From the NCBI GenBank assembly GCA_014435945.1, contig GCA_014435945.1_4088.1: DNA of 64,000 bases; one strand, given 5' to 3'. The notes under the pieces are model-generated. The model did not search any database. It worked only from the letters and a program-made list of their open reading frames with translations, and was not told where the DNA came from. The DNA comes from a phage. Positions within the stretch are counted from its first letter, which is position 1; each line of letters opens with the position of its first letter. Made by a program: the position numbers and the translations under genes. Below are positions 1-64,000 of the stretch, piece after piece.

Positions 1-11
1 AGCACTTTGAG

Positions 12-221
12 GTGCAATGCTTAAATGAAGGAATGAATCGTTTAGTACAAATTTACATGAAATCATTTATAGGTGTTGACACCGCACGTCTACCAGTATA
101 TAATTACTTCATTGAAAGCGAAGAAGGTGAATCACTTCGTGATTATGGTGAAAGATTTAATAATAAAGTTTTCACTGCAATCGCAAACGAGATTCATTAC
201 TATAAACCGTATGTAATTTAA
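12..221 (+). CDS. hypothetical protein (GTG start; frame is open to the window edge, so possibly 5'-truncated)
   Basis: ORF track; no in-frame stop between position 3 and 12. Confidence 0.35.
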   Translation: MQCLNEGMNRLVQIYMKSFIGVDTARLPVYNYFIESEEGESLRDYGERFNNKVFTAIANEIHYYKPYVI

Positions 222-235
222 TTAGAGGATATATC

Positions 236-418
236 ATGCAAATCATCATTCTTATCGTAGGTATCATTCTTGGTGTATATGGTCACTCCTGGATGAACGA
301 GAAGTTTCCTAATACCCGTCCTGAGTATTGCAGTACTAATGTATTCCAGAATAGTGATAAACCAAAGGATAGTATTGGTAAGAAACTGGACAAAGTACTT
401 GACGTAATCAACGAATAA
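236..418 (+). CDS. hypothetical small protein with N-terminal hydrophobic segment
   Basis: ORF track; GAGG-like SD upstream; co-oriented compact gene run. Confidence 0.45.
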   Translation: MQIIILIVGIILGVYGHSWMNEKFPNTRPEYCSTNVFQNSDKPKDSIGKKLDKVLDVINE

Positions 419-427
419 GGGTAAAGT

Positions 428-628
428 ATGTTTAAATCAAATTCGAATGTTGGTAAGAAGGTTCAATTACTTGAGGATGTATCCACCTTGAGTGGAATTT
501 TCCCAAGAGGTCACATCATGACTATTATTGCCGAAACATCCCGTGGGTGGGATTTAGAAGATGCTGACGGTAATCGCATCCTTGAGGCTGGATTCTATGG
601 TCATCGTGAATATAAAATCATTGATTAA
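428..628 (+). CDS. hypothetical protein
   Basis: ORF track; SD-like AAGGG upstream. Confidence 0.45.
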   Translation: MFKSNSNVGKKVQLLEDVSTLSGIFPRGHIMTIIAETSRGWDLEDADGNRILEAGFYGHREYKIID

Positions 629-637
629 GGATGTAAC

Positions 638-721
638 ATGACTTTAGAGATTATCTTTGGTATTGTTAGCTTAGTCATCTGTGTGGGTTGGTTTGGGTAT
701 CTGATGATTTTTGGTGATTAA
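638..721 (+). CDS. putative 27-aa hydrophobic peptide (MTLEIIFGIVSLVICVGWFGYLMIFGD)
   Basis: Read manually; AAGGA upstream; below ORF-track cutoff. Confidence 0.25.
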   Translation: MTLEIIFGIVSLVICVGWFGYLMIFGD

Positions 722-724
722 TAC

Positions 725-755
725 TTGACATAAGATATCAGTACTGTATAATGTT
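725..755 (+). promoter_or_regulatory. sigma70-like promoter TTGACA-N17-TATAAT (spacer contains AGTACTG)
   Basis: ttgacataagatatcagtactgtataat seen directly. Confidence 0.55.
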
Positions 756-845
756 TATATCAAAGGGAATGCAGTGAAAGGAAAGACAGCATAATCGTAC
801 TCGTCACTGCGTTCCCGCCCTTTTAAATTAAATGAGGAATTAACT

Positions 846-1154
846 ATGTTTCAAACTAACACTCAAGGTTTTGTAATCATCGATTTGAACCAAAACAGCG
901 GTTATTGGATGAAACCTACTGACGCATGTATGCAGTTTGATTTTTTAGGTTACAGGATTAGTGTAAGTACTGGTGCTTCTGTACTGAGAGGTGGTTGTAT
1001 CGTTGAACATCTGGTAACTGATCCAGAAGGTCGTGAGTATGAAATCGCAGGTTCAGTACAAGATGCCATTATGTTTGTATGTCAGCGTGAAATGAATGGT
1101 TCGAATTCAAATGCACTGACTCATGCTCTTTCTCAAGAAGTGGAGGTTCGTTAA
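846..1154 (+). CDS. hypothetical protein
   Basis: ORF track; promoter and structured leader upstream. Confidence 0.5.
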   Translation: MFQTNTQGFVIIDLNQNSGYWMKPTDACMQFDFLGYRISVSTGASVLRGGCIVEHLVTDPEGREYEIAGSVQDAIMFVCQREMNGSNSNALTHALSQEVEVR

Positions 1155-1399
1155 TGAAATATATCGTAGCAGTACTCGTAGCATTTTTACTCACTGCATG
1201 TGATGCTTCAACCAAAGAACGCACAAGTGATTTTATTCTCCCGACTGAATTAAAAGAAGCCGGATGTAAGATTTATCGTATGCAAAAGGACGGTGCTGAC
1301 GTAACCTTGTATACAGTTTATTGTCCTAATGCAAATACAAGTACTGGATACACTAGCGGTAAAACACGAATCAACACTTCCGTAATTCATGGAGAATAA
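1154..1399 (+). CDS. putative lipoprotein (signal peptide with LTAC lipobox)
   Basis: N-terminus MKYIVAVLVAFLLTAC; start overlaps upstream stop. Confidence 0.5.
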   Translation: MKYIVAVLVAFLLTACDASTKERTSDFILPTELKEAGCKIYRMQKDGADVTLYTVYCPNANTSTGYTSGKTRINTSVIHGE

Positions 1400-1401
1400 C
1401 A

Positions 1402-1770
1402 ATGAGCCTTGATACAACACGTGTAGCAGGTGATTTAACTCGTCTGAATAATGAAGAATTTCTTGCTGAAATAAAGTACAAGCTTGAAAAACTGGCACGA
1501 AGTGCTGAAGTAATTGAAGTTGAAGGTCACTTACCAATGGACCAATTCCATACGTTCAACGAAGATATGGTTTATTATCCAAATGAAATTTGGATTGAGT
1601 GGGAGTCATGGACTAACAATGTTCTCCGAATCGAAGGGTATTGTGTGAATTATGAATCTGAACCTGGTGATGTTACAAAAACTCTCTCAATTTGGTGTAC
1701 AAAAACACATGAACTAGTTGAGGTGAATTTGAATTATATGAAGGGCTTCCGTTGGGGTGATGTTCAATGA
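1402..1770 (+). CDS. hypothetical protein
   Basis: ORF track. Confidence 0.5.
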   Translation: MSLDTTRVAGDLTRLNNEEFLAEIKYKLEKLARSAEVIEVEGHLPMDQFHTFNEDMVYYPNEIWIEWESWTNNVLRIEGYCVNYESEPGDVTKTLSIWCTKTHELVEVNLNYMKGFRWGDVQ

Positions 1771-2042
1771 TTAAAAAACTATTGACTGTGGTCTTTGTAT
1801 TCTGTACAATGTTTCTTACAGCATGTAATGATGACGGCAGGTTTAGTGCAAAAGACTTAGTTCGTCAGGATTGTACATTCACAGGTAAGTCTTTTATTAA
1901 CGAGTATGAAATATGTACACAATCAGGTCGTATCTGTGGTGGTTGGGAAAAACGTCAGGAGCGATTGTATGTATATGAATGCCCTGGACATCTCAACAAA
2001 GTACTAAGCACACACAAACTTGTTTATGATAAGGTTGAATAA
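1767..2042 (+). CDS. putative lipoprotein (LTAC lipobox)
   Basis: N-terminus MIKKLLTVVFVFCTMFLTAC; overlapping start/stop. Confidence 0.5.
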   Translation: MIKKLLTVVFVFCTMFLTACNDDGRFSAKDLVRQDCTFTGKSFINEYEICTQSGRICGGWEKRQERLYVYECPGHLNKVLSTHKLVYDKVE

Positions 2043-2257
2043 TGACTACCAATGAAATGATGCAGGTTATTTGGGATAAAGGTTGTGATATTAAAATCAC
2101 TAGTACTGATGTTCGTGTATTCAAAACTGAATACATGGAGTACTTGGACCTTGATACTTATAATAATATTGTATCAATTGAACACAAAGGTGCAGTACTG
2201 GAAACAATTGACGTAGTACTGAAGAAAGCTACCGACCTATTAGGAGTGGCAGTGTGA
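2042..2257 (+). CDS. hypothetical protein
   Basis: ORF track; overlapping start/stop coupling. Confidence 0.45.
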   Translation: MTTNEMMQVIWDKGCDIKITSTDVRVFKTEYMEYLDLDTYNNIVSIEHKGAVLETIDVVLKKATDLLGVAV

Positions 2258-2400
2258 ATAACAAAGAGTGGGAAGATTACCGCAAGAAGTGCAGGGAGTT
2301 TGATAAAGAACTTACTGGTGCAGTGAATGCGGTAATGTGGGTATCTTCAATTATTGCAGTACTTGGTTTGGGTTCTATTATTATTAATAAATTTTTATAG
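2254..2400 (+). CDS. putative 48-aa protein with C-terminal TM helix (GTG start)
   Basis: Read manually; fills gap between neighbours; GTG overlaps upstream stop. Confidence 0.3.
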   Translation: MNNKEWEDYRKKCREFDKELTGAVNAVMWVSSIIAVLGLGSIIINKFL

Positions 2401-2408
2401 GAATTCCC

Positions 2409-2609
2409 ATGCTTACTTTATATCTCGCAGTAGTTCTCACCAATGGTGAGATCACTCGTACTATTGGTGAAGGTGTATATAAAACACCTGACCAGTGCTA
2501 CTCTGCTACTCATTGGCCTCGCGATAGTGGGGATGAAACTCGCACTGAATTCAAATGCATGAAAGTAAAAGGTGATTTTGTTAACCTTAAGGTTATCGAG
2601 GCGAAATAA
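2409..2609 (+). CDS. hypothetical protein
   Basis: ORF track. Confidence 0.45.
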   Translation: MLTLYLAVVLTNGEITRTIGEGVYKTPDQCYSATHWPRDSGDETRTEFKCMKVKGDFVNLKVIEAK

Positions 2610-3124
2610 TGGATATTAATGAGTTGTTGATCTTATTGTTTAATCGTGGAAATGATGTAAGACGTTCTGAATATCAAGACAAAATTCACATTGAAACTGA
2701 TAAATGTTATGGTAAAACAACTCATGAGATTTTGAAGCCAAATGGCAAACGATATGCCGATGTATGTTTTCATGAACGAAGTGATGGTAGTGAAATAATC
2801 AGTACTGAAATTGTGTTTTATGATAGATCCTCGGCAGGTTCGTATGAAATAGAACTTATATATTGTCCTGGTTCAGAAACACACAATAAACGTCAGATAT
2901 TATATGATGTTTATTCACCACCAGGTGTAGCTGAATATTTTGTTATTGATTACAGTACTGAAGAAAGTGTGTTTCAACAGAGCTTGATTCATAACTTCCA
3001 GTTGAATGACCCAAATGTACCAAAGTTGTTCAAACTACTCGATACTATCGATGTTGATTTTGAATTTGTTATGTGCATTAGAACTTCCTTGATCGATGAA
3101 TTTATGGAACTACTTAATATATGA
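2609..3124 (+). CDS. hypothetical protein
   Basis: ORF track. Confidence 0.5.
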   Translation: MDINELLILLFNRGNDVRRSEYQDKIHIETDKCYGKTTHEILKPNGKRYADVCFHERSDGSEIISTEIVFYDRSSAGSYEIELIYCPGSETHNKRQILYDVYSPPGVAEYFVIDYSTEESVFQQSLIHNFQLNDPNVPKLFKLLDTIDVDFEFVMCIRTSLIDEFMELLNI

Positions 3125-3342
3125 ATCGTTACTACATTGTTTATGAGCATGTGTCTGAGTTTAATAATGTACGTGGCTATAAGAAAGAAGTACAGAAGAT
3201 TGATGTATTTGTTCGTGCATTAAGTCCAACACATGCACTATTTAAATTGTTTGATGAAGTAACTAAGTACAACACACCAAAAACACAACGCTATGTTGAA
3301 ACAGTACATAGTGTAATACTCACAGAATATGATGGAGAATGA
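3121..3342 (+). CDS. hypothetical protein
   Basis: ORF track. Confidence 0.45.
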   Translation: MNRYYIVYEHVSEFNNVRGYKKEVQKIDVFVRALSPTHALFKLFDEVTKYNTPKTQRYVETVHSVILTEYDGE

Positions 3343-3345
3343 CAA

Positions 3346-3564
3346 ATGAATTTATATCTAGTTGAAGGGTCAGTACAAGTATCCAAGCAAGACGGAGACG
3401 GGTATCGTTTTTCACATGTGGAAAATTTTAAGTACGTAGTAAAGGCCGATGGTCAGTACGACGCAGAAATTCAGGTTGAAGAATCATTCCGTAAGAAGAA
3501 TGATATTGGTAAATTCGAATACCAGAACTTACAATTCACTGTATGGCCTAGCATTAATGACTAA
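3346..3564 (+). CDS. hypothetical protein
   Basis: ORF track. Confidence 0.45.
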   Translation: MNLYLVEGSVQVSKQDGDGYRFSHVENFKYVVKADGQYDAEIQVEESFRKKNDIGKFEYQNLQFTVWPSIND

Positions 3565-3565
3565 A

Positions 3566-3769
3566 ATGTGGTGGTGTCATGGTGTCTACAATGTCTATGA
3601 ATATGGTAGATTCAAAATGAGCAGCACCTATGCCAGACGTGTTAATGCGAAAAACCAAGTTGATGCTGCTTGTGAGATTGTAGAGTGGTATGCAGAGTTC
3701 AATGCAATTGATTTTATGTACGAAATAGTTACAATAAATGTTGTACAAATTGACACGTCTTTGATATAA
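3566..3769 (+). CDS. hypothetical protein (internal ATG of track ORF 3449..3769 chosen to avoid overlap)
   Basis: ATG directly after upstream stop. Confidence 0.35.
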   Translation: MWWCHGVYNVYEYGRFKMSSTYARRVNAKNQVDAACEIVEWYAEFNAIDFMYEIVTINVVQIDTSLI

Positions 3770-3803
3770 TAACTGTATCAAAACAACCGCAACTGAGGAT
3801 ACT

Positions 3804-4466
3804 ATGTTAGTTAATCTTAATTTCATCACTTCTCCTGATTGGGCATTGCGTGGTGTTTCTTTGAACTTTAAAGAAACTAATTTCGACTACATTGGTGATT
3901 GTACTTTAGTTAATGCTACATTTGATCCTCATCATCCTTTTTGGGCTGAGATTCATGATCCTAATGTAAACAATAGTACATCTGTTATGACTATTGTACA
4001 GACGAAACATACAGGTATCCTCTCAGGTTACAGACCTGAACATGCCATCGAGCACTTCACTGATTATGATGTAGTAGATGCATATCCAATGATCCATGAA
4101 GATGGAAGTTTATACACGTCAGAAGACTTCCGTGCTATCTTTAATAGTACTGATAACATTCTACCAAGTGGTCGTCCACGCCCTGAGTCTTATCTTATGC
4201 ACCCGTCTTATGGTGTAGCAGATACGCTTGAACAGATTTTGACGAAGTACAAGAACCTTATTGAAGGTCCAGAAGAAATTGTCTTGTGCTATCATCCAGT
4301 ACTGAAGTCTGACCAACCAGAGAGTGGTGGGTGGCGTTGGCATAAGAATGGTGAGTACATCGGTACTAAGCGTAGTAAAGAACGCTTTGAGTACTTGTAT
4401 GATGAGCCAGATGTTGAGGTTGTTTTATGTTATAATTTTCTTAAGGTGAAAAAGAAATGTATCTAG
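3804..4466 (+). CDS. hypothetical protein (220 aa)
   Basis: ORF track; SD GAGGA upstream. Confidence 0.55.
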   Translation: MLVNLNFITSPDWALRGVSLNFKETNFDYIGDCTLVNATFDPHHPFWAEIHDPNVNNSTSVMTIVQTKHTGILSGYRPEHAIEHFTDYDVVDAYPMIHEDGSLYTSEDFRAIFNSTDNILPSGRPRPESYLMHPSYGVADTLEQILTKYKNLIEGPEEIVLCYHPVLKSDQPESGGWRWHKNGEYIGTKRSKERFEYLYDEPDVEVVLCYNFLKVKKKCI

Positions 4467-4699
4467 TATTGAGTTTTGTAGTCGCATTATTGTTTATGTT
4501 CTACCCTACACTAGTAGCAGTAGCCACTAAACGAAAGCTGGTGGATATCACTACGGTATTCTTGCTAAACGTGGCACTCGTTCTAGTGTCTATTATCATT
4601 CCCGTGAACTTTACGGTTATTGACATGGCATCTGTATTACTATTCGTCTTCAGTTATCTTATGCTTATTGAAGAAAAACCTGTTGACAAACGTTTGTAG
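4457..4699 (+). CDS. small membrane protein (2 predicted TM)
   Basis: Hydrophobic composition. Confidence 0.45.
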   Translation: MYLVLSFVVALLFMFYPTLVAVATKRKLVDITTVFLLNVALVLVSIIIPVNFTVIDMASVLLFVFSYLMLIEEKPVDKRL

Positions 4700-4712
4700 T
4701 ACTGTATAATGG
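4682..4712 (+). promoter_or_regulatory. sigma70-like promoter TTGACA-N16-TATAAT (AGTACTG before -10)
   Basis: ttgacaaacgtttgtagtactgtataat. Confidence 0.5.
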
Positions 4713-4757
4713 TTCTTGTAGTCTGAAACTTAACACTTAAACTTGAGGATATAAAAC

Positions 4758-5084
4758 ATGTTATCAGTTCTAATTTCAATTCCTGCTCTAATTCTGTTAT
4801 GGGTTATGGTTTTCGAATTCTTCATTAAAGACGAAACCGAGCGTGATGAGTTTCGTGAGTTGTTTATGTTAGACTCACCCATTGCACGAATCTTCTTCGT
4901 TGTAGTACTTATTTCAGTACTGTCATGGTTAGTAAGTTTTGTATTACCAATTGGACCATTTGTTTCAATTATGAATTTAGTTGAGAACATTGTTGGTATT
5001 GTATGGTTTACTAATGCATTGTTTGCTGGTAAAGTTTCCATTTGGTTTGATATCTTGAAAGATAAACTAACTAGTAAGAAGTAA
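4758..5084 (+). CDS. small membrane protein (about 3 TM)
   Basis: Hydrophobic composition; SD GAGGA. Confidence 0.5.
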   Translation: MLSVLISIPALILLWVMVFEFFIKDETERDEFRELFMLDSPIARIFFVVVLISVLSWLVSFVLPIGPFVSIMNLVENIVGIVWFTNALFAGKVSIWFDILKDKLTSKK

Positions 5085-5162
5085 CGTTCAAAAAGTCTCT
5101 AATAGTATTAAATACTTCTGTACAAATAATATGTGCAGAAGTATTGCTCGTTAGAGGTTATA

Positions 5163-5528
5163 ATGAAAAAATATATAAGAATGATAATGGTGTTTGTAGT
5201 ATTCATGCTTTATTCAAGGTTCAGTACAGCCGTACCTGCTTACCTTGATTGTATGGGAAACGATGGAACATGGCATGTACTTTCTAATGACCCACAAAAT
5301 GGAAACAATATTGTCGTAGATGATGAGGTTTACCGTTTCAGGGCCGAGAGTTTGATTGGGAATAAAAAGGTATCGACATATAAATCAGATGCTGGTATAA
5401 TAGCAAATGTAATATTGATAGTGGACCCCAAGACAAAGGATGGGGATATTTACATAGTCATTTATCAAGATTCGTCGAATAAACGCGATCAGGACATTGA
5501 TAAATTGAATATTCATTGTGAACTGTAA
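5163..5528 (+). CDS. secreted protein (signal peptide); start moved to internal ATG with SD
   Basis: N-terminus MKKYIRMIMVFVVFMLYS; GAGG upstream. Confidence 0.5.
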   Translation: MKKYIRMIMVFVVFMLYSRFSTAVPAYLDCMGNDGTWHVLSNDPQNGNNIVVDDEVYRFRAESLIGNKKVSTYKSDAGIIANVILIVDPKTKDGDIYIVIYQDSSNKRDQDIDKLNIHCEL

Positions 5529-5538
5529 GGTATAACAA

Positions 5539-5922
5539 ATGATAAACGATGTAATGCTTTATGTATTAATTACTCCGATTCTTATTAACTCAGTAATAAC
5601 TATTTCAATGGCATTATTTGGTATAGTAGCAATTGTTTATGCTGTTAGTACTGGAAAGTATACTTTAATTAGTAAGGTTGATTCATGGTTCGCATCTGAT
5701 AGTGTACCATATTCAGCTAGTATGATTACGATTGGTATTCTAATCGTTGCATTTACACTGCACTGTATTGGTTTTATTAATACAAGTATTTTTTCAGTTT
5801 TTATTGGTCTATCATTATATCCATCACTTTGGTACTTGATTTATGTAACCGATGTTTGGTATAATAACTACAAGCAGTACAAAGTGAAGAAATCCATTTT
5901 ATCCAAAGGAAACAAATCATGA
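5539..5922 (+). CDS. multi-pass membrane protein
   Basis: Hydrophobic composition. Confidence 0.5.
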   Translation: MINDVMLYVLITPILINSVITISMALFGIVAIVYAVSTGKYTLISKVDSWFASDSVPYSASMITIGILIVAFTLHCIGFINTSIFSVFIGLSLYPSLWYLIYVTDVWYNNYKQYKVKKSILSKGNKS

Positions 5923-6269
5923 AAGTAATTTTGTTTTTTGTTTGTATGATTATATGTGGTATGTCTTATGCAGAACCATTACCTGGACTAGTCTGTACTG
6001 AAGGTGATATTAAACACATTTACCAAGGTGATAGCGATGACCATACTATCGTTTATATCGACGGTGAAGTGTATAATTTTGTTAAAGAACATACCGTAGG
6101 TGACATTAGTTTTACGCAGTACTCGAACGATACTGATCCCAATATGCTTGCATTTCTTCAAGTTGATGTATATGAAGATAGTAATGGCGAACAGTATGTT
6201 AAACTTGTGATGATGCGTAAGGCAGCAAAACAGGCAACATTCGGTGGCTTGTGTAAATATGAGGACTAA
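5919..6269 (+). CDS. secreted protein (signal peptide)
   Basis: N-terminus MKVILFFVCMIICGMSYA. Confidence 0.5.
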   Translation: MKVILFFVCMIICGMSYAEPLPGLVCTEGDIKHIYQGDSDDHTIVYIDGEVYNFVKEHTVGDISFTQYSNDTDPNMLAFLQVDVYEDSNGEQYVKLVMMRKAAKQATFGGLCKYED

Positions 6270-6273
6270 ACAT

Positions 6274-6465
6274 ATGTTGATTTATCAATGTGATAACATT
6301 CGTGTTATGCAGCATCCCTACTTACAAATCTTTGATGTGCAGCAGTATATGGAAGGTGATGACCCAAGAACCTATGGTCGTAAGTATGATTACTTCACTG
6401 TAAAGCAGTGTCGTAACATCAAAGAAGTACGACAATTAGTTCAAGAACTTCAAAATAAAGGTTGA
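6274..6465 (+). CDS. hypothetical protein (internal ATG with GAGG SD)
   Basis: Avoids 26-nt overlap of track start 6244. Confidence 0.4.
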   Translation: MLIYQCDNIRVMQHPYLQIFDVQQYMEGDDPRTYGRKYDYFTVKQCRNIKEVRQLVQELQNKG

Positions 6466-6500
6466 CTTCGGTCAGCCTTTTTTGTTATAATTATTTCATC
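6458..6500 (+). promoter_or_regulatory. PeSL-like cassette: terminator hairpin (UUCG loop) with embedded TTGACT -35, T-run, TATAAT -10
   Basis: ggttgacttcggtcagccttttttgttataat; resembles RB49-type promoter-early stem-loops. Confidence 0.7.
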
Positions 6501-6520
6501 AAATACTGGGGATTTTAATT

Positions 6521-6961
6521 ATGTACGTATATCGTTTTGAACTTAAATTCAGTTATATTGAACCTAACTTAGATCCAGCAAAAACAGTAGGTCCGTTCGC
6601 ACGGTACTCTTCACGATACAGTACTAAAAATGGATTTGACCGTTTGTGCATGACCACGCCTTCGCAATTCCAACCAGAACCAACTGAAGATGGAATCTAT
6701 TCAATCAAACGTGGCTGGGCATTTGGCTGTCAGAGTTTGAATGATTTGTTTAAGTTCTTTACTATGGACTTGGGTAAATTACATCGTGCAGGGTTTGCTG
6801 TATCAGTATATGAAGTTCCTGATAATCATGTTGACATTGGTCGTAGTCAGGTTCAGTACTATTGTGGTAGTGCCAATCTGGTTCGTATCATGTCAGTGAG
6901 AGAAGCAAAGGATGAGTACCGCCAAAGTAAAAGAGTAATACATGAGGCTGTATATGGATAA
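6521..6961 (+). CDS. hypothetical protein
   Basis: ORF track; downstream of PeSL-like promoter. Confidence 0.5.
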   Translation: MYVYRFELKFSYIEPNLDPAKTVGPFARYSSRYSTKNGFDRLCMTTPSQFQPEPTEDGIYSIKRGWAFGCQSLNDLFKFFTMDLGKLHRAGFAVSVYEVPDNHVDIGRSQVQYYCGSANLVRIMSVREAKDEYRQSKRVIHEAVYG

Positions 6962-7298
6962 GACTCAAATAGAATTAAAAAAATTTGTATCGTTTTATCT
7001 ACCCAATGACCCACGTTGTACACAATATGATGTTGCATATTACAATGCATTGACTACACAGTTAATGAAGAAATTCAAACAGTGTTTGACTGTATTCAAT
7101 GATGATGGTAGACGTAGATATAGAATCATTCCAATGAATGATGAAAACGATAACTACTTTGACTTTGATGTTGTTTTTCGAGCATACAATGATGATAGAA
7201 TAAAATTAAATTATGAGCAAATAATGCTTGACCTGAGTGTTATCTGTGTTATAATTACTCACATAGCCGAACTTGATGGTTTAAAAGAATGGTATTAA
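6954..7298 (+). CDS. hypothetical protein
   Basis: Internal ATG with GAGG SD. Confidence 0.45.
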   Translation: MDKTQIELKKFVSFYLPNDPRCTQYDVAYYNALTTQLMKKFKQCLTVFNDDGRRRYRIIPMNDENDNYFDFDVVFRAYNDDRIKLNYEQIMLDLSVICVIITHIAELDGLKEWY

Positions 7299-7312
7299 CT
7301 TAGAGGATAATC

Positions 7313-7579
7313 ATGAAGCTTAAATTACAATACAATGGTTTTACTTTGCGTAACGACACTGAGTTTGTCAATCGTTCACCAGGTGCTGAGTTGTTTTTGC
7401 GAGAGATGAACATTCCTTTTGTCATCACTACTGTTGGTGACCGTGAAGTGCTACAATACGCAGAGCATCCTGAGATTGATGTTCCGTGGTATTCTGAGCA
7501 TATGTACATGGATATGGCCCGTCGCTACGACTGTAAGTTCGTAGTTGAAGGTGATAAAATTACAGTCCAATTCAAATAA
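7313..7579 (+). CDS. hypothetical protein
   Basis: ORF track; SD GAGGA. Confidence 0.5.
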   Translation: MKLKLQYNGFTLRNDTEFVNRSPGAELFLREMNIPFVITTVGDREVLQYAEHPEIDVPWYSEHMYMDMARRYDCKFVVEGDKITVQFK

Positions 7580-7590
7580 GGTAACTTAAA

Positions 7591-7884
7591 ATGATCAGTA
7601 CTTCAGTAAATGCAAGCATCGTGGCAGACGTAGAAATGGTTAAAGAATGTACAGACGAAACCCTTCGCAACATGTACATCAATGATTTGATTTCAGAGTA
7701 CGGAAGTCGTGGTGTTCATGAGTTTGTTCGCCTAAGCGGTGAATTGATGAAGAATCGCATTCGTATGAAGCTTAATGTGCATCCAAAAGCATGGGCGTTT
7801 ACAATGAAGTACGCTGAAGATATTGTTGAGTTGCGTCGCAATGATGTGTATAATCGTTTACACAATGGTACATTAAAGGACTAA
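7591..7884 (+). CDS. hypothetical protein
   Basis: ORF track. Confidence 0.5.
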   Translation: MISTSVNASIVADVEMVKECTDETLRNMYINDLISEYGSRGVHEFVRLSGELMKNRIRMKLNVHPKAWAFTMKYAEDIVELRRNDVYNRLHNGTLKD

Positions 7885-7890
7885 ATTATA

Positions 7891-7921
7891 GGAATCCGTA
7901 AAAGGATTCCTGTTCTTGTTT
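7891..7921 (+). terminator. intrinsic terminator (GGAATCC-N6-GGATTCC plus T-rich tail)
   Basis: Inverted repeat and T-run seen directly. Confidence 0.55.
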
Positions 7922-7934
7922 ATAAGGTAATAAA

Positions 7935-8159
7935 ATGAAATATCTAGTACTAGTACTGCTATTCTTGAGTACTGTTGTATGTGCTAAACCAAAGTATCAT
8001 GTAGTGTGTATCAACGAGATGGAAGGATATACTGAAACATATAAGAACCATATTGTTGAAGTTGCAGCCCAAGGTTCCTATGGGACCATCATCTTCCTTA
8101 AGAACAATGTGATTGTTCAGTACAAAAAAGATTCAAATTGTAAAGTGACTAAAAATTGA
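7935..8159 (+). CDS. small secreted protein (signal peptide)
   Basis: N-terminus MKYLVLVLLFLSTVVCA. Confidence 0.5.
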   Translation: MKYLVLVLLFLSTVVCAKPKYHVVCINEMEGYTETYKNHIVEVAAQGSYGTIIFLKNNVIVQYKKDSNCKVTKN

Positions 8160-8229
8160 TCTAGATCAATTTTTCAGATATTCTCTGTAAATAATAGCAG
8201 TACAGAACATTATTTTACGGAGGTGTAAT

Positions 8230-8466
8230 ATGGAAACTATAATCATCATATGTGCGTTGTTTGCATTTTTGGTAATGTGGTCACCAACATTCATTGCATA
8301 TAAAATGAAAAATAAAAATGCAGAAGCAATTATGTACGTAAACTTATGTTGCATACTAACTTATGGAATACTTTTATTCTTTACTGAATTTACATTAATC
8401 CCAGTAGTAGTTTGTTCATCAATGTTTATTTGGTTGTTTCTGCTTTATGAATCTATTAAAAAATAA
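8230..8466 (+). CDS. small membrane protein
   Basis: Hydrophobic composition; SD GGAGG. Confidence 0.45.
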   Translation: METIIIICALFAFLVMWSPTFIAYKMKNKNAEAIMYVNLCCILTYGILLFFTEFTLIPVVVCSSMFIWLFLLYESIKK

Positions 8467-8520
8467 AAGATATAGGGTTGGTAATATGCCATCCCTTTTA
8501 CTTTATGTGGGGTTTAATTA

Positions 8521-9093
8521 ATGAATAGAAAAGGTAAGTTCAAAGTATCAAAGAAGAACAAAAGTTCTAGATTTAGACCTATAACTTTAACTTTTAAGGC
8601 TAAAGAAGAATTAACTGCACTTAGTAAAAAGATAATTTCATCTAAGATTAAAGTATCATACGTAAATTCGTTAAAATTTCAGAAGGTTAAACCACAAGAC
8701 AAACTCATTTCACTTATATTTGAACGTAATGATTTTGAGATATTAGTAGATGATTATAGAGCCTATAATGCTGGATTCATCCATGTCACTTGTAATACCG
8801 AACTAACTGAGTTGGAACATTTGACATGTATCATAAGTGTAGATAACGGTGTGGTGAAGTACAAATTTTTACATTTTACCAATATCAATAATGGAATGGG
8901 TGTACAATCCAGAACTATAGTACCTACATGTGATGTGACTAATTTAGCAAAGCTCAATGAAGAAGAATATTTTCAAGAAAGCATTGTAACTGAGCATTTA
9001 GATGCTATAATAGCAACTTACAAAGAATGCATATGGGTTTTGAATGCGATAAAGCCCAAATTGTGTTTAATGAATGTCGTTCGTGATTTATAA
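8521..9093 (+). CDS. hypothetical protein (190 aa)
   Basis: ORF track. Confidence 0.5.
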   Translation: MNRKGKFKVSKKNKSSRFRPITLTFKAKEELTALSKKIISSKIKVSYVNSLKFQKVKPQDKLISLIFERNDFEILVDDYRAYNAGFIHVTCNTELTELEHLTCIISVDNGVVKYKFLHFTNINNGMGVQSRTIVPTCDVTNLAKLNEEEYFQESIVTEHLDAIIATYKECIWVLNAIKPKLCLMNVVRDL

Positions 9094-9106
9094 CTGGAGA
9101 TGTAGT

Positions 9107-9550
9107 ATGGGTTGGATTAACGTTAATAGCATTGAGCTAAATGAGCAAGACATATTTGCCTTTGTTAATTTGGTAGAGAACATTGCTATTAAAGGTCGTC
9201 TGTTTAGTTCATCGGACGGTAAAAAATGGATCTCTCTTATGAACGACAATGGCGAGATTTATGACGTTATGCAACTACCTCATTGGGCTTATAAGAATAC
9301 ATCTGATGATGTGATGGCTGCTGTTATGCGTGAGTTTGAGAAGCTGCCAGGTGGTGATATTAAGAACATCGTATTCAATGCAGAACGCATGAACTACACA
9401 CCAGAGCAGCTTCAACAGTTGGCAATTGCTGCCTATCAAGCTGCCATTAAGAAACCTGAATGTGTGATATTAAAGTACACACCGGACTTGAAGTTAACAC
9501 TAGAAGATATGGATTCCTTTATCTTCAGTTCAGAACTTAAACAGTACTGA
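9107..9550 (+). CDS. hypothetical protein
   Basis: Internal ATG after GGAG SD. Confidence 0.5.
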   Translation: MGWINVNSIELNEQDIFAFVNLVENIAIKGRLFSSSDGKKWISLMNDNGEIYDVMQLPHWAYKNTSDDVMAAVMREFEKLPGGDIKNIVFNAERMNYTPEQLQQLAIAAYQAAIKKPECVILKYTPDLKLTLEDMDSFIFSSELKQY

Positions 9551-9661
9551 TTTGACTTTGGGACAACCATTTCTTACGTGATATAATCTTAAGTGTCTGT
9601 AGAAATAAACAGCACATGAAGTATAAATATTAAAGTAATTTATCTCTTTAAGGAGTATGAA

Positions 9662-10045
9662 ATGGTTGATAAATGGAATAAGAAAGATCCATCGCATGAT
9701 GTGGATATTTCTGGAATTGATAATGCACATAAGCATAAGTATCTTGATTCACTAGGTCTACTAAAGCCTGACCAAAGTCTTGCACATGATCGTCCTTCAC
9801 GTGAAAAAGCTTTCAGTCTAGAATCACTAGGCCATGAATTGAATCGTGTATTTGAAGATCATCCAATTTATGTACGTGATATCATTGAGAAACTTAAAGT
9901 GACTCCTAAAGAGCACTTCAAGGCAACAGTACACGCAGCATTCCGTGCACTACATGAAGCACTAAAGAAAACTCATAACCTTCGCAAGATTCATGATGAC
10001 ATCGTGAACTCTATTGAAGGCGAAAAACATAAGTTTAAAAAATAA
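9662..10045 (+). CDS. hypothetical protein; shares an SLGLL motif with 10893..12404
   Basis: ORF track; SD AAGGAG. Confidence 0.5.
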   Translation: MVDKWNKKDPSHDVDISGIDNAHKHKYLDSLGLLKPDQSLAHDRPSREKAFSLESLGHELNRVFEDHPIYVRDIIEKLKVTPKEHFKATVHAAFRALHEALKKTHNLRKIHDDIVNSIEGEKHKFKK

Positions 10046-10051
10046 TTAAAA

Positions 10052-10085
10052 GGGGTTGACTTCAGTCAGCCCTTTGTCGTATAAT
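10052..10085 (+). promoter_or_regulatory. PeSL-like terminator-promoter cassette
   Basis: ggggttgacttcagtcagccctttgtcgtataat. Confidence 0.65.
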
Positions 10086-10132
10086 ATTTTCATCAAGTGA
10101 TACAAAATACAAACAACGTGAGGTATTAAATT

Positions 10133-10246
10133 ATGCAAGGTACTAAATTCATCATCGCTGCCCTAATCGCTGCTGTTGTAGTGGGTACAGTATGTTATTC
10201 AATTGACACCTATATCAATACACCTAGTGTTGAACAAACCAAATAA
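10133..10246 (+). CDS. putative 37-aa membrane peptide
   Basis: Read manually; SD GAGG; hydrophobic. Confidence 0.3.
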   Translation: MQGTKFIIAALIAAVVVGTVCYSIDTYINTPSVEQTK

Positions 10247-10254
10247 GGGATATC

Positions 10255-10518
10255 ATGGCTGAAACATTATCACTATATGCGTTAGTACTGTTATTTGTCG
10301 GATTTCTTCCTGCACTCATTACAGCCATTCGTGTTGTTAAACATGAAGCTGCATTGATTGTATGTAGTATTGGGTCGAACATTCTATTGTATTTCTTTTT
10401 GACAAATACTATTGTACTGTTTGCTTTCTTTATCATGATTCTGTGGGTACTTGTAATTCTCGGATTCTTCATTTGGTCATTGGTTGATCCTAAGAAAAAA
10501 ACAGGAGAAGTGAAATGA
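10255..10518 (+). CDS. small membrane protein
   Basis: Hydrophobic composition. Confidence 0.45.
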   Translation: MAETLSLYALVLLFVGFLPALITAIRVVKHEAALIVCSIGSNILLYFFLTNTIVLFAFFIMILWVLVILGFFIWSLVDPKKKTGEVK

Positions 10519-10811
10519 AATTAATTATAGCAATGATGATGTGTTTGGCTTTCCCTGTACTGGCTACTCCTAATCTGGACTGCACACTGTTGCGTTCAGA
10601 TGGTGACACACTTGAAATCAACACATATGAACTCTTTGGTCCAAGTGTAGTGGAGAATGAAACCACCTACAATTTCAAAGCTATTGACTTTGAAGGTAAT
10701 GTTCCAGTACTAACTACAATGACTATTGACAAAACTACTTTACTCGGACGAATCACCACACAACGCGGAGAAAGTAAAACATTCACAGCGAAAGCTGACT
10801 GTAACTACTAA
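10515..10811 (+). CDS. small secreted protein (signal peptide)
   Basis: N-terminus MKLIIAMMMCLAFPVLA. Confidence 0.5.
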   Translation: MKLIIAMMMCLAFPVLATPNLDCTLLRSDGDTLEINTYELFGPSVVENETTYNFKAIDFEGNVPVLTTMTIDKTTLLGRITTQRGESKTFTAKADCNY

Positions 10812-10830
10812 TGGTATAGTACAGTGAAAA

Positions 10831-10866
10831 TAGGGTTGACTTCGGTCAACCTTTTCTTTATACTAT
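10831..10866 (+). promoter_or_regulatory. PeSL-like terminator-promoter cassette
   Basis: gggttgacttcggtcaaccttttctttatact. Confidence 0.6.
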
Positions 10867-10892
10867 AAATATAGTCATAGAGAATAAACAAT

Positions 10893-12404
10893 ATGAAATC
10901 TATGGAGAGAAATCAAATGCCAGGTCAATTTACTGATAAAAATGGCGGGAACATGGCAGGTCACTCTGATAAATGGAGTGAACGCAATCGTCGTCAAAAT
11001 AGCTACCAAGCAGGACAGGGGTCACGTGGATCACGTAATCAAGGGACAGGTTTAGCTGGTAAGGCAAACGCAGAAGCAGGTGAAGTTAAGAGTACTGAGA
11101 ACATGACTGAGCTAGAAAAGCTACGTTATGTTAACTCATTAGGTCTTCTTAACGCAACACAGAAACAACGCCTTGCTGATATGGAACGTGCTGAGAAAGA
11201 ACAAGCAGTTCCTAAAGAAGAACCAAAACCAGAAGCTCCTAAAGCAGCTAACCCTGTTAAAGAGTTATCTGATAACTTAGGTAAGATCTTTGCTAACAAA
11301 CCACAGTTGATTCAGGGTATTGTCAAAGCACTACAGGCAGTTCCTAAAGAAGAACTCAAAGGTAAAGCACAAGCTGTACTTGATGCAATGAAAGGTAATA
11401 AGAGCACTGAACCCACTGAAGTATTCAGTACTATCATGCGTGCACTTGAAGGTACACACAAAGAAGATTCGAAAGAACCTGAACAGGGTGAAGCAAGTCT
11501 TGATGGTATTCTTAAAACTTTTGATAGTATTGGTAAAGCAGACCGTGCTAATGCCCAGCAAATCAAGAATGTACTGGCTAAACTTGAAAACCGTTTAGAA
11601 GGTAAAGACGATAAGGTTAAGCTCGTATCAGATGCAGTTAACAGTGCACTTAAATCTTATGTACAAGGTGAGAAAAGTCGCTTCGTAACAGCTATGGATG
11701 CTGCATTCAACACTATGAAAAAGTATGAAGCAGAACATGGTGAGAAGGTAACACCAGATGGTTATCTAAAGCGTGCAGATGAAGAAGGTGCAGTTGAACA
11801 GAAAGATGTAGAACCTGAACAAGAAGATCTACCTGATACCGTTGATATGGATGGATATATTCATCGTCCTGAGATGGAAGAGTTTGGGTCAGATAAAGAA
11901 GGTTTTGAACATGCAATGGCAGTATATAAAGCATTAGTTAAAAATCCAGATTATGCTAACCGTTTTGTTGACGAGTTTGATAGTGCATGGAATAACTACA
12001 AAGACAAAGGTTATGACTTCCCTGCTGAAGCTGCATTCTTTGAACTTGGTAAACTATTAGCTAAACATGGAATTGACGTTGGTTCATCTGATTCCGAAGG
12101 TATGGAAGAAGAACATCTTGAAATGACCGATAAATCAATTCATGAACTTCAAAAGCTAATGATGTGGATATCCGAGATTGGTAAAAAAGCAGGTGCTGAT
12201 AGTAAAAGTATCAACAAAAACATTAGTTGGATTAAAGATAATGTTGGTAACAATGCTCGTAAACTACAAAAGGCGTGGGCTGATTTAGTAAATGGTGCAG
12301 ATGATGTTGACATTGAATCACCAGAAGCATATGAGTATGCACTAACTACACTTGATAACTCATTCAAAGAGTACGACCGTGGTGTTGGAAAAGATAAAAA
12401 ATAA
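10893..12404 (+). CDS. large charged, low-complexity protein (503 aa; start could be ATG 10917)
   Basis: ORF track; K/E-rich. Confidence 0.55.
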   Translation: MKSMERNQMPGQFTDKNGGNMAGHSDKWSERNRRQNSYQAGQGSRGSRNQGTGLAGKANAEAGEVKSTENMTELEKLRYVNSLGLLNATQKQRLADMERAEKEQAVPKEEPKPEAPKAANPVKELSDNLGKIFANKPQLIQGIVKALQAVPKEELKGKAQAVLDAMKGNKSTEPTEVFSTIMRALEGTHKEDSKEPEQGEASLDGILKTFDSIGKADRANAQQIKNVLAKLENRLEGKDDKVKLVSDAVNSALKSYVQGEKSRFVTAMDAAFNTMKKYEAEHGEKVTPDGYLKRADEEGAVEQKDVEPEQEDLPDTVDMDGYIHRPEMEEFGSDKEGFEHAMAVYKALVKNPDYANRFVDEFDSAWNNYKDKGYDFPAEAAFFELGKLLAKHGIDVGSSDSEGMEEEHLEMTDKSIHELQKLMMWISEIGKKAGADSKSINKNISWIKDNVGNNARKLQKAWADLVNGADDVDIESPEAYEYALTTLDNSFKEYDRGVGKDKK

Positions 12405-12410
12405 ACATTT

Positions 12411-12447
12411 AAAAGGTTGACTTCGGTCAACCTTTTTTTGTAAATAT
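12411..12447 (+). promoter_or_regulatory. PeSL-like terminator-promoter cassette (weaker -10)
   Basis: aggttgacttcggtcaacctttttttgtaaat. Confidence 0.5.
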
Positions 12448-12475
12448 TGTAGAGGGTTTTATAAGAGGTAATGCA

Positions 12476-12727
12476 ATGTTTAAATATGTTTTATTTTCAC
12501 TTGTATTGTTTGCTGATATAGTTTATAGTACTGAATACCAGTGCTCCATTGCTAGACAGGAGTTTAGAAACGGTGAGTTCTATACCAAGTCTTACACTAG
12601 AGGATTGGTACATGACAATAATAAAACTATAGGGTTCAATGCATTTGATAACAAAGATCGATATACGTCTGGAATACTATCTGAACGTAAGTCGGATATA
12701 CTAGGTATCGAGCGTGAATTCCGGTGA
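12476..12727 (+). CDS. secreted protein fragment (signal peptide); possibly one gene with 12714..13055
   Basis: N-terminus MFKYVLFSLVLFADIVYS. Confidence 0.4.
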   Translation: MFKYVLFSLVLFADIVYSTEYQCSIARQEFRNGEFYTKSYTRGLVHDNNKTIGFNAFDNKDRYTSGILSERKSDILGIEREFR

Positions 12728-13055
12728 CACGGTTGCAATGTGTAATGATATTGAGAGTACTAAGAAAGTATATACTAATGGTGAAACTACCTTTAGATTC
12801 CACAATCTTACTACTAATGAAAGTTTATACTTCTACAACTGTAAAGAGTTCATTAAACCTGTGGATAACTCATGTGATATGCCGGAGCCAAAAGCTGCTG
12901 TATGTGAGGAACCACAATCCAAAGCTGACAAATCGGATAAAAAAGAAAACAAAAAGAAAGCTAAAGATGATAAAGATAAAAAGTCCCCTAAGCCAAATCC
13001 ATTTGAAAAGCCAAAGAATGAAAAGCCAAAACCAGACATGACATGTAAAATATAA
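12714..13055 (+). CDS. hypothetical protein with Lys-rich tail; overlaps 12476..12727 in another frame
   Basis: ORF track; overlap suggests frameshift or split gene. Confidence 0.35.
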   Translation: MNSGDTVAMCNDIESTKKVYTNGETTFRFHNLTTNESLYFYNCKEFIKPVDNSCDMPEPKAAVCEEPQSKADKSDKKENKKKAKDDKDKKSPKPNPFEKPKNEKPKPDMTCKI

Positions 13056-13060
13056 AAGAA

Positions 13061-13096
13061 AAGGGTTGACTTCGGTCGGCCCTTTTTGCTATAATC
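13061..13096 (+). promoter_or_regulatory. PeSL-like terminator-promoter cassette
   Basis: gggttgacttcggtcggccctttttgctataat. Confidence 0.7.
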
Positions 13097-13121
13097 ATTT
13101 CATCAACTACTGGAGGCAAAC

Positions 13122-13535
13122 ATGTTAAAAGTTATTTTCCGTTCTATCAGTTCATTACTTCTTATGATTAGTTCAGTTTGTTATGCAAATGAAGTATCTG
13201 ATTTATTTGAGAAGAATTACCCAACTGCACAAGAGATGGGTGTTTTAAAATGCAAGCTAACTTCGTACAACATCATCGGCAGTAAACTTGTACTGGAACA
13301 TGAACGTAGTACACCAATCCCTCTAGTAGAAGAAGGCAGTACCTTTAGCTTCAAGTACGGGGTGAACGTAACATCTGGTGTAATGAACAATGTTGATGCA
13401 GAGACTGGTTCAACATGGAGTACTAGCGGTAAAGATGTGTTTCATCGTATGCGTGAAAATGGTAAACTGAAGTACGTATATGAAAGTTCATTCATGAAAC
13501 GTGTATTCATTATAAAAAATTGTGTACCAGCATAA
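13122..13535 (+). CDS. secreted protein (signal peptide)
   Basis: N-terminus MLKVIFRSISSLLLMISSVCYA. Confidence 0.5.
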   Translation: MLKVIFRSISSLLLMISSVCYANEVSDLFEKNYPTAQEMGVLKCKLTSYNIIGSKLVLEHERSTPIPLVEEGSTFSFKYGVNVTSGVMNNVDAETGSTWSTSGKDVFHRMRENGKLKYVYESSFMKRVFIIKNCVPA

Positions 13536-13546
13536 GGAACAACATC

Positions 13547-13822
13547 ATGCGTTCATTTGAAAACTTAATCGGTAAACTTCGCTTACAAGAAATTGAAGCT
13601 GATGTGAAGGAATTATCTGAAACTAAGAGTTACATTCATTTAGATGAACTGTTTATTAAGTACGGTGAGATTGGTTTTAAGTCATTATTTGTTTTTGTCA
13701 TGAAGGTGCATAGTTTAAAGTACTTTGATTTGAGTTCAAAAGACGGACAACCAAATCTGTATTACATGTATTATCTTAAGAACATAGACGAAGCTAATAC
13801 ATTATTCTTAGAATATATGTAG
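13547..13822 (+). CDS. hypothetical protein
   Basis: Internal ATG with AAGGA SD. Confidence 0.45.
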   Translation: MRSFENLIGKLRLQEIEADVKELSETKSYIHLDELFIKYGEIGFKSLFVFVMKVHSLKYFDLSSKDGQPNLYYMYYLKNIDEANTLFLEYM

Positions 13823-13831
13823 GGGGTAAAA

Positions 13832-14170
13832 ATGGAACATCATTTTGAATTAATTAATAAGGTATCATTTTATATAGTATCGTTAGTTTGGGTGTATTAC
13901 ATGTTTGGTTACATTATTGCATTCTTCCGATACACGACCTTGTATCAACGCATATACTACGATGCACCAATTTCATTTTTGATGTTCTGTGCATGTACGT
14001 GGGGGATAATTGAAGCACTGGTATGTGGATATAGTACGGACGAATTAAATCTCGTATCGGTGTTGACATTACTAACAATTGCTACTATGATAGCTACAGT
14101 TCCAATATTTTTGCTCTTTAAACTGCTTCATCGCATCGATGAGTGGCGTAATAAAATCCCTGAAAAGTAA
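13832..14170 (+). CDS. small multi-pass membrane protein, paralog family M
   Basis: 3-4 hydrophobic segments; basic C-terminus RNKIPEK. Confidence 0.5.
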   Translation: MEHHFELINKVSFYIVSLVWVYYMFGYIIAFFRYTTLYQRIYYDAPISFLMFCACTWGIIEALVCGYSTDELNLVSVLTLLTIATMIATVPIFLLFKLLHRIDEWRNKIPEK

Positions 14171-14179
14171 GGATTGATA

Positions 14180-14521
14180 ATGATTTTTTACACTAATGCG
14201 TTTGCTTATGCCGTTGCATCAATCTACATTGTGTACTTCTTATTTGGTGGAGTACTGTACTTCTTTAAGTACAAAACATTGTTTAACCGAATGTATCCAA
14301 ATCATCCAATTGTAGTAGTACTTTTGATTATTTCTGTTGCTCACATCATTGTAGAAACAATAATGGGTATTAGTGCAGTACATTACAGTCTAGGTACTAT
14401 TGTGATTATTACTATGATCATCGCATACATTTTAGTAATGGGTTCTGGTTTATTTGGGAATGTAGCAATGAAATTGTATAATCGAATTAAAACCTTACGT
14501 GATAATCTACCGGAGCGTTGA
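14180..14521 (+). CDS. small multi-pass membrane protein, family M
   Basis: C-terminus LRDNLPER; shared FKYKTLFNRMYP-type motif. Confidence 0.5.
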   Translation: MIFYTNAFAYAVASIYIVYFLFGGVLYFFKYKTLFNRMYPNHPIVVVLLIISVAHIIVETIMGISAVHYSLGTIVIITMIIAYILVMGSGLFGNVAMKLYNRIKTLRDNLPER

Positions 14522-14522
14522 G

Positions 14523-14867
14523 ATGTATAATTTAAATTTAATATCATATATCATAACAACACTGTTTACTTTCTATGCCTTTGTTGGTATACTCCTACTG
14601 TACTTTAAATTTTATAAACTCTTTGACCGTTTTTATCCGTCATTAGAACATGAATTCTTATTGGTGATGTACATCTGTCTAACGTTTATGTCTACATTTT
14701 TCACTGCATCTGATGGTATCATTGGTATTAAAGCTGAAGAACCAAATGGGAGTACGCTTGTTGCCTTTATTCTGGTAGGATTTTTCAGTACTTATATTAC
14801 CTTTATTTCAGGATGTACCGTGATTGATTATCTTGTGAAATTACGAGATAAAATGCCAAATCGATAG
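14523..14867 (+). CDS. small multi-pass membrane protein, family M
   Basis: C-terminus LRDKMPNR; ATG after upstream stop. Confidence 0.5.
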   Translation: MYNLNLISYIITTLFTFYAFVGILLLYFKFYKLFDRFYPSLEHEFLLVMYICLTFMSTFFTASDGIIGIKAEEPNGSTLVAFILVGFFSTYITFISGCTVIDYLVKLRDKMPNR

Positions 14868-14876
14868 GGGATTGCT

Positions 14877-15134
14877 ATGTTTGCATTGCGTAATAAAAAT
14901 ACAAAAGAGATTCTATGTATCTCAACAGTATGGGATTGTGCAGGAAGTGAAATGATTCTCGAAGAAGGTTCAGGTGATTGTGTTTATGTTGTTCAGGATC
15001 GTCGCGAACTGGAATCATTACTTGACGAATTTAATGCTGGTGGAAATCCTAAAAGTACTCAATTCCCTGAGATCAGGAATCCAGCACCACCAGGCTCTTA
15101 TGAAATTCTACAACTGTGGGAGATGGATAAGTAA
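14877..15134 (+). CDS. hypothetical protein
   Basis: ORF track. Confidence 0.45.
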   Translation: MFALRNKNTKEILCISTVWDCAGSEMILEEGSGDCVYVVQDRRELESLLDEFNAGGNPKSTQFPEIRNPAPPGSYEILQLWEMDK

Positions 15135-15514
15135 TGCGTCAAATGCACAAAGTAACCGAGCTAAACAAGCGTCTGATTAAACAATCAATGTTTGAGGATA
15201 AAGAGTCTTACTATAACTTCAAACGTGCTGTAGAGGCTGCTATCCACATTCAGAAGCTTAAAGAACGTGGTTGTATTATTCTCGAAAATGGTTCTGACGT
15301 TGTGACGAATGACTTCAGTGTAGCGTTTGATGTTTCACCTGATGGTTCGCTATCAATGCCACGCTTAGGGACTGGTAACATGACTGTGTGGGTAGGTTTC
15401 ACTATGGGAAATGTACCAGGTACTGTGTATGTAGATGATGCTGAGTTGAAAGAAAGCTTCAAAAACTTATCGTATCTTGAACCACAACACGCACATGAAA
15501 TGAATTTATTTTGA
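15134..15514 (+). CDS. hypothetical protein
   Basis: ORF track; overlapping start/stop. Confidence 0.5.
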   Translation: MRQMHKVTELNKRLIKQSMFEDKESYYNFKRAVEAAIHIQKLKERGCIILENGSDVVTNDFSVAFDVSPDGSLSMPRLGTGNMTVWVGFTMGNVPGTVYVDDAELKESFKNLSYLEPQHAHEMNLF

Positions 15515-15524
15515 GTTGACAAAC

Positions 15525-15575
15525 TCATTCAGTACTGTATAATGTTTATCAAGGGGATGAACTTCTCATCCCCAC
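15525..15575 (+). promoter_or_regulatory. sigma70-like promoter (TTGACA..AGTACTG-TATAAT) followed by leader hairpin GGGGATGA/TCATCCCC
   Basis: Seen directly. Confidence 0.55.
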
Positions 15576-15590
15576 AATCGAGGAATTGTC

Positions 15591-16145
15591 ATGATTACTT
15601 TTAAGAAAACTGCTAACCACATCCATGAGATCTACATTAACGGTCACAAAGCTGGCCTTCTTCGTTTACTCGCCCATCATCCGAATATTACCGTATCTGA
15701 TAATGAACCTAAAGATTGGCGTGTATTTTTCTTTGGAAAGTACAGTGATTTTCAAGTATCAAACCTGAAGAACATTCGTTCAGTATGCACGTTAACTGAA
15801 ATTAAAGAAAAGTTAACCAAAGCATTGAAAACTAATCCAGATAGTGTTCTTCCACCTGATAACTTTGTAGAGAAAGGATATGCCTTAGCTCATTTCAAAG
15901 ATGGTACTATTCAATCTATCAGTACTGAATATGAATATCAATGGACTGAGTACTTCACTTATGGATCGCGTAATACATTGATGGCTTCACGTAGTAAATT
16001 GGAAGAAGTACTGACTCGTATGAATGAACGCGAGCGTCAATTATATGACAAACCAGAAATGTGGAGTTCAACTTACATTGACCGTATTGACTATGTTATT
16101 ATGACTCCAATCTTTGACACTGCTTACTATGATTCTTTGAAATAA
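15591..16145 (+). CDS. hypothetical protein (184 aa)
   Basis: ORF track; promoter and SD GAGG upstream. Confidence 0.55.
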   Translation: MITFKKTANHIHEIYINGHKAGLLRLLAHHPNITVSDNEPKDWRVFFFGKYSDFQVSNLKNIRSVCTLTEIKEKLTKALKTNPDSVLPPDNFVEKGYALAHFKDGTIQSISTEYEYQWTEYFTYGSRNTLMASRSKLEEVLTRMNERERQLYDKPEMWSSTYIDRIDYVIMTPIFDTAYYDSLK

Positions 16146-16156
16146 GGATAACTTAT

Positions 16157-16333
16157 ATGAAACTACGTACTCGTAATCGACTGATGGATGCACTGTACCA
16201 TGAACAGCTTTCACTGAATGAAGTGAAGCGACAGTTAATGTACACATATCTGTTACCCGCTCGCATTGCAAAACAACGTGCTAAAGAATTGCTGAAAGAA
16301 GCAATCGAGTACTGGGAATCTGATTCGTACTAA
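16157..16333 (+). CDS. putative 58-aa basic helical protein (MKLRTRNRLMDALYHEQ...)
   Basis: Read manually; SD AAGGA; below ORF-track cutoff. Confidence 0.35.
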   Translation: MKLRTRNRLMDALYHEQLSLNEVKRQLMYTYLLPARIAKQRAKELLKEAIEYWESDSY

Positions 16334-16361
16334 TTGTCACGTTAATTAAATGAGGCGATAA

Positions 16362-16613
16362 ATGAAAATTTTATTAGTTCTAATACTACTAATTGTTTTA
16401 CCATTTACGTTAGTATCCCCTGAACTTGCATGGAATGTGTTTGTGTACTTACTATGTACTATTGTAGTAAATGGTATCTTGTTCTTAGTTCTATTCATAA
16501 ATGGAATAGGACACGGTGGAGGATGGACCAGTACTGCTGATATTGTACATAAAACCACTATGTCTTTATTTGTAGTGTGGAATTTATTCTGGACTTGGTT
16601 TGTGTTCTTCTAA
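16362..16613 (+). CDS. small membrane protein
   Basis: Hydrophobic composition. Confidence 0.45.
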   Translation: MKILLVLILLIVLPFTLVSPELAWNVFVYLLCTIVVNGILFLVLFINGIGHGGGWTSTADIVHKTTMSLFVVWNLFWTWFVFF

Positions 16614-16622
16614 TTAAAAAAT

Positions 16623-16994
16623 ATGAATATAGATTTGAAAGGTGCAACACGAACTGTCATACTCATTGGGGAATATGCTATCAAGATTCCAACCTTTAAA
16701 AGTTGGAAGCTATTCTTAACAGGGATGATAGCTAACCTCAATGAACGTTCGTGGATGCAGTACTCCAAGCGTAGTGATACTGGTATCTGTCCTACTTTGT
16801 GGTCATCATGTACTGGACTAGTAACTGTACAGAAACGTTGTAAGCCAGTACAACATAGGGGTTTATTTTGGGTGGAGTTGTGTGCTTTAGCATTGAATTC
16901 AGAGTTAAGTACTGACTTCTTCTATTCAGATGCGAAGCCAGAAAACTTTGGGTATCTGTGTGGTAAGTTGGTTAAACTTGATTATGGAGATTAA
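16623..16994 (+). CDS. hypothetical protein
   Basis: ORF track. Confidence 0.45.
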   Translation: MNIDLKGATRTVILIGEYAIKIPTFKSWKLFLTGMIANLNERSWMQYSKRSDTGICPTLWSSCTGLVTVQKRCKPVQHRGLFWVELCALALNSELSTDFFYSDAKPENFGYLCGKLVKLDYGD

Positions 16995-16995
16995 T

Positions 16996-17265
16996 ATGTA
17001 CGCATTGTATAATAAAGAAAAGAAACGATTTGCTAAGGTTGAAATTTCGATTGATACATTTGACATGTTGGAGTACTGTATTGTAACGGATTTATATGCT
17101 AACTTGTATTACGTTCTTGATGACGTATCAGTACTGCAACGATTGCTTGAGAATTCCAAAAGCCAATGCCAGGGCATCTATGATGGTTCATCTTATGAAA
17201 CACCTGAGTGTTCCTACGGCTATCTGGACGGGTATGAGATTGTGAAGTTGGGGATTGTTGAATAA
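16996..17265 (+). CDS. hypothetical protein
   Basis: Internal ATG with GGAGA SD. Confidence 0.45.
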   Translation: MYALYNKEKKRFAKVEISIDTFDMLEYCIVTDLYANLYYVLDDVSVLQRLLENSKSQCQGIYDGSSYETPECSYGYLDGYEIVKLGIVE

Positions 17266-17356
17266 ATGGATTAAACAATGAAGAAGTGTATCATTCTTTG
17301 TTCTAATCACCATCGCATGGTACATTCTGGTAGACTATGTTTGATTGAAAGAAAAA

Positions 17357-17393
17357 AAGGGTTGACTTCAGTCGGCCCTTTTTGCTATAATCA
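17357..17393 (+). promoter_or_regulatory. PeSL-like terminator-promoter cassette
   Basis: gggttgacttcagtcggccctttttgctataat. Confidence 0.7.
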
Positions 17394-17419
17394 TTTCATC
17401 GAAACGAGAGGATGAATAC

Positions 17420-17935
17420 ATGACACGCATTAACTTAGTACACGTTAAAGAACTTGCTGACCAACATCTGATGGCTGAATATCGTGAACTCCCACGTGTG
17501 TTTGGTGCTGTACAAAAACATGTTCAAGCACGTAAGCGAGTCCGTGATTTCAAAATTAACAGTACTTACCTGTTAGGTTCAGGTCATGTAACATTCTTCT
17601 ACAACAAGTTATTGTACTTACAGAAGCGTCATATTGATATTGTTAACGAATGTTTGCGTCGTGGTATGAAGATTCAAAACACTGAAGTAAACGACATTAG
17701 CGGATTCCCTGCTGAGTTTTGTAATGACTACGTACCATCGGAGTCAGAGATTAAAATGTCTCGTGAGCGTTTGATTGAGAAGCTACAGATGAAGCCTACG
17801 TGGTATAAATTTACTGACGTTGAACGCCCACAGTATGTTAAAGATATGCAGGACGTAAGTAGTAATATAGAATCTAGTACTGATATGTTCGACGAAATTG
17901 AAGAACAAATCAAAGATGAAATGAATAATTATTAA
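17420..17935 (+). CDS. denV: endonuclease V / pyrimidine-dimer DNA glycosylase (DenV family), with about 35-aa acidic C-terminal extension
   Basis: Near-identical to T4 DenV over the N-terminal 60 aa ([42 protein letters not shown]), with weaker similarity through ..PTWYK; catalytic Thr2 and Glu23 conserved. Confidence 0.9.
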
Positions 17936-17940
17936 AGGAA

Positions 17941-17976
17941 AGGGTTGACTTCGGTCAGCCCTTTTTGCTATAATTA
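17941..17976 (+). promoter_or_regulatory. PeSL-like terminator-promoter cassette
   Basis: agggttgacttcggtcagccctttttgctataat. Confidence 0.7.
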
Positions 17977-18000
17977 TTTTATCGAAACGAGAGGTAATAC

Positions 18001-18213
18001 ATGAAACTATCTTTTATACGTTTAGCAGAATTCTTCGGTACTGATATTATTACTTTACAACAAATTGCAGACAATACTTCATTAAGTACACAAGAAGTAC
18101 TTGACTTAGATGTAATTCAGTGCGATAATACTTCCATTGATTTCAAAGAAGGTCTTGTCGAAAAAGATAAGATTCAAGCTAAGATTAATGGTGCTGGACG
18201 GGTTCAGTACTGA
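18001..18213 (+). CDS. hypothetical protein
   Basis: ORF track; downstream of PeSL-like promoter. Confidence 0.45.
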   Translation: MKLSFIRLAEFFGTDIITLQQIADNTSLSTQEVLDLDVIQCDNTSIDFKEGLVEKDKIQAKINGAGRVQY

Positions 18214-18229
18214 AAAGGAGTATTGAGTA

Positions 18230-19378
18230 ATGTTTGAAAAGTACTATTTAAATGAAGATGGTGAGAAAGTTTATATTATTGAAGAATTATGTACTAAATT
18301 TGAGTACATGAAAATAGAAAATGTTCCTGTAAAAAATAAAAAAACTATCGTTAGAATTGATGAAATTAAACTAAAAGCCATTGAAAAAGAAGATACTATT
18401 TTTGGCTTACAGATATCAAACAGTAATCAATTTTTTGGACTAGAAAAGAATAAAGTTCTGTTTAGATGTGGAACATGCAGCACTTTATGTACAAGTTCAC
18501 TGAAAAGTTATCTTATCTCTGGTGGATGTCAGATATGTGGTAAGAAGAAAAGAAAAGAGTACCAAAACACTATCAAAATATCTGAATCTGATGCATTAAA
18601 AGAAATACAAAAAGAGTGTAAACGCGAATCTATTACATTTATCAAATTTGAAGGTGAATTTACTACAAAATTCAAATCTAAATTTTGGTACAAATGTAAA
18701 AACAACCATACTCGTTTATGTGAGAACATTTATGATTTTCTTAATGGTCATAATTGTGTTGAATGTCGTGATTACAGCTCGGCAAAAAAGATTCGTTTGA
18801 ATATTCTAGTAGTCAAATATGAAATAGATAAAAGAAACGCAGTTTGTAATAATACCTTTATTGGATTTGTGGGAGGTGTTTATGAAACATCAAAAACAAA
18901 ATTACATTTACAGTGTAATGATTGTAATAACCCATTTTATCCATCATATCATAACTATATATCATCTGAGTCTTCATGTCCTACCTGTTCATCAGGTGAG
19001 AGTAAGAATTTAGTTGATATTGATGGTATGTTAGAAGATGATACCATAAAAGAGAAACGCTTCATTGATTGTAAGTTCAAAAAGCCATTACCTTTTGATC
19101 GATTTATTGAAAGTAAACGAATCCTTCTGGAATATGATGGAGTACAACATTTTCAATCAATCAAATTATGGGGCGGCAAAAGTGCTTTTGAACAAAGAAA
19201 GATAAAAGACGCAATAAAAACTGAGTACGCCATCAACAACGGTTACAACTTCATTAGGATTGCATACTATGAAGACCACGTTGCAGTACTGAAATCTTTT
19301 CTAAAACTTATCGAAGATAATCCAGAAAAGCAAATCGTACAGATTTATGGTGAAGTACAAATCTTAGACAAGAAATAA
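18230..19378 (+). CDS. Cys-rich multi-Zn-ribbon protein with C-terminal Vsr/DUF559-like (PD-(D/E)xK) endonuclease motif; candidate homing-type endonuclease
   Basis: Several CxxC pairs; C-terminal EYDGxQH..D..K..A...GY.FIRI pattern. Confidence 0.5.
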   Translation: MFEKYYLNEDGEKVYIIEELCTKFEYMKIENVPVKNKKTIVRIDEIKLKAIEKEDTIFGLQISNSNQFFGLEKNKVLFRCGTCSTLCTSSLKSYLISGGCQICGKKKRKEYQNTIKISESDALKEIQKECKRESITFIKFEGEFTTKFKSKFWYKCKNNHTRLCENIYDFLNGHNCVECRDYSSAKKIRLNILVVKYEIDKRNAVCNNTFIGFVGGVYETSKTKLHLQCNDCNNPFYPSYHNYISSESSCPTCSSGESKNLVDIDGMLEDDTIKEKRFIDCKFKKPLPFDRFIESKRILLEYDGVQHFQSIKLWGGKSAFEQRKIKDAIKTEYAINNGYNFIRIAYYEDHVAVLKSFLKLIEDNPEKQIVQIYGEVQILDKK

Positions 19379-19387
19379 CAATACAAA

Positions 19388-19423
19388 AGGGTTGACTTCG
19401 GTCAGCCCTTTTTGCTATAATTA
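19388..19423 (+). promoter_or_regulatory. PeSL-like terminator-promoter cassette
   Basis: gggttgacttcggtcagccctttttgctataat. Confidence 0.7.
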
Positions 19424-19449
19424 TTTCATCAACTGATGAGGATAACGAA

Positions 19450-20220
19450 ATGACCAGAGAAGCACGTAGCATTCAAATCCAGAAAAACTTCAACTCCATG
19501 ATGGTTGCTCTTGAGTGTTTGCTCGATGATAGCAGTACTGTAAAAAGTATGGTTGTCAGTGGTGCACCTGGTGTTGGTAAGACTTACACCCTGTCACAAC
19601 GCCTCCAGAAAGCTCATGACGCAGCAGAATGGAACGTAGCTACTATCAGTGGTAAGATGACTACTCTTGCTCTGTATGAAGTTCTGTACAAGAATCGTCA
19701 CAGCACTAACGTATTAGTACTGGATGATATGGACAGCATCTTTGATTCAGAAGACGGTATGAACCTGCTCAAAGCAGTACTGGACAGCGGTAAACGTACT
19801 GTGTCTTACATGACTAGCTCTAAGTACTTAACTACCAACGGTATCCCTAACAGCTTTGATTTTAACGGTCGTATCGTATTCATTACTAACAAAGATTTAG
19901 CACTGAATGCTAAAGCTAAAACCAAAATGTCTGCTCACTATGCTGCTCTTATGTCTCGCTCTGTGTATGTTGACTTACAGATCCAGACTAAAAGCGATAT
20001 CATGATTCACATTGAAAACGTAATGAACAAGACCAACATCCTGTCAACTAAAGGTGTTAATAGTAATGGTAGCAAAGCAATCCTGAATTGGATGCTGAAA
20101 CATGAAGATGCACTTCGTGCCCCTTCACTGCGTATGCCTCTGTTGATTTCAGCAGTATACAACAACAACCCGTATGATTGGGAAGAGCAGTGCGAAAATT
20201 TGTTCCTTGAGAAAATTTAA
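19450..20220 (+). CDS. P-loop NTPase (Walker A GAPGVGKT, Walker B VLVLDD)
   Basis: Motifs read directly; codon usage looks less AT-biased than neighbours. Confidence 0.65.
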   Translation: MTREARSIQIQKNFNSMMVALECLLDDSSTVKSMVVSGAPGVGKTYTLSQRLQKAHDAAEWNVATISGKMTTLALYEVLYKNRHSTNVLVLDDMDSIFDSEDGMNLLKAVLDSGKRTVSYMTSSKYLTTNGIPNSFDFNGRIVFITNKDLALNAKAKTKMSAHYAALMSRSVYVDLQIQTKSDIMIHIENVMNKTNILSTKGVNSNGSKAILNWMLKHEDALRAPSLRMPLLISAVYNNNPYDWEEQCENLFLEKI

Positions 20221-20287
20221 TTACATGTATTGACAGTACTACCATAGTGTAGTACTATAACTTAATATTCACCACCGGAGATACGAT

Positions 20288-20626
20288 ATGCTTGAGTTTT
20301 TTAATTCAGATACAATGCTTAGTATTACTTTGATTTATCTGTTTGGTTTTTTCTTTTATCATGCACTAGTTGTAGTACTATGGTATTTTAAAAAGAAAAT
20401 CGTTTTCAAACTGTATCCTGATGGAAACATTTCACTACTTCTTTTCACTATTATCCAAGGTATGTTTGCAATTGTTGGTCTTATCGCACACTTAATTTAT
20501 TGTGCTAATCCACAGTTGAACTCAATATCACAATATATTGTATTCCTTGGATTACTAATTTGGGTGCTGATATACTTGTTTAATCTCATCATCAATGGTA
20601 GAGCAAAAATTCGTGGGGACTTCTAA
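20288..20626 (+). CDS. small multi-pass membrane protein, family M
   Basis: Hydrophobic composition; tandem paralog run. Confidence 0.5.
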   Translation: MLEFFNSDTMLSITLIYLFGFFFYHALVVVLWYFKKKIVFKLYPDGNISLLLFTIIQGMFAIVGLIAHLIYCANPQLNSISQYIVFLGLLIWVLIYLFNLIINGRAKIRGDF

Positions 20627-20973
20627 TGTTTGAATCTTATCTTGAGTTTTTAAAGAGTAGTTCTGTTGCACATTCAATTGCAGGGATTATTCTAACAGGT
20701 TATGTAACATTTTGGGTAGTTATGTTTCTAGGATGGTATTTTAAACGACAATTCTATAAGCGTAATGGTGAAGATTTTATGAATTCTTTCATTAATCAAT
20801 CGTTGTTTGCATCAACATTGATAGCATCTATTGTAGCAACACTCACTGGAAAGGTACTGCCAGCATTCTCCGCAGTTTACGGTACATTGGGTATGATATG
20901 TGTAGTTTTTTACTTGATCATTAAACTTTGTTGTGTTATGATTGACCTTCGAAACAAGATACCGGAGGAATGA
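20626..20973 (+). CDS. small multi-pass membrane protein, family M
   Basis: C-terminus LRNKIPEE; overlapping start/stop. Confidence 0.5.
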   Translation: MFESYLEFLKSSSVAHSIAGIILTGYVTFWVVMFLGWYFKRQFYKRNGEDFMNSFINQSLFASTLIASIVATLTGKVLPAFSAVYGTLGMICVVFYLIIKLCCVMIDLRNKIPEE

Positions 20974-21308
20974 TGGAATATTTTTTACACTTACTGCCGT
21001 GGTATATGAAAGTTAGTACTATGTACTATATTCTTAGTGCTGGATTCTACTTTCTGATGTGGTTCTTCAAACGACCAATTTCAGTATTCATCTCTGATAA
21101 CATGCTGCAATTAAAATTACACGCATGGTTTGGTATGGCGATGATTATGCCAATTATTCACTACTCAATGATTAGTAGAGGGTTCCGTTCCAATGGTGAA
21201 CCAATTGTATTAGTATTCTATTGGGGTTCAACTATTGCATATGTAAGTTTGTTGTTGTTCCCAGTCGTTCATAAATTACGTGCTAAAGTTCCTGATGCGA
21301 GGTACTAA
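20970..21308 (+). CDS. small multi-pass membrane protein, family M
   Basis: C-terminus LRAKVPDARY. Confidence 0.5.
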   Translation: MMEYFLHLLPWYMKVSTMYYILSAGFYFLMWFFKRPISVFISDNMLQLKLHAWFGMAMIMPIIHYSMISRGFRSNGEPIVLVFYWGSTIAYVSLLLFPVVHKLRAKVPDARY

Positions 21309-21622
21309 TGGATATCGTAACATTGATTTACACGCTTTATTCATTCTATTTTATTATGTGTTGGGTTGGATTTTTATTTGTATTGAAGATGTTTGATTAT
21401 GTTGAAAAACAGATAAAAGAATTTTGTATTCCTTTTATTGGGTCAACCATAATTAGTATTACTTGTTTGTATTATTTGGTATGTGATCCACCTGTTAATA
21501 CAGCAATGATTGACTTCATGTTATTACCAACAACTGTTATTTTTTTATGTAGTCTGATGCCACCGATTAGTCGTGGGCTAACCGAATTTAGACGCAATCA
21601 AAAGCGTAAACGAGGGATGTGA
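21308..21622 (+). CDS. small multi-pass membrane protein, family M
   Basis: Hydrophobic; basic C-terminus. Confidence 0.5.
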   Translation: MDIVTLIYTLYSFYFIMCWVGFLFVLKMFDYVEKQIKEFCIPFIGSTIISITCLYYLVCDPPVNTAMIDFMLLPTTVIFLCSLMPPISRGLTEFRRNQKRKRGM

Positions 21623-21990
21623 TGGAAATTACACTTATTATATTAACTGCTATGTTGTTTATTAGTACAATTGTTATTATTGGCAAGTTCTTCTGTGTAT
21701 CCTTCTTGGAAACCGTATACGATGAAATTGCTGATGATTATGAATTACATGCGGGATTTTTTACTACGTATTGGATTAGTTTATTACTACTTATCACTGT
21801 ATGGATTTTACATATATTCAAATGGGGTATGGTAGATGGTGATCCAGTACTGGCAATTATCTGTGTAGTGTTTGGTCTACTCGGTGGTGCTGTCCATAAT
21901 CTGATGGTAATTTGGCAAACCGTACAATATGTATTAGTTCCACATTTTCAGAGAATGCACCAAAGCATCAAATACCGCAAACGAGGATAA
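21619..21990 (+). CDS. small multi-pass membrane protein, family M
   Basis: Hydrophobic; basic C-terminus. Confidence 0.5.
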   Translation: MMEITLIILTAMLFISTIVIIGKFFCVSFLETVYDEIADDYELHAGFFTTYWISLLLLITVWILHIFKWGMVDGDPVLAIICVVFGLLGGAVHNLMVIWQTVQYVLVPHFQRMHQSIKYRKRG

Positions 21991-21991
21991 C

Positions 21992-22354
21992 ATGAATAAT
22001 ATTGAATTATCTTTTATTGGTCAATTAATGGTAATGGCGTATACATTTATCTTCTCACTGAATGCATTCGTGTGCATTGGGAAGTACTTCCATAAGCGAC
22101 CATTATCAAATATATATGATGTAATACAAAGGAGATATAGCCCAGCATATACTGTGTTGAGTACAGCATTCAATTTTGGTTTTATTCTAATGCTGGTTGC
22201 ATTATTAACATCGAGTTTAAATTTTATAACATTTGGTATTATGGTATGTTCACTAACACTGAGTGTGGTTATTCTCTGTGCATCCGTTGAGTTGATGGCG
22301 TGGATGTATTATAAGATTTCCGAAATCCATGACCGTTTAGGTAAGAGGAACTAA
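21992..22354 (+). CDS. small multi-pass membrane protein, family M
   Basis: Hydrophobic; basic C-terminus. Confidence 0.5.
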   Translation: MNNIELSFIGQLMVMAYTFIFSLNAFVCIGKYFHKRPLSNIYDVIQRRYSPAYTVLSTAFNFGFILMLVALLTSSLNFITFGIMVCSLTLSVVILCASVELMAWMYYKISEIHDRLGKRN

Positions 22355-22355
22355 A

Positions 22356-22727
22356 ATGAGTTATCGTGAAATATTTTCGATCATTACTATTATTGTTTTT
22401 AGTTTAGGTTCTTTGGTGTGGTTATTGTATTACTTCTGTGTAACCCCAGTATATAATATGCTAAATTCAGTACGCTCTGATGTTGGTATTGTTTCTTTTA
22501 TTATCTTCATGGCATATTATATGCTAAGTATCACAGGTTTGGTTTTGGTTGTTATCTTTGACCTTGGACCGAATCAAGATGGTATGGAGGTGTGGGAATT
22601 GATAACGATGTTTGCATGTATGATACCTGCATTTGGTGTATGTGCTGGTGTATTTTATGGGTTATGTAAAGGTGTGAACTACTTAAAAAATATCCACAAT
22701 ACTATTCGTAAAAAACGTATGTTATAA
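22356..22727 (+). CDS. small multi-pass membrane protein, family M
   Basis: Hydrophobic; basic C-terminus. Confidence 0.5.
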   Translation: MSYREIFSIITIIVFSLGSLVWLLYYFCVTPVYNMLNSVRSDVGIVSFIIFMAYYMLSITGLVLVVIFDLGPNQDGMEVWELITMFACMIPAFGVCAGVFYGLCKGVNYLKNIHNTIRKKRML

Positions 22728-22732
22728 TAAAA

Positions 22733-22757
22733 ATCCAGTACTATTATAGTACTGGAT
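22733..22757. terminator. bidirectional terminator hairpin (ATCCAGTACTA-tta-TAGTACTGGAT) between convergent genes
   Basis: Perfect 11-bp inverted repeat with A/T runs on both sides. Confidence 0.6.
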
Positions 22758-22762
22758 TAATT

Positions 22763-23887
22763 TTAATTATCTAAGCCACCAATTACACTGAACTGTGTGG
22801 TAACGTCTGAACTATTATCTATGTAAGTTCTTCTACCAACATAATATAGTTGTCCTTTTGCTTGTATAAAAGTTACTGTCCCTGTATTGAATGTTATAAT
22901 ATCATTGTATGTAATGTCAGGTGGTAGTGCTGCTGATAACGCAGTAACTTTACTTAATGCAGCACTAGTACTACCATTTATACCAGCAGCAATACTACCA
23001 GTACCATAGAACTTATTATCTTTACCAATGAATACGTTGGCTGATGCTTGTGTAGCTGATGTTATTGCCTTACCAATTTGGAATGCGGTTCCTATGGTGT
23101 ATGGTGTGCTCCTGGCTGCGTCTATGCTTTGTGTATATCCATCCCCTAGCTGACCATTAACTTTGTCACCACATGAGTATAGAGTACCATTGAGGCTGTA
23201 TATGATCCCACGGTTAGAGAAGCTAACAGCTTCTGCATTAGTCCATACTGGTGCGGTGTATGAGTTTACACGACTAGCGGTAGTTCCTAGACCTAGTATA
23301 CCATATGTGTTATCACCACATCCAAACCATTGCCCAGAACTGTTTTGATAGAACACTGAACGTTCTGTTGATTCCATGCGTACAGCATCCACAGCACCAC
23401 TTTTAACGAACGAAGTGGATGAGGATGTAGTACCAGTACCCAATGCACCATAAGTGTTTGTACCAATCGCATAGATTGATCCTAGTGGTGTCATAACACG
23501 TATGCAGTTATATCCCAATTGAACTTTACATTCAAATAGGTTGTCCCATATTTCAGGAACAGCAGAAAATAAATTTGTAATTTCGAACCATGATGTTGTC
23601 GAACCAGTTAATCCTATACTGCTTTTGTTTCCTAAAATGAAAACAGTTTTGTCCTTCTTAATTATCCATGATGATAGGAAACCTATCTCACAGCTATGAA
23701 CATTTGATTCTATTTGGGTAATATAATACTTAACTGTGTTATCACCCATGAATGCCGCAGCACCGGATGCAAAAAGGTTTCCAGTTTGTTTATTTAAAAT
23801 GTAGTTATTGTTTCCATATACTCTAACATCATAAGAACTTTCTTGTTTTTCGTTCCCATAATCAAATAACAATACGAAAGGTAACAT
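22763..23887 (-). CDS. RCC1-like repeat protein, array member 17 (divergent leader MLPFVLLFDYGN)
   Basis: Repeated G-x-N-x-x-GQLG-x-G-like motifs; paralog of array. Confidence 0.7.
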   Translation of the reverse strand: MLPFVLLFDYGNEKQESSYDVRVYGNNNYILNKQTGNLFASGAAAFMGDNTVKYYITQIESNVHSCEIGFLSSWIIKKDKTVFILGNKSSIGLTGSTTSWFEITNLFSAVPEIWDNLFECKVQLGYNCIRVMTPLGSIYAIGTNTYGALGTGTTSSSTSFVKSGAVDAVRMESTERSVFYQNSSGQWFGCGDNTYGILGLGTTASRVNSYTAPVWTNAEAVSFSNRGIIYSLNGTLYSCGDKVNGQLGDGYTQSIDAARSTPYTIGTAFQIGKAITSATQASANVFIGKDNKFYGTGSIAAGINGSTSAALSKVTALSAALPPDITYNDIITFNTGTVTFIQAKGQLYYVGRRTYIDNSSDVTTQFSVIGGLDN

Positions 23888-23964
23888 GATAAAATCTCCT
23901 TGTGTTATACTTTATTTAATCATTTTATAATGTACAATTTTACAGCGATTTAATTGAGGTACTC

Positions 23965-24615
23965 ATGAATAAAAGAAGTAAGTTCTATCAAGAATATTTC
24001 ACTAAACAGAAACGATTCACAAAAAAATACTTTACATCATCCCACCGACCAGTTGCAAGTTACAAACGTCCTAATACTAACTATCTTACTGGTGGCAAGT
24101 TTAGTGCAAAGTTCGAATTACTTATGCGTGAAAAGAATATCAAGATGCATTACGCAGAGACGAGAAAAAACTCATCAATTATTTGCTCTGATTTTCTTGA
24201 GTACGGTTGCTTAACTTATAAATTCAACGATGTATATTTGTATATTGATGTTGATTGTAACAGTACTCGTATGTTTGAGATTTCAATTCACCCAAATCAC
24301 AACCGTTATATAAACATTAACTTGGTTGATAAAGTACTGATTGGTATATCTAGTACTGATGGTGGTGGATTTGAATTTATTGCTTCAAAATATGATGAAG
24401 ATTTCGTACTTTACCCAGTACTTGATGATGTGAAAGATATTCTCAATTCATTAAAAGGAAGTCAATACAAATTATCTGAAGAACAGCTATTCCAGTACTC
24501 ACTTATTCATGATGATATCGAGATATACTTAGAGTGTGCGAGAATCTTGGAGTATCTTTATAATGAACTAACAACAACTGGTAAAGTGACTGCATTCACA
24601 TTATATAATATGTAA
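23965..24615 (+). CDS. hypothetical basic protein (216 aa), opposite strand, embedded inside the RCC1-like array
   Basis: ORF track; SD GAGG; TATAAT upstream. Confidence 0.5.
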   Translation: MNKRSKFYQEYFTKQKRFTKKYFTSSHRPVASYKRPNTNYLTGGKFSAKFELLMREKNIKMHYAETRKNSSIICSDFLEYGCLTYKFNDVYLYIDVDCNSTRMFEISIHPNHNRYININLVDKVLIGISSTDGGGFEFIASKYDEDFVLYPVLDDVKDILNSLKGSQYKLSEEQLFQYSLIHDDIEIYLECARILEYLYNELTTTGKVTAFTLYNM

Positions 24616-24622
24616 AAGAAAA

Positions 24623-24641
24623 GCCAGTACATAGTACTGGC
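24623..24641. terminator. bidirectional terminator hairpin GCCAGTAC-ata-GTACTGGC
   Basis: Inverted repeat between convergent genes. Confidence 0.55.
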
Positions 24642-24647
24642 ATTATA

Positions 24648-25784
24648 TTAAACTGGTGGAGAATTATATGGCTCAAATTTATAAGTTGTCGTAGCAGTAC
24701 CAGCAATGGCGTTGTTAGCTAGTATGTACATAGTCCTGTAGTCGATTACCACCACAGTAATACTACCACCAAAAGCATAGTCTGTTATGTTATTAGTGTT
24801 GAATGGTAAATTAGATGAACTGGTCCATGTATTAGCTGTTGTGCTATTTGTACCATTGGAATAGCCGACACTAGATGCACCAGTTGTCCATAAGTTTCCA
24901 TCATTGAACAACGATACATGGTTAGCTGTATATGATTTATTAGGTATAGAACTATCAATTGGTGTATTCCAAACTTTAGTAACCCATGTTGTAACTGCTG
25001 TATTATTAGTAACGCCATTACCTAATGAACCATTTATTGGTATACCTCTTATATAAGAAGTGTTAGTACTAGGGTCAACATATCCAAATGTATATGTATC
25101 AAATGCAAATTGAAAACAATCAGAACTCGGTAATGTGTACAGTAATGTATATGAAGACGTGTTTATTGATGAATTTGTACCGTTCACGCCTTGGTATAAA
25201 ATACCACTAGCCAATATTTGATTATTATTTTTTGTTATAGTGTTCATTGACGGATATGTTTTCACATCACGCACATCATTAGTCACATATGTTTGTGTTG
25301 ATAATGCAACATTACTACCATTACCTATAACTCCTGTATTTGCACCACTCCCATAAAGTGAACCATCATTCAAAAGAACCATTGTGACATTACCATTTCC
25401 CGTAATTGTTTTAATATTACTAACATCCACCGCAGCAAATACAGTTGATGTTAAATCAGTGAAACGTGTATAATGTGATGTTGTGCCATTGATTGGTGTC
25501 GCAAAACCAGAATACAAAATTCTATTTTCTTTGGTAATAAGGAATGTGCCAGTAACACCATTTGAATGGATATCAACAATATTATCGCCCATTAATACCC
25601 AATCACTTACGAATGTTGTTGTGCCAGTACCTAACCCATATGTAGTGTTGTAACCACGTCCATATACTCTACCATCACTGAGTAATGTTACCACACATTG
25701 ACCACCACCACCAAGTATAACTTTTTGTATAGTACTCTTTACTTTTATATTCCCGTACTTAACCATTCTTGCAAAAGGTAACAT
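24648..25784 (-). CDS. RCC1-like repeat protein, array member 16 (leader MLPFARMVKYGN)
   Basis: Conserved N-terminus; GQLG-type repeats; own promoter/SD cassette. Confidence 0.75.
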   Translation of the reverse strand: MLPFARMVKYGNIKVKSTIQKVILGGGGQCVVTLLSDGRVYGRGYNTTYGLGTGTTTFVSDWVLMGDNIVDIHSNGVTGTFLITKENRILYSGFATPINGTTSHYTRFTDLTSTVFAAVDVSNIKTITGNGNVTMVLLNDGSLYGSGANTGVIGNGSNVALSTQTYVTNDVRDVKTYPSMNTITKNNNQILASGILYQGVNGTNSSINTSSYTLLYTLPSSDCFQFAFDTYTFGYVDPSTNTSYIRGIPINGSLGNGVTNNTAVTTWVTKVWNTPIDSSIPNKSYTANHVSLFNDGNLWTTGASSVGYSNGTNSTTANTWTSSSNLPFNTNNITDYAFGGSITVVVIDYRTMYILANNAIAGTATTTYKFEPYNSPPV

Positions 25785-25856
25785 AATTCCCTCCTTTATT
25801 CATTATACTATATTTAATCAAAAAAGAAAAGCCAGTACTCAAGTACTGGCATTATT
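25785..25856 (-). promoter_or_regulatory. array intergenic cassette: hairpin terminator (25831-25850), T-run, TATAAT, AAGGAGG SD
   Basis: Near-identical sequence recurs between array genes. Confidence 0.65.
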
Positions 25857-27017
25857 TTAAATTGGTGAATCTTCAACAAATATAGTACTAGCAGTACCAC
25901 CAGATACTAGGTTAGTACCACTTGAATATATTTTGTTTCCATCTGTCATATATGTTTTACCATAGCAACTTTGGATTTTAACATCATTGAAATTTAAATC
26001 AGGAGTAATAGACTTAGTGTAAGTTAATACGTTAGTAGTTGAACCTGTACTTAATTGTCCATAGTATGAAGTCGCTGAGTTATTACCAGCAACGTATACA
26101 CCTGTGTCAGTAATAACAAAGTTAGAGTAATATCCGTACCCATATCCTATATCTAATATATTTCCTTGTGGTTGATTTGCCACAACAGTTGTCAATATGT
26201 TGGTTGATGCTGCTGTATTAGTAGCAGTCTGTCCATATGATTGGTCACCACCAGTATACACAGTAACAACAGACGTACTTTTGTTTCTAGCAATACCTTG
26301 AACCATACCATTAACAGTACTTATAAATGCTATAGTACTAACAGTTGCTGGTAATCCATCTGATAATGCGAATACATTATAAAAACTCACGGTTGAAGTA
26401 CTGTTAGTATCACCTTTAACTTCACCTGTGTAATATAATCTACCACTTTCGGCAATAAATGAACACATGTTTATACCTGCAATAATCCTTTTCGGAACCG
26501 CACCACTTGGTATAATTGATTTTACTAATGTAGTAAAACTGTTAGAATAAGAAGCATTGCCAAGCTGTCCTCCTGTGTTATAACCACCACTCCAAATAGT
26601 TCCATTACTCATAAGTATTGAAATGAAGTTATTTCCTAATGATATTTCAGTAATTGTTCCTTGAGAATTAACTTGATTAATAAGAGTTTGCATAGAAGTC
26701 CATGCATTAACAGATGATGTACCCATACACACATTGTATTGTCGCCCTGTGTATTGATATGTACCATCTGATTTGTGAATCATTGTAGCATACTGACCAC
26801 ACCATACATCAATGACATCCGATGCAGTTACTGTCCATGATGTTCTGGTTGTATTGTCTCCTAAACCCAACTGACCACTTGAATTGGCACCACGGGTATA
26901 TAATTTACCATTATTACCCAATACCATAACCCAGTTATACCCTGCAACTAATTTTTTAATGGCAGCAGGGGATGGTGCAATGTTTCCGTAATCAAACATT
27001 CTAACAAAAGGTAACAT
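25857..27017 (-). CDS. RCC1-like repeat protein, array member 15 (MLPFVRMFDYGN)
   Basis: As above; 12-nt gap to upstream gene. Confidence 0.75.
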   Translation of the reverse strand: MLPFVRMFDYGNIAPSPAAIKKLVAGYNWVMVLGNNGKLYTRGANSSGQLGLGDNTTRTSWTVTASDVIDVWCGQYATMIHKSDGTYQYTGRQYNVCMGTSSVNAWTSMQTLINQVNSQGTITEISLGNNFISILMSNGTIWSGGYNTGGQLGNASYSNSFTTLVKSIIPSGAVPKRIIAGINMCSFIAESGRLYYTGEVKGDTNSTSTVSFYNVFALSDGLPATVSTIAFISTVNGMVQGIARNKSTSVVTVYTGGDQSYGQTATNTAASTNILTTVVANQPQGNILDIGYGYGYYSNFVITDTGVYVAGNNSATSYYGQLSTGSTTNVLTYTKSITPDLNFNDVKIQSCYGKTYMTDGNKIYSSGTNLVSGGTASTIFVEDSPI

Positions 27018-27029
27018 AATTATTCTCTC

Positions 27030-28148
27030 CTATATTACTATTTTTTCTTCAGTATATATTAATGCTTTATCTGAGGTAGTGTATCCAGGTAAAGGATACA
27101 ATCTACCTGCAACATAACATATGTCATTTTCTATATAATATGATGAATATGTACTGTCAAAGAATATAGGCTCTATTGAAGTTGGTGCATTGATCATCTT
27201 AGTAAATGCTGGAACCGGTCCAGGTGCAAAACTTGCATTTGTACTGGTAAACCCATAATTATCGGAAACTGCTGACGCATAATAATCGGTTCCATTCTGG
27301 ATTATTATTCTTGCTGCAACCGAACTACTATTATGAACGATTTTAGGAAATGCAAATGTAGCTGCATTATATGTGAATGGTAACGAACAAGAAACTAAAG
27401 TTGCAGTTGCACCAGACACTGATGTTCCATATGTATTGTTGACGTTTCCTCTGGCAAATACACCACTAGCTGTATTAAGCACTACAACAGCAACTGTTGC
27501 TGAATAACCCAAAACCCCTGTTGCAATTTGGGTAAACCCAGTGGAACTAGGTATTTGACTAGCGTTTGGGTTTCCAGAACCATAAAGAACCCCAGAATTA
27601 GTTAATGCCCATACGTTTGCATACATTAATTTGAATGACTTGACATCACTGACTATTGTATTTTTAACAAAAGATGTACTACTACTTGGTGTGCTCATTC
27701 CAAATATATATTGCGTATTCGTACCAATGAACCACAATTCTCCTAAATTTGTTAGCACACCTATACAGTTACGTAACACATTAACTTGAACATCAATTAT
27801 TGTACCAGTTATTGCATTAAAAATCGAACTACAATTAACAAATATATTACTTGTTGGATAACCAAATGCAGTAGTTACACCGCTACACATATACTGACCG
27901 TCTTTGAGTTTTAAAAATGTCCACGTAGGTGAATTGTAAAAGTCATCAACATTTTCATATATCAAAGTCCACTTATCAGCAGATGTAGTAACATCACCAA
28001 ACTGACCATTTGTATTTGGTCCAGTAGCATATAATTTCCCACTTGTTGTTAGTAATAAAACTCCATTACTACCATCCGTGACCAATTTGCGTATTTTCGT
28101 AACTTCTCTTACATTCCCGAACTTAACCATTCTTGCAAAAGGTAACAT
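27030..28148 (-). CDS. RCC1-like repeat protein, array member 14 (MLPFARMVKFGN)
   Basis: As above; 9-nt gap, SD only. Confidence 0.75.
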   Translation of the reverse strand: MLPFARMVKFGNVREVTKIRKLVTDGSNGVLLLTTSGKLYATGPNTNGQFGDVTTSADKWTLIYENVDDFYNSPTWTFLKLKDGQYMCSGVTTAFGYPTSNIFVNCSSIFNAITGTIIDVQVNVLRNCIGVLTNLGELWFIGTNTQYIFGMSTPSSSTSFVKNTIVSDVKSFKLMYANVWALTNSGVLYGSGNPNASQIPSSTGFTQIATGVLGYSATVAVVVLNTASGVFARGNVNNTYGTSVSGATATLVSCSLPFTYNAATFAFPKIVHNSSSVAARIIIQNGTDYYASAVSDNYGFTSTNASFAPGPVPAFTKMINAPTSIEPIFFDSTYSSYYIENDICYVAGRLYPLPGYTTSDKALIYTEEKIVI

Positions 28149-28157
28149 ATTTCCCTC

Positions 28158-29315
28158 CTAATTTATATTCAATTTGATTTCTGTGTAGTTCATCAGTTTT
28201 GGATTATTACCTGGAAAATAAGTTAAAGAATCATCATTAAAAGGCCCACTACCAAATACTTTCCCATCAGAGTTTATAAGAGTTGTATAATTACTTGCAC
28301 TAACAACTGTCTCAATATTACCATCCACTGAACTGAAATCCTGTAATGTAAAGTTTGAACCAGCACCTGGCACAGTTGGGTTGGTGAATCCCATTCTGTT
28401 AGTACTACTGCTATTTGCACCAACACCATAATGAACGACTGAATTGGAAATCCACACACTGACGGTCGCTGTCTGTTCATCTGTTAGAATCTTAAATGTA
28501 CTTACATCATAAGAAAACGGCAATGTAATCTTGCTATTAATTGCACGCTGTTCTGCACTGAATGAATAACCATATCTGTTCGACGATAAACCACGGAAAT
28601 ATAAACCATCACTTTTTGTGTATAACAATTCACCATTTAAACCATTACCGTAGATATTAAGTATAGCAGTATCACCAAGGTTCGTAAATGTAGTCACATC
28701 AGTATTACCACTAATAAACTGATAATTACCACAGAACCACGCTGTATTATCATTCTTAAGAGCCACTATAGTCTCATAAGAACAACTTACAAAATTCCTG
28801 CAATTGGTGTTTATCTTCGTAAATGTTCCTAAACTATTACTTTTGCCTAACCCCAATTGACCACGGTTTCCATATCCAATACCATATAAATCACCATCAG
28901 TGTTTAATGCATATACTGTGTACGAAGCATTATTCCTTCTGGTAAAATCAATCTTCTTGATAGTTCCTAATGCAGAGAACGTAGAACTAACATCAATATA
29001 ATTCAATCCTGAACTACCACCCAGTACTGTAGAGTCGCCAGCAGCAAGATAACGTCCATCAGACATTATTAATAATGTACATCTGGGATGACATATCATA
29101 TCCGATACACCCTGCATTACCATCTGCGGAACTCCCCCACTAATCTCACTAGAACTACCACTACCAAATCTCCAGTTGGTGTTTTGACCATATGCATACA
29201 CGTCACCTGTATTCGTCAATATCATCTGACTAGTACCGAAAGAGTTTATCTTCTTAATCCCAGCAGGTACTGGTGCAATATTCCCGTACTTAACCATTCT
29301 TGCAAAAGGTAACAT
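28158..29315 (-). CDS. RCC1-like repeat protein, array member 13 (MLPFARMVKYGN)
   Basis: As above. Confidence 0.75.
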   Translation of the reverse strand: MLPFARMVKYGNIAPVPAGIKKINSFGTSQMILTNTGDVYAYGQNTNWRFGSGSSSEISGGVPQMVMQGVSDMICHPRCTLLIMSDGRYLAAGDSTVLGGSSGLNYIDVSSTFSALGTIKKIDFTRRNNASYTVYALNTDGDLYGIGYGNRGQLGLGKSNSLGTFTKINTNCRNFVSCSYETIVALKNDNTAWFCGNYQFISGNTDVTTFTNLGDTAILNIYGNGLNGELLYTKSDGLYFRGLSSNRYGYSFSAEQRAINSKITLPFSYDVSTFKILTDEQTATVSVWISNSVVHYGVGANSSSTNRMGFTNPTVPGAGSNFTLQDFSSVDGNIETVVSASNYTTLINSDGKVFGSGPFNDDSLTYFPGNNPKLMNYTEIKLNIN

Positions 29316-29324
29316 ATTTCCCTC

Positions 29325-30500
29325 CTATTCTGGTAAAATCATTTTCTTCATTTTAACTTGTTGTGTACCTGGACTCTGTTCCTGAAACATAGAGCCGTTC
29401 CCACACCAGTACACCTCATTAGTCCCCACTAACGCGTATAACACACCAGAACCACCTTGAACTGAAAATGCATTAACATCTGGTGCAACATCCATATCCT
29501 CATATTGTACCTGGTGGTAATAAGATCTTTCTGATGCAGTAGTAACAGGCCAACCAAGAGGAACACCACTACCACATGTATAAAGTTTACCATTCTGTGT
29601 CATTGCCATTATAAAATAATTCAAACTGTGATTGTTCATCGACCCAGCATCTGGTATAATACCACTAATTGCGGGAGTGGCACTAAATGGACTCATGATA
29701 CTAGTAGTGTCGCCATAACCAATACCTAAAGTATAATCAGTGTTTATACCAGCAGTATATACTCTAATATTACCATTATTAGATGTAAGTACTAAAGTCG
29801 TTAATGTAGTACATGAAATACCAATAACTGTTCCCGATATATCAGTACTTACCGTAAATGTCGAAAGTTTAGAAGAACCTGACCCTAAGTTGTAACTTGC
29901 GTTATTCCCACATCTGTAGTATTGATTATTTTTAACATAATGGAAAGCATCCCCAGCCGTTGTTCCCGCAATTATAGTAACTCCAGTAGCAATCTGAATT
30001 GGCGTTGTTTTTCTACCAGTAACACCCAATGCACCTCCTGTATTACGCCCAATCCCATATAAGTCCCCATTACTTAACAAAATCAATAACGCACCATTTG
30101 ATGCAGTAGTTTCAGTAGCAGCTATATCTACTACTGTAGTAAGTGCTGGTATTGTAGACAATAAAGATGTGATATTAGTCCATCCAGGAACTGGTGATGC
30201 AGATACACCGACATAACCCATTTGACCAGCTAAGTAAAATGCTCCGTCAGTCGTAAGTATAATTGTTGCTGCAAAGAAGCACCAAACATTAGAAACTTTA
30301 TATGGACACTGTACCCACCCATTTTGCACATACGCAGTGCTATTATTTCCTAGCATATAGTTTGCACCATTTCCACGTAGATATAAGTTACCACTATCAA
30401 ATAACATACCCATATGTGATGGAGATGTACTTATCTTCATAACACCTGAAGGTGCTGGAACTCTGTTTCCGTACTTAACCATTCTTGCAAAAGGTAACAT
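29325..30500 (-). CDS. RCC1-like repeat protein, array member 12 (MLPFARMVKYGN)
   Basis: As above; first gene of an apparent 4-gene operon. Confidence 0.75.
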   Translation of the reverse strand: MLPFARMVKYGNRVPAPSGVMKISTSPSHMGMLFDSGNLYLRGNGANYMLGNNSTAYVQNGWVQCPYKVSNVWCFFAATIILTTDGAFYLAGQMGYVGVSASPVPGWTNITSLLSTIPALTTVVDIAATETTASNGALLILLSNGDLYGIGRNTGGALGVTGRKTTPIQIATGVTIIAGTTAGDAFHYVKNNQYYRCGNNASYNLGSGSSKLSTFTVSTDISGTVIGISCTTLTTLVLTSNNGNIRVYTAGINTDYTLGIGYGDTTSIMSPFSATPAISGIIPDAGSMNNHSLNYFIMAMTQNGKLYTCGSGVPLGWPVTTASERSYYHQVQYEDMDVAPDVNAFSVQGGSGVLYALVGTNEVYWCGNGSMFQEQSPGTQQVKMKKMILPE

Positions 30501-30571
30501 ATTTCCCTCCTTTATTCATTATACTATATTTAATACAAATAAGAAAGCCAGTATCAAGTACTGGCCTATAT
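30501..30571 (-). promoter_or_regulatory. array intergenic cassette (hairpin 30546-30564, TATAAT, AAGGAGG)
   Basis: Seen directly. Confidence 0.65.
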
Positions 30572-31741
30572 TTAAACTGGTGAATCTAATATAAATTCTA
30601 AACTACTAATGCCACCATATGTGACATCTGTTCCCGTGCTATATACAAAATTACCATCAGTTATATAAGTTCGGTGATAACTACCTGCCATCTGTGACTT
30701 ACTATAATCAAACCCATCAGGTACGATTGCTTTGGTATATACTAATGCATTAGTAGATGTACCAATACCTAACATACCAGCTTGTGTAGATTTATTGTAA
30801 CCGCAACAATATATACCATCTGTTGTAGCAATAACTTGGTTATAATATGAAGTATTGTTAGCAATGCTTACTACATCACCAGGTGGCATTAGTGATGCTG
30901 TTTGTACCTCAAATGCTCTATAATCGTTGAGAGAACCATCGTTCCCATCTGCTTGTGCACCAAATATTCTTGAACCACCATTTGCGATGATAGTTTTACC
31001 AGTGGGATCAGTGCCTATTGCCATTGCCATTGAAGTACCATTATTCACATAGTATTTTATATTAATTGTATTACTTAAGCTGGTAGGAGCACCATAATAT
31101 ATATTATATAACTTACTTCCTGAACTTGTAACTGCATTGACTCTTCCTGTATAAAATAGCCATCCTTGGTTTGTAACATAACCGTGCATTAAATTACTTG
31201 CAAACAATTTAACAGGTAATTGATTTGCTGCGGTCGGGACAGTACTTTTGACGAATCTACCAGAAACATAGTTAGTTGTTGTCCCATCACCCAACTGACC
31301 ATCCGACCCTACTCCAGTACTCCATATTGTTTGGTCTGATAGTAACACACTTGTAGTCTGATAACTAACGGCTATATCTAATATTGGTAATGTTAATGTA
31401 TTGAATATAGGCATAGCAGATGTCCATATTGATACTCCTGCCCCTTTCATACCAACAGTTGTTGAACTTCCACTGTACCATATTTCATTATTGCTTTTCT
31501 TAACAACTATCGACGTGGTTCCCATCCAAAAATCTTCAACACCAGAAGTACTAAAAGTCCATGTAGTAACAGTATTTTCGTGACCTAAACCCAAAAGACC
31601 ATATGCATTATCACCACGCACATATAAATCACCACTGTTTGTTAAAACAGCAACATTATAGTTGTTAGCAAGTATTTTTTTAATATTTGGTTTAGTAGGT
31701 GCAATATTCCCGTAATCAAACATTCTAACAAAAGGTAACAT
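30572..31741 (-). CDS. RCC1-like repeat protein, array member 11 (MLPFVRMFDYGN); track start 31777 is translated promoter
   Basis: Start set at conserved MLPF codon after AAGGAGG. Confidence 0.75.
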   Translation of the reverse strand: MLPFVRMFDYGNIAPTKPNIKKILANNYNVAVLTNSGDLYVRGDNAYGLLGLGHENTVTTWTFSTSGVEDFWMGTTSIVVKKSNNEIWYSGSSTTVGMKGAGVSIWTSAMPIFNTLTLPILDIAVSYQTTSVLLSDQTIWSTGVGSDGQLGDGTTTNYVSGRFVKSTVPTAANQLPVKLFASNLMHGYVTNQGWLFYTGRVNAVTSSGSKLYNIYYGAPTSLSNTINIKYYVNNGTSMAMAIGTDPTGKTIIANGGSRIFGAQADGNDGSLNDYRAFEVQTASLMPPGDVVSIANNTSYYNQVIATTDGIYCCGYNKSTQAGMLGIGTSTNALVYTKAIVPDGFDYSKSQMAGSYHRTYITDGNFVYSTGTDVTYGGISSLEFILDSPV

Positions 31742-31811
31742 ATTTCCTCCTTTATTCATTATACTATATTTAATCAAAAAGAAAAGCCAGTATCAAGTAC
31801 TGGCATTATTG
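31742..31811 (-). promoter_or_regulatory. array intergenic cassette (hairpin 31786-31804)
   Basis: Seen directly. Confidence 0.65.
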
Positions 31812-33002
31812 TTATAGTTGTCTTGGAGTATCAAGTACATATCTATTTGTACTAGGACCACCATCATCATAAGTTCCGGTTGAATATATATTTTTCATAT
31901 CAGCAGTTAGGAAAGTACGTAACGACCCTCGATATATTTTTATTTTATCATACATAGAATATGTTATTTCTGACGGCAATGGACATGCAGTAAATTTACC
32001 AATGGTAACATTAGAACCAACACCCAATGAACCAGCATAACTACTCGCATTTAAACCTGTTGCATATACACCAGAACTCGTAACTAGTATACTAGATTGT
32101 GCTGGGTATCCAGTATGAATTGAATACAAAGTACCGGGTGGTAAGGTTGTACTATTATTTCCTAATACTGCTCGTGCTGTACTAGACGTAGTGTTATTAC
32201 CCCATGCCCCATTATTGGCGTTCCCACCCACTAGGAACTGACGTGCTCCTGTACTTGGATTCTCCACTAAAGCACTGACTGCACCAATTGTACATACAAC
32301 ATATTGTAATGTTTTTGTATATGTTGTACTTGGCTGATATAAAGTATATTGATTGTATGGAGTCCATGTATCAGTAGTACTTATACCTGATGTACTACCA
32401 CCAATATATAAATTATTTTGTGTATCATAAAACATTACACAGCTATTTGTTGACTGTATTCGTGCAATATCAACATTAGGCGTGACAGCTTTTACAAATG
32501 ATCCATCTGTTATTTGTTGAGTACTACCAGTACCATCAGCGAATTGTCTAGCCCCACTCCAACCAGTACTCCATATTGTATTATTATCCATTAAGAAAGT
32601 AAACCAAGTAGTACCTGCATACATCTGTTTAATTGAAGTACCTGAACTTTGTGTGTACAAATTTTCAATATATTGGTTATAACTTAAAAATGATGTAGTA
32701 CTAGTTTCTAAACCAATATGACCACCATATCCACAATAAAAATAATTTAAGTCCTTATCTTGAACTAACAAAGTTCCTTGTGTCATCCAGCAATCTTTGA
32801 CATTTTCTCTAATTAATGTCCACGACCTTACTGCATTATTATTTCCGCGACCGAACTTCCCATAACTATTATTTCCTCGTGCGTATAGTTGACCGTCAGT
32901 ATAAAGTACAACCACATCAGTATCAGTTGGTATTATTTTCTTAATTAGAAGAGGTTCAGGTGTGATATTCCCATAATCAAACAATCTAACAAAAGGTAAC
33001 AT
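31812..33002 (-). CDS. RCC1-like repeat protein, array member 10 (MLPFVRLFDYGN)
   Basis: As above. Confidence 0.75.
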   Translation of the reverse strand: MLPFVRLFDYGNITPEPLLIKKIIPTDTDVVVLYTDGQLYARGNNSYGKFGRGNNNAVRSWTLIRENVKDCWMTQGTLLVQDKDLNYFYCGYGGHIGLETSTTSFLSYNQYIENLYTQSSGTSIKQMYAGTTWFTFLMDNNTIWSTGWSGARQFADGTGSTQQITDGSFVKAVTPNVDIARIQSTNSCVMFYDTQNNLYIGGSTSGISTTDTWTPYNQYTLYQPSTTYTKTLQYVVCTIGAVSALVENPSTGARQFLVGGNANNGAWGNNTTSSTARAVLGNNSTTLPPGTLYSIHTGYPAQSSILVTSSGVYATGLNASSYAGSLGVGSNVTIGKFTACPLPSEITYSMYDKIKIYRGSLRTFLTADMKNIYSTGTYDDGGPSTNRYVLDTPRQL

Positions 33003-33073
33003 ATTTTCCTCCTTTATTCATTATACTATATTTAACCAAAAAGAAAAGCCAGTGCTCAAGTACTGGAGTAATG
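33003..33073 (-). promoter_or_regulatory. array intergenic cassette (hairpin 33049-33066)
   Basis: Seen directly. Confidence 0.65.
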
Positions 33074-34216
33074 TCAATAAGTATCCCAAGGTAATGGTGT
33101 CTTCCTAAATCCATACCTGGTTGTGCTCGCACCATCACCAGCAATGTATCTACCTATACCACATTGGTATAACTCTGTACTACTACATATAGCACCACCT
33201 ATAGTACCACTACTCCACTGAATTATATTAGAATATGTTATTGGTAAATCACTACATTTAGTATATATCCCAACGGTAGCACCACCACTAATACCACCAA
33301 ACATACTTCGGTTAGCACCAGTGTAATATATACCATCTGGACTCATAAATGCAGAGGTGTAAGTTGTACTGCAATCCACTGGACTTCTTATTGTATTAAG
33401 ATCGCCTGGGTATGTCCTGACACCAAAGGTGTATACATTACCATCAGTTGTAATACCATTACCTAACTGTCCACTGTTTTGTCCACCACATGTAAGCAAC
33501 AATGCAGAACCAGAAACAATTGCAGTAGCATTATACGAAGTACCCATTGCAATAGAAGCACCAGACAATAGTTTTGGAGTAACAATAGCTGTTGTATTAC
33601 CCTGGCCTAATTCACCATTGATATTTCGTCCCCATGCGTATATAGAAGTCGTATCCAATCGACATAGTACTGAACCATAACTAAACGTATATCGCATGTC
33701 ATTTACAGCAGAAGGCAAATTAACCTTAGTTGCAACACTAATAACACCACCAGTAACACCACTGTTTGCGTACATGTTACGACCATATGCATATAAAGAA
33801 CCATCTGAAGTTTTAATATGCATCATACCATCTGTACAATATAATGCATCTATACTCTCCACCGCAACCGGACCCATACTGGTAGTTATATCGGTCCACC
33901 CAAGCGTGGTAGTACTAGAAATTAAGTTATTTCCGGCGTATAGTATTCTATTATTATTAGTAACTACAACTGTATATCTGGCAGTAACACCAATTAATCG
34001 AACATCAGTATATATCTTAGACCACGCACCTAATGAATTGGTGTTTGCATCCAAAAAGCCCAACTGCCCATCTGTATTGTATCCAATACCCCATACATCA
34101 CCTGCACTGTCCAATAACACTTCATGTGAAAATCCAATCTTAAAATCTTTTATTGTAGGAACTACCGGAACTGGTGCAATATTCCCGTACTTAACCATTC
34201 TTGCAAAAGGTAACAT
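33074..34216 (-). CDS. RCC1-like repeat protein, array member 9 (MLPFARMVKYGN)
   Basis: As above. Confidence 0.75.
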   Translation of the reverse strand: MLPFARMVKYGNIAPVPVVPTIKDFKIGFSHEVLLDSAGDVWGIGYNTDGQLGFLDANTNSLGAWSKIYTDVRLIGVTARYTVVVTNNNRILYAGNNLISSTTTLGWTDITTSMGPVAVESIDALYCTDGMMHIKTSDGSLYAYGRNMYANSGVTGGVISVATKVNLPSAVNDMRYTFSYGSVLCRLDTTSIYAWGRNINGELGQGNTTAIVTPKLLSGASIAMGTSYNATAIVSGSALLLTCGGQNSGQLGNGITTDGNVYTFGVRTYPGDLNTIRSPVDCSTTYTSAFMSPDGIYYTGANRSMFGGISGGATVGIYTKCSDLPITYSNIIQWSSGTIGGAICSSTELYQCGIGRYIAGDGASTTRYGFRKTPLPWDTY

Positions 34217-34281
34217 AATTCCCTCCTTTATTCATTATACTATATTTAATACAAATAAGAATGCCAGTATCAAGTACTGGC
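34217..34281 (-). promoter_or_regulatory. array intergenic cassette; hairpin 34263-34281 overlaps last codons of upstream gene
   Basis: Seen directly. Confidence 0.6.
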
Positions 34282-35466
34282 ATTAATTGTTGGGAGTGGG
34301 AATTCTTTCATGACAGATGAACTACTTGCTGAAATATTATCAGGAGATTTCCCCGCGTAGTATAATTTATTATTAATGTACATATACAACGTTGCATCGT
34401 TCCCTGCTACAAGGGATTCACTTTTCTTAAAGTTAACACCAGCAGGTAAAATTGCTTCAACAAATGATCCTGAATCGCGTGTGGTATTATTTGCTAACTG
34501 ACCATTGTTATTATAACCAGTACTATAAATTTTACCTGAACTATAATATACAAGACCACGTGTACTAGTGTTTTCTATTCGAATGAATTCACTATCATCT
34601 GGGACTGTAGTTGATAGTACTGCGTTTAACCTATAAGCAGTTGATACATTATTATTGCCCAGTTGTCCATAACCTTGAAAACCTAGTGCATACATAGGAC
34701 ATGATTCTGGTGATGTTGGTGTTCCTTTTGTTATAATACCAATATAATTCGCACTACAAAAAATATCTACTGCTTCTACAACAGGTGTACCCTTATATTG
34801 AACCCAAGGGAATACATACGATTGTTGTCTGCCATCTGCCAAAGTACCAGAAGATGTTGTTCCTGTACGCCACATTGTATCATCAAGTTTAATAATCCAG
34901 TTAGCTGATGTAATTGATGAACAGAATTTTTTAACATTATCTACTACAAATGTAAATCTATTATAATATGATGCCGTGTTTATACCAAACTTAGCACCAG
35001 TATTATCACCTAACACATATAAACTATTATCAGTTCCTAAAATCACAGCATAATTATAACCTACGTATATCTCTTTAATTCTTGAAATTCCAAATTGTGT
35101 AAAATAGCTTGTACATTCAGTGAATGTTGTTACATTATTGGTGGTATTATTACCCAGCCAAGTATCCAAACCACTATAAAAGAATCTATCATCATTAGTG
35201 CGTATTAGACAAAAAGCGTTCATAGTACTGCACCAAAAATCTTTAACATTGCTATATATTTTTGTCCATTCAGTTACTTGATTAGTATGACCTAAACCAA
35301 AAATTCCACCATTCTGAAGACCCATAGCCCATACTGAACCATTTACATCAAGTAGCATTGTACATGTATATGAATAACCACCCGATGGGGTGACTAATTT
35401 AGTAAAATTTGGTACATATGGAATGACTACATTCCCGTACTTAACCATTCTTGCAAAAGGTAACAT
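34270..35466 (-). CDS. RCC1-like repeat protein, array member 8 (MLPFARMVKYGN)
   Basis: As above. Confidence 0.75.
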   Translation of the reverse strand: MLPFARMVKYGNVVIPYVPNFTKLVTPSGGYSYTCTMLLDVNGSVWAMGLQNGGIFGLGHTNQVTEWTKIYSNVKDFWCSTMNAFCLIRTNDDRFFYSGLDTWLGNNTTNNVTTFTECTSYFTQFGISRIKEIYVGYNYAVILGTDNSLYVLGDNTGAKFGINTASYYNRFTFVVDNVKKFCSSITSANWIIKLDDTMWRTGTTSSGTLADGRQQSYVFPWVQYKGTPVVEAVDIFCSANYIGIITKGTPTSPESCPMYALGFQGYGQLGNNNVSTAYRLNAVLSTTVPDDSEFIRIENTSTRGLVYYSSGKIYSTGYNNNGQLANNTTRDSGSFVEAILPAGVNFKKSESLVAGNDATLYMYINNKLYYAGKSPDNISASSSSVMKEFPLPTINAST

Positions 35467-35537
35467 ATTTCCCTCCTTTATTCATTATACTATATTTAAT
35501 TCAAAAAGAAAAGCCAGTATCAAGTACTGGCATTATG
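35467..35537 (-). promoter_or_regulatory. array intergenic cassette (hairpin 35513-35531)
   Basis: Seen directly. Confidence 0.65.
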
Positions 35538-36647
35538 TTATTTTGGTAAATCAATTTTAGTAAAGACTGCAACATCCTCGCTTGCCCCTGGGATGGCGTA
35601 ATAAGAACCAGTACTATATACATCTCCGTCTTTTGTTAATATTGATGTCAAACCATCACTAAAAAGAACATCCCTAATTGCACTAACTTCAACGGGTAAT
35701 TGTAAATTTGTAGCACTATATATAGCACCAGTTTGAGAATTGTTTAATCCCAAACCACGGTTCGCCCCAACACCCTTCTGATATGTACTAGTAATTACCA
35801 TTTGTGTCGCAGTATTTAAGGCAGGTGAATTCGTCATAAACAACGGAGAACTATTCGGCAAAGTACTTACAGGAACTGCACGGAATGTAGTTGTATCTGA
35901 ACTAAGAAAGTTTGGCGTTTGACCACATACGAAATATGATGTACCATTATAGTAATTAAATGCATTACCACCTATAGCTGCATCTATTACTCCAGTACTA
36001 CGTAATCCCCACGTGTTAATTTGTGTTCGGTTCCCCGTGCCATGCTGACCCCTGTCATTCCACCCAGAACTATATAACTTATTATCTAATGTAATATACA
36101 TACTGTCATTTGCATTCGTCATTACTTTACGCACATTAGTAGCACATTGAGTTAATGTGTAAATTGATGATGAACCAATACCTAAAGCACCACGATATCC
36201 ATTAGCCCCTGCACCATAGAGTACTGAACTAGTGCTAAGTACAAATATTAAACCATACGAACATACTATATCAGCAATTTCATTTACCGATAGTACACTC
36301 GTAAACCACGCAGTCCTATCAACTAATACAGTACTGTAAGAAGTCCCAGTAGAAGACGAAAACCAATAAGTCTCACCAGCAGTCCATATAGTATTGTCAC
36401 TCTTAATAACAACAACTGTACGATCACCAGCAAAAAAATTAGTAACTCCTGTACTCACTAATCTCCATGAAGATACAGTGTTGGTATTACCATTACCAGA
36501 TTCACCACCTTGATTTCTTCCTATGTAATATAAATCATGTGAATCAGTCAATAAGAATTGACCCTGTGTGGAAGCACCAACTTTAATTATATTTTTAGGA
36601 CCAGGTGCAACATTCCCATACTCCAACATCCTTACAAAAGGTAACAT
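35538..36647 (-). CDS. RCC1-like repeat protein, array member 7 (MLPFVRMLEYGN)
   Basis: As above. Confidence 0.75.
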   Translation of the reverse strand: MLPFVRMLEYGNVAPGPKNIIKVGASTQGQFLLTDSHDLYYIGRNQGGESGNGNTNTVSSWRLVSTGVTNFFAGDRTVVVIKSDNTIWTAGETYWFSSSTGTSYSTVLVDRTAWFTSVLSVNEIADIVCSYGLIFVLSTSSVLYGAGANGYRGALGIGSSSIYTLTQCATNVRKVMTNANDSMYITLDNKLYSSGWNDRGQHGTGNRTQINTWGLRSTGVIDAAIGGNAFNYYNGTSYFVCGQTPNFLSSDTTTFRAVPVSTLPNSSPLFMTNSPALNTATQMVITSTYQKGVGANRGLGLNNSQTGAIYSATNLQLPVEVSAIRDVLFSDGLTSILTKDGDVYSTGSYYAIPGASEDVAVFTKIDLPK

Positions 36648-36657
36648 ATTTCTCTCC

Positions 36658-37788
36658 TTAATTTAATAATGCCCCTGGCAAATCCACTTTGACGAATTGT
36701 GCATATGCTGAGGAATTTTGATCAAAGTTTGGTCCCAATCCATAAAATGAGCTAATGCCGTCTTCATTTGTGTATATGATATAAACGTTCTTTACATCAT
36801 TTCCGCATATAAATCGAATGTCTTTCGTTTGTGTTCCCGCTGGAACATTACGAAGGTTCACAACGCCATTACTTGCATTGTTATCAGCCGCCGCAATTGG
36901 TAATTGATTTTGACCATATTGACCACGCATATTTTTTGCATCTAAACCAAACACAGTATCTGATACCGCACCAACTTTCAAAAATGAACCAAAACTATTA
37001 TTGAATGACTTTGGAAATGTACCACTATAAACACTTCTCCCATCTGATAATACCGCTGAACTGAATTTCCCGCTATTCGATATGGCAAATTCATTGTAAG
37101 GAAGTGTACCCATTTTGGTATATACAGAATATGAATTAGTGGAAGTATTATCAATAATCTTATTACCATTATATCCAATACCATACTGGTATCCGTCTGC
37201 ATCTTGAACTATACACAAAGGACCACTTGGGGTTTGTGTCAACGAAACAACACGTTCAACTTGTATATCACCAAATGTATTTCTTCGCCATGTTCTATCT
37301 ATTATAGTACTAGTATTACCCAAAGATAATGCCACACTATATAATAGATTGTTTTCAGTAAAAATGGCAACATAATATGCGTGGTTAATAACTTGCTTCA
37401 TCCCAGCATCAATAACTTCCTGTGGAATATGATCAGTAACATCCAACCAATCAAGGTTAGATGATGCAATATCTGGAGTACTGAATTTGTCAAATCTAGT
37501 TGAGCCACAAACTAGCACTCTATCATCATTTGTCAAAGCCACTGTGCTAGTCTGCATATTAGAACTGAATGATTTAACATTACTAATGTTAGACTTGTAC
37601 CAACCCTTATCAGCAGCACCCACCGTGAATCCGGTTCCCATTGATCCACTTGTACTTGTACCATAAGCCCACATCTCACCACTATATGTTAGTGCCATAC
37701 AGTGGCTTCCATTTGCTTGGAAATCCTTTATACCAGTGGGAGCAACCACTGTATTCCCATAATCAAACATTCTAACAAAAGGTAACAT
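36658..37788 (-). CDS. RCC1-like repeat protein, array member 6 (MLPFVRMFDYGN); start at conserved MLPF codon
   Basis: Track start 37803 adds MEILV. Confidence 0.7.
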   Translation of the reverse strand: MLPFVRMFDYGNTVVAPTGIKDFQANGSHCMALTYSGEMWAYGTSTSGSMGTGFTVGAADKGWYKSNISNVKSFSSNMQTSTVALTNDDRVLVCGSTRFDKFSTPDIASSNLDWLDVTDHIPQEVIDAGMKQVINHAYYVAIFTENNLLYSVALSLGNTSTIIDRTWRRNTFGDIQVERVVSLTQTPSGPLCIVQDADGYQYGIGYNGNKIIDNTSTNSYSVYTKMGTLPYNEFAISNSGKFSSAVLSDGRSVYSGTFPKSFNNSFGSFLKVGAVSDTVFGLDAKNMRGQYGQNQLPIAAADNNASNGVVNLRNVPAGTQTKDIRFICGNDVKNVYIIYTNEDGISSFYGLGPNFDQNSSAYAQFVKVDLPGALLN

Positions 37789-37803
37789 AACTAAAATCTC
37801 CAT

Positions 37804-37863
37804 ATAATAATTATAATGTATTTACAAAAAAATACCAGTACGTATTTCAGTACTGGTATAATG
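37804..37863 (-). promoter_or_regulatory. array intergenic cassette variant (hairpin ACCAGTAC..GTACTGGT, TATAAT, GGAG)
   Basis: Seen directly. Confidence 0.55.
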
Positions 37864-39045
37864 TTATGGTAAAATAATAGCTTGTAACGAACTCATACCC
37901 AATGTTGGGACACTCGCCTGTGGTGCTGGTGAATTCAATTTTGGTGATGAAACCGCATATGACATTCCTGAACCCAAATCTGGATCAAAAACTACAGCAC
38001 AATAATTCCCACTATATATAAGTCCATTCTTGTATCCTTGTGCACTTTGAATGCATTTCGTGAACGTACCAATATCTGTAGTGGCATTTATTAAGTTCCT
38101 CCCACGATAACCGCAGGTGTATATGAAATTATCATCGCCTATGTACATACTAGAATCCCCAGAAGAACTACATAGATACGACATATAAGCACGCATGTTT
38201 TTAGGAGCAACTGACAATGTACCTGCATAGAATTTATTATTCGAACCCGTAATATCACCATCACCCAATGCACCAAAACTTCCCCAGCCAGTACCGTAAT
38301 ATCTCTTATCACTCAAAAATATAATACAGTTGTTATTACACATCTTGATTTGATATATCAATGAAGGATCAACCCCAGGGAATGATTCAGTGAATGTTAG
38401 AACAGCCGGATCAGTACTAGCATTACATTGATGATATGTATTAGTACCAGCGGACAAGATTGTTCCATTAGCTAACAGAATTCTCGCAGTACCAGTACCA
38501 GCAGTACAAGCAACTGCACTTCCTGCACTTCCGGTGTATATTTGTCTGAAAGTAAAGAAACCAACAGTTTTACTTCCCTGCCCACTCCAACCAGTATTAT
38601 CAACTCCACACGCCCATACTGAACCATCTTGCATGATCATCATTACACCAAAGCGTTCTATTGAAATATAAACAATCTTCGTTGTATCAACTGCACTAAA
38701 TCTAGAAGTTATATCAGTCCATACCTTAACACTTACCGCCGTCGCACTGGAAGTAGGATCTTCACCAGCTATCATTATCCTCCCATTGTTAGTAAGATAC
38801 ATTGTCTGACTATAACCAGTACTACAAAACTTAACACTATTAGTCTCTGGAACTTTTAACCACTCGTTGTAACGTGTTACGTTAGTGTTATTACCTAACT
38901 GATAATAGTTATTCATCCCAGATACATATAACACACCATCCTTTATTAAACTATAAGTCGCACTATAGTCACTACAGGTATAACGTGTACCCACAGGTCG
39001 CTCAACGACGTTCCCATAATCAAACATTCTAACAAAAGGTAACAT
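37864..39045 (-). CDS. RCC1-like repeat protein, array member 5 (MLPFVRMFDYGN)
   Basis: As above. Confidence 0.75.
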   Translation of the reverse strand: MLPFVRMFDYGNVVERPVGTRYTCSDYSATYSLIKDGVLYVSGMNNYYQLGNNTNVTRYNEWLKVPETNSVKFCSTGYSQTMYLTNNGRIMIAGEDPTSSATAVSVKVWTDITSRFSAVDTTKIVYISIERFGVMMIMQDGSVWACGVDNTGWSGQGSKTVGFFTFRQIYTGSAGSAVACTAGTGTARILLANGTILSAGTNTYHQCNASTDPAVLTFTESFPGVDPSLIYQIKMCNNNCIIFLSDKRYYGTGWGSFGALGDGDITGSNNKFYAGTLSVAPKNMRAYMSYLCSSSGDSSMYIGDDNFIYTCGYRGRNLINATTDIGTFTKCIQSAQGYKNGLIYSGNYCAVVFDPDLGSGMSYAVSSPKLNSPAPQASVPTLGMSSLQAIILP

Positions 39046-39118
39046 AATAAAATCTCCGTAATTAAATTATATAGTATTTACAAAAAATACCAGTACATAT
39101 TTCAGTACTGACCTATTA
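39046..39118 (-). promoter_or_regulatory. array intergenic cassette variant
   Basis: Seen directly. Confidence 0.55.
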
Positions 39119-40240
39119 TTAAAAGGGCAACGGTAACTCAGTAAAAGTACTTACGTCCGGTAAACCATACATTGAATTAGCATCACCACAGTAATACCAC
39201 TTCGTAGAATCATGTACCACCGATAAACGCTGTGCACATAACACTTCCTGTATGTCATTAAACACCATCGGGACTAACTCATATGTATCCGCAAATGAAG
39301 ATACACCACCACTCGCATGAAAAGTATTCGTCCCAGCATAAAATAACTGATTAGTGTTCTTACCCACAGCAAATGTCATCAATATCCCATCATTCGCCCA
39401 TAAAGAAGAAAACTTATCAACACTACCAGAAAGCTCTGTGTAAGTACTCGTAATGGCACTCGCAGCCGCCGCATTACCCATCTGTTTATTCAAGTTCTGT
39501 CCAGCAATAAAATATCTCGTGCGTGCACTAGAATCAGTATATAATAACCCAGTGTTCGTAGTCATCATTCCAATGTCCTTAATCGTCATACCAGTCTGTG
39601 AATAACTTAGATACGAAGTTAAATTAACATTATTACCCAACGAACCGTTATCACTCATACCACAACGATGTAATATACCACTTGTATCAACGTAGATTGT
39701 ACTAACTAAACTCGTATACAACTCTTGTACATTATTCGCAATAAACACAGCAGTCGCCTTATTACTAACCCCACCAAATGATAGGTTATTATCAAATCCC
39801 TTAGCGTATAATTGATTATTAGTAGTCAATAATCCAATCGTGAAATAAGACATTTTCATATCCCTTACTGTACTCAAATCTACTGCCCCAAATTGGTGCG
39901 TAACATCTGTCCATGTGAAAATCTGTGCACTACCAACACCACCCGTTTCAAACCATTTGTCACCACAGTACAATATGCGATTACCCTTAGTAAAGATAAC
40001 TGTTACCAATCCACTACCACACGCAAACTTTACATCACTTCTAACCTTCGTCCAATTAAGTACATAGGTAGTGGTGTTATTACCTATACCTAACTTGCCA
40101 TAACGGTTATAACCACGCACCCACAAATCACCACTCTTAGTAATTAATAGTAATGCGTCTCCTGTACTTATTATTCGAAATCCCGAACTAGGATCAGGTG
40201 TAATATTTCCATAATCAAACAATCTAACAAAAGGTAACAT
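39119..40240 (-). CDS. RCC1-like repeat protein, array member 4 (MLPFVRLFDYGN)
   Basis: As above. Confidence 0.75.
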   Translation of the reverse strand: MLPFVRLFDYGNITPDPSSGFRIISTGDALLLITKSGDLWVRGYNRYGKLGIGNNTTTYVLNWTKVRSDVKFACGSGLVTVIFTKGNRILYCGDKWFETGGVGSAQIFTWTDVTHQFGAVDLSTVRDMKMSYFTIGLLTTNNQLYAKGFDNNLSFGGVSNKATAVFIANNVQELYTSLVSTIYVDTSGILHRCGMSDNGSLGNNVNLTSYLSYSQTGMTIKDIGMMTTNTGLLYTDSSARTRYFIAGQNLNKQMGNAAAASAITSTYTELSGSVDKFSSLWANDGILMTFAVGKNTNQLFYAGTNTFHASGGVSSFADTYELVPMVFNDIQEVLCAQRLSVVHDSTKWYYCGDANSMYGLPDVSTFTELPLPF

Positions 40241-40249
40241 GATTTTCTC

Positions 40250-41443
40250 CTATGATTGCCATAACTGCGTTGGCATTAATGTTAATGTTTTAATTACGGA
40301 AGTACCATCCGGTAAGTTACCACCTGAACCGTTAAAGCCCCCACATGCATATAATTTATAATCTTTAGTTATAATTATTGTTCTGGACCAGTCTTTGGAT
40401 GCCATAAGAACATTGTCATATCCACCCTGTATCGCACTTAAAGAAAACGCCCCCCACGAAGTAATTACTGTTGTATTTCCCGTCCCTTCTTGACCATATG
40501 TATTGATGCCTGCACTCCTGACATATGATGGGTATTGAGCCATAGGTGCACCAATTGTTGAGTTACCCATATTACTAGGACACAGGAAACCATCACTAAT
40601 ATTCACTATAACCTGTGAATTCTGAACTGTAGTTAATTGGTTTGTAGTTGAAGTAGTACCATTCCCAGCTTGTCCAGAATTGTTTCTACCACTCCAGTAC
40701 ACCCTACCGGCAGTGAACCACCAGGTAACATCATAAGTAGCACTTATATAATCGACGTTGGATCGTATTAATTTATTAGTAAAAACGTATGAGCTAGTCC
40801 CACCACCACTTTCACCAAAGTTATCCTTACCACAAAACCATGCTTCTTTATTTGTTTTGAGATAGTGCGTACCCTGTAATGAACACGCCAATTGAGAAAC
40901 TTCACCCATACCAGTAACAACTGTTAGTACTGGAATGGAATTTTGGTTACCTGTTCCACATTCGGCATTTGCATTTTTACCACAAACAACTACTCTTCCA
41001 TCGTGTAGTAATATTCTAGTACTTTCACCTATATGTACACTCTTGATTAAATTAGCGTGTACATTTATTTTGTTAAATGCGGCAGTAACATCAGTCCATG
41101 TTCTAAAATAACCATTAACTGGAGTTGCATCTCCATAATCGGGGAATGCTACAGTATTCCCTGTGAAATATATTCTATTATCCAAGTCAATCATCAATGA
41201 GCCATGAACGCCTAACCAAAAGGCTGCACAGTGCGTTGCCAGTACTGTAAAAGTAGAAACTGTCGATTGATTCCCTAGACCTAATTGGCTCAAGTTATTA
41301 CCACCATAACCGTATAGTGTATTCGTGGGCTTATGTAGATACATAGCATTAGTATAATGTTGCTGTAAAACATCAGTGAACTCAACTGGATCAGGAATAG
41401 GCAGTTTATTCCCGTATTTAACCATTCTTGCAAAAGGTAACAT
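40250..41443 (-). CDS. RCC1-like repeat protein, array member 3 (MLPFARMVKYGN)
   Basis: As above. Confidence 0.75.
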   Translation of the reverse strand: MLPFARMVKYGNKLPIPDPVEFTDVLQQHYTNAMYLHKPTNTLYGYGGNNLSQLGLGNQSTVSTFTVLATHCAAFWLGVHGSLMIDLDNRIYFTGNTVAFPDYGDATPVNGYFRTWTDVTAAFNKINVHANLIKSVHIGESTRILLHDGRVVVCGKNANAECGTGNQNSIPVLTVVTGMGEVSQLACSLQGTHYLKTNKEAWFCGKDNFGESGGGTSSYVFTNKLIRSNVDYISATYDVTWWFTAGRVYWSGRNNSGQAGNGTTSTTNQLTTVQNSQVIVNISDGFLCPSNMGNSTIGAPMAQYPSYVRSAGINTYGQEGTGNTTVITSWGAFSLSAIQGGYDNVLMASKDWSRTIIITKDYKLYACGGFNGSGGNLPDGTSVIKTLTLMPTQLWQS

Positions 41444-41513
41444 ATTTCCCTCCTTTATTCATTATACTATATTTAATCAAAAATAAATGCCAGTACACAG
41501 TACTGGCATAATA
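41444..41513 (-). promoter_or_regulatory. array intergenic cassette (hairpin 41489-41507)
   Basis: Seen directly. Confidence 0.65.
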
Positions 41514-42692
41514 TTATCGGTTAAATTTAAAATCTGTTATGTGTGTCCATGTATGATTTAATGGTGTACTCATTGGTGTAAAGCCAGCAGGGTCTGACAA
41601 AGCTGTACCACGTGCGTACATAAATTGATTGCCAGTACAATCCATTATAGCATAAGAACGTTTTGCTGTGCCACATTTGAACCCAACTGCACTACTTGGG
41701 GTCGGTAATACTTCAAATGTAGGTGCATTTGAACTACCACCCCCATCTTTTGTTCCAGCTATGTACAGAACTCCATTAGTATCAATGATTAAGTTAGTCC
41801 AATATACTTGTTCTCGTCCAGCAAAAAAATATGTTAAATCACCTGGTACAAATGGTAACGTTCCTTTATATATTGTGGTATTAACATCCACTGGTGCACC
41901 AGCTACACCCCATGAACTCATATAGTTTCTCCCACTTGCGTAGAATGTAGTTCCTTTACCGTAAAGTATTAATGTTGCTAGACTTGTTCGCATTGCATTA
42001 TATTCAAACTCAGGATCATCAGTAGCGTCCTTAAAAATCTGTGTCCATGTTGTTATATTGCCAGTAGTTGTAACACCCATTTGATAATAATAATTATCAC
42101 CAGTAGCATAGAATTCTTTAGGGCCAGTTTGTACAATTGCATTCCTATTAGTTAACCAAAAATCTAATGTATTAGTCTTGATCTTGGTTGGTGTGTAATT
42201 CGCCACGGTATTTCCTTTTCCGAAATAACCATTAGCGTTATTTCCATGACCCCATAAATCACCATTAGTTGTGCGTAGGAATAATGTACCAATATTGAAT
42301 CCAACTTTTTCTATAGTACTTATGTCAATACCAACAGTCGTGTACTTCGTTGTAAAATCTTGAAAAGTACTCCAATAATTAGATGAACCATTAAACATGG
42401 TTTGTTTACCAGTGTACTTCACTTTATTATCTTTAGTGATAAGTAATGTCCCCCACACTGACGCGAACATCAACTTAACATTTTCCATAACAAAGTATGG
42501 CTTACCGTATGCTGACGCGGTAGAGTTCAAACCTAATAGTTGTCCATTATTACTACAACCCCATACTTCGCCGTTATCCAAAAGCATCAACATAGTAGGT
42601 TTGCCAGATGATACATCCAAAAAGAAATCTTTTGGTGTTGGTACACCAGGTGTAATATTTCCATAATCAAACATTCTAACAAAAGGTAACAT
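41514..42692 (-). CDS. RCC1-like repeat protein, array member 2 (MLPFVRMFDYGN)
   Basis: As above. Confidence 0.75.
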   Translation of the reverse strand: MLPFVRMFDYGNITPGVPTPKDFFLDVSSGKPTMLMLLDNGEVWGCSNNGQLLGLNSTASAYGKPYFVMENVKLMFASVWGTLLITKDNKVKYTGKQTMFNGSSNYWSTFQDFTTKYTTVGIDISTIEKVGFNIGTLFLRTTNGDLWGHGNNANGYFGKGNTVANYTPTKIKTNTLDFWLTNRNAIVQTGPKEFYATGDNYYYQMGVTTTGNITTWTQIFKDATDDPEFEYNAMRTSLATLILYGKGTTFYASGRNYMSSWGVAGAPVDVNTTIYKGTLPFVPGDLTYFFAGREQVYWTNLIIDTNGVLYIAGTKDGGGSSNAPTFEVLPTPSSAVGFKCGTAKRSYAIMDCTGNQFMYARGTALSDPAGFTPMSTPLNHTWTHITDFKFNR

Positions 42693-42764
42693 ATTTCCCT
42701 CCTTTATTCATTATACTATATTTAATCAAAAATAAAAGCCAGTACTCTGTACTGGCATATTAAT
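42693..42764 (-). promoter_or_regulatory. array intergenic cassette (hairpin 42738-42756)
   Basis: Seen directly. Confidence 0.65.
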
Positions 42765-43913
42765 TCATTGTATAAATGACATATCTACTTCTGTATAATT
42801 AAGAACGTTCTGTCCAGAAATACCACCCATTACTACTATTGCAATGCCACAATAATATAATTTTCCAGTATCCGTAAGTATAAGTGAACCAGATGGACTG
42901 CGTACCAAATTACACGAAGTATTAAACGAAGTATATGAAGGAGTATAGGAGTACTGATTATTATTATTACCAACACCTAATTGCCCAAACCCATTCGATC
43001 CAGAAGCATATAGAACTTCATCTGCTTTGACAATATGTGATGCCATGTTACCAACACAAGTATATAGAGTATAAACTCCTGAACTCAATAATGTCGGAGT
43101 TTTATATTGTATATCTGTAGATGTAGAAGTACCACCTGTACCAAATTCGTTCCCATATTGTGCACCGAACTGTTTACCACAAGCGTACAAATTATTATCC
43201 GATTTGATAAAAAATGTACTCTGATAACTTACATTAAAATCTATAACATCCGAAGAAATCATCGTCACCCCAGTAATAGAAGTTTGATTACCCGTGCCCA
43301 ACTGGTAGTAATAGTTAAAACCACAACCCCATAAAGTATTATCTTCTCGCAAATAAATGTTACCAACTGCCTTTTTAACCGAAGTTATAGTATCTACTCT
43401 TTTGAATGTGTTAAAAGAATTAATGTTTGTGCCATCACCAAATGATGATATGTTCGATATATTGTTAGCTCCACAACAATACAATGTACCATCGTTTGTT
43501 ATCAAATTCACCTTCATATCATAAAAACTACTCATGTATTTTATATCAGAAACATTAATACCACTTGATGTTATCCACGTAGTACAGTCCGTCCACAAAG
43601 TTTTTCTATCAGTTACACCAGTGAATGCCTTCGTGTTACCAGTGATAAAAACTTTTCCAGTACCTTTCTCTTCATACAATTGACAATCACTACTGTTATC
43701 TTCCAATAGAACTCGTTTAACATTCTCCGCACAAAGAATAAATTTACTCGATGCTACACCTGTACCAGTACCCCAATTCGTCGCAGAAGATGCATACAAC
43801 TTATCAGTATAAGTATCATGAAGATACATAGAATCACTGGAATATATTTTAAAACGCCCTTCTTTCTCAGGTATAATATTCCCATAATCAAACATTCTAA
43901 CAAAAGGTAACAT
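42765..43913 (-). CDS. RCC1-like repeat protein, array member 1 (MLPFVRMFDYGN); track start 43931 is translated SD region
   Basis: Start at conserved MLPF codon. Confidence 0.75.
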   Translation of the reverse strand: MLPFVRMFDYGNIIPEKEGRFKIYSSDSMYLHDTYTDKLYASSATNWGTGTGVASSKFILCAENVKRVLLEDNSSDCQLYEEKGTGKVFITGNTKAFTGVTDRKTLWTDCTTWITSSGINVSDIKYMSSFYDMKVNLITNDGTLYCCGANNISNISSFGDGTNINSFNTFKRVDTITSVKKAVGNIYLREDNTLWGCGFNYYYQLGTGNQTSITGVTMISSDVIDFNVSYQSTFFIKSDNNLYACGKQFGAQYGNEFGTGGTSTSTDIQYKTPTLLSSGVYTLYTCVGNMASHIVKADEVLYASGSNGFGQLGVGNNNNQYSYTPSYTSFNTSCNLVRSPSGSLILTDTGKLYYCGIAIVVMGGISGQNVLNYTEVDMSFIQ

Positions 43914-44015
43914 ATTTCCTCCTTTATTCATTATATCATATTTACCCCATAAACAAAACCCTTGACATCCTTTCAGTACTGGTGTACTATAGAAGGAATA
44001 TAAGGAGAACTGTAC
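43914..44015. promoter_or_regulatory. divergent promoter region: -10/SD cassette for the minus array and TTGACA-N17-TACTAT plus AAGGAG for the + strand mini-gene array
   Basis: cccttgacatcctttcagtactggtgtactat on + strand; TATAATGAATAAAGGAGG on - strand. Confidence 0.55.
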
Positions 44016-44243
44016 ATGACAACTACACTTAAGTACTACCTCAATACTCTAAATGAACTAGAGTACGCGAAGTTTCTCGCGGATAGTTCGTGGCTAATTG
44101 AGCTAAAAACACATAACAGTACTGGATGTAACCTTATGCTGAACAATGCACTTGATACCCTTGTAGTGAGTATTTTACACAGCAACATCTGCGGGGATAG
44201 CAATAAACAATTATCAAAAATCTTAGTACTGGTAGCTCTATGA
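44016..44243 (+). CDS. mini-protein family S member
   Basis: ORF track; SD AAGGAG. Confidence 0.5.
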   Translation: MTTTLKYYLNTLNELEYAKFLADSSWLIELKTHNSTGCNLMLNNALDTLVVSILHSNICGDSNKQLSKILVLVAL

Positions 44244-44452
44244 ACACTATGAACATTGAACAGTACTACATTGATGCACTACCAACAAAAGGTCTACGAG
44301 AAAGCCTACTGTATACACAAAATAATTATATAAACCTCAAACATTGTCCTAAACTCTTGAACTCGTACAGGAATAATAAAATAAGAAATGCTGTACAAGG
44401 GGTAGAAAGTATGCAATACTATTACATCCTAACCCTTTTAATCGAACACTAA
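44240..44452 (+). CDS. mini-protein family S member (N-terminal ..QYYIDALP, Tyr/Leu-rich C-terminus)
   Basis: ORF track; tandem paralogs. Confidence 0.5.
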   Translation: MNTMNIEQYYIDALPTKGLRESLLYTQNNYINLKHCPKLLNSYRNNKIRNAVQGVESMQYYYILTLLIEH

Positions 44453-44453
44453 T

Positions 44454-44639
44454 ATGTATAAAGAATTCTACTGTAGTAAGCTGCACAAACAATACAGAGA
44501 TTCATTTCCCAATGAACCTATGGATATGAATAGTCCCTTTTATAAATTTGACTTCAGACTGGAGACACGTTATGCAATAGAACATCAATTTCCTGAAACT
44601 AAGTACTTATCTATCATGAACCTCATCTTTAAGTTCTAA
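44454..44639 (+). CDS. mini-protein family S member
   Basis: ORF track. Confidence 0.45.
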   Translation: MYKEFYCSKLHKQYRDSFPNEPMDMNSPFYKFDFRLETRYAIEHQFPETKYLSIMNLIFKF

Positions 44640-44650
44640 AAGAGTACTAT

Positions 44651-44863
44651 ATGAAAACTATGAACATACACCAGTACTACTTAGATATTCTCCCTAAAGA
44701 TGTACAGTTCATCCTTAAACAAGAATACAGTACTTTAAAAAACCTTAAAAGAACCGCACCGAATGTATTAATCCTGCACCAAGAAAATGTAGTTGATAAT
44801 ATTCTACAAGGTGTACCAGGGACCGAGTACTTTAACATAATAAGGCTAATTACATTACCATGA
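44651..44863 (+). CDS. mini-protein family S member
   Basis: ORF track. Confidence 0.5.
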   Translation: MKTMNIHQYYLDILPKDVQFILKQEYSTLKNLKRTAPNVLILHQENVVDNILQGVPGTEYFNIIRLITLP

Positions 44864-45045
44864 ATCATATATTATACTATTACCAAAATCTATCCGACAG
44901 GGACAAGTACACCCACAACTCCAATGTATGGTACTACAAACGCGGTAGTATAAGAGACAAACAACATTACTTCTGTATTGCTATAAAAGAAGCACTAACA
45001 ACTAAGTACACGTACAGAGCAGTACTGAAACTTATTGATATGTAA
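44860..45045 (+). CDS. mini-protein family S member
   Basis: ORF track. Confidence 0.5.
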   Translation: MNHILYYYQNLSDRDKYTHNSNVWYYKRGSIRDKQHYFCIAIKEALTTKYTYRAVLKLIDM

Positions 45046-45055
45046 AGAGAATACT

Positions 45056-45238
45056 ATGAGCATTGAATTGTACTTAAGTAAATTACAGCCTGGCGATAGA
45101 TTCATCTACAATAAGTTCGAATTCAACTACAAGAACGGGAGCAACAAATATCGTCGAGGATACCTATATACAAGCACAAGAGATGCACAAAACGAAAAGT
45201 ACACATACAGAGAAGTACTTAAACTAATCTCTATTTGA
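45056..45238 (+). CDS. mini-protein family S member (C-terminus YTYREVLKLISI)
   Basis: ATG after upstream stop. Confidence 0.5.
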   Translation: MSIELYLSKLQPGDRFIYNKFEFNYKNGSNKYRRGYLYTSTRDAQNEKYTYREVLKLISI

Positions 45239-45246
45239 GGTAATAT

Positions 45247-45432
45247 ATGAACACATTTGAGTACTATACAAATAAACTATCTATGCCTGAAAGATCTCAT
45301 CTCTATGTGTGGAGAAATGCGTATAAAAGCGGCAATAAACTTATACAAAGAAATTCCCTTACAGTGTGTACAAATTTAATTAAAGCAGAGTACCGCACAT
45401 ATATTGAAGTACTCAAACTGATAGCAATATAA
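45247..45432 (+). CDS. mini-protein family S member
   Basis: ORF track. Confidence 0.5.
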   Translation: MNTFEYYTNKLSMPERSHLYVWRNAYKSGNKLIQRNSLTVCTNLIKAEYRTYIEVLKLIAI

Positions 45433-45440
45433 GGTACTCT

Positions 45441-45620
45441 ATGCAAGAATTCTATATCTATAACCTCCAGCACAAAGATAGATACAACTATAATAAATTC
45501 CAAAGGTACTACACAGTCGGGAACAAAAGAGATAAAAAACGTTATCTACTCTCGTGTACAGTAGAAGCACAAAACGAAAAGTACAGGTACAGAGAAGTAC
45601 TTAAACTAATCTCAATCTAA
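45441..45620 (+). CDS. mini-protein family S member (59 aa, missed by 60-aa cutoff)
   Basis: Read manually; MQEFYIYNL...YRYREVLKLISI. Confidence 0.5.
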   Translation: MQEFYIYNLQHKDRYNYNKFQRYYTVGNKRDKKRYLLSCTVEAQNEKYRYREVLKLISI

Positions 45621-45627
45621 GGTAGAC

Positions 45628-45816
45628 ATGAACACTTTTGAGTACTACTTCAATAAACTAAACCACATAGAACAAAGTATGCACAACTCATTTATTCAGC
45701 ACCATCAATCATCTGCATCTGGAATTAAAAATATATCGATTGAGATTATAACTACCCGTGTACTGTCATCTGAACGTTATATGTATATTGATGTACTGAA
45801 ACTCATCTCTATGTAA
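45628..45816 (+). CDS. mini-protein family S member
   Basis: ORF track. Confidence 0.5.
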   Translation: MNTFEYYFNKLNHIEQSMHNSFIQHHQSSASGIKNISIEIITTRVLSSERYMYIDVLKLISM

Positions 45817-45824
45817 GGAATAAT

Positions 45825-46004
45825 ATGCAAGAATACTATATAGAACACATAAACATTAAAGACCGTTTCATGTACGACACCTTCGTGAAGTACTACAACC
45901 TGGCAACTAACAGTACTAAAAATATTAATCTCAATAGCTGCATTCATCACGCACTAACAAAAGATAATCCCTTCAGGGAAATCCTCGCTCTCGCATCTGT
46001 ATAA
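45825..46004 (+). CDS. mini-protein family S member (59 aa, missed by cutoff)
   Basis: Read manually; MQEYYIEHI... Confidence 0.45.
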   Translation: MQEYYIEHINIKDRFMYDTFVKYYNLATNSTKNINLNSCIHHALTKDNPFREILALASV

Positions 46005-46014
46005 AGGAAACCAA

Positions 46015-46674
46015 ATGAAACTTAATGCACACAGCAAACAATACCTTAAGCACTTTAAGTACCTCAACAGTATTCAAGCAGAATCTTTTACATCTGCATA
46101 TACGTATCACCCAAATGTACTAAAGAAACGAAATAAAAAGAAAAAATCCAGAAATGTTCTCGTATCTAAGAACCTCAAATCGTACTTGAAGAAAAATAAT
46201 ATAGCTCTTGCTTTTATTAATATCTATAATACTGATTTAAAAGTATTGAGTACTAATACCAGCACAAAAGCACTAAAGAATGCATCTATCTATATACACA
46301 TGGATAATATCCCGTGTACTATAATTCTATCTTTCGGGAATGTATACTTCTTCGGGAATTGTAATAGCACCCATGATATCAGTACTGCACAATTCCAAAT
46401 CGGAGATATGTACTGCATGGGTTCAGAAAAAATACACGATAACATGCACTTCTTCCAAAAGCAACGTACTAACGAAACTGATACAGTACTGCAATTCCTC
46501 AAAGAACTACAAAACAAAGAATTAACACCAGAAGAAGAATTCATGTACAGTACTGTAATCGATAATCCAGAACTCTATAAAAACGCGTACAAACTAACAA
46601 AACATGTACAGGAACTTATCAGTACTGATAAGAAATTTCATAACCTCATTACGTATATTACAAACTATGTATAA
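46015..46674 (+). CDS. hypothetical protein (219 aa) interrupting the mini-gene array
   Basis: ORF track. Confidence 0.5.
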   Translation: MKLNAHSKQYLKHFKYLNSIQAESFTSAYTYHPNVLKKRNKKKKSRNVLVSKNLKSYLKKNNIALAFINIYNTDLKVLSTNTSTKALKNASIYIHMDNIPCTIILSFGNVYFFGNCNSTHDISTAQFQIGDMYCMGSEKIHDNMHFFQKQRTNETDTVLQFLKELQNKELTPEEEFMYSTVIDNPELYKNAYKLTKHVQELISTDKKFHNLITYITNYV

Positions 46675-46849
46675 AGAATACTACAAAGATAAAATCCCAA
46701 TGCATCTACAACACCATATACCAAACGTTGCATTGGGTATCAAAGATCACACAAAGATAATGTTCCAACAATGTACTAAGTACACGCTCATATACGATGA
46801 TAATCCATATATGCTGTACTACGTAGTAATGCTAACATTCAGGTACTAA
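46667..46849 (+). CDS. mini-protein family S member (MYKEYYKDKIP...)
   Basis: ATG overlapping upstream stop. Confidence 0.5.
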   Translation: MYKEYYKDKIPMHLQHHIPNVALGIKDHTKIMFQQCTKYTLIYDDNPYMLYYVVMLTFRY

Positions 46850-46850
46850 T

Positions 46851-47030
46851 ATGCACAAATATAAAGAATTCTACCTCTCGTACCTTAATTCCGATATAGT
46901 AACATCCAATACATTCAGTACTAAAATTATCTATAATGAAGTAATGAAAGAATGTATTAAAGGTGCTATTAACCCTAAAGATACGTATGACTTGTACTAT
47001 GCAGTACTAACCCTTGTTTTCACGAAATAA
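46851..47030 (+). CDS. mini-protein family S member (59 aa, missed by cutoff)
   Basis: Read manually; MHKYKEFYLSYL... Confidence 0.5.
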   Translation: MHKYKEFYLSYLNSDIVTSNTFSTKIIYNEVMKECIKGAINPKDTYDLYYAVLTLVFTK

Positions 47031-47038
47031 CACATAAT

Positions 47039-47230
47039 ATGAATAACCACAAAGAATACTACATAGAGAAACTCCCAATGTATCTACAACACCTTGTACC
47101 AACAGAACCATTGCGTATAGAAAAAGACTACGAAAAAGACTATTTCATTAAGTGCACTAAATCCTCGATAGATATTGAGGACTATAATAGAGTACTGTAT
47201 CACATCCTTTTACTAATATATAAGTACTAA
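47039..47230 (+). CDS. mini-protein family S member (MNNHKEYYIEKLP...)
   Basis: ORF track. Confidence 0.55.
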   Translation: MNNHKEYYIEKLPMYLQHLVPTEPLRIEKDYEKDYFIKCTKSSIDIEDYNRVLYHILLLIYKY

Positions 47231-47240
47231 AGAGAACAAT

Positions 47241-47429
47241 ATGAATAACCACAAAGAATACTACACACAATTTCTCCCCAGCATTTTTGAACACTACGCC
47301 AGATATAAAGTCCCCCTGGATAACGATTTGGCAGTACTGGGATTCAATAATTGCATAGAACGCAGTATAGAAAATAGTAGTAGCTATGACCAATTATATA
47401 ACACTATCCTACTTATATTCAGGTACTAA
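47241..47429 (+). CDS. mini-protein family S member
   Basis: ORF track. Confidence 0.55.
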   Translation: MNNHKEYYTQFLPSIFEHYARYKVPLDNDLAVLGFNNCIERSIENSSSYDQLYNTILLIFRY

Positions 47430-47430
47430 T

Positions 47431-47619
47431 ATGCATAAAGAATACTACACAAAATATTTCCCAATGTACCTCAGTACTAATCTATTAGATAAACCTCGCG
47501 GTATCAATGCACAAAACGATAAAGTGTACTTTACTATGTGCACTAAAGCATGTATACTAGATTTTGATAGCTATCATCGAGTACTATACCACACTCTGTA
47601 CCTCGCGTTCGTGTACTAA
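47431..47619 (+). CDS. mini-protein family S member (MHKEYYTKYFP...)
   Basis: ATG immediately after upstream stop. Confidence 0.55.
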   Translation: MHKEYYTKYFPMYLSTNLLDKPRGINAQNDKVYFTMCTKACILDFDSYHRVLYHTLYLAFVY

Positions 47620-47629
47620 AGAGGCCAAT

Positions 47630-47836
47630 ATGAACGAACAGAAAGAATTTTACACCAAATACCTCAGCAACGAAGAACAATTGTTTCTAAGGAGTGTATC
47701 ACCTTTAAGTTTAGATACACCACACGCCAGACATTGCTTTAATAATTGTATACGTAGTACTCTAGAAGCTTTAGAAAACAATAACAAAAAGATTCAGTAC
47801 TCAGGTGTAATAGGACTAATATTCTTCTATGAATAA
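47630..47836 (+). CDS. mini-protein family S member (MNEQKEFYTKYL...)
   Basis: Internal ATG of track ORF. Confidence 0.55.
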   Translation: MNEQKEFYTKYLSNEEQLFLRSVSPLSLDTPHARHCFNNCIRSTLEALENNNKKIQYSGVIGLIFFYE

Positions 47837-48008
47837 CTATAAAGAATTCTACATAAGCCATCTGGATATAAACTCCCAAATGCTTATACCACTAAAACCA
47901 ATAGATTTCAAGGATAAGAAAAATACCCAACAATTTATTGACCATACTGACTGTGCGGTGAACCAAAATTATATGTACTACATTCTCGCCCTAATATACA
48001 GGTACTAA
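47829..48008 (+). CDS. mini-protein family S member (59 aa, missed by cutoff)
   Basis: Read manually; MNNYKEFYISHL... Confidence 0.5.
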   Translation: MNNYKEFYISHLDINSQMLIPLKPIDFKDKKNTQQFIDHTDCAVNQNYMYYILALIYRY

Positions 48009-48009
48009 T

Positions 48010-48195
48010 ATGCATAGAGAATACTACACACAATTTGTTAAAGGGAACTACAAACACGCCGTCCCCGTAAACCCCTTAAATTCTAATGACCCAAGTACTA
48101 TATTCTTGTTCCATGACGCAATACGTACAGTACTCAATACTAAAGATGAACAGGTGCAGTACGTATTCTTACTTTTACTTATATACAGACACTAA
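48010..48195 (+). CDS. mini-protein family S member
   Basis: ORF track. Confidence 0.55.
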   Translation: MHREYYTQFVKGNYKHAVPVNPLNSNDPSTIFLFHDAIRTVLNTKDEQVQYVFLLLLIYRH

Positions 48196-48200
48196 CTAAT

Positions 48201-48410
48201 ATGAATAATGAACATAAAGAATTCTATTCCAAACACCTCAGCCAATCAGAACAAATGTTTCTAAGGACTACACCACCTTTAAGTACTAATACATATTTCG
48301 GCAGAGTATGCTACAATAATTGTATTCAAATGACTTTAAACGCAAACGCCAATGGTAACAGTACTAACCTGTACTCAGGCATCATAGGTATACTATTTCT
48401 ATATGAATAA
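48201..48410 (+). CDS. mini-protein family S member
   Basis: ORF track. Confidence 0.55.
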   Translation: MNNEHKEFYSKHLSQSEQMFLRTTPPLSTNTYFGRVCYNNCIQMTLNANANGNSTNLYSGIIGILFLYE

Positions 48411-48585
48411 AGAACATAAAGACTTCTATATAAGAAAACTAACATTCGTCCCCGTAAGAATATACAAAGAATGCGACCCAAGATTATACCTATGGCACTT
48501 CAATGAGTGCATAAAAGATTCTATATACCCTAAGAACTATAAAGAACAATTGATCTCAGTACTAACACTAGTACTATCATATTAA
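48403..48585 (+). CDS. mini-protein family S member
   Basis: ORF track; ATGA overlap. Confidence 0.55.
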   Translation: MNKEHKDFYIRKLTFVPVRIYKECDPRLYLWHFNECIKDSIYPKNYKEQLISVLTLVLSY

Positions 48586-48598
48586 TAGAGATAATACT

Positions 48599-48781
48599 AT
48601 GTATAAAGACTTCTATATAAGTAAACTAAAAGAAAACGAACAAGCATGGGTTAACAATTTAATCCCCTTGGCAATGACTCAATACGAATTTAATATGTGT
48701 ACAAAGATTGTTTTAACTACTAATGATATCTCTAATACGTACTACTTCCTAGTAAGAGTACTATATGGTACTTTGAAATAA
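48599..48781 (+). CDS. mini-protein family S member
   Basis: ORF track. Confidence 0.5.
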   Translation: MYKDFYISKLKENEQAWVNNLIPLAMTQYEFNMCTKIVLTTNDISNTYYFLVRVLYGTLK

Positions 48782-48792
48782 TAAGGTATACT

Positions 48793-48999
48793 ATGCAGAA
48801 CATAAAAAATTATAAAGAGTACTATATAAGTAAACTACCACCGACTGACCAAGCATGGATTAGATCTATAATAGTACTTGCATTTAATAGATATGCATTT
48901 AACAGATGTACCGAGATTGCTATAGACCCTTATAATATTAAAGAGAATGTACAGCATAATCAGTACTACTATATGTTAATGCTTATATATAGGAAGTAA
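48793..48999 (+). CDS. mini-protein family S member
   Basis: ORF track. Confidence 0.55.
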   Translation: MQNIKNYKEYYISKLPPTDQAWIRSIIVLAFNRYAFNRCTEIAIDPYNIKENVQHNQYYYMLMLIYRK

Positions 49000-49124
49000 T
49001 TCAACATATAGACAGGGGAAGCTCCGCAGGGAAAGCATTGGACAGGCTTTAACATATGTTATATATGTTAAAATTCAGCCTGGACAAATGCGATCACTAG
49101 GATTCTCCCCAGGCTAAACCCCGT

Positions 49125-49410
49125 AATCATATGTAGTCATAAGTAATCATATATAAACATTTAAGTAATCATTTATAATCACAGTAGTGATCAGTAGTGA
49201 GTACTAGAGTGTAATAGAGTGTAATAGAGTACAGGAATGTGCACGTTTAATCAAGAACGTAGCAGTACTGCCCCAAAAGTATTCAGTACTGAAGGTGTCG
49301 ATATGCCACTAAGTAGGCAGAGGAAGTCTGCCGTACTTTGTAGTTTCCAAGCTCCTTTTCCATTTTGCAAATTACATCAAATGTAATCAAAAGTAATCAC
49401 GCAATGATTA
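49125..49410. repeat. cluster of short direct repeats (GTAATCA about 6 times; AGTGTAATAGAGT twice)
   Basis: Read directly in ORF-free region. Confidence 0.5.
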
Positions 49411-49448
49411 GTACTGAATTATTACTTTCACCTTAATTACAATTACCC

Positions 49449-49468
49449 TTTTACCCTTCGGGGTAAAA
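49449..49468 (+). other. perfect hairpin TTTTACCC-TTCG-GGGTAAAA (UUCG tetraloop) with no T-run
   Basis: 8-bp inverted repeat. Confidence 0.5.
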
Positions 49469-49686
49469 TTCCATTACCCCTTGAGGCTCCAGCAAAAAGT
49501 TGGTTAGTACTCCATCCTAAATCTCGATCCTAAAAATTTTGGAGTACCTATGAAATAAAAGTTGGATCTTCGAAAGTTGAAATTTACGTTGGGACGTTTA
49601 TGATTTGTGGGATATAATGATGTTTGTAGTCGGGTAGTTCTCAAGAATATCAGTACTGAATGGTGAAAGAAAGTTATTGACATTAT

Positions 49687-49716
49687 GATTCAGTACTGTA
49701 TAATGTTCTACATAGA
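49687..49716 (+). promoter_or_regulatory. orphan sigma70-like promoter (TTGACA-N17-TATAAT) with no ORF for over 1 kb
   Basis: ttgacattatgattcagtactgtataat. Confidence 0.45.
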
Positions 49717-50029
49717 GAGATGAGTTGCTGCGAACAATTCATTTACTCTACCTCCTGTCGTGAGACAGTACAGAAAAGATAGTTCCTCCTATTGGTGGTG
49801 CATCTTTTTGAACCTCATATGAAAATCGTAATAACAGTACTGATATTAACAGAATGGTATTAGTACTGATTTTAATCTAAAGCATTATGCCACCAGCTTG
49901 TGCTGGTGGATTCCCTCTAACAGTATTCAGTACTACATGATGGTCTTCATCCTCCTAGGGTAACATAGTGAGGGCTATGATGGCAGTACTGAATACTCCT
50001 TTCACAAGATAGATCTATGGTATAGTACT

Positions 50030-50225
50030 GACGGATTTTGGGCGTAGTTACCCTGGGTGGATTTTGGACGTAGATATGTCTAGCCCTCCAGAAGTCTGGA
50101 AGTAAAGATGGCTATCCATCTAGACGGCTAAACGGCTAGATTTCTAGATGGCTGTATGGCTAGACGTTTGGACGGCTAAACGGCTAGATGGTTACACGTC
50201 TGGATGTATAGACGGCTAAATCAAA
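50030..50225. repeat. iteron-like direct repeats: GACGGCTAAACGGCTAGAT twice (50123-50141, 50171-50189), partial copy at 50211, and GGATTTTGG(G/A)CGTAG twice
   Basis: Read directly. Confidence 0.6.
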
Positions 50226-50916
50226 ATTTTTATTTTGTTTTTTCCAATAGTTCCCCTACCGCGTGGGGATAGTTTCCCCGCAGTATCTGGAGTTAGATTT
50301 TTCTGAATCTGGAATCATTATCCCCGTTTTAGCCTGGTATGTCAACCGCCTGGATGAATATTTTTAAAAAATAATCTAGTACTGAATTTTGGGCGTAACT
50401 ATGCACCCGGTGGGCTTGAGTCTTTCTCGACTTGATGGAACTATTATACAGTACTGGAAAAATAAAGCAATACCCTGGAAGCAAAAAAGTTTTAATTAAT
50501 TTGCTTGCTATCCTGGGCCGGACTATGGTACTATATTTCAGTACTGAGAAAGTGCGTTTACCTGCTAGGGTGCGGGAGTGTATCCTTTTTAAATTTACTG
50601 AATTTTGGGCGTAATTCCGCACCCCCAGGGGTATCCGCTTTCTCGCGTCTATGTAGTAATTATACGCTTTTTCGGTGCTGAGTCAATAGCTAAAAACAAA
50701 ATAATTGAAAATAATTTAACGCGTTTAAACGGCCCGTAAAGCCCTGGTTAGCTGGTGGCGGTGCAAATGTATAGCTTAGGTGTATTAATGCGTTAGAATG
50801 CGATTGAGGACGTTTTACGGGGTATAGTACTGATTCAGTACTGAAAGATTGTTCTCCCTGGATTGTTCCAGTACTCCTATATAGAAAGAAAACTATTTTA
50901 AAAGTATTTGTAGAAA

Positions 50917-50950
50917 GTACTTGCAAAGTATTGGGAAAGGTGTAGAATGT
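50917..50950 (+). promoter_or_regulatory. sigma70-like promoter (TTGCAA-N16-TAGAAT) followed by leader hairpin
   Basis: Seen directly. Confidence 0.5.
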
Positions 50951-51005
50951 TTTACATCGAGACGGGGGATACGCTCCCGACTCACTTTTAAAAGAGATTA
51001 AAACG

Positions 51006-51368
51006 ATGGCGACTCAAATCAATACTATCATGCTTAACCTGGTTTCTTTCCGTGAAGAGATGAAAGATCTTCCCGCTGAGACTGTACGGATTCACATTGC
51101 AGCTTATCGGGAATTGATTGCAATGCTGCCGCTTAAGCGTGAACAGTACGCCGCTACTGCAATGCTGGACGCAATGATACATAAGATGATCCAGACTGAT
51201 TTAACGATGGCTTATCAGTACATGGGCGAAATGTTTGCAGTGTATAGCAAGCCAGTACCAGGAATGGAAAGTACAGAAGTATTACACGGCTTAAACTTAA
51301 AACAAGATGCATGGGATAATATGCCTCGTTTCCTGGTATGGGCTGATAGTGGAAAGATTTACGAATAA
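51006..51368 (+). CDS. hypothetical protein
   Basis: ORF track; promoter and hairpin upstream. Confidence 0.5.
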   Translation: MATQINTIMLNLVSFREEMKDLPAETVRIHIAAYRELIAMLPLKREQYAATAMLDAMIHKMIQTDLTMAYQYMGEMFAVYSKPVPGMESTEVLHGLNLKQDAWDNMPRFLVWADSGKIYE

Positions 51369-51375
51369 GTTTTTA

Positions 51376-51440
51376 AAAGTACTTGCAAAGTAAGTTTAAA
51401 GGCGTATAATACTTTACATCAGGTGGGGAATAGTTCCCCA
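51376..51440 (+). promoter_or_regulatory. right-region promoter unit: AGTACTTGCAA(-35)-N16-TATAAT then leader hairpin GTGGGGAA-tag-TTCCCCAC
   Basis: Same unit recurs before most genes from 51 to 64 kb. Confidence 0.6.
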
Positions 51441-51461
51441 CTATATAAGAGGATTAAAAAA

Positions 51462-51701
51462 ATGGCTAAATCAAAAATGTTCTTAGGTCACAAAAACAAA
51501 ACTCAATGGAATGTAAGCCTTTGGATTAATAACGACGAATCATTATACCGGTTGGCCCAGGACTTTATTGCCGCTAACACTAATCGTAATGATGCGGCCC
51601 GTCATATGATGCTATTTTTAGAACAGACTGGACAAGATAAAACGCCGGACGGCTTTAAGTATAGCACTACTGCGATCCGTGCGGCGATGGTTGGAATGTA
51701 A
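51462..51701 (+). CDS. hypothetical protein; paralog of 53854..54093
   Basis: Shared GHKNKTQWNVSLWINN..ESLYRLAQ...TPDGFKYSTTAIRAAMVGM. Confidence 0.55.
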   Translation: MAKSKMFLGHKNKTQWNVSLWINNDESLYRLAQDFIAANTNRNDAARHMMLFLEQTGQDKTPDGFKYSTTAIRAAMVGM

Positions 51702-51784
51702 TAGAATATATTAAAAGTACTATTGCACGGTGATAGTACTTTATAATAGTGTTTTATTCATACACCAACGATAAGGGTAACAGC

Positions 51785-52051
51785 ATGAATATTATATATT
51801 TTGCGACGCGTGAACAAGCTCGGATCGCCGCACGCCAGGACGGGGCGACGTTTAAAGATATGGGCGTACAATCGGAACGTGGTAAACGTTGGGCCATTGT
51901 AAAGCGTAGTACCGCCAGATCATTACAGTACTGGTTAGCGGCCTTAAAAAGACCCGATAGTGTATCGCGACGAGTGGTAGAAATAAAGCTCGACCGAAAG
52001 GGCAACCGCGTGACCGTGTACCGTACTAAAAAGATTGCAGTACTTGAATAA
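51785..52051 (+). CDS. hypothetical basic protein
   Basis: Internal ATG with AAGGG SD. Confidence 0.45.
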   Translation: MNIIYFATREQARIAARQDGATFKDMGVQSERGKRWAIVKRSTARSLQYWLAALKRPDSVSRRVVEIKLDRKGNRVTVYRTKKIAVLE

Positions 52052-52138
52052 AAAGTACTTGCAAACTAAGTTTAAAAGCGTATAATGTTTTACATCGAGA
52101 GCGGGAATAGTTCCCGCCTATAACCTGGAGTAATAAAA

Positions 52139-52369
52139 ATGACTAATATGTATATGACTGAAGTTAAAACCGTAAAAGATACTACCACTAATAAAACTAC
52201 TTACTTACAGCGGATCTGTGGTGTATGGCAACGTATCAGAAAATCAAAGTACTTTAAATTAACATCATATGCAAACCGTTCGGATTCATTCAGTACTGAA
52301 ATAAAAGGTAATAAAGTACACCAATACGGCACTTATTATTATTATAGCCTGGACGCGATTGCAGTATAA
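52139..52369 (+). CDS. hypothetical protein
   Basis: ORF track; promoter unit at about 52061. Confidence 0.45.
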   Translation: MTNMYMTEVKTVKDTTTNKTTYLQRICGVWQRIRKSKYFKLTSYANRSDSFSTEIKGNKVHQYGTYYYYSLDAIAV

Positions 52370-52639
52370 GCAGTTTACAAATCTTTACAATTGCCAGTAT
52401 TGACTTATTTTGTCAGTACTGGCATAATGTATTCATTGGCAGATAAGCCGTAGCCCATAGGGTGCGGAAGTGTATCTATAGAAAAAGTAGTTTAGTACAG
52501 TTACAATTGTGCACCCGGTGGGTTAGCTGTTGTCATGGGGTATATTATACCAGTACTGGATAGTGCTGTCAATACTTTTTTTACTATTCAGTACTGAAAA
52601 ACTATTTGATAAAAAGTACTTGCAAACTATGTTTAAAGG

Positions 52640-52735
52640 CGTATAATGTTTTACATCAGGACGGGGAACGAAATAAGTAACTTCCCGTTAAGTAGCCCAG
52701 GAGTAAGGCACACGAAAAACTCCCCTGATAAAATA
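52640..52735 (+). ncRNA. candidate structured RNA element between tandem promoters (copy 1)
   Basis: About 90-nt segment nearly identical to 63797-63885; compensatory change in ACGGGG/CCCCGT stem. Confidence 0.35.
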
Positions 52736-52797
52736 GTTTGACAATTGTTTTTAAAAGCGTATAATACTTACATAAACTACTGAATGAGGGTTACAAA

Positions 52798-53409
52798 ATG
52801 AAAACTATCACTACTACTACTTATGTTATGGATTTTTCTGAATTGAACGCAGAACAAAAAACGTCAGCTATCGAACTAGTTCGGGAACGTGAAAAAAACT
52901 CAAACGACGATTATTTTTCTGAAAGTGAAATTGAACACTATAAAGAAACAGTATTGCCGGAATATGGCATTAATGACGCTGAAATACAATTCAGTGGTTT
53001 TTGGTCCCAGGGTGACGGTGCATCAATCAGTACTGACCACGTTGACGCAGTGAAGTTTTTACGCAAGGTAAGAGCATTAACTAAGTATCGCTCAATCCGT
53101 CACCTGCTGAATGAAGATGATTTGGCGATGAGTGTAAAGCGTTCGCACTCCCACTACTCGCATGAGAATACTGTAAGCGGGTACATTGAATCGGCTTACA
53201 CTGATTTAACCGCAAAACAAGAAACGTTAGTTAATGAGCTTGAGGAACTACTCACTGACACTATTCGTGAATTATCCCGCAAGTTGTACCGTGATTTAGA
53301 GAATGCATATGAGGATCAATTCACTACTGAAAACATTACGGCACTGATTGAGGGTAACGAATATCAATTCAATGTTATTGATGGCGTAGTAGAATCAATC
53401 GAATATTAA
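52798..53409 (+). CDS. hypothetical acidic protein (203 aa)
   Basis: ORF track; SD GAGGG. Confidence 0.5.
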   Translation: MKTITTTTYVMDFSELNAEQKTSAIELVREREKNSNDDYFSESEIEHYKETVLPEYGINDAEIQFSGFWSQGDGASISTDHVDAVKFLRKVRALTKYRSIRHLLNEDDLAMSVKRSHSHYSHENTVSGYIESAYTDLTAKQETLVNELEELLTDTIRELSRKLYRDLENAYEDQFTTENITALIEGNEYQFNVIDGVVESIEY

Positions 53410-53502
53410 TTTAAAAAGTACTTGCAAACTAAGTTTAAAGGCGTATAATACTTTATATCGAGGCGGGGAGTGGTTCCCCGCTCATACTAAAAGGGTAACA
53501 AA

Positions 53503-53769
53503 ATGAAAACTTTAAATATCACAACTGCACATCAATTGGTTCGGGATGCGATGGATCATGTGCAAGATTTCTTCCCTGATGTAAGTGTAGTGACTTATGA
53601 AAAAGGTACTTGGACTTATTCAACAATTAACGGTTATGAGCCTGATTTTGATGATCTGGAAGAAATGGAATTTAATTTTGATCTGCTGAATGATGCCGCC
53701 CGTGAAGTGGGAAACGATGTTCAATACATTGATGGAGTAGTCGCACCTGATGCCGTAAAAGGATTATAA
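53503..53769 (+). CDS. hypothetical acidic protein
   Basis: ORF track; promoter unit upstream. Confidence 0.5.
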   Translation: MKTLNITTAHQLVRDAMDHVQDFFPDVSVVTYEKGTWTYSTINGYEPDFDDLEEMEFNFDLLNDAAREVGNDVQYIDGVVAPDAVKGL

Positions 53770-53853
53770 AAGTACTTGCAAACTAAGTTTAAAGGCGTAT
53801 AATACTTTATATCGAGGCGGGGAGTGGTTCCCCGCTCAAACGAGGATTAAAAA

Positions 53854-54093
53854 ATGGCTAGTACTAAAACTTACAACGGGCACAAAAACAAAACTCATTG
53901 GAATGTTTCCTTATGGATTAATAACGGTGAGTCATTGTATCGGCTTGCTCAAAGTTGCATCGCACAAAGTAGAACTAAAGATATTGCTGCGGAATGTATG
54001 TACCGCAGATTAAAAGCCAACGGTACTACTACAACGCCGGACGGATTCAAGTATAGCACTACGGCGATCCGTGCTGCAATGGTTGGAATGTAA
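53854..54093 (+). CDS. hypothetical protein; paralog of 51462..51701
   Basis: Shared motifs; identical promoter unit. Confidence 0.55.
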   Translation: MASTKTYNGHKNKTHWNVSLWINNGESLYRLAQSCIAQSRTKDIAAECMYRRLKANGTTTTPDGFKYSTTAIRAAMVGM

Positions 54094-54151
54094 TATTCAG
54101 TACTGTAACAATGGCGGGGAATGGTTCCCGCCTTTATTGAGGGTTTATCTA

Positions 54152-54412
54152 ATGAGTAAAGTAATTAACTATACAGTACTAAGCAAGTCATTATCTATTA
54201 GCCAGTGCACCGATGGTTATTGGTTTTATGATGAAACGCGTGGAATGAATTTAGCTATGCGTGCAAAAACTGCTGAGGCGGCGTATCTTGAGGCACTGGA
54301 ATACTACCAGGAACGTTTAACGGAAGTAGAAGAAGATTATAAAAGCCTCAAAGCGAAAGTAGATCATTTCGTCGGTCAATTCATCGAGGAAGACGCCGAC
54401 AAACAATATTGA
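54152..54412 (+). CDS. hypothetical protein
   Basis: Internal ATG with GAGGG SD. Confidence 0.45.
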   Translation: MSKVINYTVLSKSLSISQCTDGYWFYDETRGMNLAMRAKTAEAAYLEALEYYQERLTEVEEDYKSLKAKVDHFVGQFIEEDADKQY

Positions 54413-54498
54413 AAAAGTACTTGCAATTAGTTTTCAGTACTGTATAATGGTTTACATCAAAGGGAGAAATGGTTCTCCCTGGTAATGAGGAAAATAAA

Positions 54499-54720
54499 AT
54501 GGCTAATATCACTACTCTTTCCCAACTGGAAGCACTGGTTAAATCTATGCGGGAACATGCCGACAAAATCGGCGTACAAGATCCAGCCGTTTGCTTCTGC
54601 GACGAATTGAATGATGATACCCTGGTAATAGCAGAAGTCCAGGACGTTTCTAACTATTCCTCGCGTTACACTGGCGGCGTAGCAAATAAAGGTGACTTCT
54701 GTTTATACCTTACAAAATAA
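54499..54720 (+). CDS. hypothetical protein
   Basis: ATG after SD GAGGA. Confidence 0.5.
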   Translation: MANITTLSQLEALVKSMREHADKIGVQDPAVCFCDELNDDTLVIAEVQDVSNYSSRYTGGVANKGDFCLYLTK

Positions 54721-54963
54721 CAACGCGGGGAGATAATAACTCCCCGTTACTTTTTCAGTACTGAATCATTTAATAGACGGATCTCGGCACCCGGTGGGTT
54801 AGTGACTGTTTCGTCTTGATGTAGTAATTATGCCAGTACTGGATGCACTTGTCAACAATTATTTTCCAAATACTTTTTATTAAAATACTTGCTATTAGTT
54901 TTTAAACGCGTATAATGTTTTGCATAGGGGGAGCGGTTCCCCTGGTAACTAAGGAATAAGAAA

Positions 54964-55200
54964 ATGGTCGAACAAATCAAATCAACGTCTTCGAATGTAA
55001 CGGGAACGGTAGCACACTTTACTAGTGATGAATCGCGGGGCGTTCCCTATTGTGCTGTACATGTAAACACTGAGGGTAACTACTGGTTTACGGTTTACGG
55101 ATCATATTCATTTGGACGGCCAGGGCATCAAAAAATTCTGGATAAAGTACAACCAACGGGTAAAAATATCACTGCCGAAATGTTTTATAAAAAATCATAA
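54964..55200 (+). CDS. hypothetical protein
   Basis: ORF track. Confidence 0.5.
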   Translation: MVEQIKSTSSNVTGTVAHFTSDESRGVPYCAVHVNTEGNYWFTVYGSYSFGRPGHQKILDKVQPTGKNITAEMFYKKS

Positions 55201-55284
55201 AGTACTTGCAATTAGTTTTTAGTACTGTATAATATTTTACATCGCAAGGGGAAACGGTTTCCCCTGGTAACTAAGGATAATCAA

Positions 55285-55584
55285 ATGAAAGTAGCAATCA
55301 TCGCCCTGGCTTTATCTGTTTCCTCTTTCGCTGTTAATGCGTCGTTAGATGTACCTGGTGATAAATTCATTCAGTGCACCGTAGCAATGACAGATGAAAG
55401 TACTGGCGAGATTGTATTAAAGGATTTAGAGATCCAGCCGGAAGCATTTAAAAACGGCCCGTTCCATGAAGAAGACGAAAACGGTAGCACAACAATTTAT
55501 TATGATGCCAGTACTAAACGTGGTTCTGTCACTGTAATGGATACGGAGAAAGTAACTCACACCGGAGTAATTAACTGTTTATAA
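55285..55584 (+). CDS. secreted protein (signal peptide)
   Basis: N-terminus MKVAIIALALSVSSFAVNA. Confidence 0.55.
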   Translation: MKVAIIALALSVSSFAVNASLDVPGDKFIQCTVAMTDESTGEIVLKDLEIQPEAFKNGPFHEEDENGSTTIYYDASTKRGSVTVMDTEKVTHTGVINCL

Positions 55585-55666
55585 TAGTTTGACTATGTAT
55601 TACAGTACTGTATAATAGATACATAAGGGGCGAATAGTTTGCCCCTGGCATAAAGGGGAAAACATT

Positions 55667-55897
55667 ATGACAGCACGAATTGTTTTACTTAACGCTGGAA
55701 GTACTACACAACTCCTTAACGCCGTGCATTATGATATTGAAACGAGCGTTAATCTTATCAGTACTGTAGTACTATTGGACACTGGAAAGGTCGCCAATGA
55801 TAAAGCGATTGCAGGTATACTAACTGATCTCAAGCCTGGTAGCAGTACGCCAATAACGTTAAATGGCAAAGTGTTTAATATTTTACTTACTGATTAA
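55667..55897 (+). CDS. hypothetical protein
   Basis: ORF track. Confidence 0.45.
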   Translation: MTARIVLLNAGSTTQLLNAVHYDIETSVNLISTVVLLDTGKVANDKAIAGILTDLKPGSSTPITLNGKVFNILLTD

Positions 55898-55903
55898 GTA
55901 CAT

Positions 55904-55926
55904 AGCCCACCTGGTGGGCTTTTTTG
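55904..55926 (+). terminator. intrinsic terminator AGCCCAC-ctg-GTGGGCT plus T5
   Basis: Inverted repeat and T-run. Confidence 0.65.
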
Positions 55927-55994
55927 TTTTTGTAGTATCGTAGTACTGAGATACTTTAAAAATAGTTTTAAAAAAGTAGTTGACATTACCACAA

Positions 55995-56085
55995 AAAGGC
56001 GTAGAATGTATTACATCAAGACGGGGAGCACTAAGTAGACCGCCAGTAAGTCGAACGAAAAACTGGACACGTCGAGAAAACTTTG
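55995..56085 (+). ncRNA. candidate structured RNA element, divergent copy
   Basis: Shares acgggga...aagtag.cc..cagtaag..acgaaaaact with 52640 and 63797. Confidence 0.25.
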
Positions 56086-56130
56086 ATACACTAATAAACG
56101 TAAACTAAACTTTAATTGAGGATTTATAAA

Positions 56131-56613
56131 ATGGCTAATGTAAAATCATTCATCAAAGCACTGGTAGCAAATGAAACTAACGTCGCGGCAGAGATCCTGG
56201 CTGAACTGGATAACGATACCATGAAAGCGGTACGCAATAATTTTAACATCGCGTACAGTACTGCGAAAGAACTACAAGCAAATAAAGCGGCAGAAATTGA
56301 AGCGGCAAAGGCGGCCCGTGAAGCAGAACTACAAGCAACAATCGAAAGTATTCAGGCGGCAGTAGTTGGATTGGATCTGGAAGTAGTTACAGAGATGGCA
56401 CAAAAAGCCCTGGCGGTTAAGTATGGGGAAGACAAGCCAGAAGTAAAAGCCAAAAAATGGATTCAGGAACGCGTAGCGGTAGTACTGGACAACGGGGAAG
56501 AATATCTGATTCCGGTGCGTGGTAACTGCATTGCGGTAGTACTGGATGCGATTAACTCCAGTGGTATGACTCGCGAGGAATGGATCGAAGCTCATCGCAA
56601 AGTTGAAGCATAA
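56131..56613 (+). CDS. hypothetical Ala/Glu-rich protein
   Basis: ATG after SD GAGGA; track start 56116 is TTG. Confidence 0.5.
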   Translation: MANVKSFIKALVANETNVAAEILAELDNDTMKAVRNNFNIAYSTAKELQANKAAEIEAAKAAREAELQATIESIQAAVVGLDLEVVTEMAQKALAVKYGEDKPEVKAKKWIQERVAVVLDNGEEYLIPVRGNCIAVVLDAINSSGMTREEWIEAHRKVEA

Positions 56614-56634
56614 CAATTAAAGTACTGAATCACT

Positions 56635-56662
56635 AGCCCACCTTAAACGGTGGGCTTTTTTG
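56635..56662 (+). terminator. intrinsic terminator AGCCCACC..GGTGGGCT plus T6
   Basis: Inverted repeat and T-run. Confidence 0.65.
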
Positions 56663-56898
56663 TGTTTATCGTTTACCAGCTCCACATCACCGCCTAGAAA
56701 CGATTCTAACGCATTAAACTGATTATCTGATGCATTGCCCTAGCTGGTGGCGTTAAGGTCGTTGTAATGCGATTGAGAGCGTTTAAAGTATTTTGCAAAA
56801 AGTAATAAAAAGTACTTGCACGATTAAGAGATTAGCGTATAATGTTTTACATCGAGAGGGGGAAACGGTTCTCCTTCCAAATCAAAGGAATAAAAACA

Positions 56899-57126
56899 AT
56901 GGCTATTATCATTACTCGCGTATCTGGTACTACTGGCAACGAACAAGTAGTTGCAGTCATTACCAACAAGGAAGGTGCGGAATTGCAAAATGCAATGAAT
57001 ACCTGGGCCGTTAATGAGTTCGGTCAGTGGGCAAGTGTAGCATACATTGAAACCTATCAAGTGCCGTCGATTAGTTTAACTGATTTGGGCGTTGAGCGTA
57101 TCCTTTGCCTGGATGAATTAAATTAA
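56899..57126 (+). CDS. hypothetical protein
   Basis: ATG after SD AAGGAA. Confidence 0.5.
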   Translation: MAIIITRVSGTTGNEQVVAVITNKEGAELQNAMNTWAVNEFGQWASVAYIETYQVPSISLTDLGVERILCLDELN

Positions 57127-57212
57127 AAAAAGTACTTGCAAAGTAAATCGAATAAAGTATAATACATTACATCAAGGGGAGAAATGGTTCTCCCCACTAC
57201 AAGGAAACTAAA

Positions 57213-57356
57213 ATGAAAACTTGTCAATGTGGTCAGAAATCTATTACGGGTTTAAAGCGGGGCGTTGCTCTTTGCCAGTACCATTATAATTTACAAGTAT
57301 GGGGTAAAGAATGGGCCGACCAGGTGGAAGCAGCAAAGAAAGCAAAAAGTAAGTAA
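57213..57356 (+). CDS. putative 47-aa Cys-containing basic protein (MKTCQCGQKS...KAKSK)
   Basis: Read manually; promoter, hairpin and SD upstream. Confidence 0.4.
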   Translation: MKTCQCGQKSITGLKRGVALCQYHYNLQVWGKEWADQVEAAKKAKSK

Positions 57357-57435
57357 AAATATTATCACAGTACTATTGACATAGTTTGATAGTACTGGCA
57401 TAATAGATTTTATCAAGACAACTGAGGAAAATAAA

Positions 57436-57648
57436 ATGGCTATCATCACTAAAATCAAAGTTAACAAATCACTGGTTAAGCTGGAAGAAGTGAAAGAAGG
57501 TTATAAAGTATCTTGGTGCGGCATGTATCGGATATTCACTGATATTGATGACGCAATCAATTATTACAGCGACACGGTTAAAAACTTTGTTCGTGCTGAT
57601 GTGGTTATGGCAGTGGCAACGCACAAAGCAGCGAAAGAAAGTAAGTAA
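57436..57648 (+). CDS. hypothetical protein
   Basis: ORF track; same 3' end and downstream promoter as 57213..57356. Confidence 0.5.
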   Translation: MAIITKIKVNKSLVKLEEVKEGYKVSWCGMYRIFTDIDDAINYYSDTVKNFVRADVVMAVATHKAAKESK

Positions 57649-57737
57649 AAATATTATCACAGTACTATTGACATAGTTTGATAGTACTGGCATAATAGAT
57701 TTTATCAAGACAACATATTAATTTAAGGAATACAAAA

Positions 57738-58061
57738 ATGGCTAAAACTATCATTAACACCGTTTCCCTGGCTGCAATCCGTGCAATCAATGTTGACGGT
57801 AAACGTTGGACTGATTCATATGGCAATACTTATCATTCTTGTCATGTAAGCGTTGAACTGGATAACGGTTTGAATGATCTGGCGGTTGAATCATTTACTT
57901 ATGGCTATGAAGATGCATATCAACAAACGGCGTTATCTCTCTTAAAGGAATCAGTAGACGGGCTTAATACTGATGAAACCTCCCTTACTCGTGTGTGCAA
58001 TGATCTTAATATCCCGTTGCATTGTACTGTACAGAATGTTAAACGCAAAAAAGATCTTTAA
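57738..58061 (+). CDS. hypothetical protein
   Basis: ORF track. Confidence 0.5.
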   Translation: MAKTIINTVSLAAIRAINVDGKRWTDSYGNTYHSCHVSVELDNGLNDLAVESFTYGYEDAYQQTALSLLKESVDGLNTDETSLTRVCNDLNIPLHCTVQNVKRKKDL

Positions 58062-58141
58062 TTAGCTTTACTTTATGCAGATACTTTGATATAGTGTCTG
58101 CATAGGGGAAAGAAATTAAATTAACTTAAGAGGATCGTATA

Positions 58142-58411
58142 ATGAAAAATATCAGTACTTTAATCGATGCAGGTACTCATGTTCGTCGGTCTATGGTTGC
58201 AACCAGTACTACAAAACAAGTAGCGAGCGGTTATCTTGTATTTGTGCACGATGGTAAACTCCTGGAACGTTCAATCAATTTTGATGTTAAAAACAATTGC
58301 CGTTTTATTATCTTTAAGCGTGAGCAATATAAAATTGATTTACCAGCAAAGCCCATTAGTGGGGCGTACAACGTGCAATCATTGTTTGAACGTCAACCAT
58401 ACACCTATTAA
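58142..58411 (+). CDS. hypothetical protein
   Basis: ORF track; SD GAGGA. Confidence 0.5.
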   Translation: MKNISTLIDAGTHVRRSMVATSTTKQVASGYLVFVHDGKLLERSINFDVKNNCRFIIFKREQYKIDLPAKPISGAYNVQSLFERQPYTY

Positions 58412-58462
58412 TCAAAACATCGTTAGCGGTCGATTCAGGCCGCTTATATTGGGGATTATACC

Positions 58463-58735
58463 ATGAACGTTAATCAAGTACTGAATGAGATCGAAAGCAT
58501 CATTAAACCGATGAAGCGTACTGATGCTATGTTAACACCGGAAGAATGCCGCCTTTATGAGCGTTACAGCGTCGAACAAGTCCAGGCAATGGCTATGGCT
58601 ACCCCAGCCGTTAAACCGCCTGAGAATGCGTTACAGGACGTTACAGGGGATTATATCATCAATCCAGTACTAGGGAAGATGGCTGCAATCACCGAAGATC
58701 AACAAGACTACTTAAGCCAGTACTTAAAAGGTTAA
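58463..58735 (+). CDS. hypothetical protein
   Basis: ORF track. Confidence 0.5.
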   Translation: MNVNQVLNEIESIIKPMKRTDAMLTPEECRLYERYSVEQVQAMAMATPAVKPPENALQDVTGDYIINPVLGKMAAITEDQQDYLSQYLKG

Positions 58736-58740
58736 TTAAT

Positions 58741-58950
58741 ATGCTTACTGTACAGGATAAGATCGACATCTTAAAGGTTAATATGTATGTGATTGATGCC
58801 GTACCTGGTAAAGTATTTGCATACGATGACACTACTGTAAGCGATTTCTACTATAGCCAGGCCGTGGGGGATCTTTCTGTACAGTCGGTTATTGAAAACG
58901 TAGTTAATGCAGCGTATGAGCATTTACTTTCAAATAGTACTTGCAATTAG
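58741..58950 (+). CDS. hypothetical protein
   Basis: ORF track. Confidence 0.45.
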   Translation: MLTVQDKIDILKVNMYVIDAVPGKVFAYDDTTVSDFYYSQAVGDLSVQSVIENVVNAAYEHLLSNSTCN

Positions 58951-59019
58951 TTTTTAAACGCGTATAATGTTTTACATGAAGGGGAGAAATGATTCTCCCC
59001 ACTAATTAAGGAATATGAA

Positions 59020-59166
59020 ATGAAAGCATCAAAAAAGAGTACTAACAAGAAAGCACGTTCAACCTTAGATGGGGTATTCCCTTTACGTTTTGTTGATGAA
59101 GTAGTTTCCTACCCGCCGGGCCTTACTCCTGAGATGGTAGAAAGTTTGCGTAAATCTAAAAAATAG
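59020..59166 (+). CDS. putative 48-aa basic protein (MKASKKSTNKKARS...)
   Basis: Read manually; promoter, hairpin and SD AAGGAA upstream. Confidence 0.4.
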   Translation: MKASKKSTNKKARSTLDGVFPLRFVDEVVSYPPGLTPEMVESLRKSKK

Positions 59167-59248
59167 TACTTGCAATTAGTTTTTAGTACTGTATAATAGT
59201 TTACATGAAGGGGAAAACGTTCCCCTTACACCTAACGAGGAAAGTATA

Positions 59249-59500
59249 ATGGAAACAATTTTAATCAAAGACACTGCTACTACTGTAACTTATGATAATG
59301 ATTGCATTATCCCAGGGACTGAGTACGGCGAACGTGTACCCGTTCAAGTAGAGATTGATACCACATACATCGACAAGGCTGACCAGTGTATCACTATTGT
59401 AATTGGTGAATATCGTTTTCTACCAGAAGAGATCCAAAAATGGCAGAATATGATTGACCGTGCGAAATTAGTCGCACAAAGTTTAAAATACAAAGTTTAA
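59249..59500 (+). CDS. hypothetical protein
   Basis: ORF track. Confidence 0.5.
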   Translation: METILIKDTATTVTYDNDCIIPGTEYGERVPVQVEIDTTYIDKADQCITIVIGEYRFLPEEIQKWQNMIDRAKLVAQSLKYKV

Positions 59501-59586
59501 AATAATACTTGCAATTAGTTTTTAAACGCGTATAATGTTTTACATGAAGGGGAGAAATGATTCTCCCCAATAACAGGAGAAACAAA

Positions 59587-59739
59587 ATGAAACAATACAA
59601 CGCTCGGTTTGATGTTACTATCGGTAACGGCAAAGGTCAATTCTCTTTCAGTACTCGCAAAAGTTATACAGAAAACTTCCTGCGTAATTGTGCACTGACC
59701 GCCGCACAAATTAAACATTACTTTCAGGCTAAAAAATGA
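59587..59739 (+). CDS. putative 50-aa protein
   Basis: ATG after SD AGGAGA. Confidence 0.4.
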   Translation: MKQYNARFDVTIGNGKGQFSFSTRKSYTENFLRNCALTAAQIKHYFQAKK

Positions 59740-59825
59740 AATCATTAGCTTATTACAGTTCGGCCCTGGTCGGTGCATTGATCGCGGCATTGTTAGTAAC
59801 CTATCTATTCTTTATGGTGATTTAA
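59736..59825 (+). CDS. putative 29-aa single-TM peptide (MKSLAYYSSALVGALIAALLVTYLFFMVI)
   Basis: Read manually; ATGA overlap with upstream stop. Confidence 0.3.
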   Translation: MKSLAYYSSALVGALIAALLVTYLFFMVI

Positions 59826-59969
59826 ATGAATCCAACAGGCTTAAATTATAAAAGTTGTTCGGCGTTTACGAAAGCAAATAAAGCGAATGCACGTAAAGCG
59901 AAAGTACAGGAATACATCAAGCAAGGCATGACGCGAAAGGCGGCGATTCTAAAAGCTAAAAATAAATGA
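59826..59969 (+). CDS. putative 47-aa basic protein
   Basis: Read manually; directly follows previous stop. Confidence 0.35.
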   Translation: MNPTGLNYKSCSAFTKANKANARKAKVQEYIKQGMTRKAAILKAKNK

Positions 59970-59974
59970 AAAAA

Positions 59975-60010
59975 GTGGTTGACTCCGGTCAGCCATTTTG
60001 CTATTATATA
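59975..60010 (+). promoter_or_regulatory. PeSL-like terminator-promoter cassette
   Basis: gtggttgactccggtcagccattttgctattat. Confidence 0.6.
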
Positions 60011-60179
60011 TTCATTGAGAGATAGCTCACTAGCCCACAGGGTGCATAAGTGTATCTATTATATAAGTATTGAGTACTGAAAACTATTTTTAAAAAGTAC
60101 TTGCAAACTATCTCAATAAGCGTATAATGTTTTACATCGCAAGGGGAAATGGTTTCCCCTGGTAATAAGGAAACGAATC

Positions 60180-60521
60180 ATGACTATCTCAATTGCTCAA
60201 TCTAACTTTGAAAATGAAATCATCGCCCAGGCACTGCGTTTAAATGATGGTCGGGCCGAAATTAATTACGGTTTCAATTCAGGCGGTTGTGAAAAATATC
60301 AGTACTTTGTAACGGCTGATGGCGGTGTCCTGGGGATCAATACAGTTATTGTAAACATTCAGAAAATTAATTTCAATGATCCAGAAGATAGCCAGTTTTA
60401 CATCACGGGCGTGAACGTGAACTATGAGGATGATTATCTAACTGATGATCACACTGGCGAGAAGTTAGAAAGTGCATACGGTGAAGATGATTATCAGTCC
60501 GGTCCAGAAGATTTCGAATAA
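60180..60521 (+). CDS. hypothetical acidic protein
   Basis: ORF track. Confidence 0.5.
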   Translation: MTISIAQSNFENEIIAQALRLNDGRAEINYGFNSGGCEKYQYFVTADGGVLGINTVIVNIQKINFNDPEDSQFYITGVNVNYEDDYLTDDHTGEKLESAYGEDDYQSGPEDFE

Positions 60522-60616
60522 TATAAAAAATAGTTTGACAATAGATTATAGTACTGTATAATAGTTTACATCAAGGGGAGAGATGATTCTCCCCACTAAC
60601 AGAGAGAGAAAACAAA

Positions 60617-60799
60617 ATGGCTGAATTAATCGCTCGGAATACAATTGAAGGCATTGAAGATGTAACGTTGTCCTATGATTCAGATAAAAAAGTTTATGTT
60701 GTTCGTTATGGTTTGATTGGTGTTAACGTTGATTATATTGATGAAGCCTTTGAAAAATACTTTGAATTTATTAATATGGCTTATAATGATTATCGTTAA
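60617..60799 (+). CDS. hypothetical protein
   Basis: ORF track. Confidence 0.5.
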   Translation: MAELIARNTIEGIEDVTLSYDSDKKVYVVRYGLIGVNVDYIDEAFEKYFEFINMAYNDYR

Positions 60800-60889
60800 A
60801 AAATAGTTTGACAATAGTTTTAAGTACTGTATAATAGTTTTCATCAAGGGGAGAAAAACTTCTCCCCACTAACAGAGAGAGAAAGCAAA

Positions 60890-61102
60890 ATGGCTAATAT
60901 CTGCACTGTACTGAAAAATGCAAAACAAGTTTTATTTTCTGATCACGATCATTTAAACAAGGATATTACGGGCGTTCGGAATATCAAAGATGTAAAAAGT
61001 GTTATGGGTATCTATTGCAATATGAAACGTGTTGGTACGTTCGGCGACAAAGTACTATACCAGGCAGGGGATTATAACTTTACATTAACCATTATCAATT
61101 AA
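60890..61102 (+). CDS. hypothetical protein
   Basis: ORF track. Confidence 0.5.
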   Translation: MANICTVLKNAKQVLFSDHDHLNKDITGVRNIKDVKSVMGIYCNMKRVGTFGDKVLYQAGDYNFTLTIIN

Positions 61103-61192
61103 AATATATTACCAGTACTATTGACAACGTTTGATAGTACTGTATAATAAGTTTTATAAACAGTAGTTAACTTAACCTAAGAGAGAAACAAA

Positions 61193-61336
61193 ATGATCGC
61201 ACTGGATTCATTCATCGACGCAGTACTGGCAAAAACTGGCGAGGATCTGACCGCAGAACAATACGCGATGATCGAGCAATGTCAGCAAAACGGTAAATCG
61301 GTGAAAGATACTGTTAAGATTATCCGCAAGATGTAA
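61193..61336 (+). CDS. putative 47-aa protein (MIALDSFIDAVLAK...)
   Basis: Read manually; promoter at 61120-61150; SD GAGAGA; terminator follows. Confidence 0.4.
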   Translation: MIALDSFIDAVLAKTGEDLTAEQYAMIEQCQQNGKSVKDTVKIIRKM

Positions 61337-61342
61337 GATTAT

Positions 61343-61370
61343 AGCCCACTGGTTAACGCTGGTGGGCTTT
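61343..61370 (+). terminator. probable terminator hairpin AGCCCAC..GTGGGCT with short T tail
   Basis: Inverted repeat. Confidence 0.45.
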
Positions 61371-61441
61371 AATCATTTACCCTATACAATGCCAGTACTA
61401 AACCGTTTATCTCGTTAGAATGCGTTACAGGACGTTTAACA

Positions 61442-61639
61442 ATGATTAGCATGAAATCAGTACAAAAACAAATAGAAACATTATCAAAAATTAAACGTAA
61501 ACAATACTCCTTAGAATATACAATCAATGGTAACTATCATCTAATGAAAGAAAATAATTTTATAGTCATTGATGAATCATTGCAAATTATTAGTATAGTA
61601 CTGAAAGCATTAATCAATGACAGAAAAAAATTAAAATAA
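61442..61639 (+). CDS. hypothetical protein
   Basis: ORF track. Confidence 0.4.
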   Translation: MISMKSVQKQIETLSKIKRKQYSLEYTINGNYHLMKENNFIVIDESLQIISIVLKALINDRKKLK

Positions 61640-61968
61640 TCTATTGACAATATCCTCCAGTACTGGCATAATACTTACATCAAGACGAGAACGTCACTAA
61701 CCCATAGGGTGCACAAATGTAACTATATAATATCGATCAATAAATGATCAAAAAAGTACTGGATCAATTTAGCATAAGGAGTATAATTCTGATCAATTCT
61801 TGATCAAAGGCAATAAACGCAGTTGAATTTATATAGACAATACAAAGGCGTTACTATCCGTGGTAATGCTGGTGGATATGTAGTATCATATGGTTTGAAT
61901 AAGATAAACACTAGTAGTATTATTGTAGCATTACAGTACTATAGTATTTTTATAATGAGGTTAAAATA

Positions 61969-62226
61969 ATGGCTGTAGGATTTGCGAAGGACGGGGCCGA
62001 ACAAGACGAGATTAACGCAGTGATTCAGGCCGCTGTAAACCACGCTAGAAAGCAAATTAACGCACAAAGAGAATCACTGGTACATTGCCTCGACTGCGGC
62101 GATAAAATTCCTGAGAATCGACGCCAGGCCGTTATAGGGTGCATGTATTGTATTACTTGCCAGGAGGATCATGATAGTACTTTTAAAAGAGATCCGCGTA
62201 ATTGTTGGCATAGATCTATGAGATAA
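61969..62226 (+). CDS. TraR/DksA-family C4 zinc-finger protein
   Basis: CLDCGDKIPENRRQAVIGCMYCITCQ matches the CxxC-N17-CxxC DksA/TraR signature. Confidence 0.7.
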   Translation: MAVGFAKDGAEQDEINAVIQAAVNHARKQINAQRESLVHCLDCGDKIPENRRQAVIGCMYCITCQEDHDSTFKRDPRNCWHRSMR

Positions 62227-62290
62227 AAAGTAATTGACAGTACTGAAAGATAGTGTATAATGTTTTATATCTTAACTGAGGATAGAAATC

Positions 62291-62647
62291 ATGGGAATAC
62301 AACATATCACGCGTACTACTGACAATGGCGAGATCACTGGTTATCAAGTACAGGGCAAAGTAGCACAATTGCAGTACTGGTTTGTTAAACGTGGAATCAT
62401 TGCACCGGATCTTGATTATGACCGTGTAGCGTTTATTGATTCTCTTTATGTTGATCCTGATAGTCGGGGCAATGGTGAAGGTAACGAATTAATGAATGCC
62501 TTTATCGATGCCGCCGATGATTCAGATTGTATCATCTTAGAATGCGATACGGGAGAAGATAACGCCTTTAATCTTAAAGAATGGTACGAAGGTTTCGGAT
62601 TCGAGGTATTGATAGATAGTGAATATCCTATCATGATTTTATCATAG
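62291..62647 (+). CDS. possible small GNAT-like acetyltransferase
   Basis: Weak motif-A-like segment VDPDSRGNGEGNELMNAF. Confidence 0.35.
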   Translation: MGIQHITRTTDNGEITGYQVQGKVAQLQYWFVKRGIIAPDLDYDRVAFIDSLYVDPDSRGNGEGNELMNAFIDAADDSDCIILECDTGEDNAFNLKEWYEGFGFEVLIDSEYPIMILS

Positions 62648-62725
62648 TACTTGCATTTAGTTTTCAGTACTGTTATAGTACTTGCATCAAGGGGAAACAT
62701 CTTCCCCTACTAAGAGGAAATAAAA

Positions 62726-62914
62726 ATGGAAAACTTATCAAGTATTTTAGTACAAGATGATTTCGGTAATCCTGGAAGTGCTATCATTGTTCGGGGTAAT
62801 AAAGCAACGTTTGTTATTGCTGGTGGACCCGTACAGCGTAGCATTAAAAATAATGCTGTTACCATTAATAATGTACGCTATCGCTTAGATAAAGAATTAA
62901 TTCATAAACTGTAA
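62726..62914 (+). CDS. hypothetical protein
   Basis: ORF track. Confidence 0.5.
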   Translation: MENLSSILVQDDFGNPGSAIIVRGNKATFVIAGGPVQRSIKNNAVTINNVRYRLDKELIHKL

Positions 62915-62999
62915 AAAAGTACTGGACAATAGATTATAGTACTGTATAATAAGTTACATGAAGGGGAGAAATGATTCTCCCCACTAAGAGGAAAGAAAA

Positions 63000-63212
63000 A
63001 TGCAAGGTCAACTAATCGTTCGTAAATGGTCTGATACTAACGCTAAACCGTGGGATGTACAATACATCGCCCCCAATGGTGAATCACGTTATCAGCCAGG
63101 TGTAACGCATAGTACTGAGCAATTCGCCGCCGCTCACCGTGAACGCCTGTTACAATCAATGCAGCAAGGTTTCGGTGAAAAATTCATTCAGGATCATTGG
63201 CTGAAAGATTAA
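63000..63212 (+). CDS. hypothetical protein
   Basis: ORF track. Confidence 0.5.
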   Translation: MQGQLIVRKWSDTNAKPWDVQYIAPNGESRYQPGVTHSTEQFAAAHRERLLQSMQQGFGEKFIQDHWLKD

Positions 63213-63298
63213 AAAGTACTTGCACTGTACTGAATAAAGTGTATAATGTTTTATATCGGAAGGGGAATAGTTCCCCTCCGAACAAAGAGGAAAGTATA

Positions 63299-63472
63299 AT
63301 GGTCCAGGTAGAATTAACAGTACTGAAAGATCTGTTTTATCGGATTGGTACTACTGGCGAATATCCGAAGGGTGATAATGCAAAACTTTACGTATCACTC
63401 GACTTATGGCAACGCGAACAATTAGCAACGGCCTGGCGTAAAGGCAAAGCAGATAGCGAGGTGAAAGCATGA
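63299..63472 (+). CDS. hypothetical 57-aa protein
   Basis: ATG after SD AGAGGAAAG. Confidence 0.45.
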   Translation: MVQVELTVLKDLFYRIGTTGEYPKGDNAKLYVSLDLWQREQLATAWRKGKADSEVKA

Positions 63473-63618
63473 AAGAATTCTTATTTGAAGTAGTGTTTCA
63501 AGGTGTCGGTAGTAACCAACTGATTCGCTCAAGTGGTTATAATGTTAACCAGGCATGGAATAACATTAAACAAATGTACCCGAACGCTATCACATATCGC
63601 AACCCGAAAGAAGTTTAA
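63469..63618 (+). CDS. putative 49-aa protein
   Basis: Read manually; ATGA overlap with upstream stop. Confidence 0.35.
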   Translation: MKEFLFEVVFQGVGSNQLIRSSGYNVNQAWNNIKQMYPNAITYRNPKEV

Positions 63619-63634
63619 AAATAATTGAAAAAGG

Positions 63635-63668
63635 GATTGACTCCGGTCAGTCCCTTTGCTATTATATA
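63635..63668 (+). promoter_or_regulatory. PeSL-like terminator-promoter cassette
   Basis: gggattgactccggtcagtccctttgctattat. Confidence 0.6.
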
Positions 63669-63796
63669 CGCATAGAAACAAATCAGCCCACAGGGTGCAT
63701 AAATGTATCTATTGTTTGCTGGTGGCTAGTACTGAAAACTATTTTTAAAAAGTACTTGCATTGTACTTAGAATAAAGTATAATGTTTTACATCAGG

Positions 63797-63885
63797 ACGG
63801 GGAACGAAACAAGTAACCCCGTTAAGTAGTCCAGGAGTAAGACATACGAAAAACTCCCCTGATAAAATAGTTTGACAATAGAAAG
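63797..63885 (+). ncRNA. candidate structured RNA element between tandem promoters (copy 2)
   Basis: Near-identical to 52640-52735. Confidence 0.35.
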
Positions 63886-63931
63886 TAAAAGAGTATAATA
63901 CTTACATCAACCACTGATAAGGAAACATAAA

Positions 63932-64000
63932 ATGCGGATTCTACTGACAGCTAACGAAATCGAACAAGTACTGACTACTAACCTGGAAGACTGGAAACGT
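63932..64000 (+). CDS. hypothetical protein, 3'-truncated by window end
   Basis: ATG after SD AAGGAAA; open to the edge. Confidence 0.35.
   Translation, partial: MRILLTANEIEQVLTTNLEDWKR

Follow-up and report, generated by a model that had tools for sequence, protein, structure and literature searches.

The 6-bp palindrome AGTACT occurs 266 times in the 64,000 bp of phage DNA analyzed here (positions 1 to 64,000, without strand assignment; hereafter the window), which is approximately 12-fold above chance. Selection acts on the word as DNA over the whole genome; it is conserved in four genera, and it is fixed in early-promoter registers. With a confidence that falls just short of even, we propose that AGTACT, in its optimal form CAGTACTG, represents the recognition word of a putative dimeric, two-fold-symmetric, sequence-specific DNA-binding protein encoded by RaK2-like enterobacterial jumbo phages. 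The source of the window is an Asteriusvirus-type jumbo coliphage with E. coli as host.

Abundance of AGTACT in the window

The over-representation of the palindrome described in the initial annotation was confirmed. Dinucleotide-preserving shuffles yielded 23.8 ± 5.4 copies (maximum 38; z approximately 45 for the observed number), and the count likewise far exceeds the Markov expectations of order 0 (21.7), order 1 (23.0) and order 2 (51.1). The maximal-order Markov model expects 224 copies, because the 5-mers AGTAC and GTACT are enriched as well. AGTACT is the top-ranking hexamer of the window by count, none of the other 6-bp palindromes in the window exceeds approximately 3-fold enrichment, and all 18 variants with one mismatch are present in 3 to 62 copies each. 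Fifty-four sites lie in repeated cassettes; without them, the 212 sites in unique context still amount to approximately 10 times the expected number.

The excess is window-wide, with 3.3 sites per kb in coding and 8.4 per kb in intergenic DNA against an expected 0.34 per kb, and like that of USS/DUS-type words it comprises coding and non-coding DNA. Wholly coding are 180 of the 266 sites, 83 are wholly intergenic, and three lie across a boundary. The densities of early and core regions differ five-fold. Gaps of 60 nt or less between sites number 64, as compared to approximately 58 expected under a Poisson distribution, and hence do not constitute an overall excess of close pairs.

Selection inside genes

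The AGTACT signal acts at the DNA level. The coding sites use all three reading frames (91, 32 and 57, respectively), and synonymous-codon shuffling of the window genes yielded 59.4 ± 6.5 coding sites, as compared to the 180 observed. Correspondingly, 25.9 ± 4.3 sites were expected upon synonymous shuffling of the core genes of phage 121Q and 75 were seen; in this core-gene region 75 of the 76 sites are coding, far from any promoter. In addition, Ser-Thr dipeptides are inflated (192 versus 108 expected), as are Val-Leu dipeptides. The use of the word in coding DNA is exemplified at positions 7946–7973 (+ strand), where three sites within 28 bp encode L-V-L-V-L and L-S-T, both in a signal peptide (CTAGTACTAGTACTG...TTGAGTACT).

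Moreover, 50 of 61 sites are kept in the relative slurp01 (87% identity), where local controls expect 35.6 (P ~1e-5), and third-codon divergence amounts to 10.6% within AGTACT sites and to 23.4% elsewhere (P ~0.001). As indicated by this comparison, purifying selection holds AGTACT sites at synonymous positions. The 17 RCC1-like paralogs (22763–43913, − strand) contain 41 intragenic sites, which occupy 40 different columns of their alignment, and comparison of these old paralogs indicates that the density of AGTACT, and not its positions, is maintained over long times.

Occurrence in other phages and in the host

AGTACT was counted 76 times per 50 kb in 121Q, 119 times per 50 kb in RaK2, 253 times per 50 kb in GAP32 and 158 times per 30 kb in Yersinia phage fHe-Yen9-04, all four also carrying an excess of CAGTACTG. 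At the level of sequence, these counts show that the excess is conserved in RaK2-like enterobacterial jumbo phages of four genera. No excess was detected in small samples of Pseudomonas phage PA5oct (2 per 30 kb versus 10 expected), of T4, which shares the host (6 per 29 kb versus 5.5 expected), and of E. coli itself (3 per 50 kb versus 11.6 expected). As judged from these small samples, AGTACT is much rarer in non-self DNA, as is the case for USS/DUS-type words; at approximately 4 sites per kb in the window and 0.06 per kb in the E. coli sample, the word is approximately 70 times rarer in the host. In IMG/VR, promoters of the AGTACT-bearing pattern occur almost exclusively on jumbo contigs of 345–366 kb. 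No earlier report of this enrichment was found in the literature searched.

Symmetry of the site

The best form of the word, CAGTACTG, is present in 58 copies in the window as compared to 0.7 expected, and its outer flanks are weak and symmetric (TTnC..GnAA). At the 180 gene-oriented coding sites, position −1 is C in 80 and position +1 is G in 74 cases, positions −4 and −3 are T-rich, and positions +3 and +4 are A-rich. Among the GTAC cores the 5′ A and the 3′ T are coupled with an odds ratio of 3.1 (266/119/107/148, from window counts). This coupling of the outer bases, together with the specificity for the exact palindrome, argues that the whole symmetric site is read and not two independent strand-specific 5-mers. 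Flanks of the type Y..R prevail over R..Y by 140 to 32 in the Asteriusvirus window and by 62 to 11 in RaK2; the preference is weaker in the samples of GAP32 (83:60) and of the Yersinia phage (55:41). Against the proposed protein, helix-turn-helix operators are typically longer than a palindrome of 6–8 bp, a size more usual for the targets of Type II restriction or modification enzymes.

Early promoters and terminator hairpins

Among the 32 top promoters, 23 bear AGTACT, which starts at −39 in 12 and at −19 or −20 in 13 of them; all 12 promoters with the −39 start are located at 49–64 kb. The two registers, −39 to −34 and −19 to −14, are approximately two helical turns apart. Both promoter contexts named in the initial annotation were recovered, directly before the −10 hexamer as TTGACA-N9-AGTACT-G-TATAAT, and fused to the −35 hexamer as AAAAGTAC-TTGCAA-N16-TATAAT, N16 being the spacer length as scored in the promoter scan. 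The perfect sigma-70-type promoter TTGACA-N16-TATAAT at 49677–49704 (+) carries AGTACT at 49692–49697 in the −19 register, abutting G-TATAAT, with a further site at 49652. The dual-site early promoter AAAAGTACTTGCAA-N9-CAGTACTGTATAAT at 54416–54448 (+) has its sites at 54416 (−39) and 54436 (−19), 20 bp apart. The same layout is seen at 55201/55221, 59165/59185 and 62918/62938, and a shifted version at 61114/61136, 57369/57391 and 57661/57683. The single-site early promoter at 51378–51410 (+) belongs to the AAAAGTAC-TTGCAA class.

The promoter copies lie partly in duplicated cassettes, and the register statistics within the window are therefore not independent events; this is mitigated by the recurrence of the layouts across genera, in GAP32 and in the Yersinia phage. 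In the AGTACT-G-TATAAT promoters, TG directly abuts TATAAT and an extended −10 (TG at −15/−14, with a single base between it and the −10 hexamer) was scored as absent, and in the AGTACT-GG-CATAAT promoters the flanking TG occupies the TGn position and was scored as an extended −10. With such mixed scores AGTACT does not appear to be simply a TGn element. Between 51 and 64 kb, TATAAT-gtTTTACATCgaGGGG..CCCC recurs before small ORFs, an arrangement that resembles the promoter-early stem-loop (PeSL) cassettes of T4-type phages by sequence layout only.

AGTACT was likewise found in terminator stems, as the initial annotation had stated, in the form GCCAGTACT..(A/G)TACTGGC followed by a T-run. The hairpin GCCAGTACTTGAGTACTGGC with its T-run at 25831–25850 (−) lies between RCC1-like paralogs and has sisters at 24623–24641, 30545–30567, 31786–31804, 33049–33066, 34260–34284, 35513–35531, 37832–37859, 39089–39112, 41487–41509 and 42738–42756. 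A 14-pair hairpin at 49835–49868 (+), both arms of which are CAGTACTG copies and which is followed by a T-rich tail, is by its position and sequence the likely terminator of a transcript of approximately 165 nt from the 49677 promoter.

The densest cluster of AGTACT, 19 sites at 49200–50921 (+), occupies a conserved, ORF-poor stretch of 2 kb close to the presumed start of the direct terminal repeat. Approximately 10 of the 19 sites read AGTACTGA(A/T/C/G), and many (T/A)(C/T)AGTACTGA(A/T). The free-standing sites described for 49–51 kb are therefore present; their spacing is irregular (11–354 bp), so that the interval of 60–100 bp given for them is only approximately right.

Discussion

The suggestion that AGTACT is a recognition motif is supported by the symmetric flanks, the coupled outer bases, purifying selection, conservation in the clade and the fixed promoter registers. 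We consider a phage factor more likely than one of the host, because T4 lacks the excess, the promoter pattern is all but confined to the clade in IMG/VR, and the flanks required by the host protein SlmA are the opposite ones. No DNA-binding domain was detected when 20 window proteins were scanned against Pfam and PHROGs, and the AGTACT-binding factor, if existent, may be encoded outside the window. Given the high density of sites, the putative protein would be able to cover or label phage DNA in a selective way, much like a nucleoid-associated protein specific to the phage. Sites at −39 to −34 and at −19 to −14 would lie over or directly beside the −35 and −10 contacts on one helix face, and occupancy would therefore switch the early promoters; build-up of the protein would most likely shut them off. 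The copies in the stems of terminators and in the hairpin of the sRNA would follow incidentally from the abundance of a word that is self-complementary. A difficulty for this reading is that tight binding at approximately 1.5–3 sites per kb inside genes could obstruct transcription and replication.

It is conceivable, though doubtful, that AGTACT/CAGTACTG constitutes a sequence-encoded "self" mark of RaK2-like jumbo phages, by which a phage protein tells phage from host DNA. These phages are related to T4 and lack its modified bases; DNA of fEgEco12 is cut normally by ten restriction enzymes, which argues against wholesale base substitution. If such a mark existed, the protein could favour phage DNA in transcription, in protection or in being spared by nucleases, and AGTACT in early promoters would let the protein also time their shut-off. 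The word would then be the equivalent, in a phage, of uptake sequences or Chi, and would take the place of base modification.

A link to restriction or modification, as raised in the initial annotation, is at most possible. That a DNA methyltransferase encoded by the phage has AGTACT as its target, the methylated word serving as an epigenetic mark, for instance to tell injected, replicated and host DNA apart or to modulate early promoters, appears unlikely to us. ScaI recognises AGTACT, six-base palindromes of this kind are typical Type II targets, read by symmetric enzymes, and methylation sites embedded in promoters can time transcription, as in Dam-regulated promoters. Methyltransferase genes are present in the clade, with gp194 and gp447 in RaK2, three in CBB, and an N6A, a second and a HaeIII-like C5 enzyme in Sharanji. 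However, methyltransferase targets are normally not enriched 12-fold, and restriction targets of the ScaI type are normally avoided in phage genomes, whereas AGTACT is enriched, and no gene for a cognate enzyme was identified in this analysis. Moreover, bisulfite data for RaK2 point to CpG-type methylation and AGTACT contains no CpG, among the sites lost between relatives the C-to-T products AGTATT and AATACT are not over-represented, and these products are not depleted in the window (52 and 49 copies, respectively).

Molecular drive without function, in which biased repair or gene conversion turns near-cognates into AGTACT during T4-type recombination-heavy replication, is rather improbable; the forms considered were very-short-patch-like mismatch correction and a nuclease that spares AGTACT. 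Drive would be in line with pervasive coding enrichment even at a cost to the protein, as seen for Ser-Thr, and with the turnover of positions at constant density, and it would also mimic conservation. However, in contrast to VSP repair of E. coli, the transition neighbours are not depleted but all lie above the composition expectation (AGTATT and AATACT as given above, AGCACT 24, GGTACT 26, AGTACC 36), and drive leaves unexplained two exact cross-genus promoter registers and the five-fold difference between early and core density. For a recombination hotspot linked to cassette shuffling, which the initial annotation had also considered, there is no specific support: promoter-plus-hairpin cassettes repeat, yet 180 sites lie in genes and 212 in unique context.

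We regard it as very improbable that a host protein of Enterobacterales, such as the nucleoid-occlusion factor SlmA or another regulator, reads AGTACT and is exploited or titrated by the phage. In favour of this, the phages with the excess infect Escherichia, Klebsiella, Cronobacter and Yersinia, whereas the relative PA5oct, from Pseudomonas, lacks it, and the host itself, as judged from the E. coli sample, is poor in AGTACT. The SlmA site GTGAGTACTCAC has an identical AGTACT core and is likewise a chromosome-scattered palindrome, bound by a dimeric helix-turn-helix protein. However, SlmA requires the three positions 5′ of AGTACT to be G, T and a purine, with the mirrored bases on the 3′ side (PMC3020112), whereas the phage word prefers a pyrimidine at −1, T4 grows on the same host without enrichment, and the AGTACT-bearing promoter is clade-restricted in IMG/VR. 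The window contains no full SlmA-type site, and half-sites number 4 and 5 versus 7.6 expected, so that the SlmA-binding sequence was rejected.

A function at the RNA level, in which self-complementary AGUACU copies pair to form terminator or stabiliser hairpins or pervasive mRNA structure, is hardly to be expected. About a dozen terminators and the 14-pair hairpin contain AGTACT stems, and symmetric flanks would lengthen RNA duplexes as well; but the promoter copies lie upstream of the transcription start at set distances from −35 and −10, overall there is no surplus of closely spaced pairs, and most of the 180 coding sites are without a nearby partner.

Least credible is an unusually long primase or replisome recognition site ensuring frequent lagging-strand priming on the 350-kb genome: the palindrome would serve both strands, 1.5–4 sites per kb fit Okazaki-fragment spacing, phages of the clade have a primase and a helicase of their own, and AGTACT contains 5′-GT, the template at which primer synthesis by the primases of T4 and T7 begins with pppAC, but known primases read 3–5 nt of single-stranded DNA without need of a palindrome, and this reading predicts neither the outer-base coupling nor the promoter registers nor the higher density in early regions.

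Comparison with known systems

T4-type early promoters are likewise very strong sigma-70 promoters with extra conserved positions beyond −35 and −10, and in PeSL cassettes each promoter is followed by a 5′ stem-loop, the units being repeated between many small early ORFs. In the window, however, the extra element is an exact AGTACT palindrome in two registers, and T4 lacks an AGTACT excess. AGTACT also exceeds expectation in genes remote from any promoter. The shut-off mechanism of T4-type early promoters is still unexplained (PMC2988021).

Like USS/DUS, Chi and KOPS, AGTACT is a short word whose frequency greatly exceeds chance in coding and non-coding DNA alike, kept by selection or drive despite the cost in codons and amino acids, with turnover of positions at stable density. 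Inverted pairs of DUS are often part of terminators as well, and USS/DUS-type words also distinguish self DNA. However, the carriers of these words are cells and not phages, AGTACT comprises only 6–8 bp and, being palindromic, offers no orientation information such as Chi and KOPS do, and it is not linked to an uptake or recombination machinery, its reader protein being putative.

The mode of action proposed for the AGTACT-binding protein resembles that of the phage histone-like proteins SPO1 TF1 and phi29 p6, which bind all over the phage genome and act as repressors of early promoters. Here too, strong early promoters would be repressed or switched by global binding, and selectivity for phage over host DNA would be essential. 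TF1 selects hmU-containing DNA and p6 reads bendability, whereas in the phage studied here selectivity would come from a sequence word.

Results

The palindrome AGTACT occurs 266 times in the window. Dinucleotide-preserving shuffles yielded 23.8 ± 5.4 copies (maximum 38), and Markov models of order 0, 1 and 2 predict 21.7, 23.0 and 51.1 copies, respectively, which bears out the over-representation claimed in the initial annotation. The maximal-order Markov model expects 224 copies, a figure that merely reflects the enrichment of AGTAC and GTACT themselves. No hexamer is more common in the window than AGTACT, and among palindromes it alone stands out; each of its one-mismatch variants is present in only 3–62 copies. 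Among the 640 GTAC cores, 266 carry both the 5′ A and the 3′ T, 119 only the A, 107 only the T and 148 neither. From these counts we computed an odds ratio of 3.1 for the joint presence of both bases, which points to the full palindrome as the favoured unit. Symmetry extends to the flanks (C at −1, G at +1); the best form CAGTACTG was observed 58 times versus 0.7 expected. Moreover, gene-oriented coding sites show a weak symmetric outer preference, T-rich at −4/−3 and A-rich at +3/+4.

Removal of 54 sites in repeated contexts, defined as sharing at least 70% of their flanks with another site, left 212 sites in unique contexts, still about ten times the expectation. In addition, the 41 sites of 17 RCC1-like paralogs are spread over 40 different alignment columns. 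Duplication of cassettes or paralogs as the sole cause is thereby ruled out. Over long times, density alone is kept and positions drift.

On our working gene map of the window (131 genes, 84.6% coding), 180 sites are located in coding sequence (3.3/kb), 83 in intergenic regions (8.4/kb), and 3 lie across a boundary. All three reading frames are represented among the coding sites (91/32/57), which excludes a peptide motif as the cause. Permutation of synonymous codons within genes yielded 59.4 ± 6.5 sites (maximum 78) versus the 180 observed, an expectation that is itself too high, since Ser, Thr and Val are most often encoded by AGT, ACT and GTA, respectively. Together, the dinucleotide shuffles, the Markov models of order 0–2 and the synonymous-codon shuffles rule out chance, base composition and codon usage. 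AGT-ACT encodes Ser-Thr 91 times, where codon usage predicts 31, and the dipeptides Ser-Thr (192 vs 108 expected) and Val-Leu (151 vs 105) are themselves in excess. Thus, AGTACT shapes codon choice and protein sequence alike, and explains part of the unusual codon and dipeptide usage of the clade (AGT, ACT, GTA). The signal peptide L-V-L-V-L of one ORF is written with three AGTACT sites in 28 bp; an autoregulatory operator at this cluster (7946–7973) was dismissed, as the cluster simply encodes the signal peptide. The relatives fEgEco12 and RaK2 carry their own tRNA-Ser and tRNA-Thr genes (PMC13070987, PMC3622015), possibly an answer to the frequent AGT and ACT codons that the AGTACT excess brings about.

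Comparison with the related phage slurp01 (19.3 kb of alignment, 86.7% identical) revealed that 50 of 61 aligned sites are intact, whereas only 52% of all hexamers are. From local controls, i.e., hexamers at most 150 bp away, conservation of 35.6 sites would be expected (P about 1e-5). At third-codon positions the divergence is 10.6% inside sites and 23.4% elsewhere (P about 0.001). Turnover was observed on both sides, with 11 sites present only in the window and 15 only in slurp01. The states of lost sites are varied and C-to-T products are not dominant; in this small sample no signature of 5mC deamination was seen.

The excess extends to other enterobacterial jumbo phages. We counted 76 sites per 23.6 kb in slurp01, 82 per 11 kb in fEgEco12, 119 per 50 kb in Klebsiella phage RaK2, 253 per 50 kb in Cronobacter phage GAP32 and 158 per 30 kb in Yersinia phage fHe-Yen9-04. 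The core replication and structural genes of 121Q contain 76 per 50 kb versus 17 expected; 75 of these lie within genes, compared with 25.9 ± 4.3 under the synonymous shuffle. CAGTACTG is in excess in all these AGTACT-rich samples. No excess was found in Pseudomonas phage PA5oct (2 per 30 kb vs 10 expected), in T4 (6 per 29 kb vs 5.5 expected) or in a 50-kb sample of E. coli K-12 (3 vs 11.6 expected), and the phage DNA is about 70 times richer in AGTACT than the sampled host DNA. These samples therefore indicate a trait of the enterobacterial RaK2-like jumbo clade (Asteriusvirus, Alcyoneusvirus, Mimasvirus, Eneladusvirus) rather than one that the host imposes on every phage infecting it.

Relative to genes, AGTACT peaks 40–90 bp upstream of start codons and 0–40 bp after stop codons, and is depleted around the ribosome-binding site; the positional enrichment relative to start codons, proposed as a check in the initial annotation, is evident from the upstream pile-up. 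When the best 32 plus-strand sigma-70-type matches in 49–64 kb were inspected, 23 contained AGTACT somewhere from −75 to +5. Counting the start of the −10 hexamer as −12, the first base of AGTACT lies almost always at −39 (12 promoters) or −19/−20 (13 promoters). Both proposed arrangements, AGTACT joined to the −35 element and AGTACT before the −10 element, were recovered, as AAAAGTAC-TTGCAA-N16-TATAAT and TTGACA-N9-AGTACT-G-TATAAT, respectively. Several promoters carry both sites, 20–22 bp apart, corresponding to two helical turns, and both registers overlap or abut sigma-70 contacts on one helix face. The annotated promoters of GAP32 show the same two registers and a 20–21 bp pairing, as does the Yersinia phage. 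Matches to the promoter pattern in IMG/VR fall almost only on contigs of 345–366 kb, including RaK2 and 121Q; the T4 count and the IMG/VR pattern scans rule out a general property of coliphages or T4-type promoters. Only 1 of the 76 sites in the 121Q core region is intergenic, and thus the link to promoters is restricted to the early sigma-70 class, in contrast to the coding excess, which spans the genome. The alternative −35 motif TGAAACG of CBB and GAP32, considered as a AGTACTGAAA extension, was rejected, as the window contains no such promoters. The suggested use of AGTACT as a terminator stem likewise holds: about a dozen minus-strand hairpins between the RCC1-like paralogs read (G)CCAGTACT...TACTGG(C), followed by a T-run.

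Megablast places the window among the Asteriusvirus-type jumbo coliphages of ~350–385 kb (PBECO4, 121Q, fEgEco12, slurp01 and others). Small genes on the plus strand (1–22.7 kb) are followed by the 17 RCC1-like paralogs, a highly diverged tandem array on the minus strand (22763–43913; median amino-acid identity 22%), each with its own terminator; in relatives they are named 'chromosome condensation' purely from the repeat. About 25 consecutive plus-strand ORFs of roughly 60 codons (50–75) occupy 44016–48999. They include several small paralog families, e.g., six members at 44860–46004, many share a C-terminal hydrophobic motif such as (V/I)LKLI(S/A)(I/M), and none has a known function. An ORF-poor conserved stretch (49–51 kb) and small genes each preceded by a strong promoter (51–64 kb) complete the window. 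The direct terminal repeat of fEgEco12 was experimentally determined to be 20,993 bp long (PMC13070987). Mapped via locus L001, with indels ignored, the repeat would start at ~48.9–49.0 kb in the window, and 49–64 kb is therefore most likely the early, terminally repeated region.

Within the 49–51 kb cluster, searches for tRNAs and known RNA families returned none. At 49677–49875 (+), a perfect sigma-70 promoter (12/12 matches) precedes an ORF-less, strongly structured stretch of ~165 nt (MFE −50.1 vs −31.5 ± 3.8 for shuffles, z = −4.9) ending in a 14-pair hairpin and a T-rich tail, a candidate phage small RNA at the putative repeat boundary with no match in Rfam. An iteron-like array of ~14 tandem 8-bp units, (A/T)(C/T)GGCTA(A/G), at 50108–50219 sits in a 2-kb non-coding stretch that is 88–95% conserved across Asteriusvirus. 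The array may function as an origin or as a signal for packaging or injection stop. The sequence G(G/A)ATTTTGG(G/A)CGTA is present four times in 50033–50665, and two of these copies extend to ~70-nt units starting TACTGAATTTTGGGCGTAA (50380–50449 and 50596–50665). The E. coli Chi sequence GCTGGTGG occurs nine times on the plus strand (4537, 15036, 49902, 50751, 56743, 61358, 61868, 62819, 63718) and once on the minus strand (49890), against an expectation of ~0.2 per strand. Most of the plus-strand copies (seven) fall in 49.9–63.7 kb, and the pair at 49890/49902 forms the hairpin CCACCAGC-TTGT-GCTGGTGG. Chi copies may protect the genome end from RecBCD.

A search for a protein that could recognize AGTACT found no DNA-binding domain in the larger window proteins (Pfam on 20, PHROGs on 10 of them); the only domains were a DksA/TraR zinc finger, a GNAT acetyltransferase, an AAA ATPase and a treble-clef. 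The early region encodes the DksA/TraR-type C4 zinc-finger protein (61969–62226, +; Pfam E = 3.9e-9), which likely binds the RNA polymerase secondary channel, and the GNAT acetyltransferase (62291–62647, +; E = 4e-9). Two paralogous 79-aa early proteins are encoded at 51462–51701 and 53854–54093 (+). At the nucleotide level the former gene has 82–90% matches in many groups of unrelated coliphages (rV5-like, phi92-like, Phapecoctavirus and others) and is therefore a promiscuous small early gene.

Discussion

The AGTACT excess is real, strong, clade-wide and under selection. As far as searched, it is unreported: searches of the literature by the strings AGTACT and CAGTACTG and by the topic of over-represented palindromes found no mention of the word, with the GAP32 paper outside their coverage and an earlier notice thus possible, and AGTACT is unmentioned in the RaK2, CBB, PA5oct, fEgEco12 and Sharanji papers.

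Judged from sequence, AGTACT fits best a double-stranded DNA site for a two-fold-symmetric protein specific to the phage clade, because the palindrome is exact with coupled halves and symmetric flanks, synonymous sites are under selection, density is conserved while positions drift, the excess is confined to one clade, and in promoters the word takes up two registers. Of the recognition motif for a phage or host factor initially suggested, the motif fits the evidence, with a phage-clade protein as its proposed partner.

A methyltransferase target or epigenetic mark appears unlikely: methyltransferases are encoded in the clade, but enrichment is atypical of their targets, RaK2 methylation looks CpG-type, and the small sample of site losses showed no deamination signature. 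Accumulation by a repair or conversion drive is less likely still, since words close to AGTACT show no depletion and such a drive would leave the promoter registers unexplained. It is improbable that a host factor reads the word; the SlmA site shares the AGTACT core but needs the opposite flanks, which rules out SlmA sites, and T4 lacks the excess. We give equally little credence to RNA-level pairing of copies, as AGTACT sits ahead of the transcription start in promoters and closely spaced pairs show no excess. A long primase site is the least probable of all.

For the symmetric clade-specific protein we infer the following mechanism. A putative phage-encoded global DNA-binding protein would occupy the phage chromosome selectively, and early promoters would be switched, probably off, as it accumulates. 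Such a protein would represent a previously unrecognized global regulator or chromatin-like factor in the widespread 350-kb phages, a group under consideration for therapy. It would also demonstrate that viral genomes can be self-marked through the density of a word rather than through base modification. In practical terms, AGTACT is a simple signature to recognize the clade in metagenomes, and its excess predicts unusually frequent cutting by ScaI and RsaI unless the sites are modified.

The proposed switch would also bear on an old question in T4-type phages, namely how very strong early promoters are shut off, a mechanism that is still unknown (PMC2988021). The 51–64 kb region contains repeated cassettes consisting of a strong promoter, TTTACATC, a G/C-rich 5′ hairpin (GGGGAGA..TCTCCCC) and a small ORF (promoter to hairpin, e.g., 51383–51440, 53422–53480 and 60535–60600), a layout reminiscent of the promoter-early stem-loop (PeSL) shuffling cassettes known from T4-type phages. 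Functional counterparts of the proposed AGTACT-binding protein would be TF1 of SPO1 and p6 of phi29.

Follow-up and report, generated by a model that had tools for sequence, protein, structure and literature searches.

Directly behind an early promoter of a jumbo coliphage lies a genuine, conserved and previously unannotated RNA element, a hairpin in which a 13-bp helix closes a 26-nt loop, and which, as far as sequence comparison can tell, is best read as one arm of a tRNA-like RNA whose cloverleaf body appears to have been stripped away and replaced by a new closing helix. The interpretation that we tentatively favour, granting it a little less than an even chance, is that the hairpin would serve as a functional RNA module of tRNA ancestry and not as an ordinary leader hairpin or a gene-specific operator. 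The DNA analysed (64,000 nucleotides, hereafter the window) belongs to Asteriusvirus, i.e. to a PBECO4/121Q-like jumbo coliphage; its first 1.2 kb is 95-99% identical to other Asteriusvirus genomes (CMSTMSU, PBECO4, 121Q and ~30 others) whereas its identity to RaK2-group Klebsiella phages is ~70% and confined to part of the gene. The element and its surroundings consist of the following parts.

725-730, + strand: -35 hexamer TTGACA of an early sigma70-type promoter (consensus scan)
747-752, + strand: -10 hexamer TATAAT (consensus scan)
753-764, + strand: GTTTATATCAAA, an initial-transcribed motif common to other early promoters of the phage group
765-770, + strand: 5' strand of the basal helix, GGGAAU, pairing with 811-816; sequence free, pairing kept
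771-777, + strand: 5' strand of the upper helix, GCAGUGA, pairing with 804-810
778-803, + strand: 26-nt loop AAGGAAAGACAGCAUAAUCGUACUCG, invariant
804-810, + strand: 3' strand of the upper helix, UCACUGC
811-816, + strand: 3' strand of the basal helix, GUUCCC, with compensatory and wobble changes
817-833, + strand: linker, GCCC followed by the U/A-rich stretch UUUUAAAUUAAAU
834-839, + strand: Shine-Dalgarno (SD) sequence GAGGAA of the downstream gene, outside the hairpin (sequence reading)
846-1154, + strand: downstream gene, the first of the transcript, encoding a 102-aa protein (phrog_26720)

The initial annotation had recognised the two arms correctly, as 13 consecutive pairs with a single wobble (U770-G811), and had placed them slightly off: the 5' arm, GGGAATGCAGTGA, occupies 765-777 instead of 763-775, the 3' arm, TCACTGCGTTCCC, occupies 804-816 instead of 807-819, the loop measures 26 nt (778-803) and not 31, and from the end of the stem (816) it is 17 nt to the SD sequence and 29 nt, not about 26, to the ATG at 846. 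A promoter had likewise been proposed at 725-755, and it proved to be a perfect match to the consensus (TTGACA at 725-730 plus TATAAT at 747-752, i.e. 12 of 12 positions with a 16-nt spacer); its -35 hexamer is the same in all relatives, while the sequence of the spacer differs. Usual promoter spacing would set the start of transcription near A759 and leave a tail of 5-6 nt, AUCAAA, ahead of the stem, which begins 12 nt past the -10 hexamer. The region is non-coding: a stop at 792-794 closes the frame of the downstream gene and no start codon follows it. RNA folding, which had been suggested as a check, returned the hairpin as both the minimum-energy and the centroid structure, with an energy of -26.8 kcal/mol (z -3.71) when folded in 106 nt and of -24.3 kcal/mol (z -4.50) when folded in 72 nt, values that were equalled by 0 of 200 shuffles in either case; inside the 26-nt loop, weak pairs are predicted. 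Two competing structures were discarded. The first, in which AAAGGG (762-767) would pair with CCCUUU (818-823), is disrupted in ph0011 and UE-S1 and missing from the sister clade described below; the second, a pseudoknot between AAAGG of the loop and a downstream CCUUU, is excluded by geometry, as a 2-nt linker would have to span the 13-bp helix.

How unusual is this structure, and has it been seen before? Counting both strands, the 64-kb window contains just four loci with an unbroken stem of 13 bp, one G-U pair at most and a loop of 3-40 nt, and word-11 BLAST placed a single match in nearly every Asteriusvirus record, i.e. one hairpin per genome. Within the window, neither further copies nor antisense targets of the loop exceeded chance expectation, and no extended complement of the loop was found; an exact scan with the core retrieved only phage 121Q from the viral collection and nothing from the genome collection. 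Rfam searches with the first 3 kb, with the whole window and with the hairpin alone (window 745-850, E up to 10) yielded matches at chance level only (DUF2815 RNA, IhtA and microRNA models), none of them a tRNA, riboswitch or ribozyme, and across the whole window no family reached its gathering score. ARAGORN called 0 tRNA genes in the window. The same program reported nothing at any scanned locus, including those of RaK2 and Hallingskeid, and is silent even where Rfam scores tRNA-like elements above threshold. The papers on phages Sharanji, phAPEC6 and CBB mention neither transcript maps nor leader hairpins.

The position of the hairpin is stable across a variable neighbourhood. In most Asteriusvirus genomes, the window-type promoter and the hairpin are separated by an additional gene of 92 aa that has a promoter of its own, and the hairpin stands behind a second, near-identical promoter; a deletion between the two promoters has removed this gene from the window, from CMSTMSU, from ph0011 and from a few others. 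In all of these arrangements, the hairpin lies directly behind a promoter of the TTGACA-N16/17-TATAAT type. All 13 pairs are kept in 11 distinct Asteriusvirus sequences, and within the genus the stem has changed only by three C-to-U transitions, each of which makes a G-U pair of a G-C pair and none of which is compensatory; variation within the genus is greatest in the linker (GCCC, ACCC, GUAC, AACC and one deletion). A strong constraint within the genus, at first sight indicated by a comparison with the most divergent genomes, JNE01 and Turkey5 (1 change in 52 nt against 13% in the gene), did not survive the full alignment, where the element falls within a broad patch of low divergence. Because of this low local divergence, Asteriusvirus alone cannot show constraint, and the argument has to be carried by more distant relatives.

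Such relatives were found by a protein database search with the 102-aa product, which recovered metagenome contigs whose products cluster at 82-85% identity and which form a sister clade that agrees in gene order and has a hairpin at the corresponding place. Their hairpins read AGCGATGCAGTGA-[loop]-TCACTGCATCGCT in contig L023 and end in TCACTGTATCGCC in contig L033, and CCUUUUAA of the linker is retained as well. Four basal pairs compare as follows between the window and the sister clade (L023/L033).

Pair 765/816: G-C in the window, A-U in the sister clade
Pair 767/814: G-C in the window, C-G in the sister clade
Pair 768/813: A-U in the window, G-C in the sister clade
Pair 770/811: U-G in the window, U-A in the sister clade

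Three pairs are thus altered on both sides between the clades, all of them among the lower six, and five further one-sided G-U or U-A states occur; since the three compensatory changes fall on a single branch, they count as one evolutionary observation and not as three. Only in + strand RNA would the G-U states be meaningful, which identifies the element as a + strand RNA structure. Across five distinct full-length hairpins, 98.5% of alignment cells are paired, a share that falls to 28-55% if the 3' strand is shifted by 1-3 columns, and each full-length variant folds into the hairpin (z -3.1 to -5.2, 0 of 200 shuffles as good). The initial annotation had regarded lack of conservation in related phages as a reason to abandon the element; the structure is kept, and with covariation. 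The substitutions are, moreover, distributed very unevenly. While the window and the sister clade differ at 7 of 12 basal positions, the 42 nt from 769 to 810, comprising the upper helix and the whole loop, show zero changes between the window and L023, and no identical run elsewhere in the ~2 kb over which the clades align is as long as this block of 41-42 nt, the nearest measuring 19-22 nt. By comparison, the downstream gene is 79% identical at the DNA level (39% of third codon positions changed, 12% of first and second) and the upstream gene 70%. The 5' strand of the upper helix (771-777) is identical in 6 of the 6 distinct hairpin sequences recovered; on the opposite strand, ph0011 and L033 have U for C810, giving a G-U pair, and L032 has a deletion of C810. 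This comparison shows that the basal helix is free in sequence but paired, and that the apical part is constrained in sequence. One contig goes against a need for the basal helix and is counted accordingly: L032, a metagenome contig of 816 nt, lacks CGTTCCCGCCCTTT, its 3' basal arm being deleted together with 817-824, which reflects either a viable variant or an assembly error.

Where does the invariant apex come from? A covariance model built from five hairpins was searched against the window and 15 related loci, and its best non-self match, at 20.5 bits, was to positions 281-305 of the RaK2 locus (L004), aligned to model positions 15-39, i.e. to the loop (E 5e-4 for a search of 101 kb; E 4e-5 for one of 9.6 kb run with filters off); the match recurred in two related contigs, L025 and L024. 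Plain alignment gives 24 of 27 identical positions (AGGAAAGACAGCATAATCGTACTCGTC versus AGCAAACACAGCATAATGGTACTCGTC; z 12.4, 0 of 2000 shuffles as good). The RaK2 match lies inside F403_gt006, which GenBank lists as a 'tRNA-OTHER' pseudogene (NC_019526 194649-194735; L004 249-335) and which, searched alone, scores 33.6 bits against Rfam tRNA (gathering score 29). This element possesses acceptor, D and T arms and an anticodon loop of 19 nt in place of 7, closed by the stem GCGAG/CUCGU. Window positions 779-805 are homologous to this oversized anticodon loop plus the 3' anticodon stem. The window and RaK2 have in common the block AG-AAA-ACAGCAUAAU-GUACUCGUC, so that the expanded-loop block of the gt006-type element, ACAGCAUAAU(G/C)GUACUCGUC, is present in the window hairpin, and an outer pairing, GCAG/CUG(U/C), is common to the two as well. 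The context agrees: TATAATGTTTATATCAA precedes the tRNA-like element of RaK2, which starts right after it just as the hairpin does (window 747-764 versus L004 225-247). Acceptor, D and T arms are absent from the window element, whose 52 nt form a single helix and loop. The homology to RaK2 comprises about 27 nt plus the common context. The gt006-type leader RNA is a class defined in this analysis and not a curated family; in the phage collection, no more than 2 distinct Klebsiella phage genomes carry the full RaK2-type element, which makes it dispensable there.

The RaK2 element does not stand ahead of the 102-aa gene but ahead of gp281, which is 73% identical to the window ORF at 428-628. Local alignment of the hairpin with the leaders of the 102-aa gene itself in RaK2 and Hallingskeid gave scores no better than shuffles; the true RaK2 homologue sits ~1.2 kb further upstream and was recovered by the covariance model only. 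Homologues of the 102-aa gene are present in Rak2-like jumbo phages, where their leaders are built in several ways.

RaK2, Muenster, L014, L024 and L025: ~300-nt leader starting with a tRNA-like element, 30.4 and 35.4 bits
Erwinia phage Hallingskeid and L039: a single tRNA-like element of 37.1 bits whose anticodon loop has 16 nt in excess
L040: clear homologue of the Hallingskeid element, z 17.7, no Rfam match
L036 and L037: 24 nt from the 5' end and CCCGTC from the 3' end of the Hallingskeid-type element, in a 12-bp hairpin with a 41-nt interior, z -5.1
Xanthomonas phage XaC1, L017 and L038: no leader structure

The tRNA-like elements in the 102-aa gene leaders of RaK2, L024, Hallingskeid and L039 score 30.4-37.1 bits; the Muenster leader copy reaches only 20.1 bits, below the tRNA threshold. 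Rfam gave no match for the Muenster 5' element or for L040, and both are classed as putatively tRNA-like on our own reading of the sequence, helped in the case of L040 by its homology to the Hallingskeid element. Leaders that are tRNA-like but not of the RaK2 gt006 type carry different loops. L036 and L037, whose hairpins are 100% identical even though their flanking genes differ, look like an independent case of a tRNA-like leader collapsing into a long hairpin, and leader content in the 102-aa gene family evidently turns over quickly. Taken together, the homologous RaK2 loop ahead of a different gene and the varied leaders of the 102-aa gene speak for a separate RNA module and not for a control site tied to that gene.

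How might such a module operate? Host RNA polymerase would start at the sigma70-type promoter at a predicted site ~5-6 nt before the stem, and the first ~60 nt of the early transcript would then fold, as energy and covariation show, into the 13-bp helix and the 26-nt loop. Of this structure, the lower six pairs need only to pair, with the upper seven and the loop constrained to a given sequence. The upper helix and loop are homologous to the expanded anticodon arm of the tRNA-like RNA that stands behind the same kind of promoter in RaK2; the acceptor, D and T arms would have been given up in favour of a simple closing helix. The loop would be the working part, presumably read by a trans-acting protein or a complementary RNA, and the helix would both present it and lock up the 5' end of the early transcript. 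It is conceivable that the hairpin acts while attached to the mRNA, or that it is released by cleavage in the A/U-rich linker, as tRNAs are from tRNA-mRNA co-transcripts. Should the scheme be extended to the whole group, Rak2-like jumbo phages would encode undescribed tRNA-derived early RNAs whose functional part is the oversized 'anticodon' loop instead of the cloverleaf and of which the hairpin, a loop with whatever helix closes it, is the minimal working version; we put this forward as a conjecture, more doubtful than probable. If it were true, such an RNA could act in trans early on, as a decoy or inhibitor of a host defence that targets tRNAs or of a tRNA-binding enzyme, or as an antisense guide.

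Does the loop have to do anything at all? The hairpin might be a plain 5'-terminal stabiliser that blocks decay of the early operon mRNA through RppH and the 5' sensor of RNase E, with a loop devoid of function, which on balance seems unlikely. The stem lies ~5-6 nt from the predicted start and 12 nt after the -10 hexamer, and short hairpins of the form GGG(G)AGA...UCUCCC(C) begin at much the same place, 9-12 nt after the -10 hexamer, behind many strong promoters of the window (at window positions 15553, 54462, 57177, 58981, 59549, 60575, 60848 and 62963); 7 of 31 promoter-downstream windows fall within the lowest 5% of the genomic folding background, where ~1.5 would be expected. The very 5' end of the RaK2 transcript is likewise paired into the closing helix of tRNA-like elements, its first transcribed bases, AUCAAG, pairing with a CUUGAU that follows the tRNA-like element and extending the closing helix to ~13 bp, and the basal helix of the hairpin changes in sequence and yet stays paired, as a stabiliser would allow. 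A stabiliser, however, needs no invariant loop, whereas the loop is the best-conserved sequence nearby and recurs in RaK2 in another structural setting, and it is this invariance that weakens the reading; L032, besides, exists without the basal helix, and 5-6 unpaired 5' nucleotides are predicted here. Emory, Bouvet and Belasco are said to have found in 1992 that five or more unpaired 5' nucleotides weaken the protection afforded by a hairpin.

An invariant loop and upper stem on a covarying base is also the classic pattern of a hairpin recognised by a protein, and the initial annotation had proposed a translational operator or a site for an RNA-binding protein; the hairpin would then be a site acting in cis on the downstream operon, as such an operator or as a stability switch. 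There is, in keeping with this, one element per genome, and GGA occurs both in the loop (780-782) and in the SD sequence (836-838), 56 nt apart, an arrangement that may resemble CsrA-type two-site leaders. The part of the proposal that invokes an RNA-binding protein retains some footing, given that the invariant 42-nt apex would suit a sequence-specific site for a protein or an RNA. The part that makes the hairpin a translational operator of the gene at 846-1154 has found no support: ending 17 nt before the SD sequence and 29 nt before the AUG, it leaves the ribosome-binding site untouched, so that it neither overlaps nor abuts the SD sequence or the start codon, and it is not tied to one gene across relatives, the homologous RaK2 loop preceding a different gene and the 102-aa orthologues having unrelated leaders or none. 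It is the distance from the ribosome-binding site, together with the different gene in RaK2, that weakens the operator reading. Downstream proteins match no Pfam family, and the 102-aa protein shows no RNA-binding family or fold; its AlphaFold model is poor (pLDDT 62) and without a significant fold match, the best candidates (polo-box, PUR-alpha) having E values of 0.14 or higher. A cis-acting protein site as a whole is, in our view, distinctly unlikely.

Could the element simply be a tRNA-like relic in decay, without function and conserved in appearance only, through close kinship or a recent exchange of blocks? Neither permissive Rfam searches nor ARAGORN see a tRNA in it, divergence around it within the genus is low and patchy, leaders in the gene family turn over fast and a deletion variant, L032, exists. 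Drift would not, however, be expected to leave 7 substitutions in 12 basal positions that nearly all preserve pairing beside 0 in 42 apical ones, and recombination would not be expected to produce an identical block whose edges are symmetric about the helix. This distribution of substitutions weakens the relic reading, to which we concede a slim chance. Jointly, a leader terminator or attenuator, a site for RNase P or RNase III and a DNA-level repressor operator are scarcely credible: there is a U-run after the stem, but the terminator scan calls nothing at 765-830, where the loop has 26 nt and GCCC precedes only four U instead of a G+C-rich stem with a 3-8 nt loop and a U-tract 0-2 nt behind it; 13 bp is short for RNase III; and the inverted repeat just downstream of the promoter could suit a DNA operator, against which the G-U states and compensatory changes favour RNA over a palindrome. 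As regards RNase P, the features of its hairpin substrates, including an RCCA tail (PMC11143913), are partly matched, in that a coaxial helix of ~12 bp with a single-stranded 5' leader has its counterpart in the 13-bp helix and the predicted AUCAAA tail, and the G/A-CCC that follows the helix in most Asteriusvirus copies recalls RCCA, but the CCC tail is absent in ph0011 (GUAC), UE-S1 (AACC) and L023 (CC).

The significance of a functional module of tRNA ancestry, if that is what the hairpin is, would concern the phages themselves. The RaK2/121Q group of giant phages offers candidates for phage therapy, yet over 80% of its genes are uncharacterised, as is its early gene control; several early promoters of the group drive structured RNAs before any protein gene. 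These early RNAs are tRNA look-alikes with oversized anticodon loops, the coliphage one being whittled down to a 52-nt hairpin that keeps the loop, and the set would form a natural series leading from a tRNA gene to a different kind of RNA element. The hairpin is short and easily mutated, and its function is testable as regards a binding partner, release from the mRNA and an influence on the stability of early mRNA; if the loop targeted a host factor, it could stand for a new type of phage-encoded small RNA.

How does the hairpin compare with elements already known? Nearest at hand are the generic leader hairpins of the same phage, with which it shares the distance from the -10 hexamer and the GGG start and nothing else. 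These have stems of 7-8 bp, loops of 4-6 nt and many copies, show no sequence similarity to the hairpin and are missed by its covariance model, and the initial annotation was right to call the hairpin larger, since it is longer, in addition to being present once per genome and having an invariant loop. With RaK2 F403_gt006 and its copies in the metagenome contigs L024-L030, it has in common the promoter context, the loop block and the position at the 5' end of an early transcript; both elements sit ahead of small genes, the gene behind gt006 being a different one. The two differ in that gt006 is a full cloverleaf look-alike, whereas the hairpin is the loop arm closed by an unrelated 6-bp helix, and in the register of the inner stem.

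Among elements described elsewhere, the 5' UTR of E. coli ompA begins with a 5'-terminal stabiliser stem-loop. The hairpin resembles stabilisers of this type in having a stable helix a few nucleotides from the 5' end (here a predicted one) and in that the sequence of the helix is free as long as it pairs; stabilisers of this type, by contrast, need no specific loop, whereas that of the hairpin is invariant and common across genera. The operator hairpin of T4 gene 43 and the coat-protein hairpin of MS2/R17 are phage translational operators. Like the hairpin, they display a conserved apical sequence in a phage mRNA leader, but they overlap or abut the ribosome-binding site and serve one gene, whereas the hairpin stands 17 nt off the SD sequence and its homologue serves another gene. 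The tufB operon of E. coli yields a tRNA-mRNA co-transcript. Plant mitochondrial mRNAs, in turn, carry tRNA-like 't-elements' (PMC1920247). Co-transcripts of these two kinds resemble the hairpin in that structured, tRNA-derived modules at mRNA ends are transcribed together with protein genes, and they can set mRNA ends through tRNA-processing enzymes. The hairpin departs from them in lacking those parts of the cloverleaf by which RNase P and RNase Z recognise their substrates, and in that its conserved part is the loop and not the acceptor/T domain.

All that is left of the hairpin (765-777/804-816 in the window) in one related locus (L032 311-362; ENA ERZ27235517 k119_71915) is the upper stem and loop. 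Missing from this copy, which is either a natural or an assembly variant, is CGTTCCCGCCCTTT, which makes up the 3' basal arm and the linker. The 5' arm contains a two-codon mini-ORF, AUG CAG UGA (window 769-777), which is retained in both Asteriusvirus and the metagenome sister clade; it lacks a usable Shine-Dalgarno sequence and probably has no meaning.

Most Asteriusvirus genomes carry a 92-aa gene (PBECO4 gp350, phrog_24324) that is absent from the window, and comparison of window 721-765 with positions 1120-1515 of the PBECO4 locus shows that its deletion fused two near-identical promoters. This fusion suggests that promoter repeats serve as recombination sites. The second gene of the hairpin's predicted transcript (1154-1399) encodes a small lipoprotein with a match to phrog_902 and a weak one to the Cor superinfection-exclusion family; in some related records its annotation reads superinfection exclusion or lytic conversion lipoprotein. 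In L017, a 366-kb viral contig without a leader element, an inverted repeat, GGGAGTATTGATATAATACTCCC (~1140-1175), lies across the -10 hexamer of the promoter of a gene homologous to the 102-aa gene.

How common are such stems, and leader hairpins in general, in the window? Besides the target hairpin, only three uninterrupted 13-bp stems occur (at most one G-U pair, loop of at most 40 nt), and at 7 of the 31 strong promoter-like sites the downstream fold lies within the lowest 5% of background. Beginning 9-12 nt past the -10 hexamer of sigma70-type promoters, short hairpins in 5' leaders form a recurrent family of the type GGG(G)AGA...UCUCCC(C), which includes variants that have compensating inner pairs. 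Separately, a small hairpin motif, CTAACCCAnnGGGTGC, is present in three promoter-proximal leaders and is followed by ACAAnTGTAAC in two of them.

Stems and leader hairpins of the window
5111-5145, 52392-52424, 52551-52596: remaining uninterrupted 13-bp stems
15553-15573, 54462-54479, 55627-55645, 57177-57194, 58981-59000: short GGG(G)AGA-type hairpins and variants
59549-59568, 60575-60594, 60848-60867, 62963-62982, also 49715-49749: further hairpins of this family
61700 (+), 54799 (-), 52523 (-): CTAACCCAnnGGGTGC motif

In several Rak2-like phages, the position immediately after early promoters and 5' of small genes is taken by tRNA look-alikes whose anticodon loops, at 11-19 nt, are oversized.

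tRNA look-alikes of related loci
L004 249-335 and 1141-1216: RaK2
L009 1082-1164: Hallingskeid
L005 ~76-150: Muenster
L024 1191-1265; L039 591-673; L040 594-681: other loci

Five of these score 30-37 bits with the Rfam tRNA model, which finds no match for the Muenster and L040 elements; ARAGORN calls no tRNA at the look-alikes of the RaK2 and Hallingskeid loci. In RaK2, pairing of the 5' leader with the 3' trailer lengthens the acceptor stem to ~13 bp. The Erwinia phage Hallingskeid record annotates three minus-strand ORFs over L009 1020-1587; the true homologue of the 102-aa gene is the plus-strand ORF 1192-1455, and the tRNA-like element 5' of it carries no annotation in that record. The leader of another homologue of this gene, in L036 (604-673), holds a 12-bp hairpin, GACGGGAUGAUA...UAUCAUCCCGUC, with a structured 41-nt interior; the same element, 100% identical though the flanking genes differ, occurs in L037, and it retains both ends of the Hallingskeid-type tRNA-like element.

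What the first reader, a model, noticed from the sequence alone, without database searches (positions are those of the whole stretch)
1154..13535. High density of small secreted proteins and lipoproteins in the early region
At least nine small ORFs begin with signal peptides (1154, 1767 with LTAC lipoboxes; 5163, 5919, 7935, 10515, 12476, 13122; also 55285). Phage-encoded small lipoproteins and periplasmic proteins frequently mediate superinfection exclusion or receptor masking, so this is a plausible anti-superinfection repertoire.
Basis: inference. Interest (0 to 1): 0.35.

Follow-up and report, generated by a model that had tools for sequence, protein, structure and literature searches.

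The report
Exported-protein island in a jumbo coliphage
A giant E. coli phage carries a fast-evolving, early-expressed block of genes for small proteins sent to the cell envelope; two of them fold like bacterial lysozyme inhibitors, so the block may protect the infected cell from a second phage attack, but no function has been shown.

Summary
The window is an Asteriusvirus (121Q/PBECO4-like, RaK2 clade) jumbo coliphage. A rule-based classifier finds exactly the nine named ORFs as exported and no others among 139 genes: 8 of 31 in the region against 1 of 108 outside (p=2e-5), with a 0.3% false-positive rate. Orthologues keep the signal-peptide architecture while its sequence drifts. Six of seven Sec-type proteins share an invariant N-to-C two-cysteine clasp (p=6e-9).

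The region has near-consensus sigma-70 promoters, some inside repeated terminator/promoter hairpins like T4 PeSLs, so "early" is supported by inference.

Existing labels in relatives (Cor, Llp-type lipoprotein, spackle, Imm) fail direct tests. The Cor hit vanishes without the signal peptide. There is no similarity to Llp or T4 Sp. The "spackle" gene is all-beta. Imm scores about half the Pfam cutoff. Both lipoproteins have inner-membrane-type +2 residues and are not next to receptor-binding genes, which argues against receptor masking.

The parts
1154..1399 (+). Small lipoprotein: signal peptide MKYIVAVLVAFLLTA|C, +2 Asp, two further conserved Cys. Member of phrog_902, a widespread family of lytic-phage lipoproteins of unknown function.
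1767..2042 (+). Small lipoprotein: LTA|C-N-D, with four further Cys in the mature chain. Restricted to Asteriusvirus (phrog_31263); a 35%-identical orthologue in JNE01 has LTG|C-D-E.
4457..4699 (+). 80-aa 2-TM inner-membrane protein with a YPTLVAVATKR...LLN motif reminiscent of T4 Imm. First gene of the conserved five-gene module.
4758..5084 (+). 108-aa 2-3-TM membrane protein, preceded by a perfect 12/12 sigma-70 promoter (4683-4710). Sits upstream of 5163.
5163..5528 (+). Secreted protein, acidic (pI 4.6), with the two-Cys clasp. Paralogue of 5919.
5539..5922 (+). 127-aa 4-TM membrane protein. Its stop overlaps the start of 5919 (ATGA), suggesting translational coupling.
5919..6269 (+). [not shown]
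7935..8159 (+). Secreted 57-aa mature protein, basic (pI 9.0), with the two-Cys clasp. Variable: absent from ph0011 and RaK2, and replaced in JNE01 by a non-homologous gene of the same design.
8230..8466 (+). 78-aa 3-TM membrane protein with an SPTFIAYKMK motif. Sub-threshold hit to Pfam Imm_superinfect (15.7 bits against a cutoff of 27.9). Absent from 121Q, A4, ph0011 and RaK2.
10255..10518 (+). 87-aa 3-TM membrane protein (LPALITAIR motif). Its stop overlaps the start of 10515. Found only in the closest relatives.
10515..10811 (+). Secreted protein, acidic (pI 4.4), with the two-Cys clasp. Aligns end to end (33% identity, Cys in register) with the 55285 family.
12476..12727 (+). Secreted 65-aa mature protein with one Cys. 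The weakest signal peptide of the set, but the 121Q orthologue has a cleaner one (MKKYIIFGIVLFSSTSYG|A).
13122..13535 (+). Secreted 115-aa mature protein with the two-Cys clasp. 40-56% identical in 121Q and JNE01, absent from A4, ph0011 and RaK2. Own promoter at 13066-13095.
55285..55584 (+). Secreted protein, acidic (pI 4.3), with the two-Cys clasp. AF2 model is a six-stranded small beta-barrel. Lies in the direct terminal repeat of relatives. Labelled 'protein spackle' in fEgEco12 without support.
725..752 (+). Perfect sigma-70 consensus promoter (TTGACA-16-TATAAT) upstream of the operon containing 1154.
10052..10085 (+). Composite terminator/early-promoter hairpin (PeSL-like). Left boundary of the variable slot holding 10255/10515.
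10832..10864 (+). Composite terminator/early-promoter hairpin (PeSL-like). Right boundary of the same slot.
12411..12436 (+). Same hairpin element directly upstream of 12476. Strong terminator, weak -10 box.
13062..13095 (+). Same hairpin element with an 11/12 promoter directly upstream of 13122.

Best explanation
The region is a hyperplastic island, transcribed early by host RNA polymerase, in a RaK2-like jumbo coliphage. Its products are sent to the cell envelope.

Contents: two lipoproteins that probably stay on the periplasmic face of the inner membrane; six Sec-exported small proteins, five of them small disulfide-clasped domains; and several small polytopic inner-membrane proteins.

Core: a five-gene module (4457-4758-5163-5539-5919: membrane, membrane, secreted, membrane, secreted) conserved from E. 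coli to Klebsiella phages. The other genes are cassettes that come and go between composite terminator/promoter repeats.

Status of each step: export, early promoters, paralogy, synteny and turnover are shown computationally. The barrel fold is predicted. Inhibition, targets and exclusion are inference.
For: - Export.
- Early transcription: 26 near-consensus sigma-70 promoters on the + strand against 2.7+-1.8 expected, ten of them in 1-16 kb and directly upstream of the 1154, 4758-5163, 10255-10515 and 13122 units. A clade relative, PA5oct, depends on host RNAP (PMC7318152).
- Fast evolution and turnover: against 121Q, median identity is 55% for Sec-type proteins, 69% for small TM proteins and 88% for other genes (p=1e-4 and 3e-3). 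Several genes are absent in relatives. A non-homologous gene of the same design occupies the 7935 slot in JNE01. Repeat-bounded slots have different content in 121Q.
- Conserved module: RaK2 ORF263-267 is syntenic at 23-46% identity.
- 5163 and 5919 are homologous: HHalign probability 91%, E 1e-6.
- Charge: 5163, 5919, 10515 and 55285 have pI 4.3-4.6, like T4 Spackle (4.6), which binds a basic patch on gp5 lysozyme (PMC7677548).
- Precedent: T4 uses an early periplasmic disulfide-bonded lysozyme inhibitor plus a small inner-membrane protein for exclusion (PMC7677548).
Against: - There is no experimental or homology link to any known exclusion protein. Cor, Llp, Sp and Imm all fail or are sub-threshold.
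- Foldseek does not reproduce the PliC ranking. Its best hit is the lipocalin-like barrel Tp0751 (E 4e-3, TM 0.52), followed by avidins, so the fold may be a generic up-and-down barrel.
- The SGxxY inhibitory loop of MliC/PliC is absent. PhiA, which also lacks it, showed no inhibition in vitro (PMC8334348).
- Known MliC/PliC targets are c-type lysozymes, not phage T4-type enzymes.
- The membrane partners of 5163 and 5919 are not detectably paralogous.
- 55285 is only a generic small barrel.
- 7935, 12476 and 13122 are basic or neutral and of unknown fold.
- Two genes inside the island are annotated as virion structural proteins in relatives, so the island is not uniformly 'early accessory'.
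- The 1154 lipoprotein family is conserved across phages with different receptors and hosts, which fits a generic role rather than a phage-specific exclusion role.
Confidence: 0.4

Rival explanations
1. A heterogeneous set of accessory exported ORFans with no common purpose. They cluster only because hyperplastic, PeSL-bounded early regions are where jumbo phages accumulate new genes. Individual roles could include ligand binding (lipocalin/avidin-like barrels), interference with host periplasmic enzymes, envelope stress signalling or envelope-based defences, or nothing essential.
For: - Only 5163 and 5919 are homologous; the other pairs are unrelated by profile comparison.
- Folds are generic barrels by Foldseek and for 55285.
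- Charge properties are mixed.
- Cassette turnover occurs between repeats.
- PeSL regions of T4-type phages collect ORFans of adaptive or unknown function (PMC4122927).
Against: - Strong, non-random enrichment for exported and membrane proteins in one region.
- A shared two-Cys design in 6 of 7 Sec-type proteins.
- A five-gene membrane/secreted module conserved in order across genera.
- Replacement of one gene by another of the same design, which suggests selection for a class of function.
Confidence: 0.3
2. Control of the phage's own lysis. The periplasmic proteins and their membrane partners would act as antiholin or lysis-inhibition factors, or as safety inhibitors of the phage's own muramidases, setting lysis timing rather than excluding other phages.
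For: - A periplasmic location with adjacent small membrane proteins resembles the holin/antiholin logic of T4 (T, RI; established knowledge).
- A PliC-like fold would suit inhibition of the phage's own lysozyme.
- T4 sp mutants were first seen as lysis phenotypes (annotation; PMC7677548).
Against: - The promoters are early-type and no endolysin or holin gene is evident in the region.
- T4 RI is helical and unrelated.
- No spanin arrangement is present: the lipoproteins have inner-membrane-type +2 residues and no type-II TM partner.
- Lysis genes are usually conserved, whereas these are hypervariable.
Confidence: 0.15
3. Receptor masking by Llp/Cor-type lipoproteins. The lipoproteins 1154, 1767 and possibly 12476 would bind the phage's outer-membrane receptor from the periplasm and block adsorption.
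For: - They are small lipoproteins with an intramolecular Cys pair, expressed from an early-type region.
- Pipeline labels in relatives read 'lytic conversion lipoprotein' and 'Cor'.
- There is a weak PHROG Cor hit.
Against: - The Cor hit disappears without the signal peptide.
- There is no similarity to Llp 8A60 at E<=10.
- The +2 Asp is invariant in 1154 orthologues and acidic or Asn in distant homologues, predicting inner-membrane retention.
- The genes are not adjacent to receptor-binding or tail-fibre genes in any phage examined.
- The family spans phages of E. coli, Salmonella, Cronobacter and Vibrio with different receptors.
- 12476 has no lipobox.
Confidence: 0.08
4. The N-termini are not cleaved signal peptides but N-terminal membrane anchors (or chance hydrophobic stretches), so the proteins are membrane-tethered or cytoplasmic.
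For: Only a rule-based predictor was used. 12476 has an Asp in its h-region. 5163 has an Arg in its c-region.
Against: - False-positive rate of 0.3%.
- AXA-type sites are conserved in orthologues despite sequence drift.
- Invariant Cys pairs imply an oxidising compartment.
- Even as uncleaved anchors, the domains would still face the periplasm.
Confidence: 0.05

Closest known systems
T4 Spackle (gp61.3) together with T4 Imm
   Same: Both are early genes. Spackle is a small periplasmic protein with a cleaved signal peptide, one disulfide linking N- and C-terminal parts, and an acidic surface; it inhibits a peptidoglycan hydrolase. Imm is a small inner-membrane protein with which it mediates exclusion (PMC7677548). 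The island here likewise combines small acidic disulfide-bonded periplasmic proteins with small inner-membrane proteins, some carrying an Imm-like LPxxIAxxR motif.
   Different: There is no sequence similarity. Spackle is an alpha-helical bundle, whereas 5919 and 55285 are all-beta. The Imm Pfam score is about half the cutoff and covers only half the profile. Here the secreted and membrane genes are adjacent and partly translationally coupled; in T4 they are far apart. No function has been shown.
MliC/PliC family of bacterial lysozyme inhibitors (including Brucella PhiA)
   Different: Identity is 1-8% and there is no Pfam or HHalign signal. The SGxxY active-site loop is absent. Foldseek does not rank the family. 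The genes are phage-encoded and restricted to RaK2-like phages: 10 representatives among 1.84 billion proteins. Invariant residues are the two Cys and an Asp in an I-D-[GDN] hairpin.
T5 Llp / Cor superinfection-exclusion lipoproteins
   Same: Small phage lipoproteins with an intramolecular Cys pair, made early in infection.
   Different: There is no sequence similarity once the signal peptide is removed. The predicted sorting is to the inner rather than the outer membrane. The genes are not next to the receptor-binding protein gene. The 1154 family is spread over phages with unrelated receptors.
PeSL (promoter-early stem-loop) cassettes of T4-type phages
   Same: A repeated composite terminator plus near-consensus sigma-70 promoter that bounds variable ORFan slots in hyperplastic regions (PMC2839356, PMC4122927).
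   Different: Found here in a RaK2-like jumbo phage. It has its own consensus (GGTTGACTTCGGTCA[AG]CC, with a UUCG loop), in which the -35 box lies inside the terminator stem.

Membership tests
Sec (SPase I) signal peptide | Positively charged n-region, uncharged hydrophobic h-region of 7-16 residues, small residues at -3 and -1, no further TM segment | tested here: met
   Rule-based scan. All seven candidates pass, with a 0.3% false-positive rate. The design is conserved in orthologues. SignalP itself was not available.
Bacterial lipoprotein (SPase II) signal peptide | Lipobox [LVI][ASTVI][GAS]C after a hydrophobic stretch, with a basic n-region | tested here: met
   1154 and 1767 both have L-T-A-C. 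The lipobox is invariant in orthologues and kept in distant homologues from Vibrio, Salmonella and E. coli phages. Weak NCBIfam hits to lipoprotein N-termini.
Cor superinfection-exclusion lipoprotein (phrog_1119) | Sequence similarity of the mature domain to Cor proteins | tested here: not met
   Full-length 1154 gives E 1.5e-3 over residues 1-50. The mature chain gives no Cor hit at E<=1.
T5 Llp lytic-conversion lipoprotein | Sequence similarity to Llp (PDB 8A60) | tested here: not met
   A profile of 1154 and the 1767 sequence searched against all PDB sequences at E<=10 gave no Llp hit.
T5 Llp lytic-conversion lipoprotein | Outer-membrane anchoring (no Lol-avoidance residue at +2) | tested here: not met
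   1154 has an invariant Asp at +2. 1767 has Asn-Asp, and its JNE01 orthologue has Asp-Glu. Localisation is inferred from the sorting rule, not measured.
T5 Llp lytic-conversion lipoprotein | Gene adjacent to the receptor-binding protein or tail-tip gene | tested here: not met
   The neighbours are small hypothetical early genes here and in Vibrio, Salmonella and E. coli phages carrying 1154 homologues.
T4 Spackle | Sequence similarity to gp61.3 | tested here: not met
   phmmer and blastp of T4 Sp against all window proteins gave a best E of about 0.1, to non-secreted proteins.
T4 Spackle | Compact alpha-helical bundle fold | tested here: not met
   [not shown]
T4 Imm (Pfam PF14373 Imm_superinfect) | Score at or above the Pfam gathering threshold (27.9 bits) | tested here: not met
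   8230 scores 15.7 bits and RaK2 ORF263 scores 13.4 bits, both over the first half of the profile only. The T4 Imm control scores 58.2 bits. HHalign probability is 7-12%. An LPxxIAxxR-like motif is shared, so a distant relationship is not excluded.
MliC/PliC lysozyme inhibitors | Eight-stranded antiparallel beta-barrel with one stabilising disulfide, periplasmic | tested here: inconclusive
   [not shown]
MliC/PliC lysozyme inhibitors | SGxxY loop that enters the lysozyme active site | tested here: not met
   5163 and 5919 have no SGxxY. There are look-alike hairpins, DGEVY/DDEVY and NGEQY/DGDIY. E. coli MliC has SGARY.
MliC/PliC lysozyme inhibitors | Sequence membership (Pfam MliC domain or profile match) | tested here: not met
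   No Pfam hit at E<=0.1. HHalign against E. coli MliC gives a probability below 1%. A full HMMER scan finds only 10 relatives, all of the phage type.
MliC/PliC lysozyme inhibitors | Inhibition of a lysozyme or muramidase | not testable with these tools
   Needs purified protein and enzyme assays.
PeSL composite terminator/early-promoter cassettes | Repeated stem-loop terminator fused to a near-consensus sigma-70 promoter, bounding variable ORFs | tested here: met
   Eight copies on the + strand against 0 expected. Promoter spacing is correct. The element is conserved in five relatives, and the slot content differs between the window and 121Q.

The most novel reading that the evidence does not exclude
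RaK2-like jumbo phages would have independently recruited an MliC/PliC-type beta-barrel, duplicated it (5163, 5919) and paired each copy with a dedicated inner-membrane protein. The resulting early module would inhibit peptidoglycan hydrolases of incoming phages, or otherwise seal the envelope. It would be a structurally unrelated analogue of T4 Spackle/Imm and the first phage-encoded PliC-fold inhibitor, surrounded by a shuffling repertoire of further disulfide-clasped periplasmic effectors.
Probability: 0.2. Interest if true: 0.65.

Novelty: new variant of a known kind. Interest (0 to 1): 0.42.

Why it matters
Superinfection exclusion and envelope takeover are understood in molecular detail for only a few phages (T4 Sp/Imm, T5 Llp, P22 SieA), and essentially not at all for jumbo phages now being proposed for therapy. 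This island gives a defined, testable set of genes:

- a conserved five-gene membrane/periplasm module;
- a widespread lytic-phage lipoprotein family of unknown function, present in 575 phage genomes;
- a set of variable cassettes.

If the PliC-like barrels inhibit phage or host muramidases, that would show convergent evolution of lysozyme inhibition on a different scaffold. It could also affect phage-cocktail design, through mutual exclusion between co-administered phages.

The work also shows that several labels already deposited in GenBank for these genes (Cor, lytic conversion lipoprotein, spackle, immunity to superinfection) are not supported by direct tests and should not be propagated.

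Tried and rejected
- **Pfam, NCBIfam and PHROG scans of all nine exported proteins and ten membrane proteins.** No curated functional family was found. The weak hits (TrbK, Cor, other lipoproteins) cover only the signal peptide.
- **The precomputed Pfam tag PF16225 on 1154 homologues.** It could not be reproduced in the current Pfam even at E<=10 and was ignored.
- **One superfamily for all two-Cys proteins.** Rejected at the sequence level: only 5163 and 5919 (HHalign 91%) and, more weakly, 10515 and 55285 (33% identity in a global alignment) are related.
- **Paralogy of the membrane partners 4758 and 5539.** Not detected.
- **Spanin interpretation of the lipoproteins.** Rejected: inner-membrane-type +2 residues, no adjacent type-II membrane partner, and no proline-rich sequence.
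- **Word-indexed homologue searches.** They returned only close relatives, so the alignments behind both AF2 models are shallow (9 sequences each).
- **AFDB50 fold search.** Not available.
- **Literature.** The fEgEco12 genome paper does not discuss these genes. No paper was found for CRJP21. The text searches made found no report of a phage-encoded MliC/PliC-fold protein.
- **A possible frameshift joining 12476 to the next ORF (12714/12738-13055).** Considered but not pursued. Relatives also keep two ORFs, and no slippery site is evident.

Full report
**Identity of the window.** The window is 98-99% identical over its first 14 kb to Escherichia phages CMSTMSU, fEgEco12 and vB_Ec-M-J, and about 86% identical to 121Q and PBECO4. 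It is therefore an Asteriusvirus, a roughly 350-380 kb jumbo myovirus of the RaK2-like clade. My own gene call gives 139 genes with 87% coding density, and the first 22 kb are almost entirely + strand.

**The observation.**
- I wrote a rule-based classifier: n-region charge, uncharged hydrophobic h-region, -3/-1 rule or lipobox, and no later TM segment.
- At a strict threshold it returns exactly these nine genes and no other among the 139.
- The sites are 1154 (LTA|C-D) and 1767 (LTA|C-N-D) as lipoproteins, and 5163, 5919, 7935, 10515, 12476, 13122 and 55285 as Sec substrates.
- Controls give 0.3% positives in 6950 shuffled proteins, none in reversed proteins, and none in 35 shadow ORFs.
- Eight of 31 genes in 1154-13535 are positive against one of 108 elsewhere (Fisher p=2e-5).

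**Two independent lines agree with export.**
- In orthologues from 121Q, A4, JNE01, ph0011 and RaK2 the signal-peptide sequences change freely but keep the same architecture and a plausible cleavage site.
- Six of the seven Sec-type proteins have exactly two cysteines in the mature chain, one 5-22 residues from the new N-terminus and one within 6 residues of the C-terminus. This pattern occurs in 1 of 130 other proteins (p=6e-9). Both cysteines are invariant in every orthologue and distant family member. A conserved cysteine pair implies folding in the oxidising periplasm.
- SignalP and LipoP were not available, so formally this is a surrogate test.
- The region also holds at least seven small polytopic membrane proteins (4457, 4758, 5539, 8230, 10255 and the 13832-14867 family), so about half of its genes target the envelope.

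**Is it an 'early' region?**
- The generic promoter scan is not enriched overall (69 sites against 71 expected). However, all 21 sites scoring 10/12 or better are on the + strand.
- Counting only sites at 11/12 or better, the + strand has 26 against 2.7+-1.8 in shuffles. Ten of these lie in the first 16 kb, mostly intergenic and directly upstream of genes, including the units that carry 1154, 4758-5163, 10255-10515 and 13122.
- A distant clade member, PA5oct, depends on host RNA polymerase (PMC7318152).
- Early, host-RNAP transcription is therefore a well-supported inference, though not measured.
- A caveat is that two genes inside the island (9662 and 10893) are annotated as virion structural proteins in 121Q and RaK2.

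**A repeated terminator/promoter element.**
- Several of these promoters are part of a repeated element, GGTTGACTTCGGTCA[A/G]CC. It is a UUCG-loop hairpin followed by a T-run, with the -35 box inside the stem and TATAAT 17-18 nt downstream.
- It occurs eight times on the + strand against 0 expected, five of them in this region, and it is conserved in all relatives examined, including RaK2.
- Copies at 10054 and 10834 bound a slot. In the window the slot holds a 37-aa membrane ORF plus 10255 and 10515. In 121Q it holds only the 37-aa ORF.

**Evolutionary behaviour.**
- Against 121Q, the Sec-type proteins have a median identity of 55% and the small membrane proteins 69%, against 88% for the other genes of the region (Mann-Whitney p=1e-4 and 3e-3).
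- 8230, 10255 and 10515 are absent from 121Q. 7935, 8230, 10255, 10515, 12476 and 13122 are absent from ph0011.
- In JNE01 the 7935 slot holds a non-homologous gene of the same design: a signal peptide, two Cys and a 62-residue mature chain.
- The 5919 allele is only 86% identical in CMSTMSU, although the flanks are 98.8% identical.
- In contrast, the two lipoproteins are 92-99% conserved within most Asteriusviruses.

**Testing the labels already attached to these genes.** Deposited records call 1154 'Cor superinfection exclusion protein'; 1154, 1767 and 12476 'lytic conversion lipoprotein'; 8230 and 10255 'immunity to superinfection'; and 55285 'protein spackle'. The fEgEco12 paper does not discuss them. 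None survives a direct test.
- **Cor.** The PHROG Cor hit to 1154 (E 1.5e-3, residues 1-50) vanishes when the signal peptide is removed, while the hit to phrog_902 (unknown function) remains at 1.4e-7.
- **Llp.** Neither lipoprotein matches Llp (8A60) or anything else in the PDB at E<=10.
- **Spackle.** T4 Sp has no similarity to any secreted protein here. The AF2 model of 55285 (pLDDT 83-90 over the mature domain) is a six-stranded beta structure, whereas Spackle is an alpha-helical bundle (PMC7677548).
- **Imm.** T4 Imm scores 58 bits on PF14373, while 8230 and RaK2 ORF263 reach only 16 and 13 bits over the first half of the profile. HHalign probabilities are 7-12%. A shared LPxxIAxxR...N motif makes a distant link possible but unproven.

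**The lipoproteins.**
- The 1154 mature domain belongs to a family found in 575 phage records, all strictly lytic groups: Vequintavirinae, Felixounavirus, T5-sized Vibrio phages and Cronobacter phages.
- The family keeps the lipobox, two further cysteines and the motif LPxE[ML]...C[KN][IV]Y...VxCP...GK. Its +2 residue is Asp, Glu or Asn.
- By the established Lol-avoidance rule, Asp at +2 retains a lipoprotein in the inner membrane.
- The genes sit among small early genes near ligase or polymerase genes, never next to receptor-binding proteins.
- Together with the spread across phages that use different receptors, this argues against Llp/Cor-type jamming of an outer-membrane receptor. [quoted passage not shown]

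**The 5163/5919 pair and its module.**
- 5163 and 5919 are paralogues (HHalign probability 91%, E 1e-6).
- Each follows a small polytopic membrane protein, and the 5539 stop overlaps the 5919 start.
- The order 4457-4758-5163-5539-5919 (2-TM, 2-3-TM, secreted, 4-TM, secreted) is reproduced by RaK2 ORF263-267 at only 23-46% identity.
- The family is tiny: 10 representatives among 1.84 billion proteins. Only the two cysteines and one Asp in an I-D-[G/D/N] hairpin are invariant.

**The 5919 fold.**
- The AF2 model (mean pLDDT 78.8; 80-93 over the mature domain) is an eight-stranded beta-barrel, with the clasp cysteines on the first and last strands.
- MliC/PliC proteins are periplasmic eight-stranded barrels held by one disulfide (PMC8334348), and E. 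coli MliC has the same N/C cysteine spacing.
- The match must be tempered. Identity is 1-8%. The SGxxY inhibitory loop is absent. PhiA, which also lacks it, did not inhibit in vitro (PMC8334348). Foldseek does not list the family at all: it ranks the lipocalin-like barrel Tp0751 first (E 4e-3) and then avidins.
- The safe statement is a small up-and-down barrel with an N-to-C disulfide, whose nearest solved relatives by one method are lysozyme inhibitors.
- 55285, and by alignment 10515 (33% identity with the cysteines in register), is only a generic small barrel.
- 5163, 5919, 10515 and 55285 are strongly acidic (pI 4.3-4.6), like Spackle, which binds a basic patch on gp5 lysozyme (PMC7677548). 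7935, 12476 and 13122 are not acidic.

**Synthesis.**
- What is shown: a non-random, conserved-in-kind but fast-turning-over island of early-type genes for exported and membrane proteins. It has a five-gene core module shared across genera and PeSL-like cassette boundaries.
- What is inferred: its role. The most economical reading is envelope remodelling that protects the infected cell. The island would work like T4 Sp/Imm without being related to them, with 5163/5919 as candidate periplasmic inhibitors of a peptidoglycan hydrolase. I put about 0.4 on the protective or exclusion role for the island as a whole, and about 0.25 on the specific inhibitor mechanism.
- The main rival, at 0.3, is that these are heterogeneous exported ORFans without a common function.
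- Lysis-timing control (0.15) and Llp/Cor-type receptor masking (below 0.1) follow.

**Novelty and interest.** Small early secreted and membrane proteins are a known feature of large lytic phages, so the finding as written is not surprising. The new points are:
- the two-Cys design;
- the conserved membrane/secreted module;
- the possible PliC-type scaffold in a phage;
- the inner-membrane-type lipoprotein family common to many lytic phages;
- the demonstration that the current database labels are unsupported.

I rate it a new variant of a known kind, of moderate interest.

Noticed in passing
window 6457-6491, 10052-10085, 10832-10864, 12411-12436, 13062-13095, 17941-17974, 19388-19421, 59975-59994: A repeated composite element, GGTTGACTTCGGTCA[A/G]CC: a UUCG-loop terminator hairpin with the sigma-70 -35 box inside its stem, followed by a T-run and TATAAT. 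There are 8 copies on the + strand against 0 expected. It is conserved in 121Q, A4, JNE01, ph0011 and RaK2, and it bounds slots whose gene content differs between phages. It resembles the PeSL cassettes of T4-type phages.
   Followed up: partly
window 22763-43913 (- strand): Seventeen tandem paralogues of about 370-400 aa, annotated in relatives as RCC1-like 'regulator of chromosome condensation'. All begin MLPF[A/V]R[M/L]. There are no near-consensus sigma-70 promoters in this block.
   Followed up: no
window 44016-48999 (+ strand): A dense array of at least 15 mini-genes of about 59-70 aa, many with similar N-termini (for example M..EFY..L). This appears to be another paralogous expansion of unknown function.
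   Followed up: no
window 13832-14867 and 20288-22727: Two arrays of small (104-123 aa) 3-TM membrane proteins. The first three genes are one family (HHalign about 100%, phrog_19285). The seven in the second array are only weakly related to one another (20288 to 20626, E 1e-5).
   Followed up: partly
window 12476-13055: The secreted protein 12476 (one Cys) is followed, in another frame, by an ORF (GTG 12714 or ATG 12738 to 13055) with several Cys and a Lys/Glu/Pro-rich tail. Relatives annotate different starts for the second ORF. A split or frameshifted gene was considered, but no slippery site is evident and 121Q also has two ORFs.
   Followed up: partly
window 9662-10045 and 10893-12404: Two genes inside the 'early' island are annotated as virion structural proteins in 121Q, fEgEco12 and RaK2. 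10893 encodes a 503-aa, highly charged, low-complexity protein.
   Followed up: no
window 5919-6269; L013 1501-1851: Phage CRJP21 labels the 5919 orthologue (and the 6521 orthologue) 'structural protein' with no stated evidence. RaK2, whose record marks other genes as virion structural, leaves its orthologue as hypothetical. The 5919 allele in CMSTMSU is only 86% identical although the flanks are 98.8% identical, which suggests allele replacement.
   Followed up: partly
window 49000-51000: A low-coding, higher-GC (0.41) stretch where the GC skew changes sign. It has near-consensus sigma-70 promoters on both strands and no tRNA genes. In relatives the region downstream, including 55285, lies in the direct terminal repeat.
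   Followed up: partly
window 10133-10246: A 37-aa single-TM ORF, annotated in relatives (fEgEco12 g552; 'membrane protein' in vB_Ec-M-J; 121Q gene 200). It fell below my gene-caller's length cut-off and shares the PeSL-bounded slot with 10255/10515.
   Followed up: partly
window 236-418: A 60-aa protein with a very hydrophobic N-terminus (MQIIILIVGIILGVYG) but no basic n-region. It is more likely an N-terminal membrane anchor than a cleaved signal peptide. It is conserved in relatives, including a 31%-identical RaK2 homologue.
   Followed up: no
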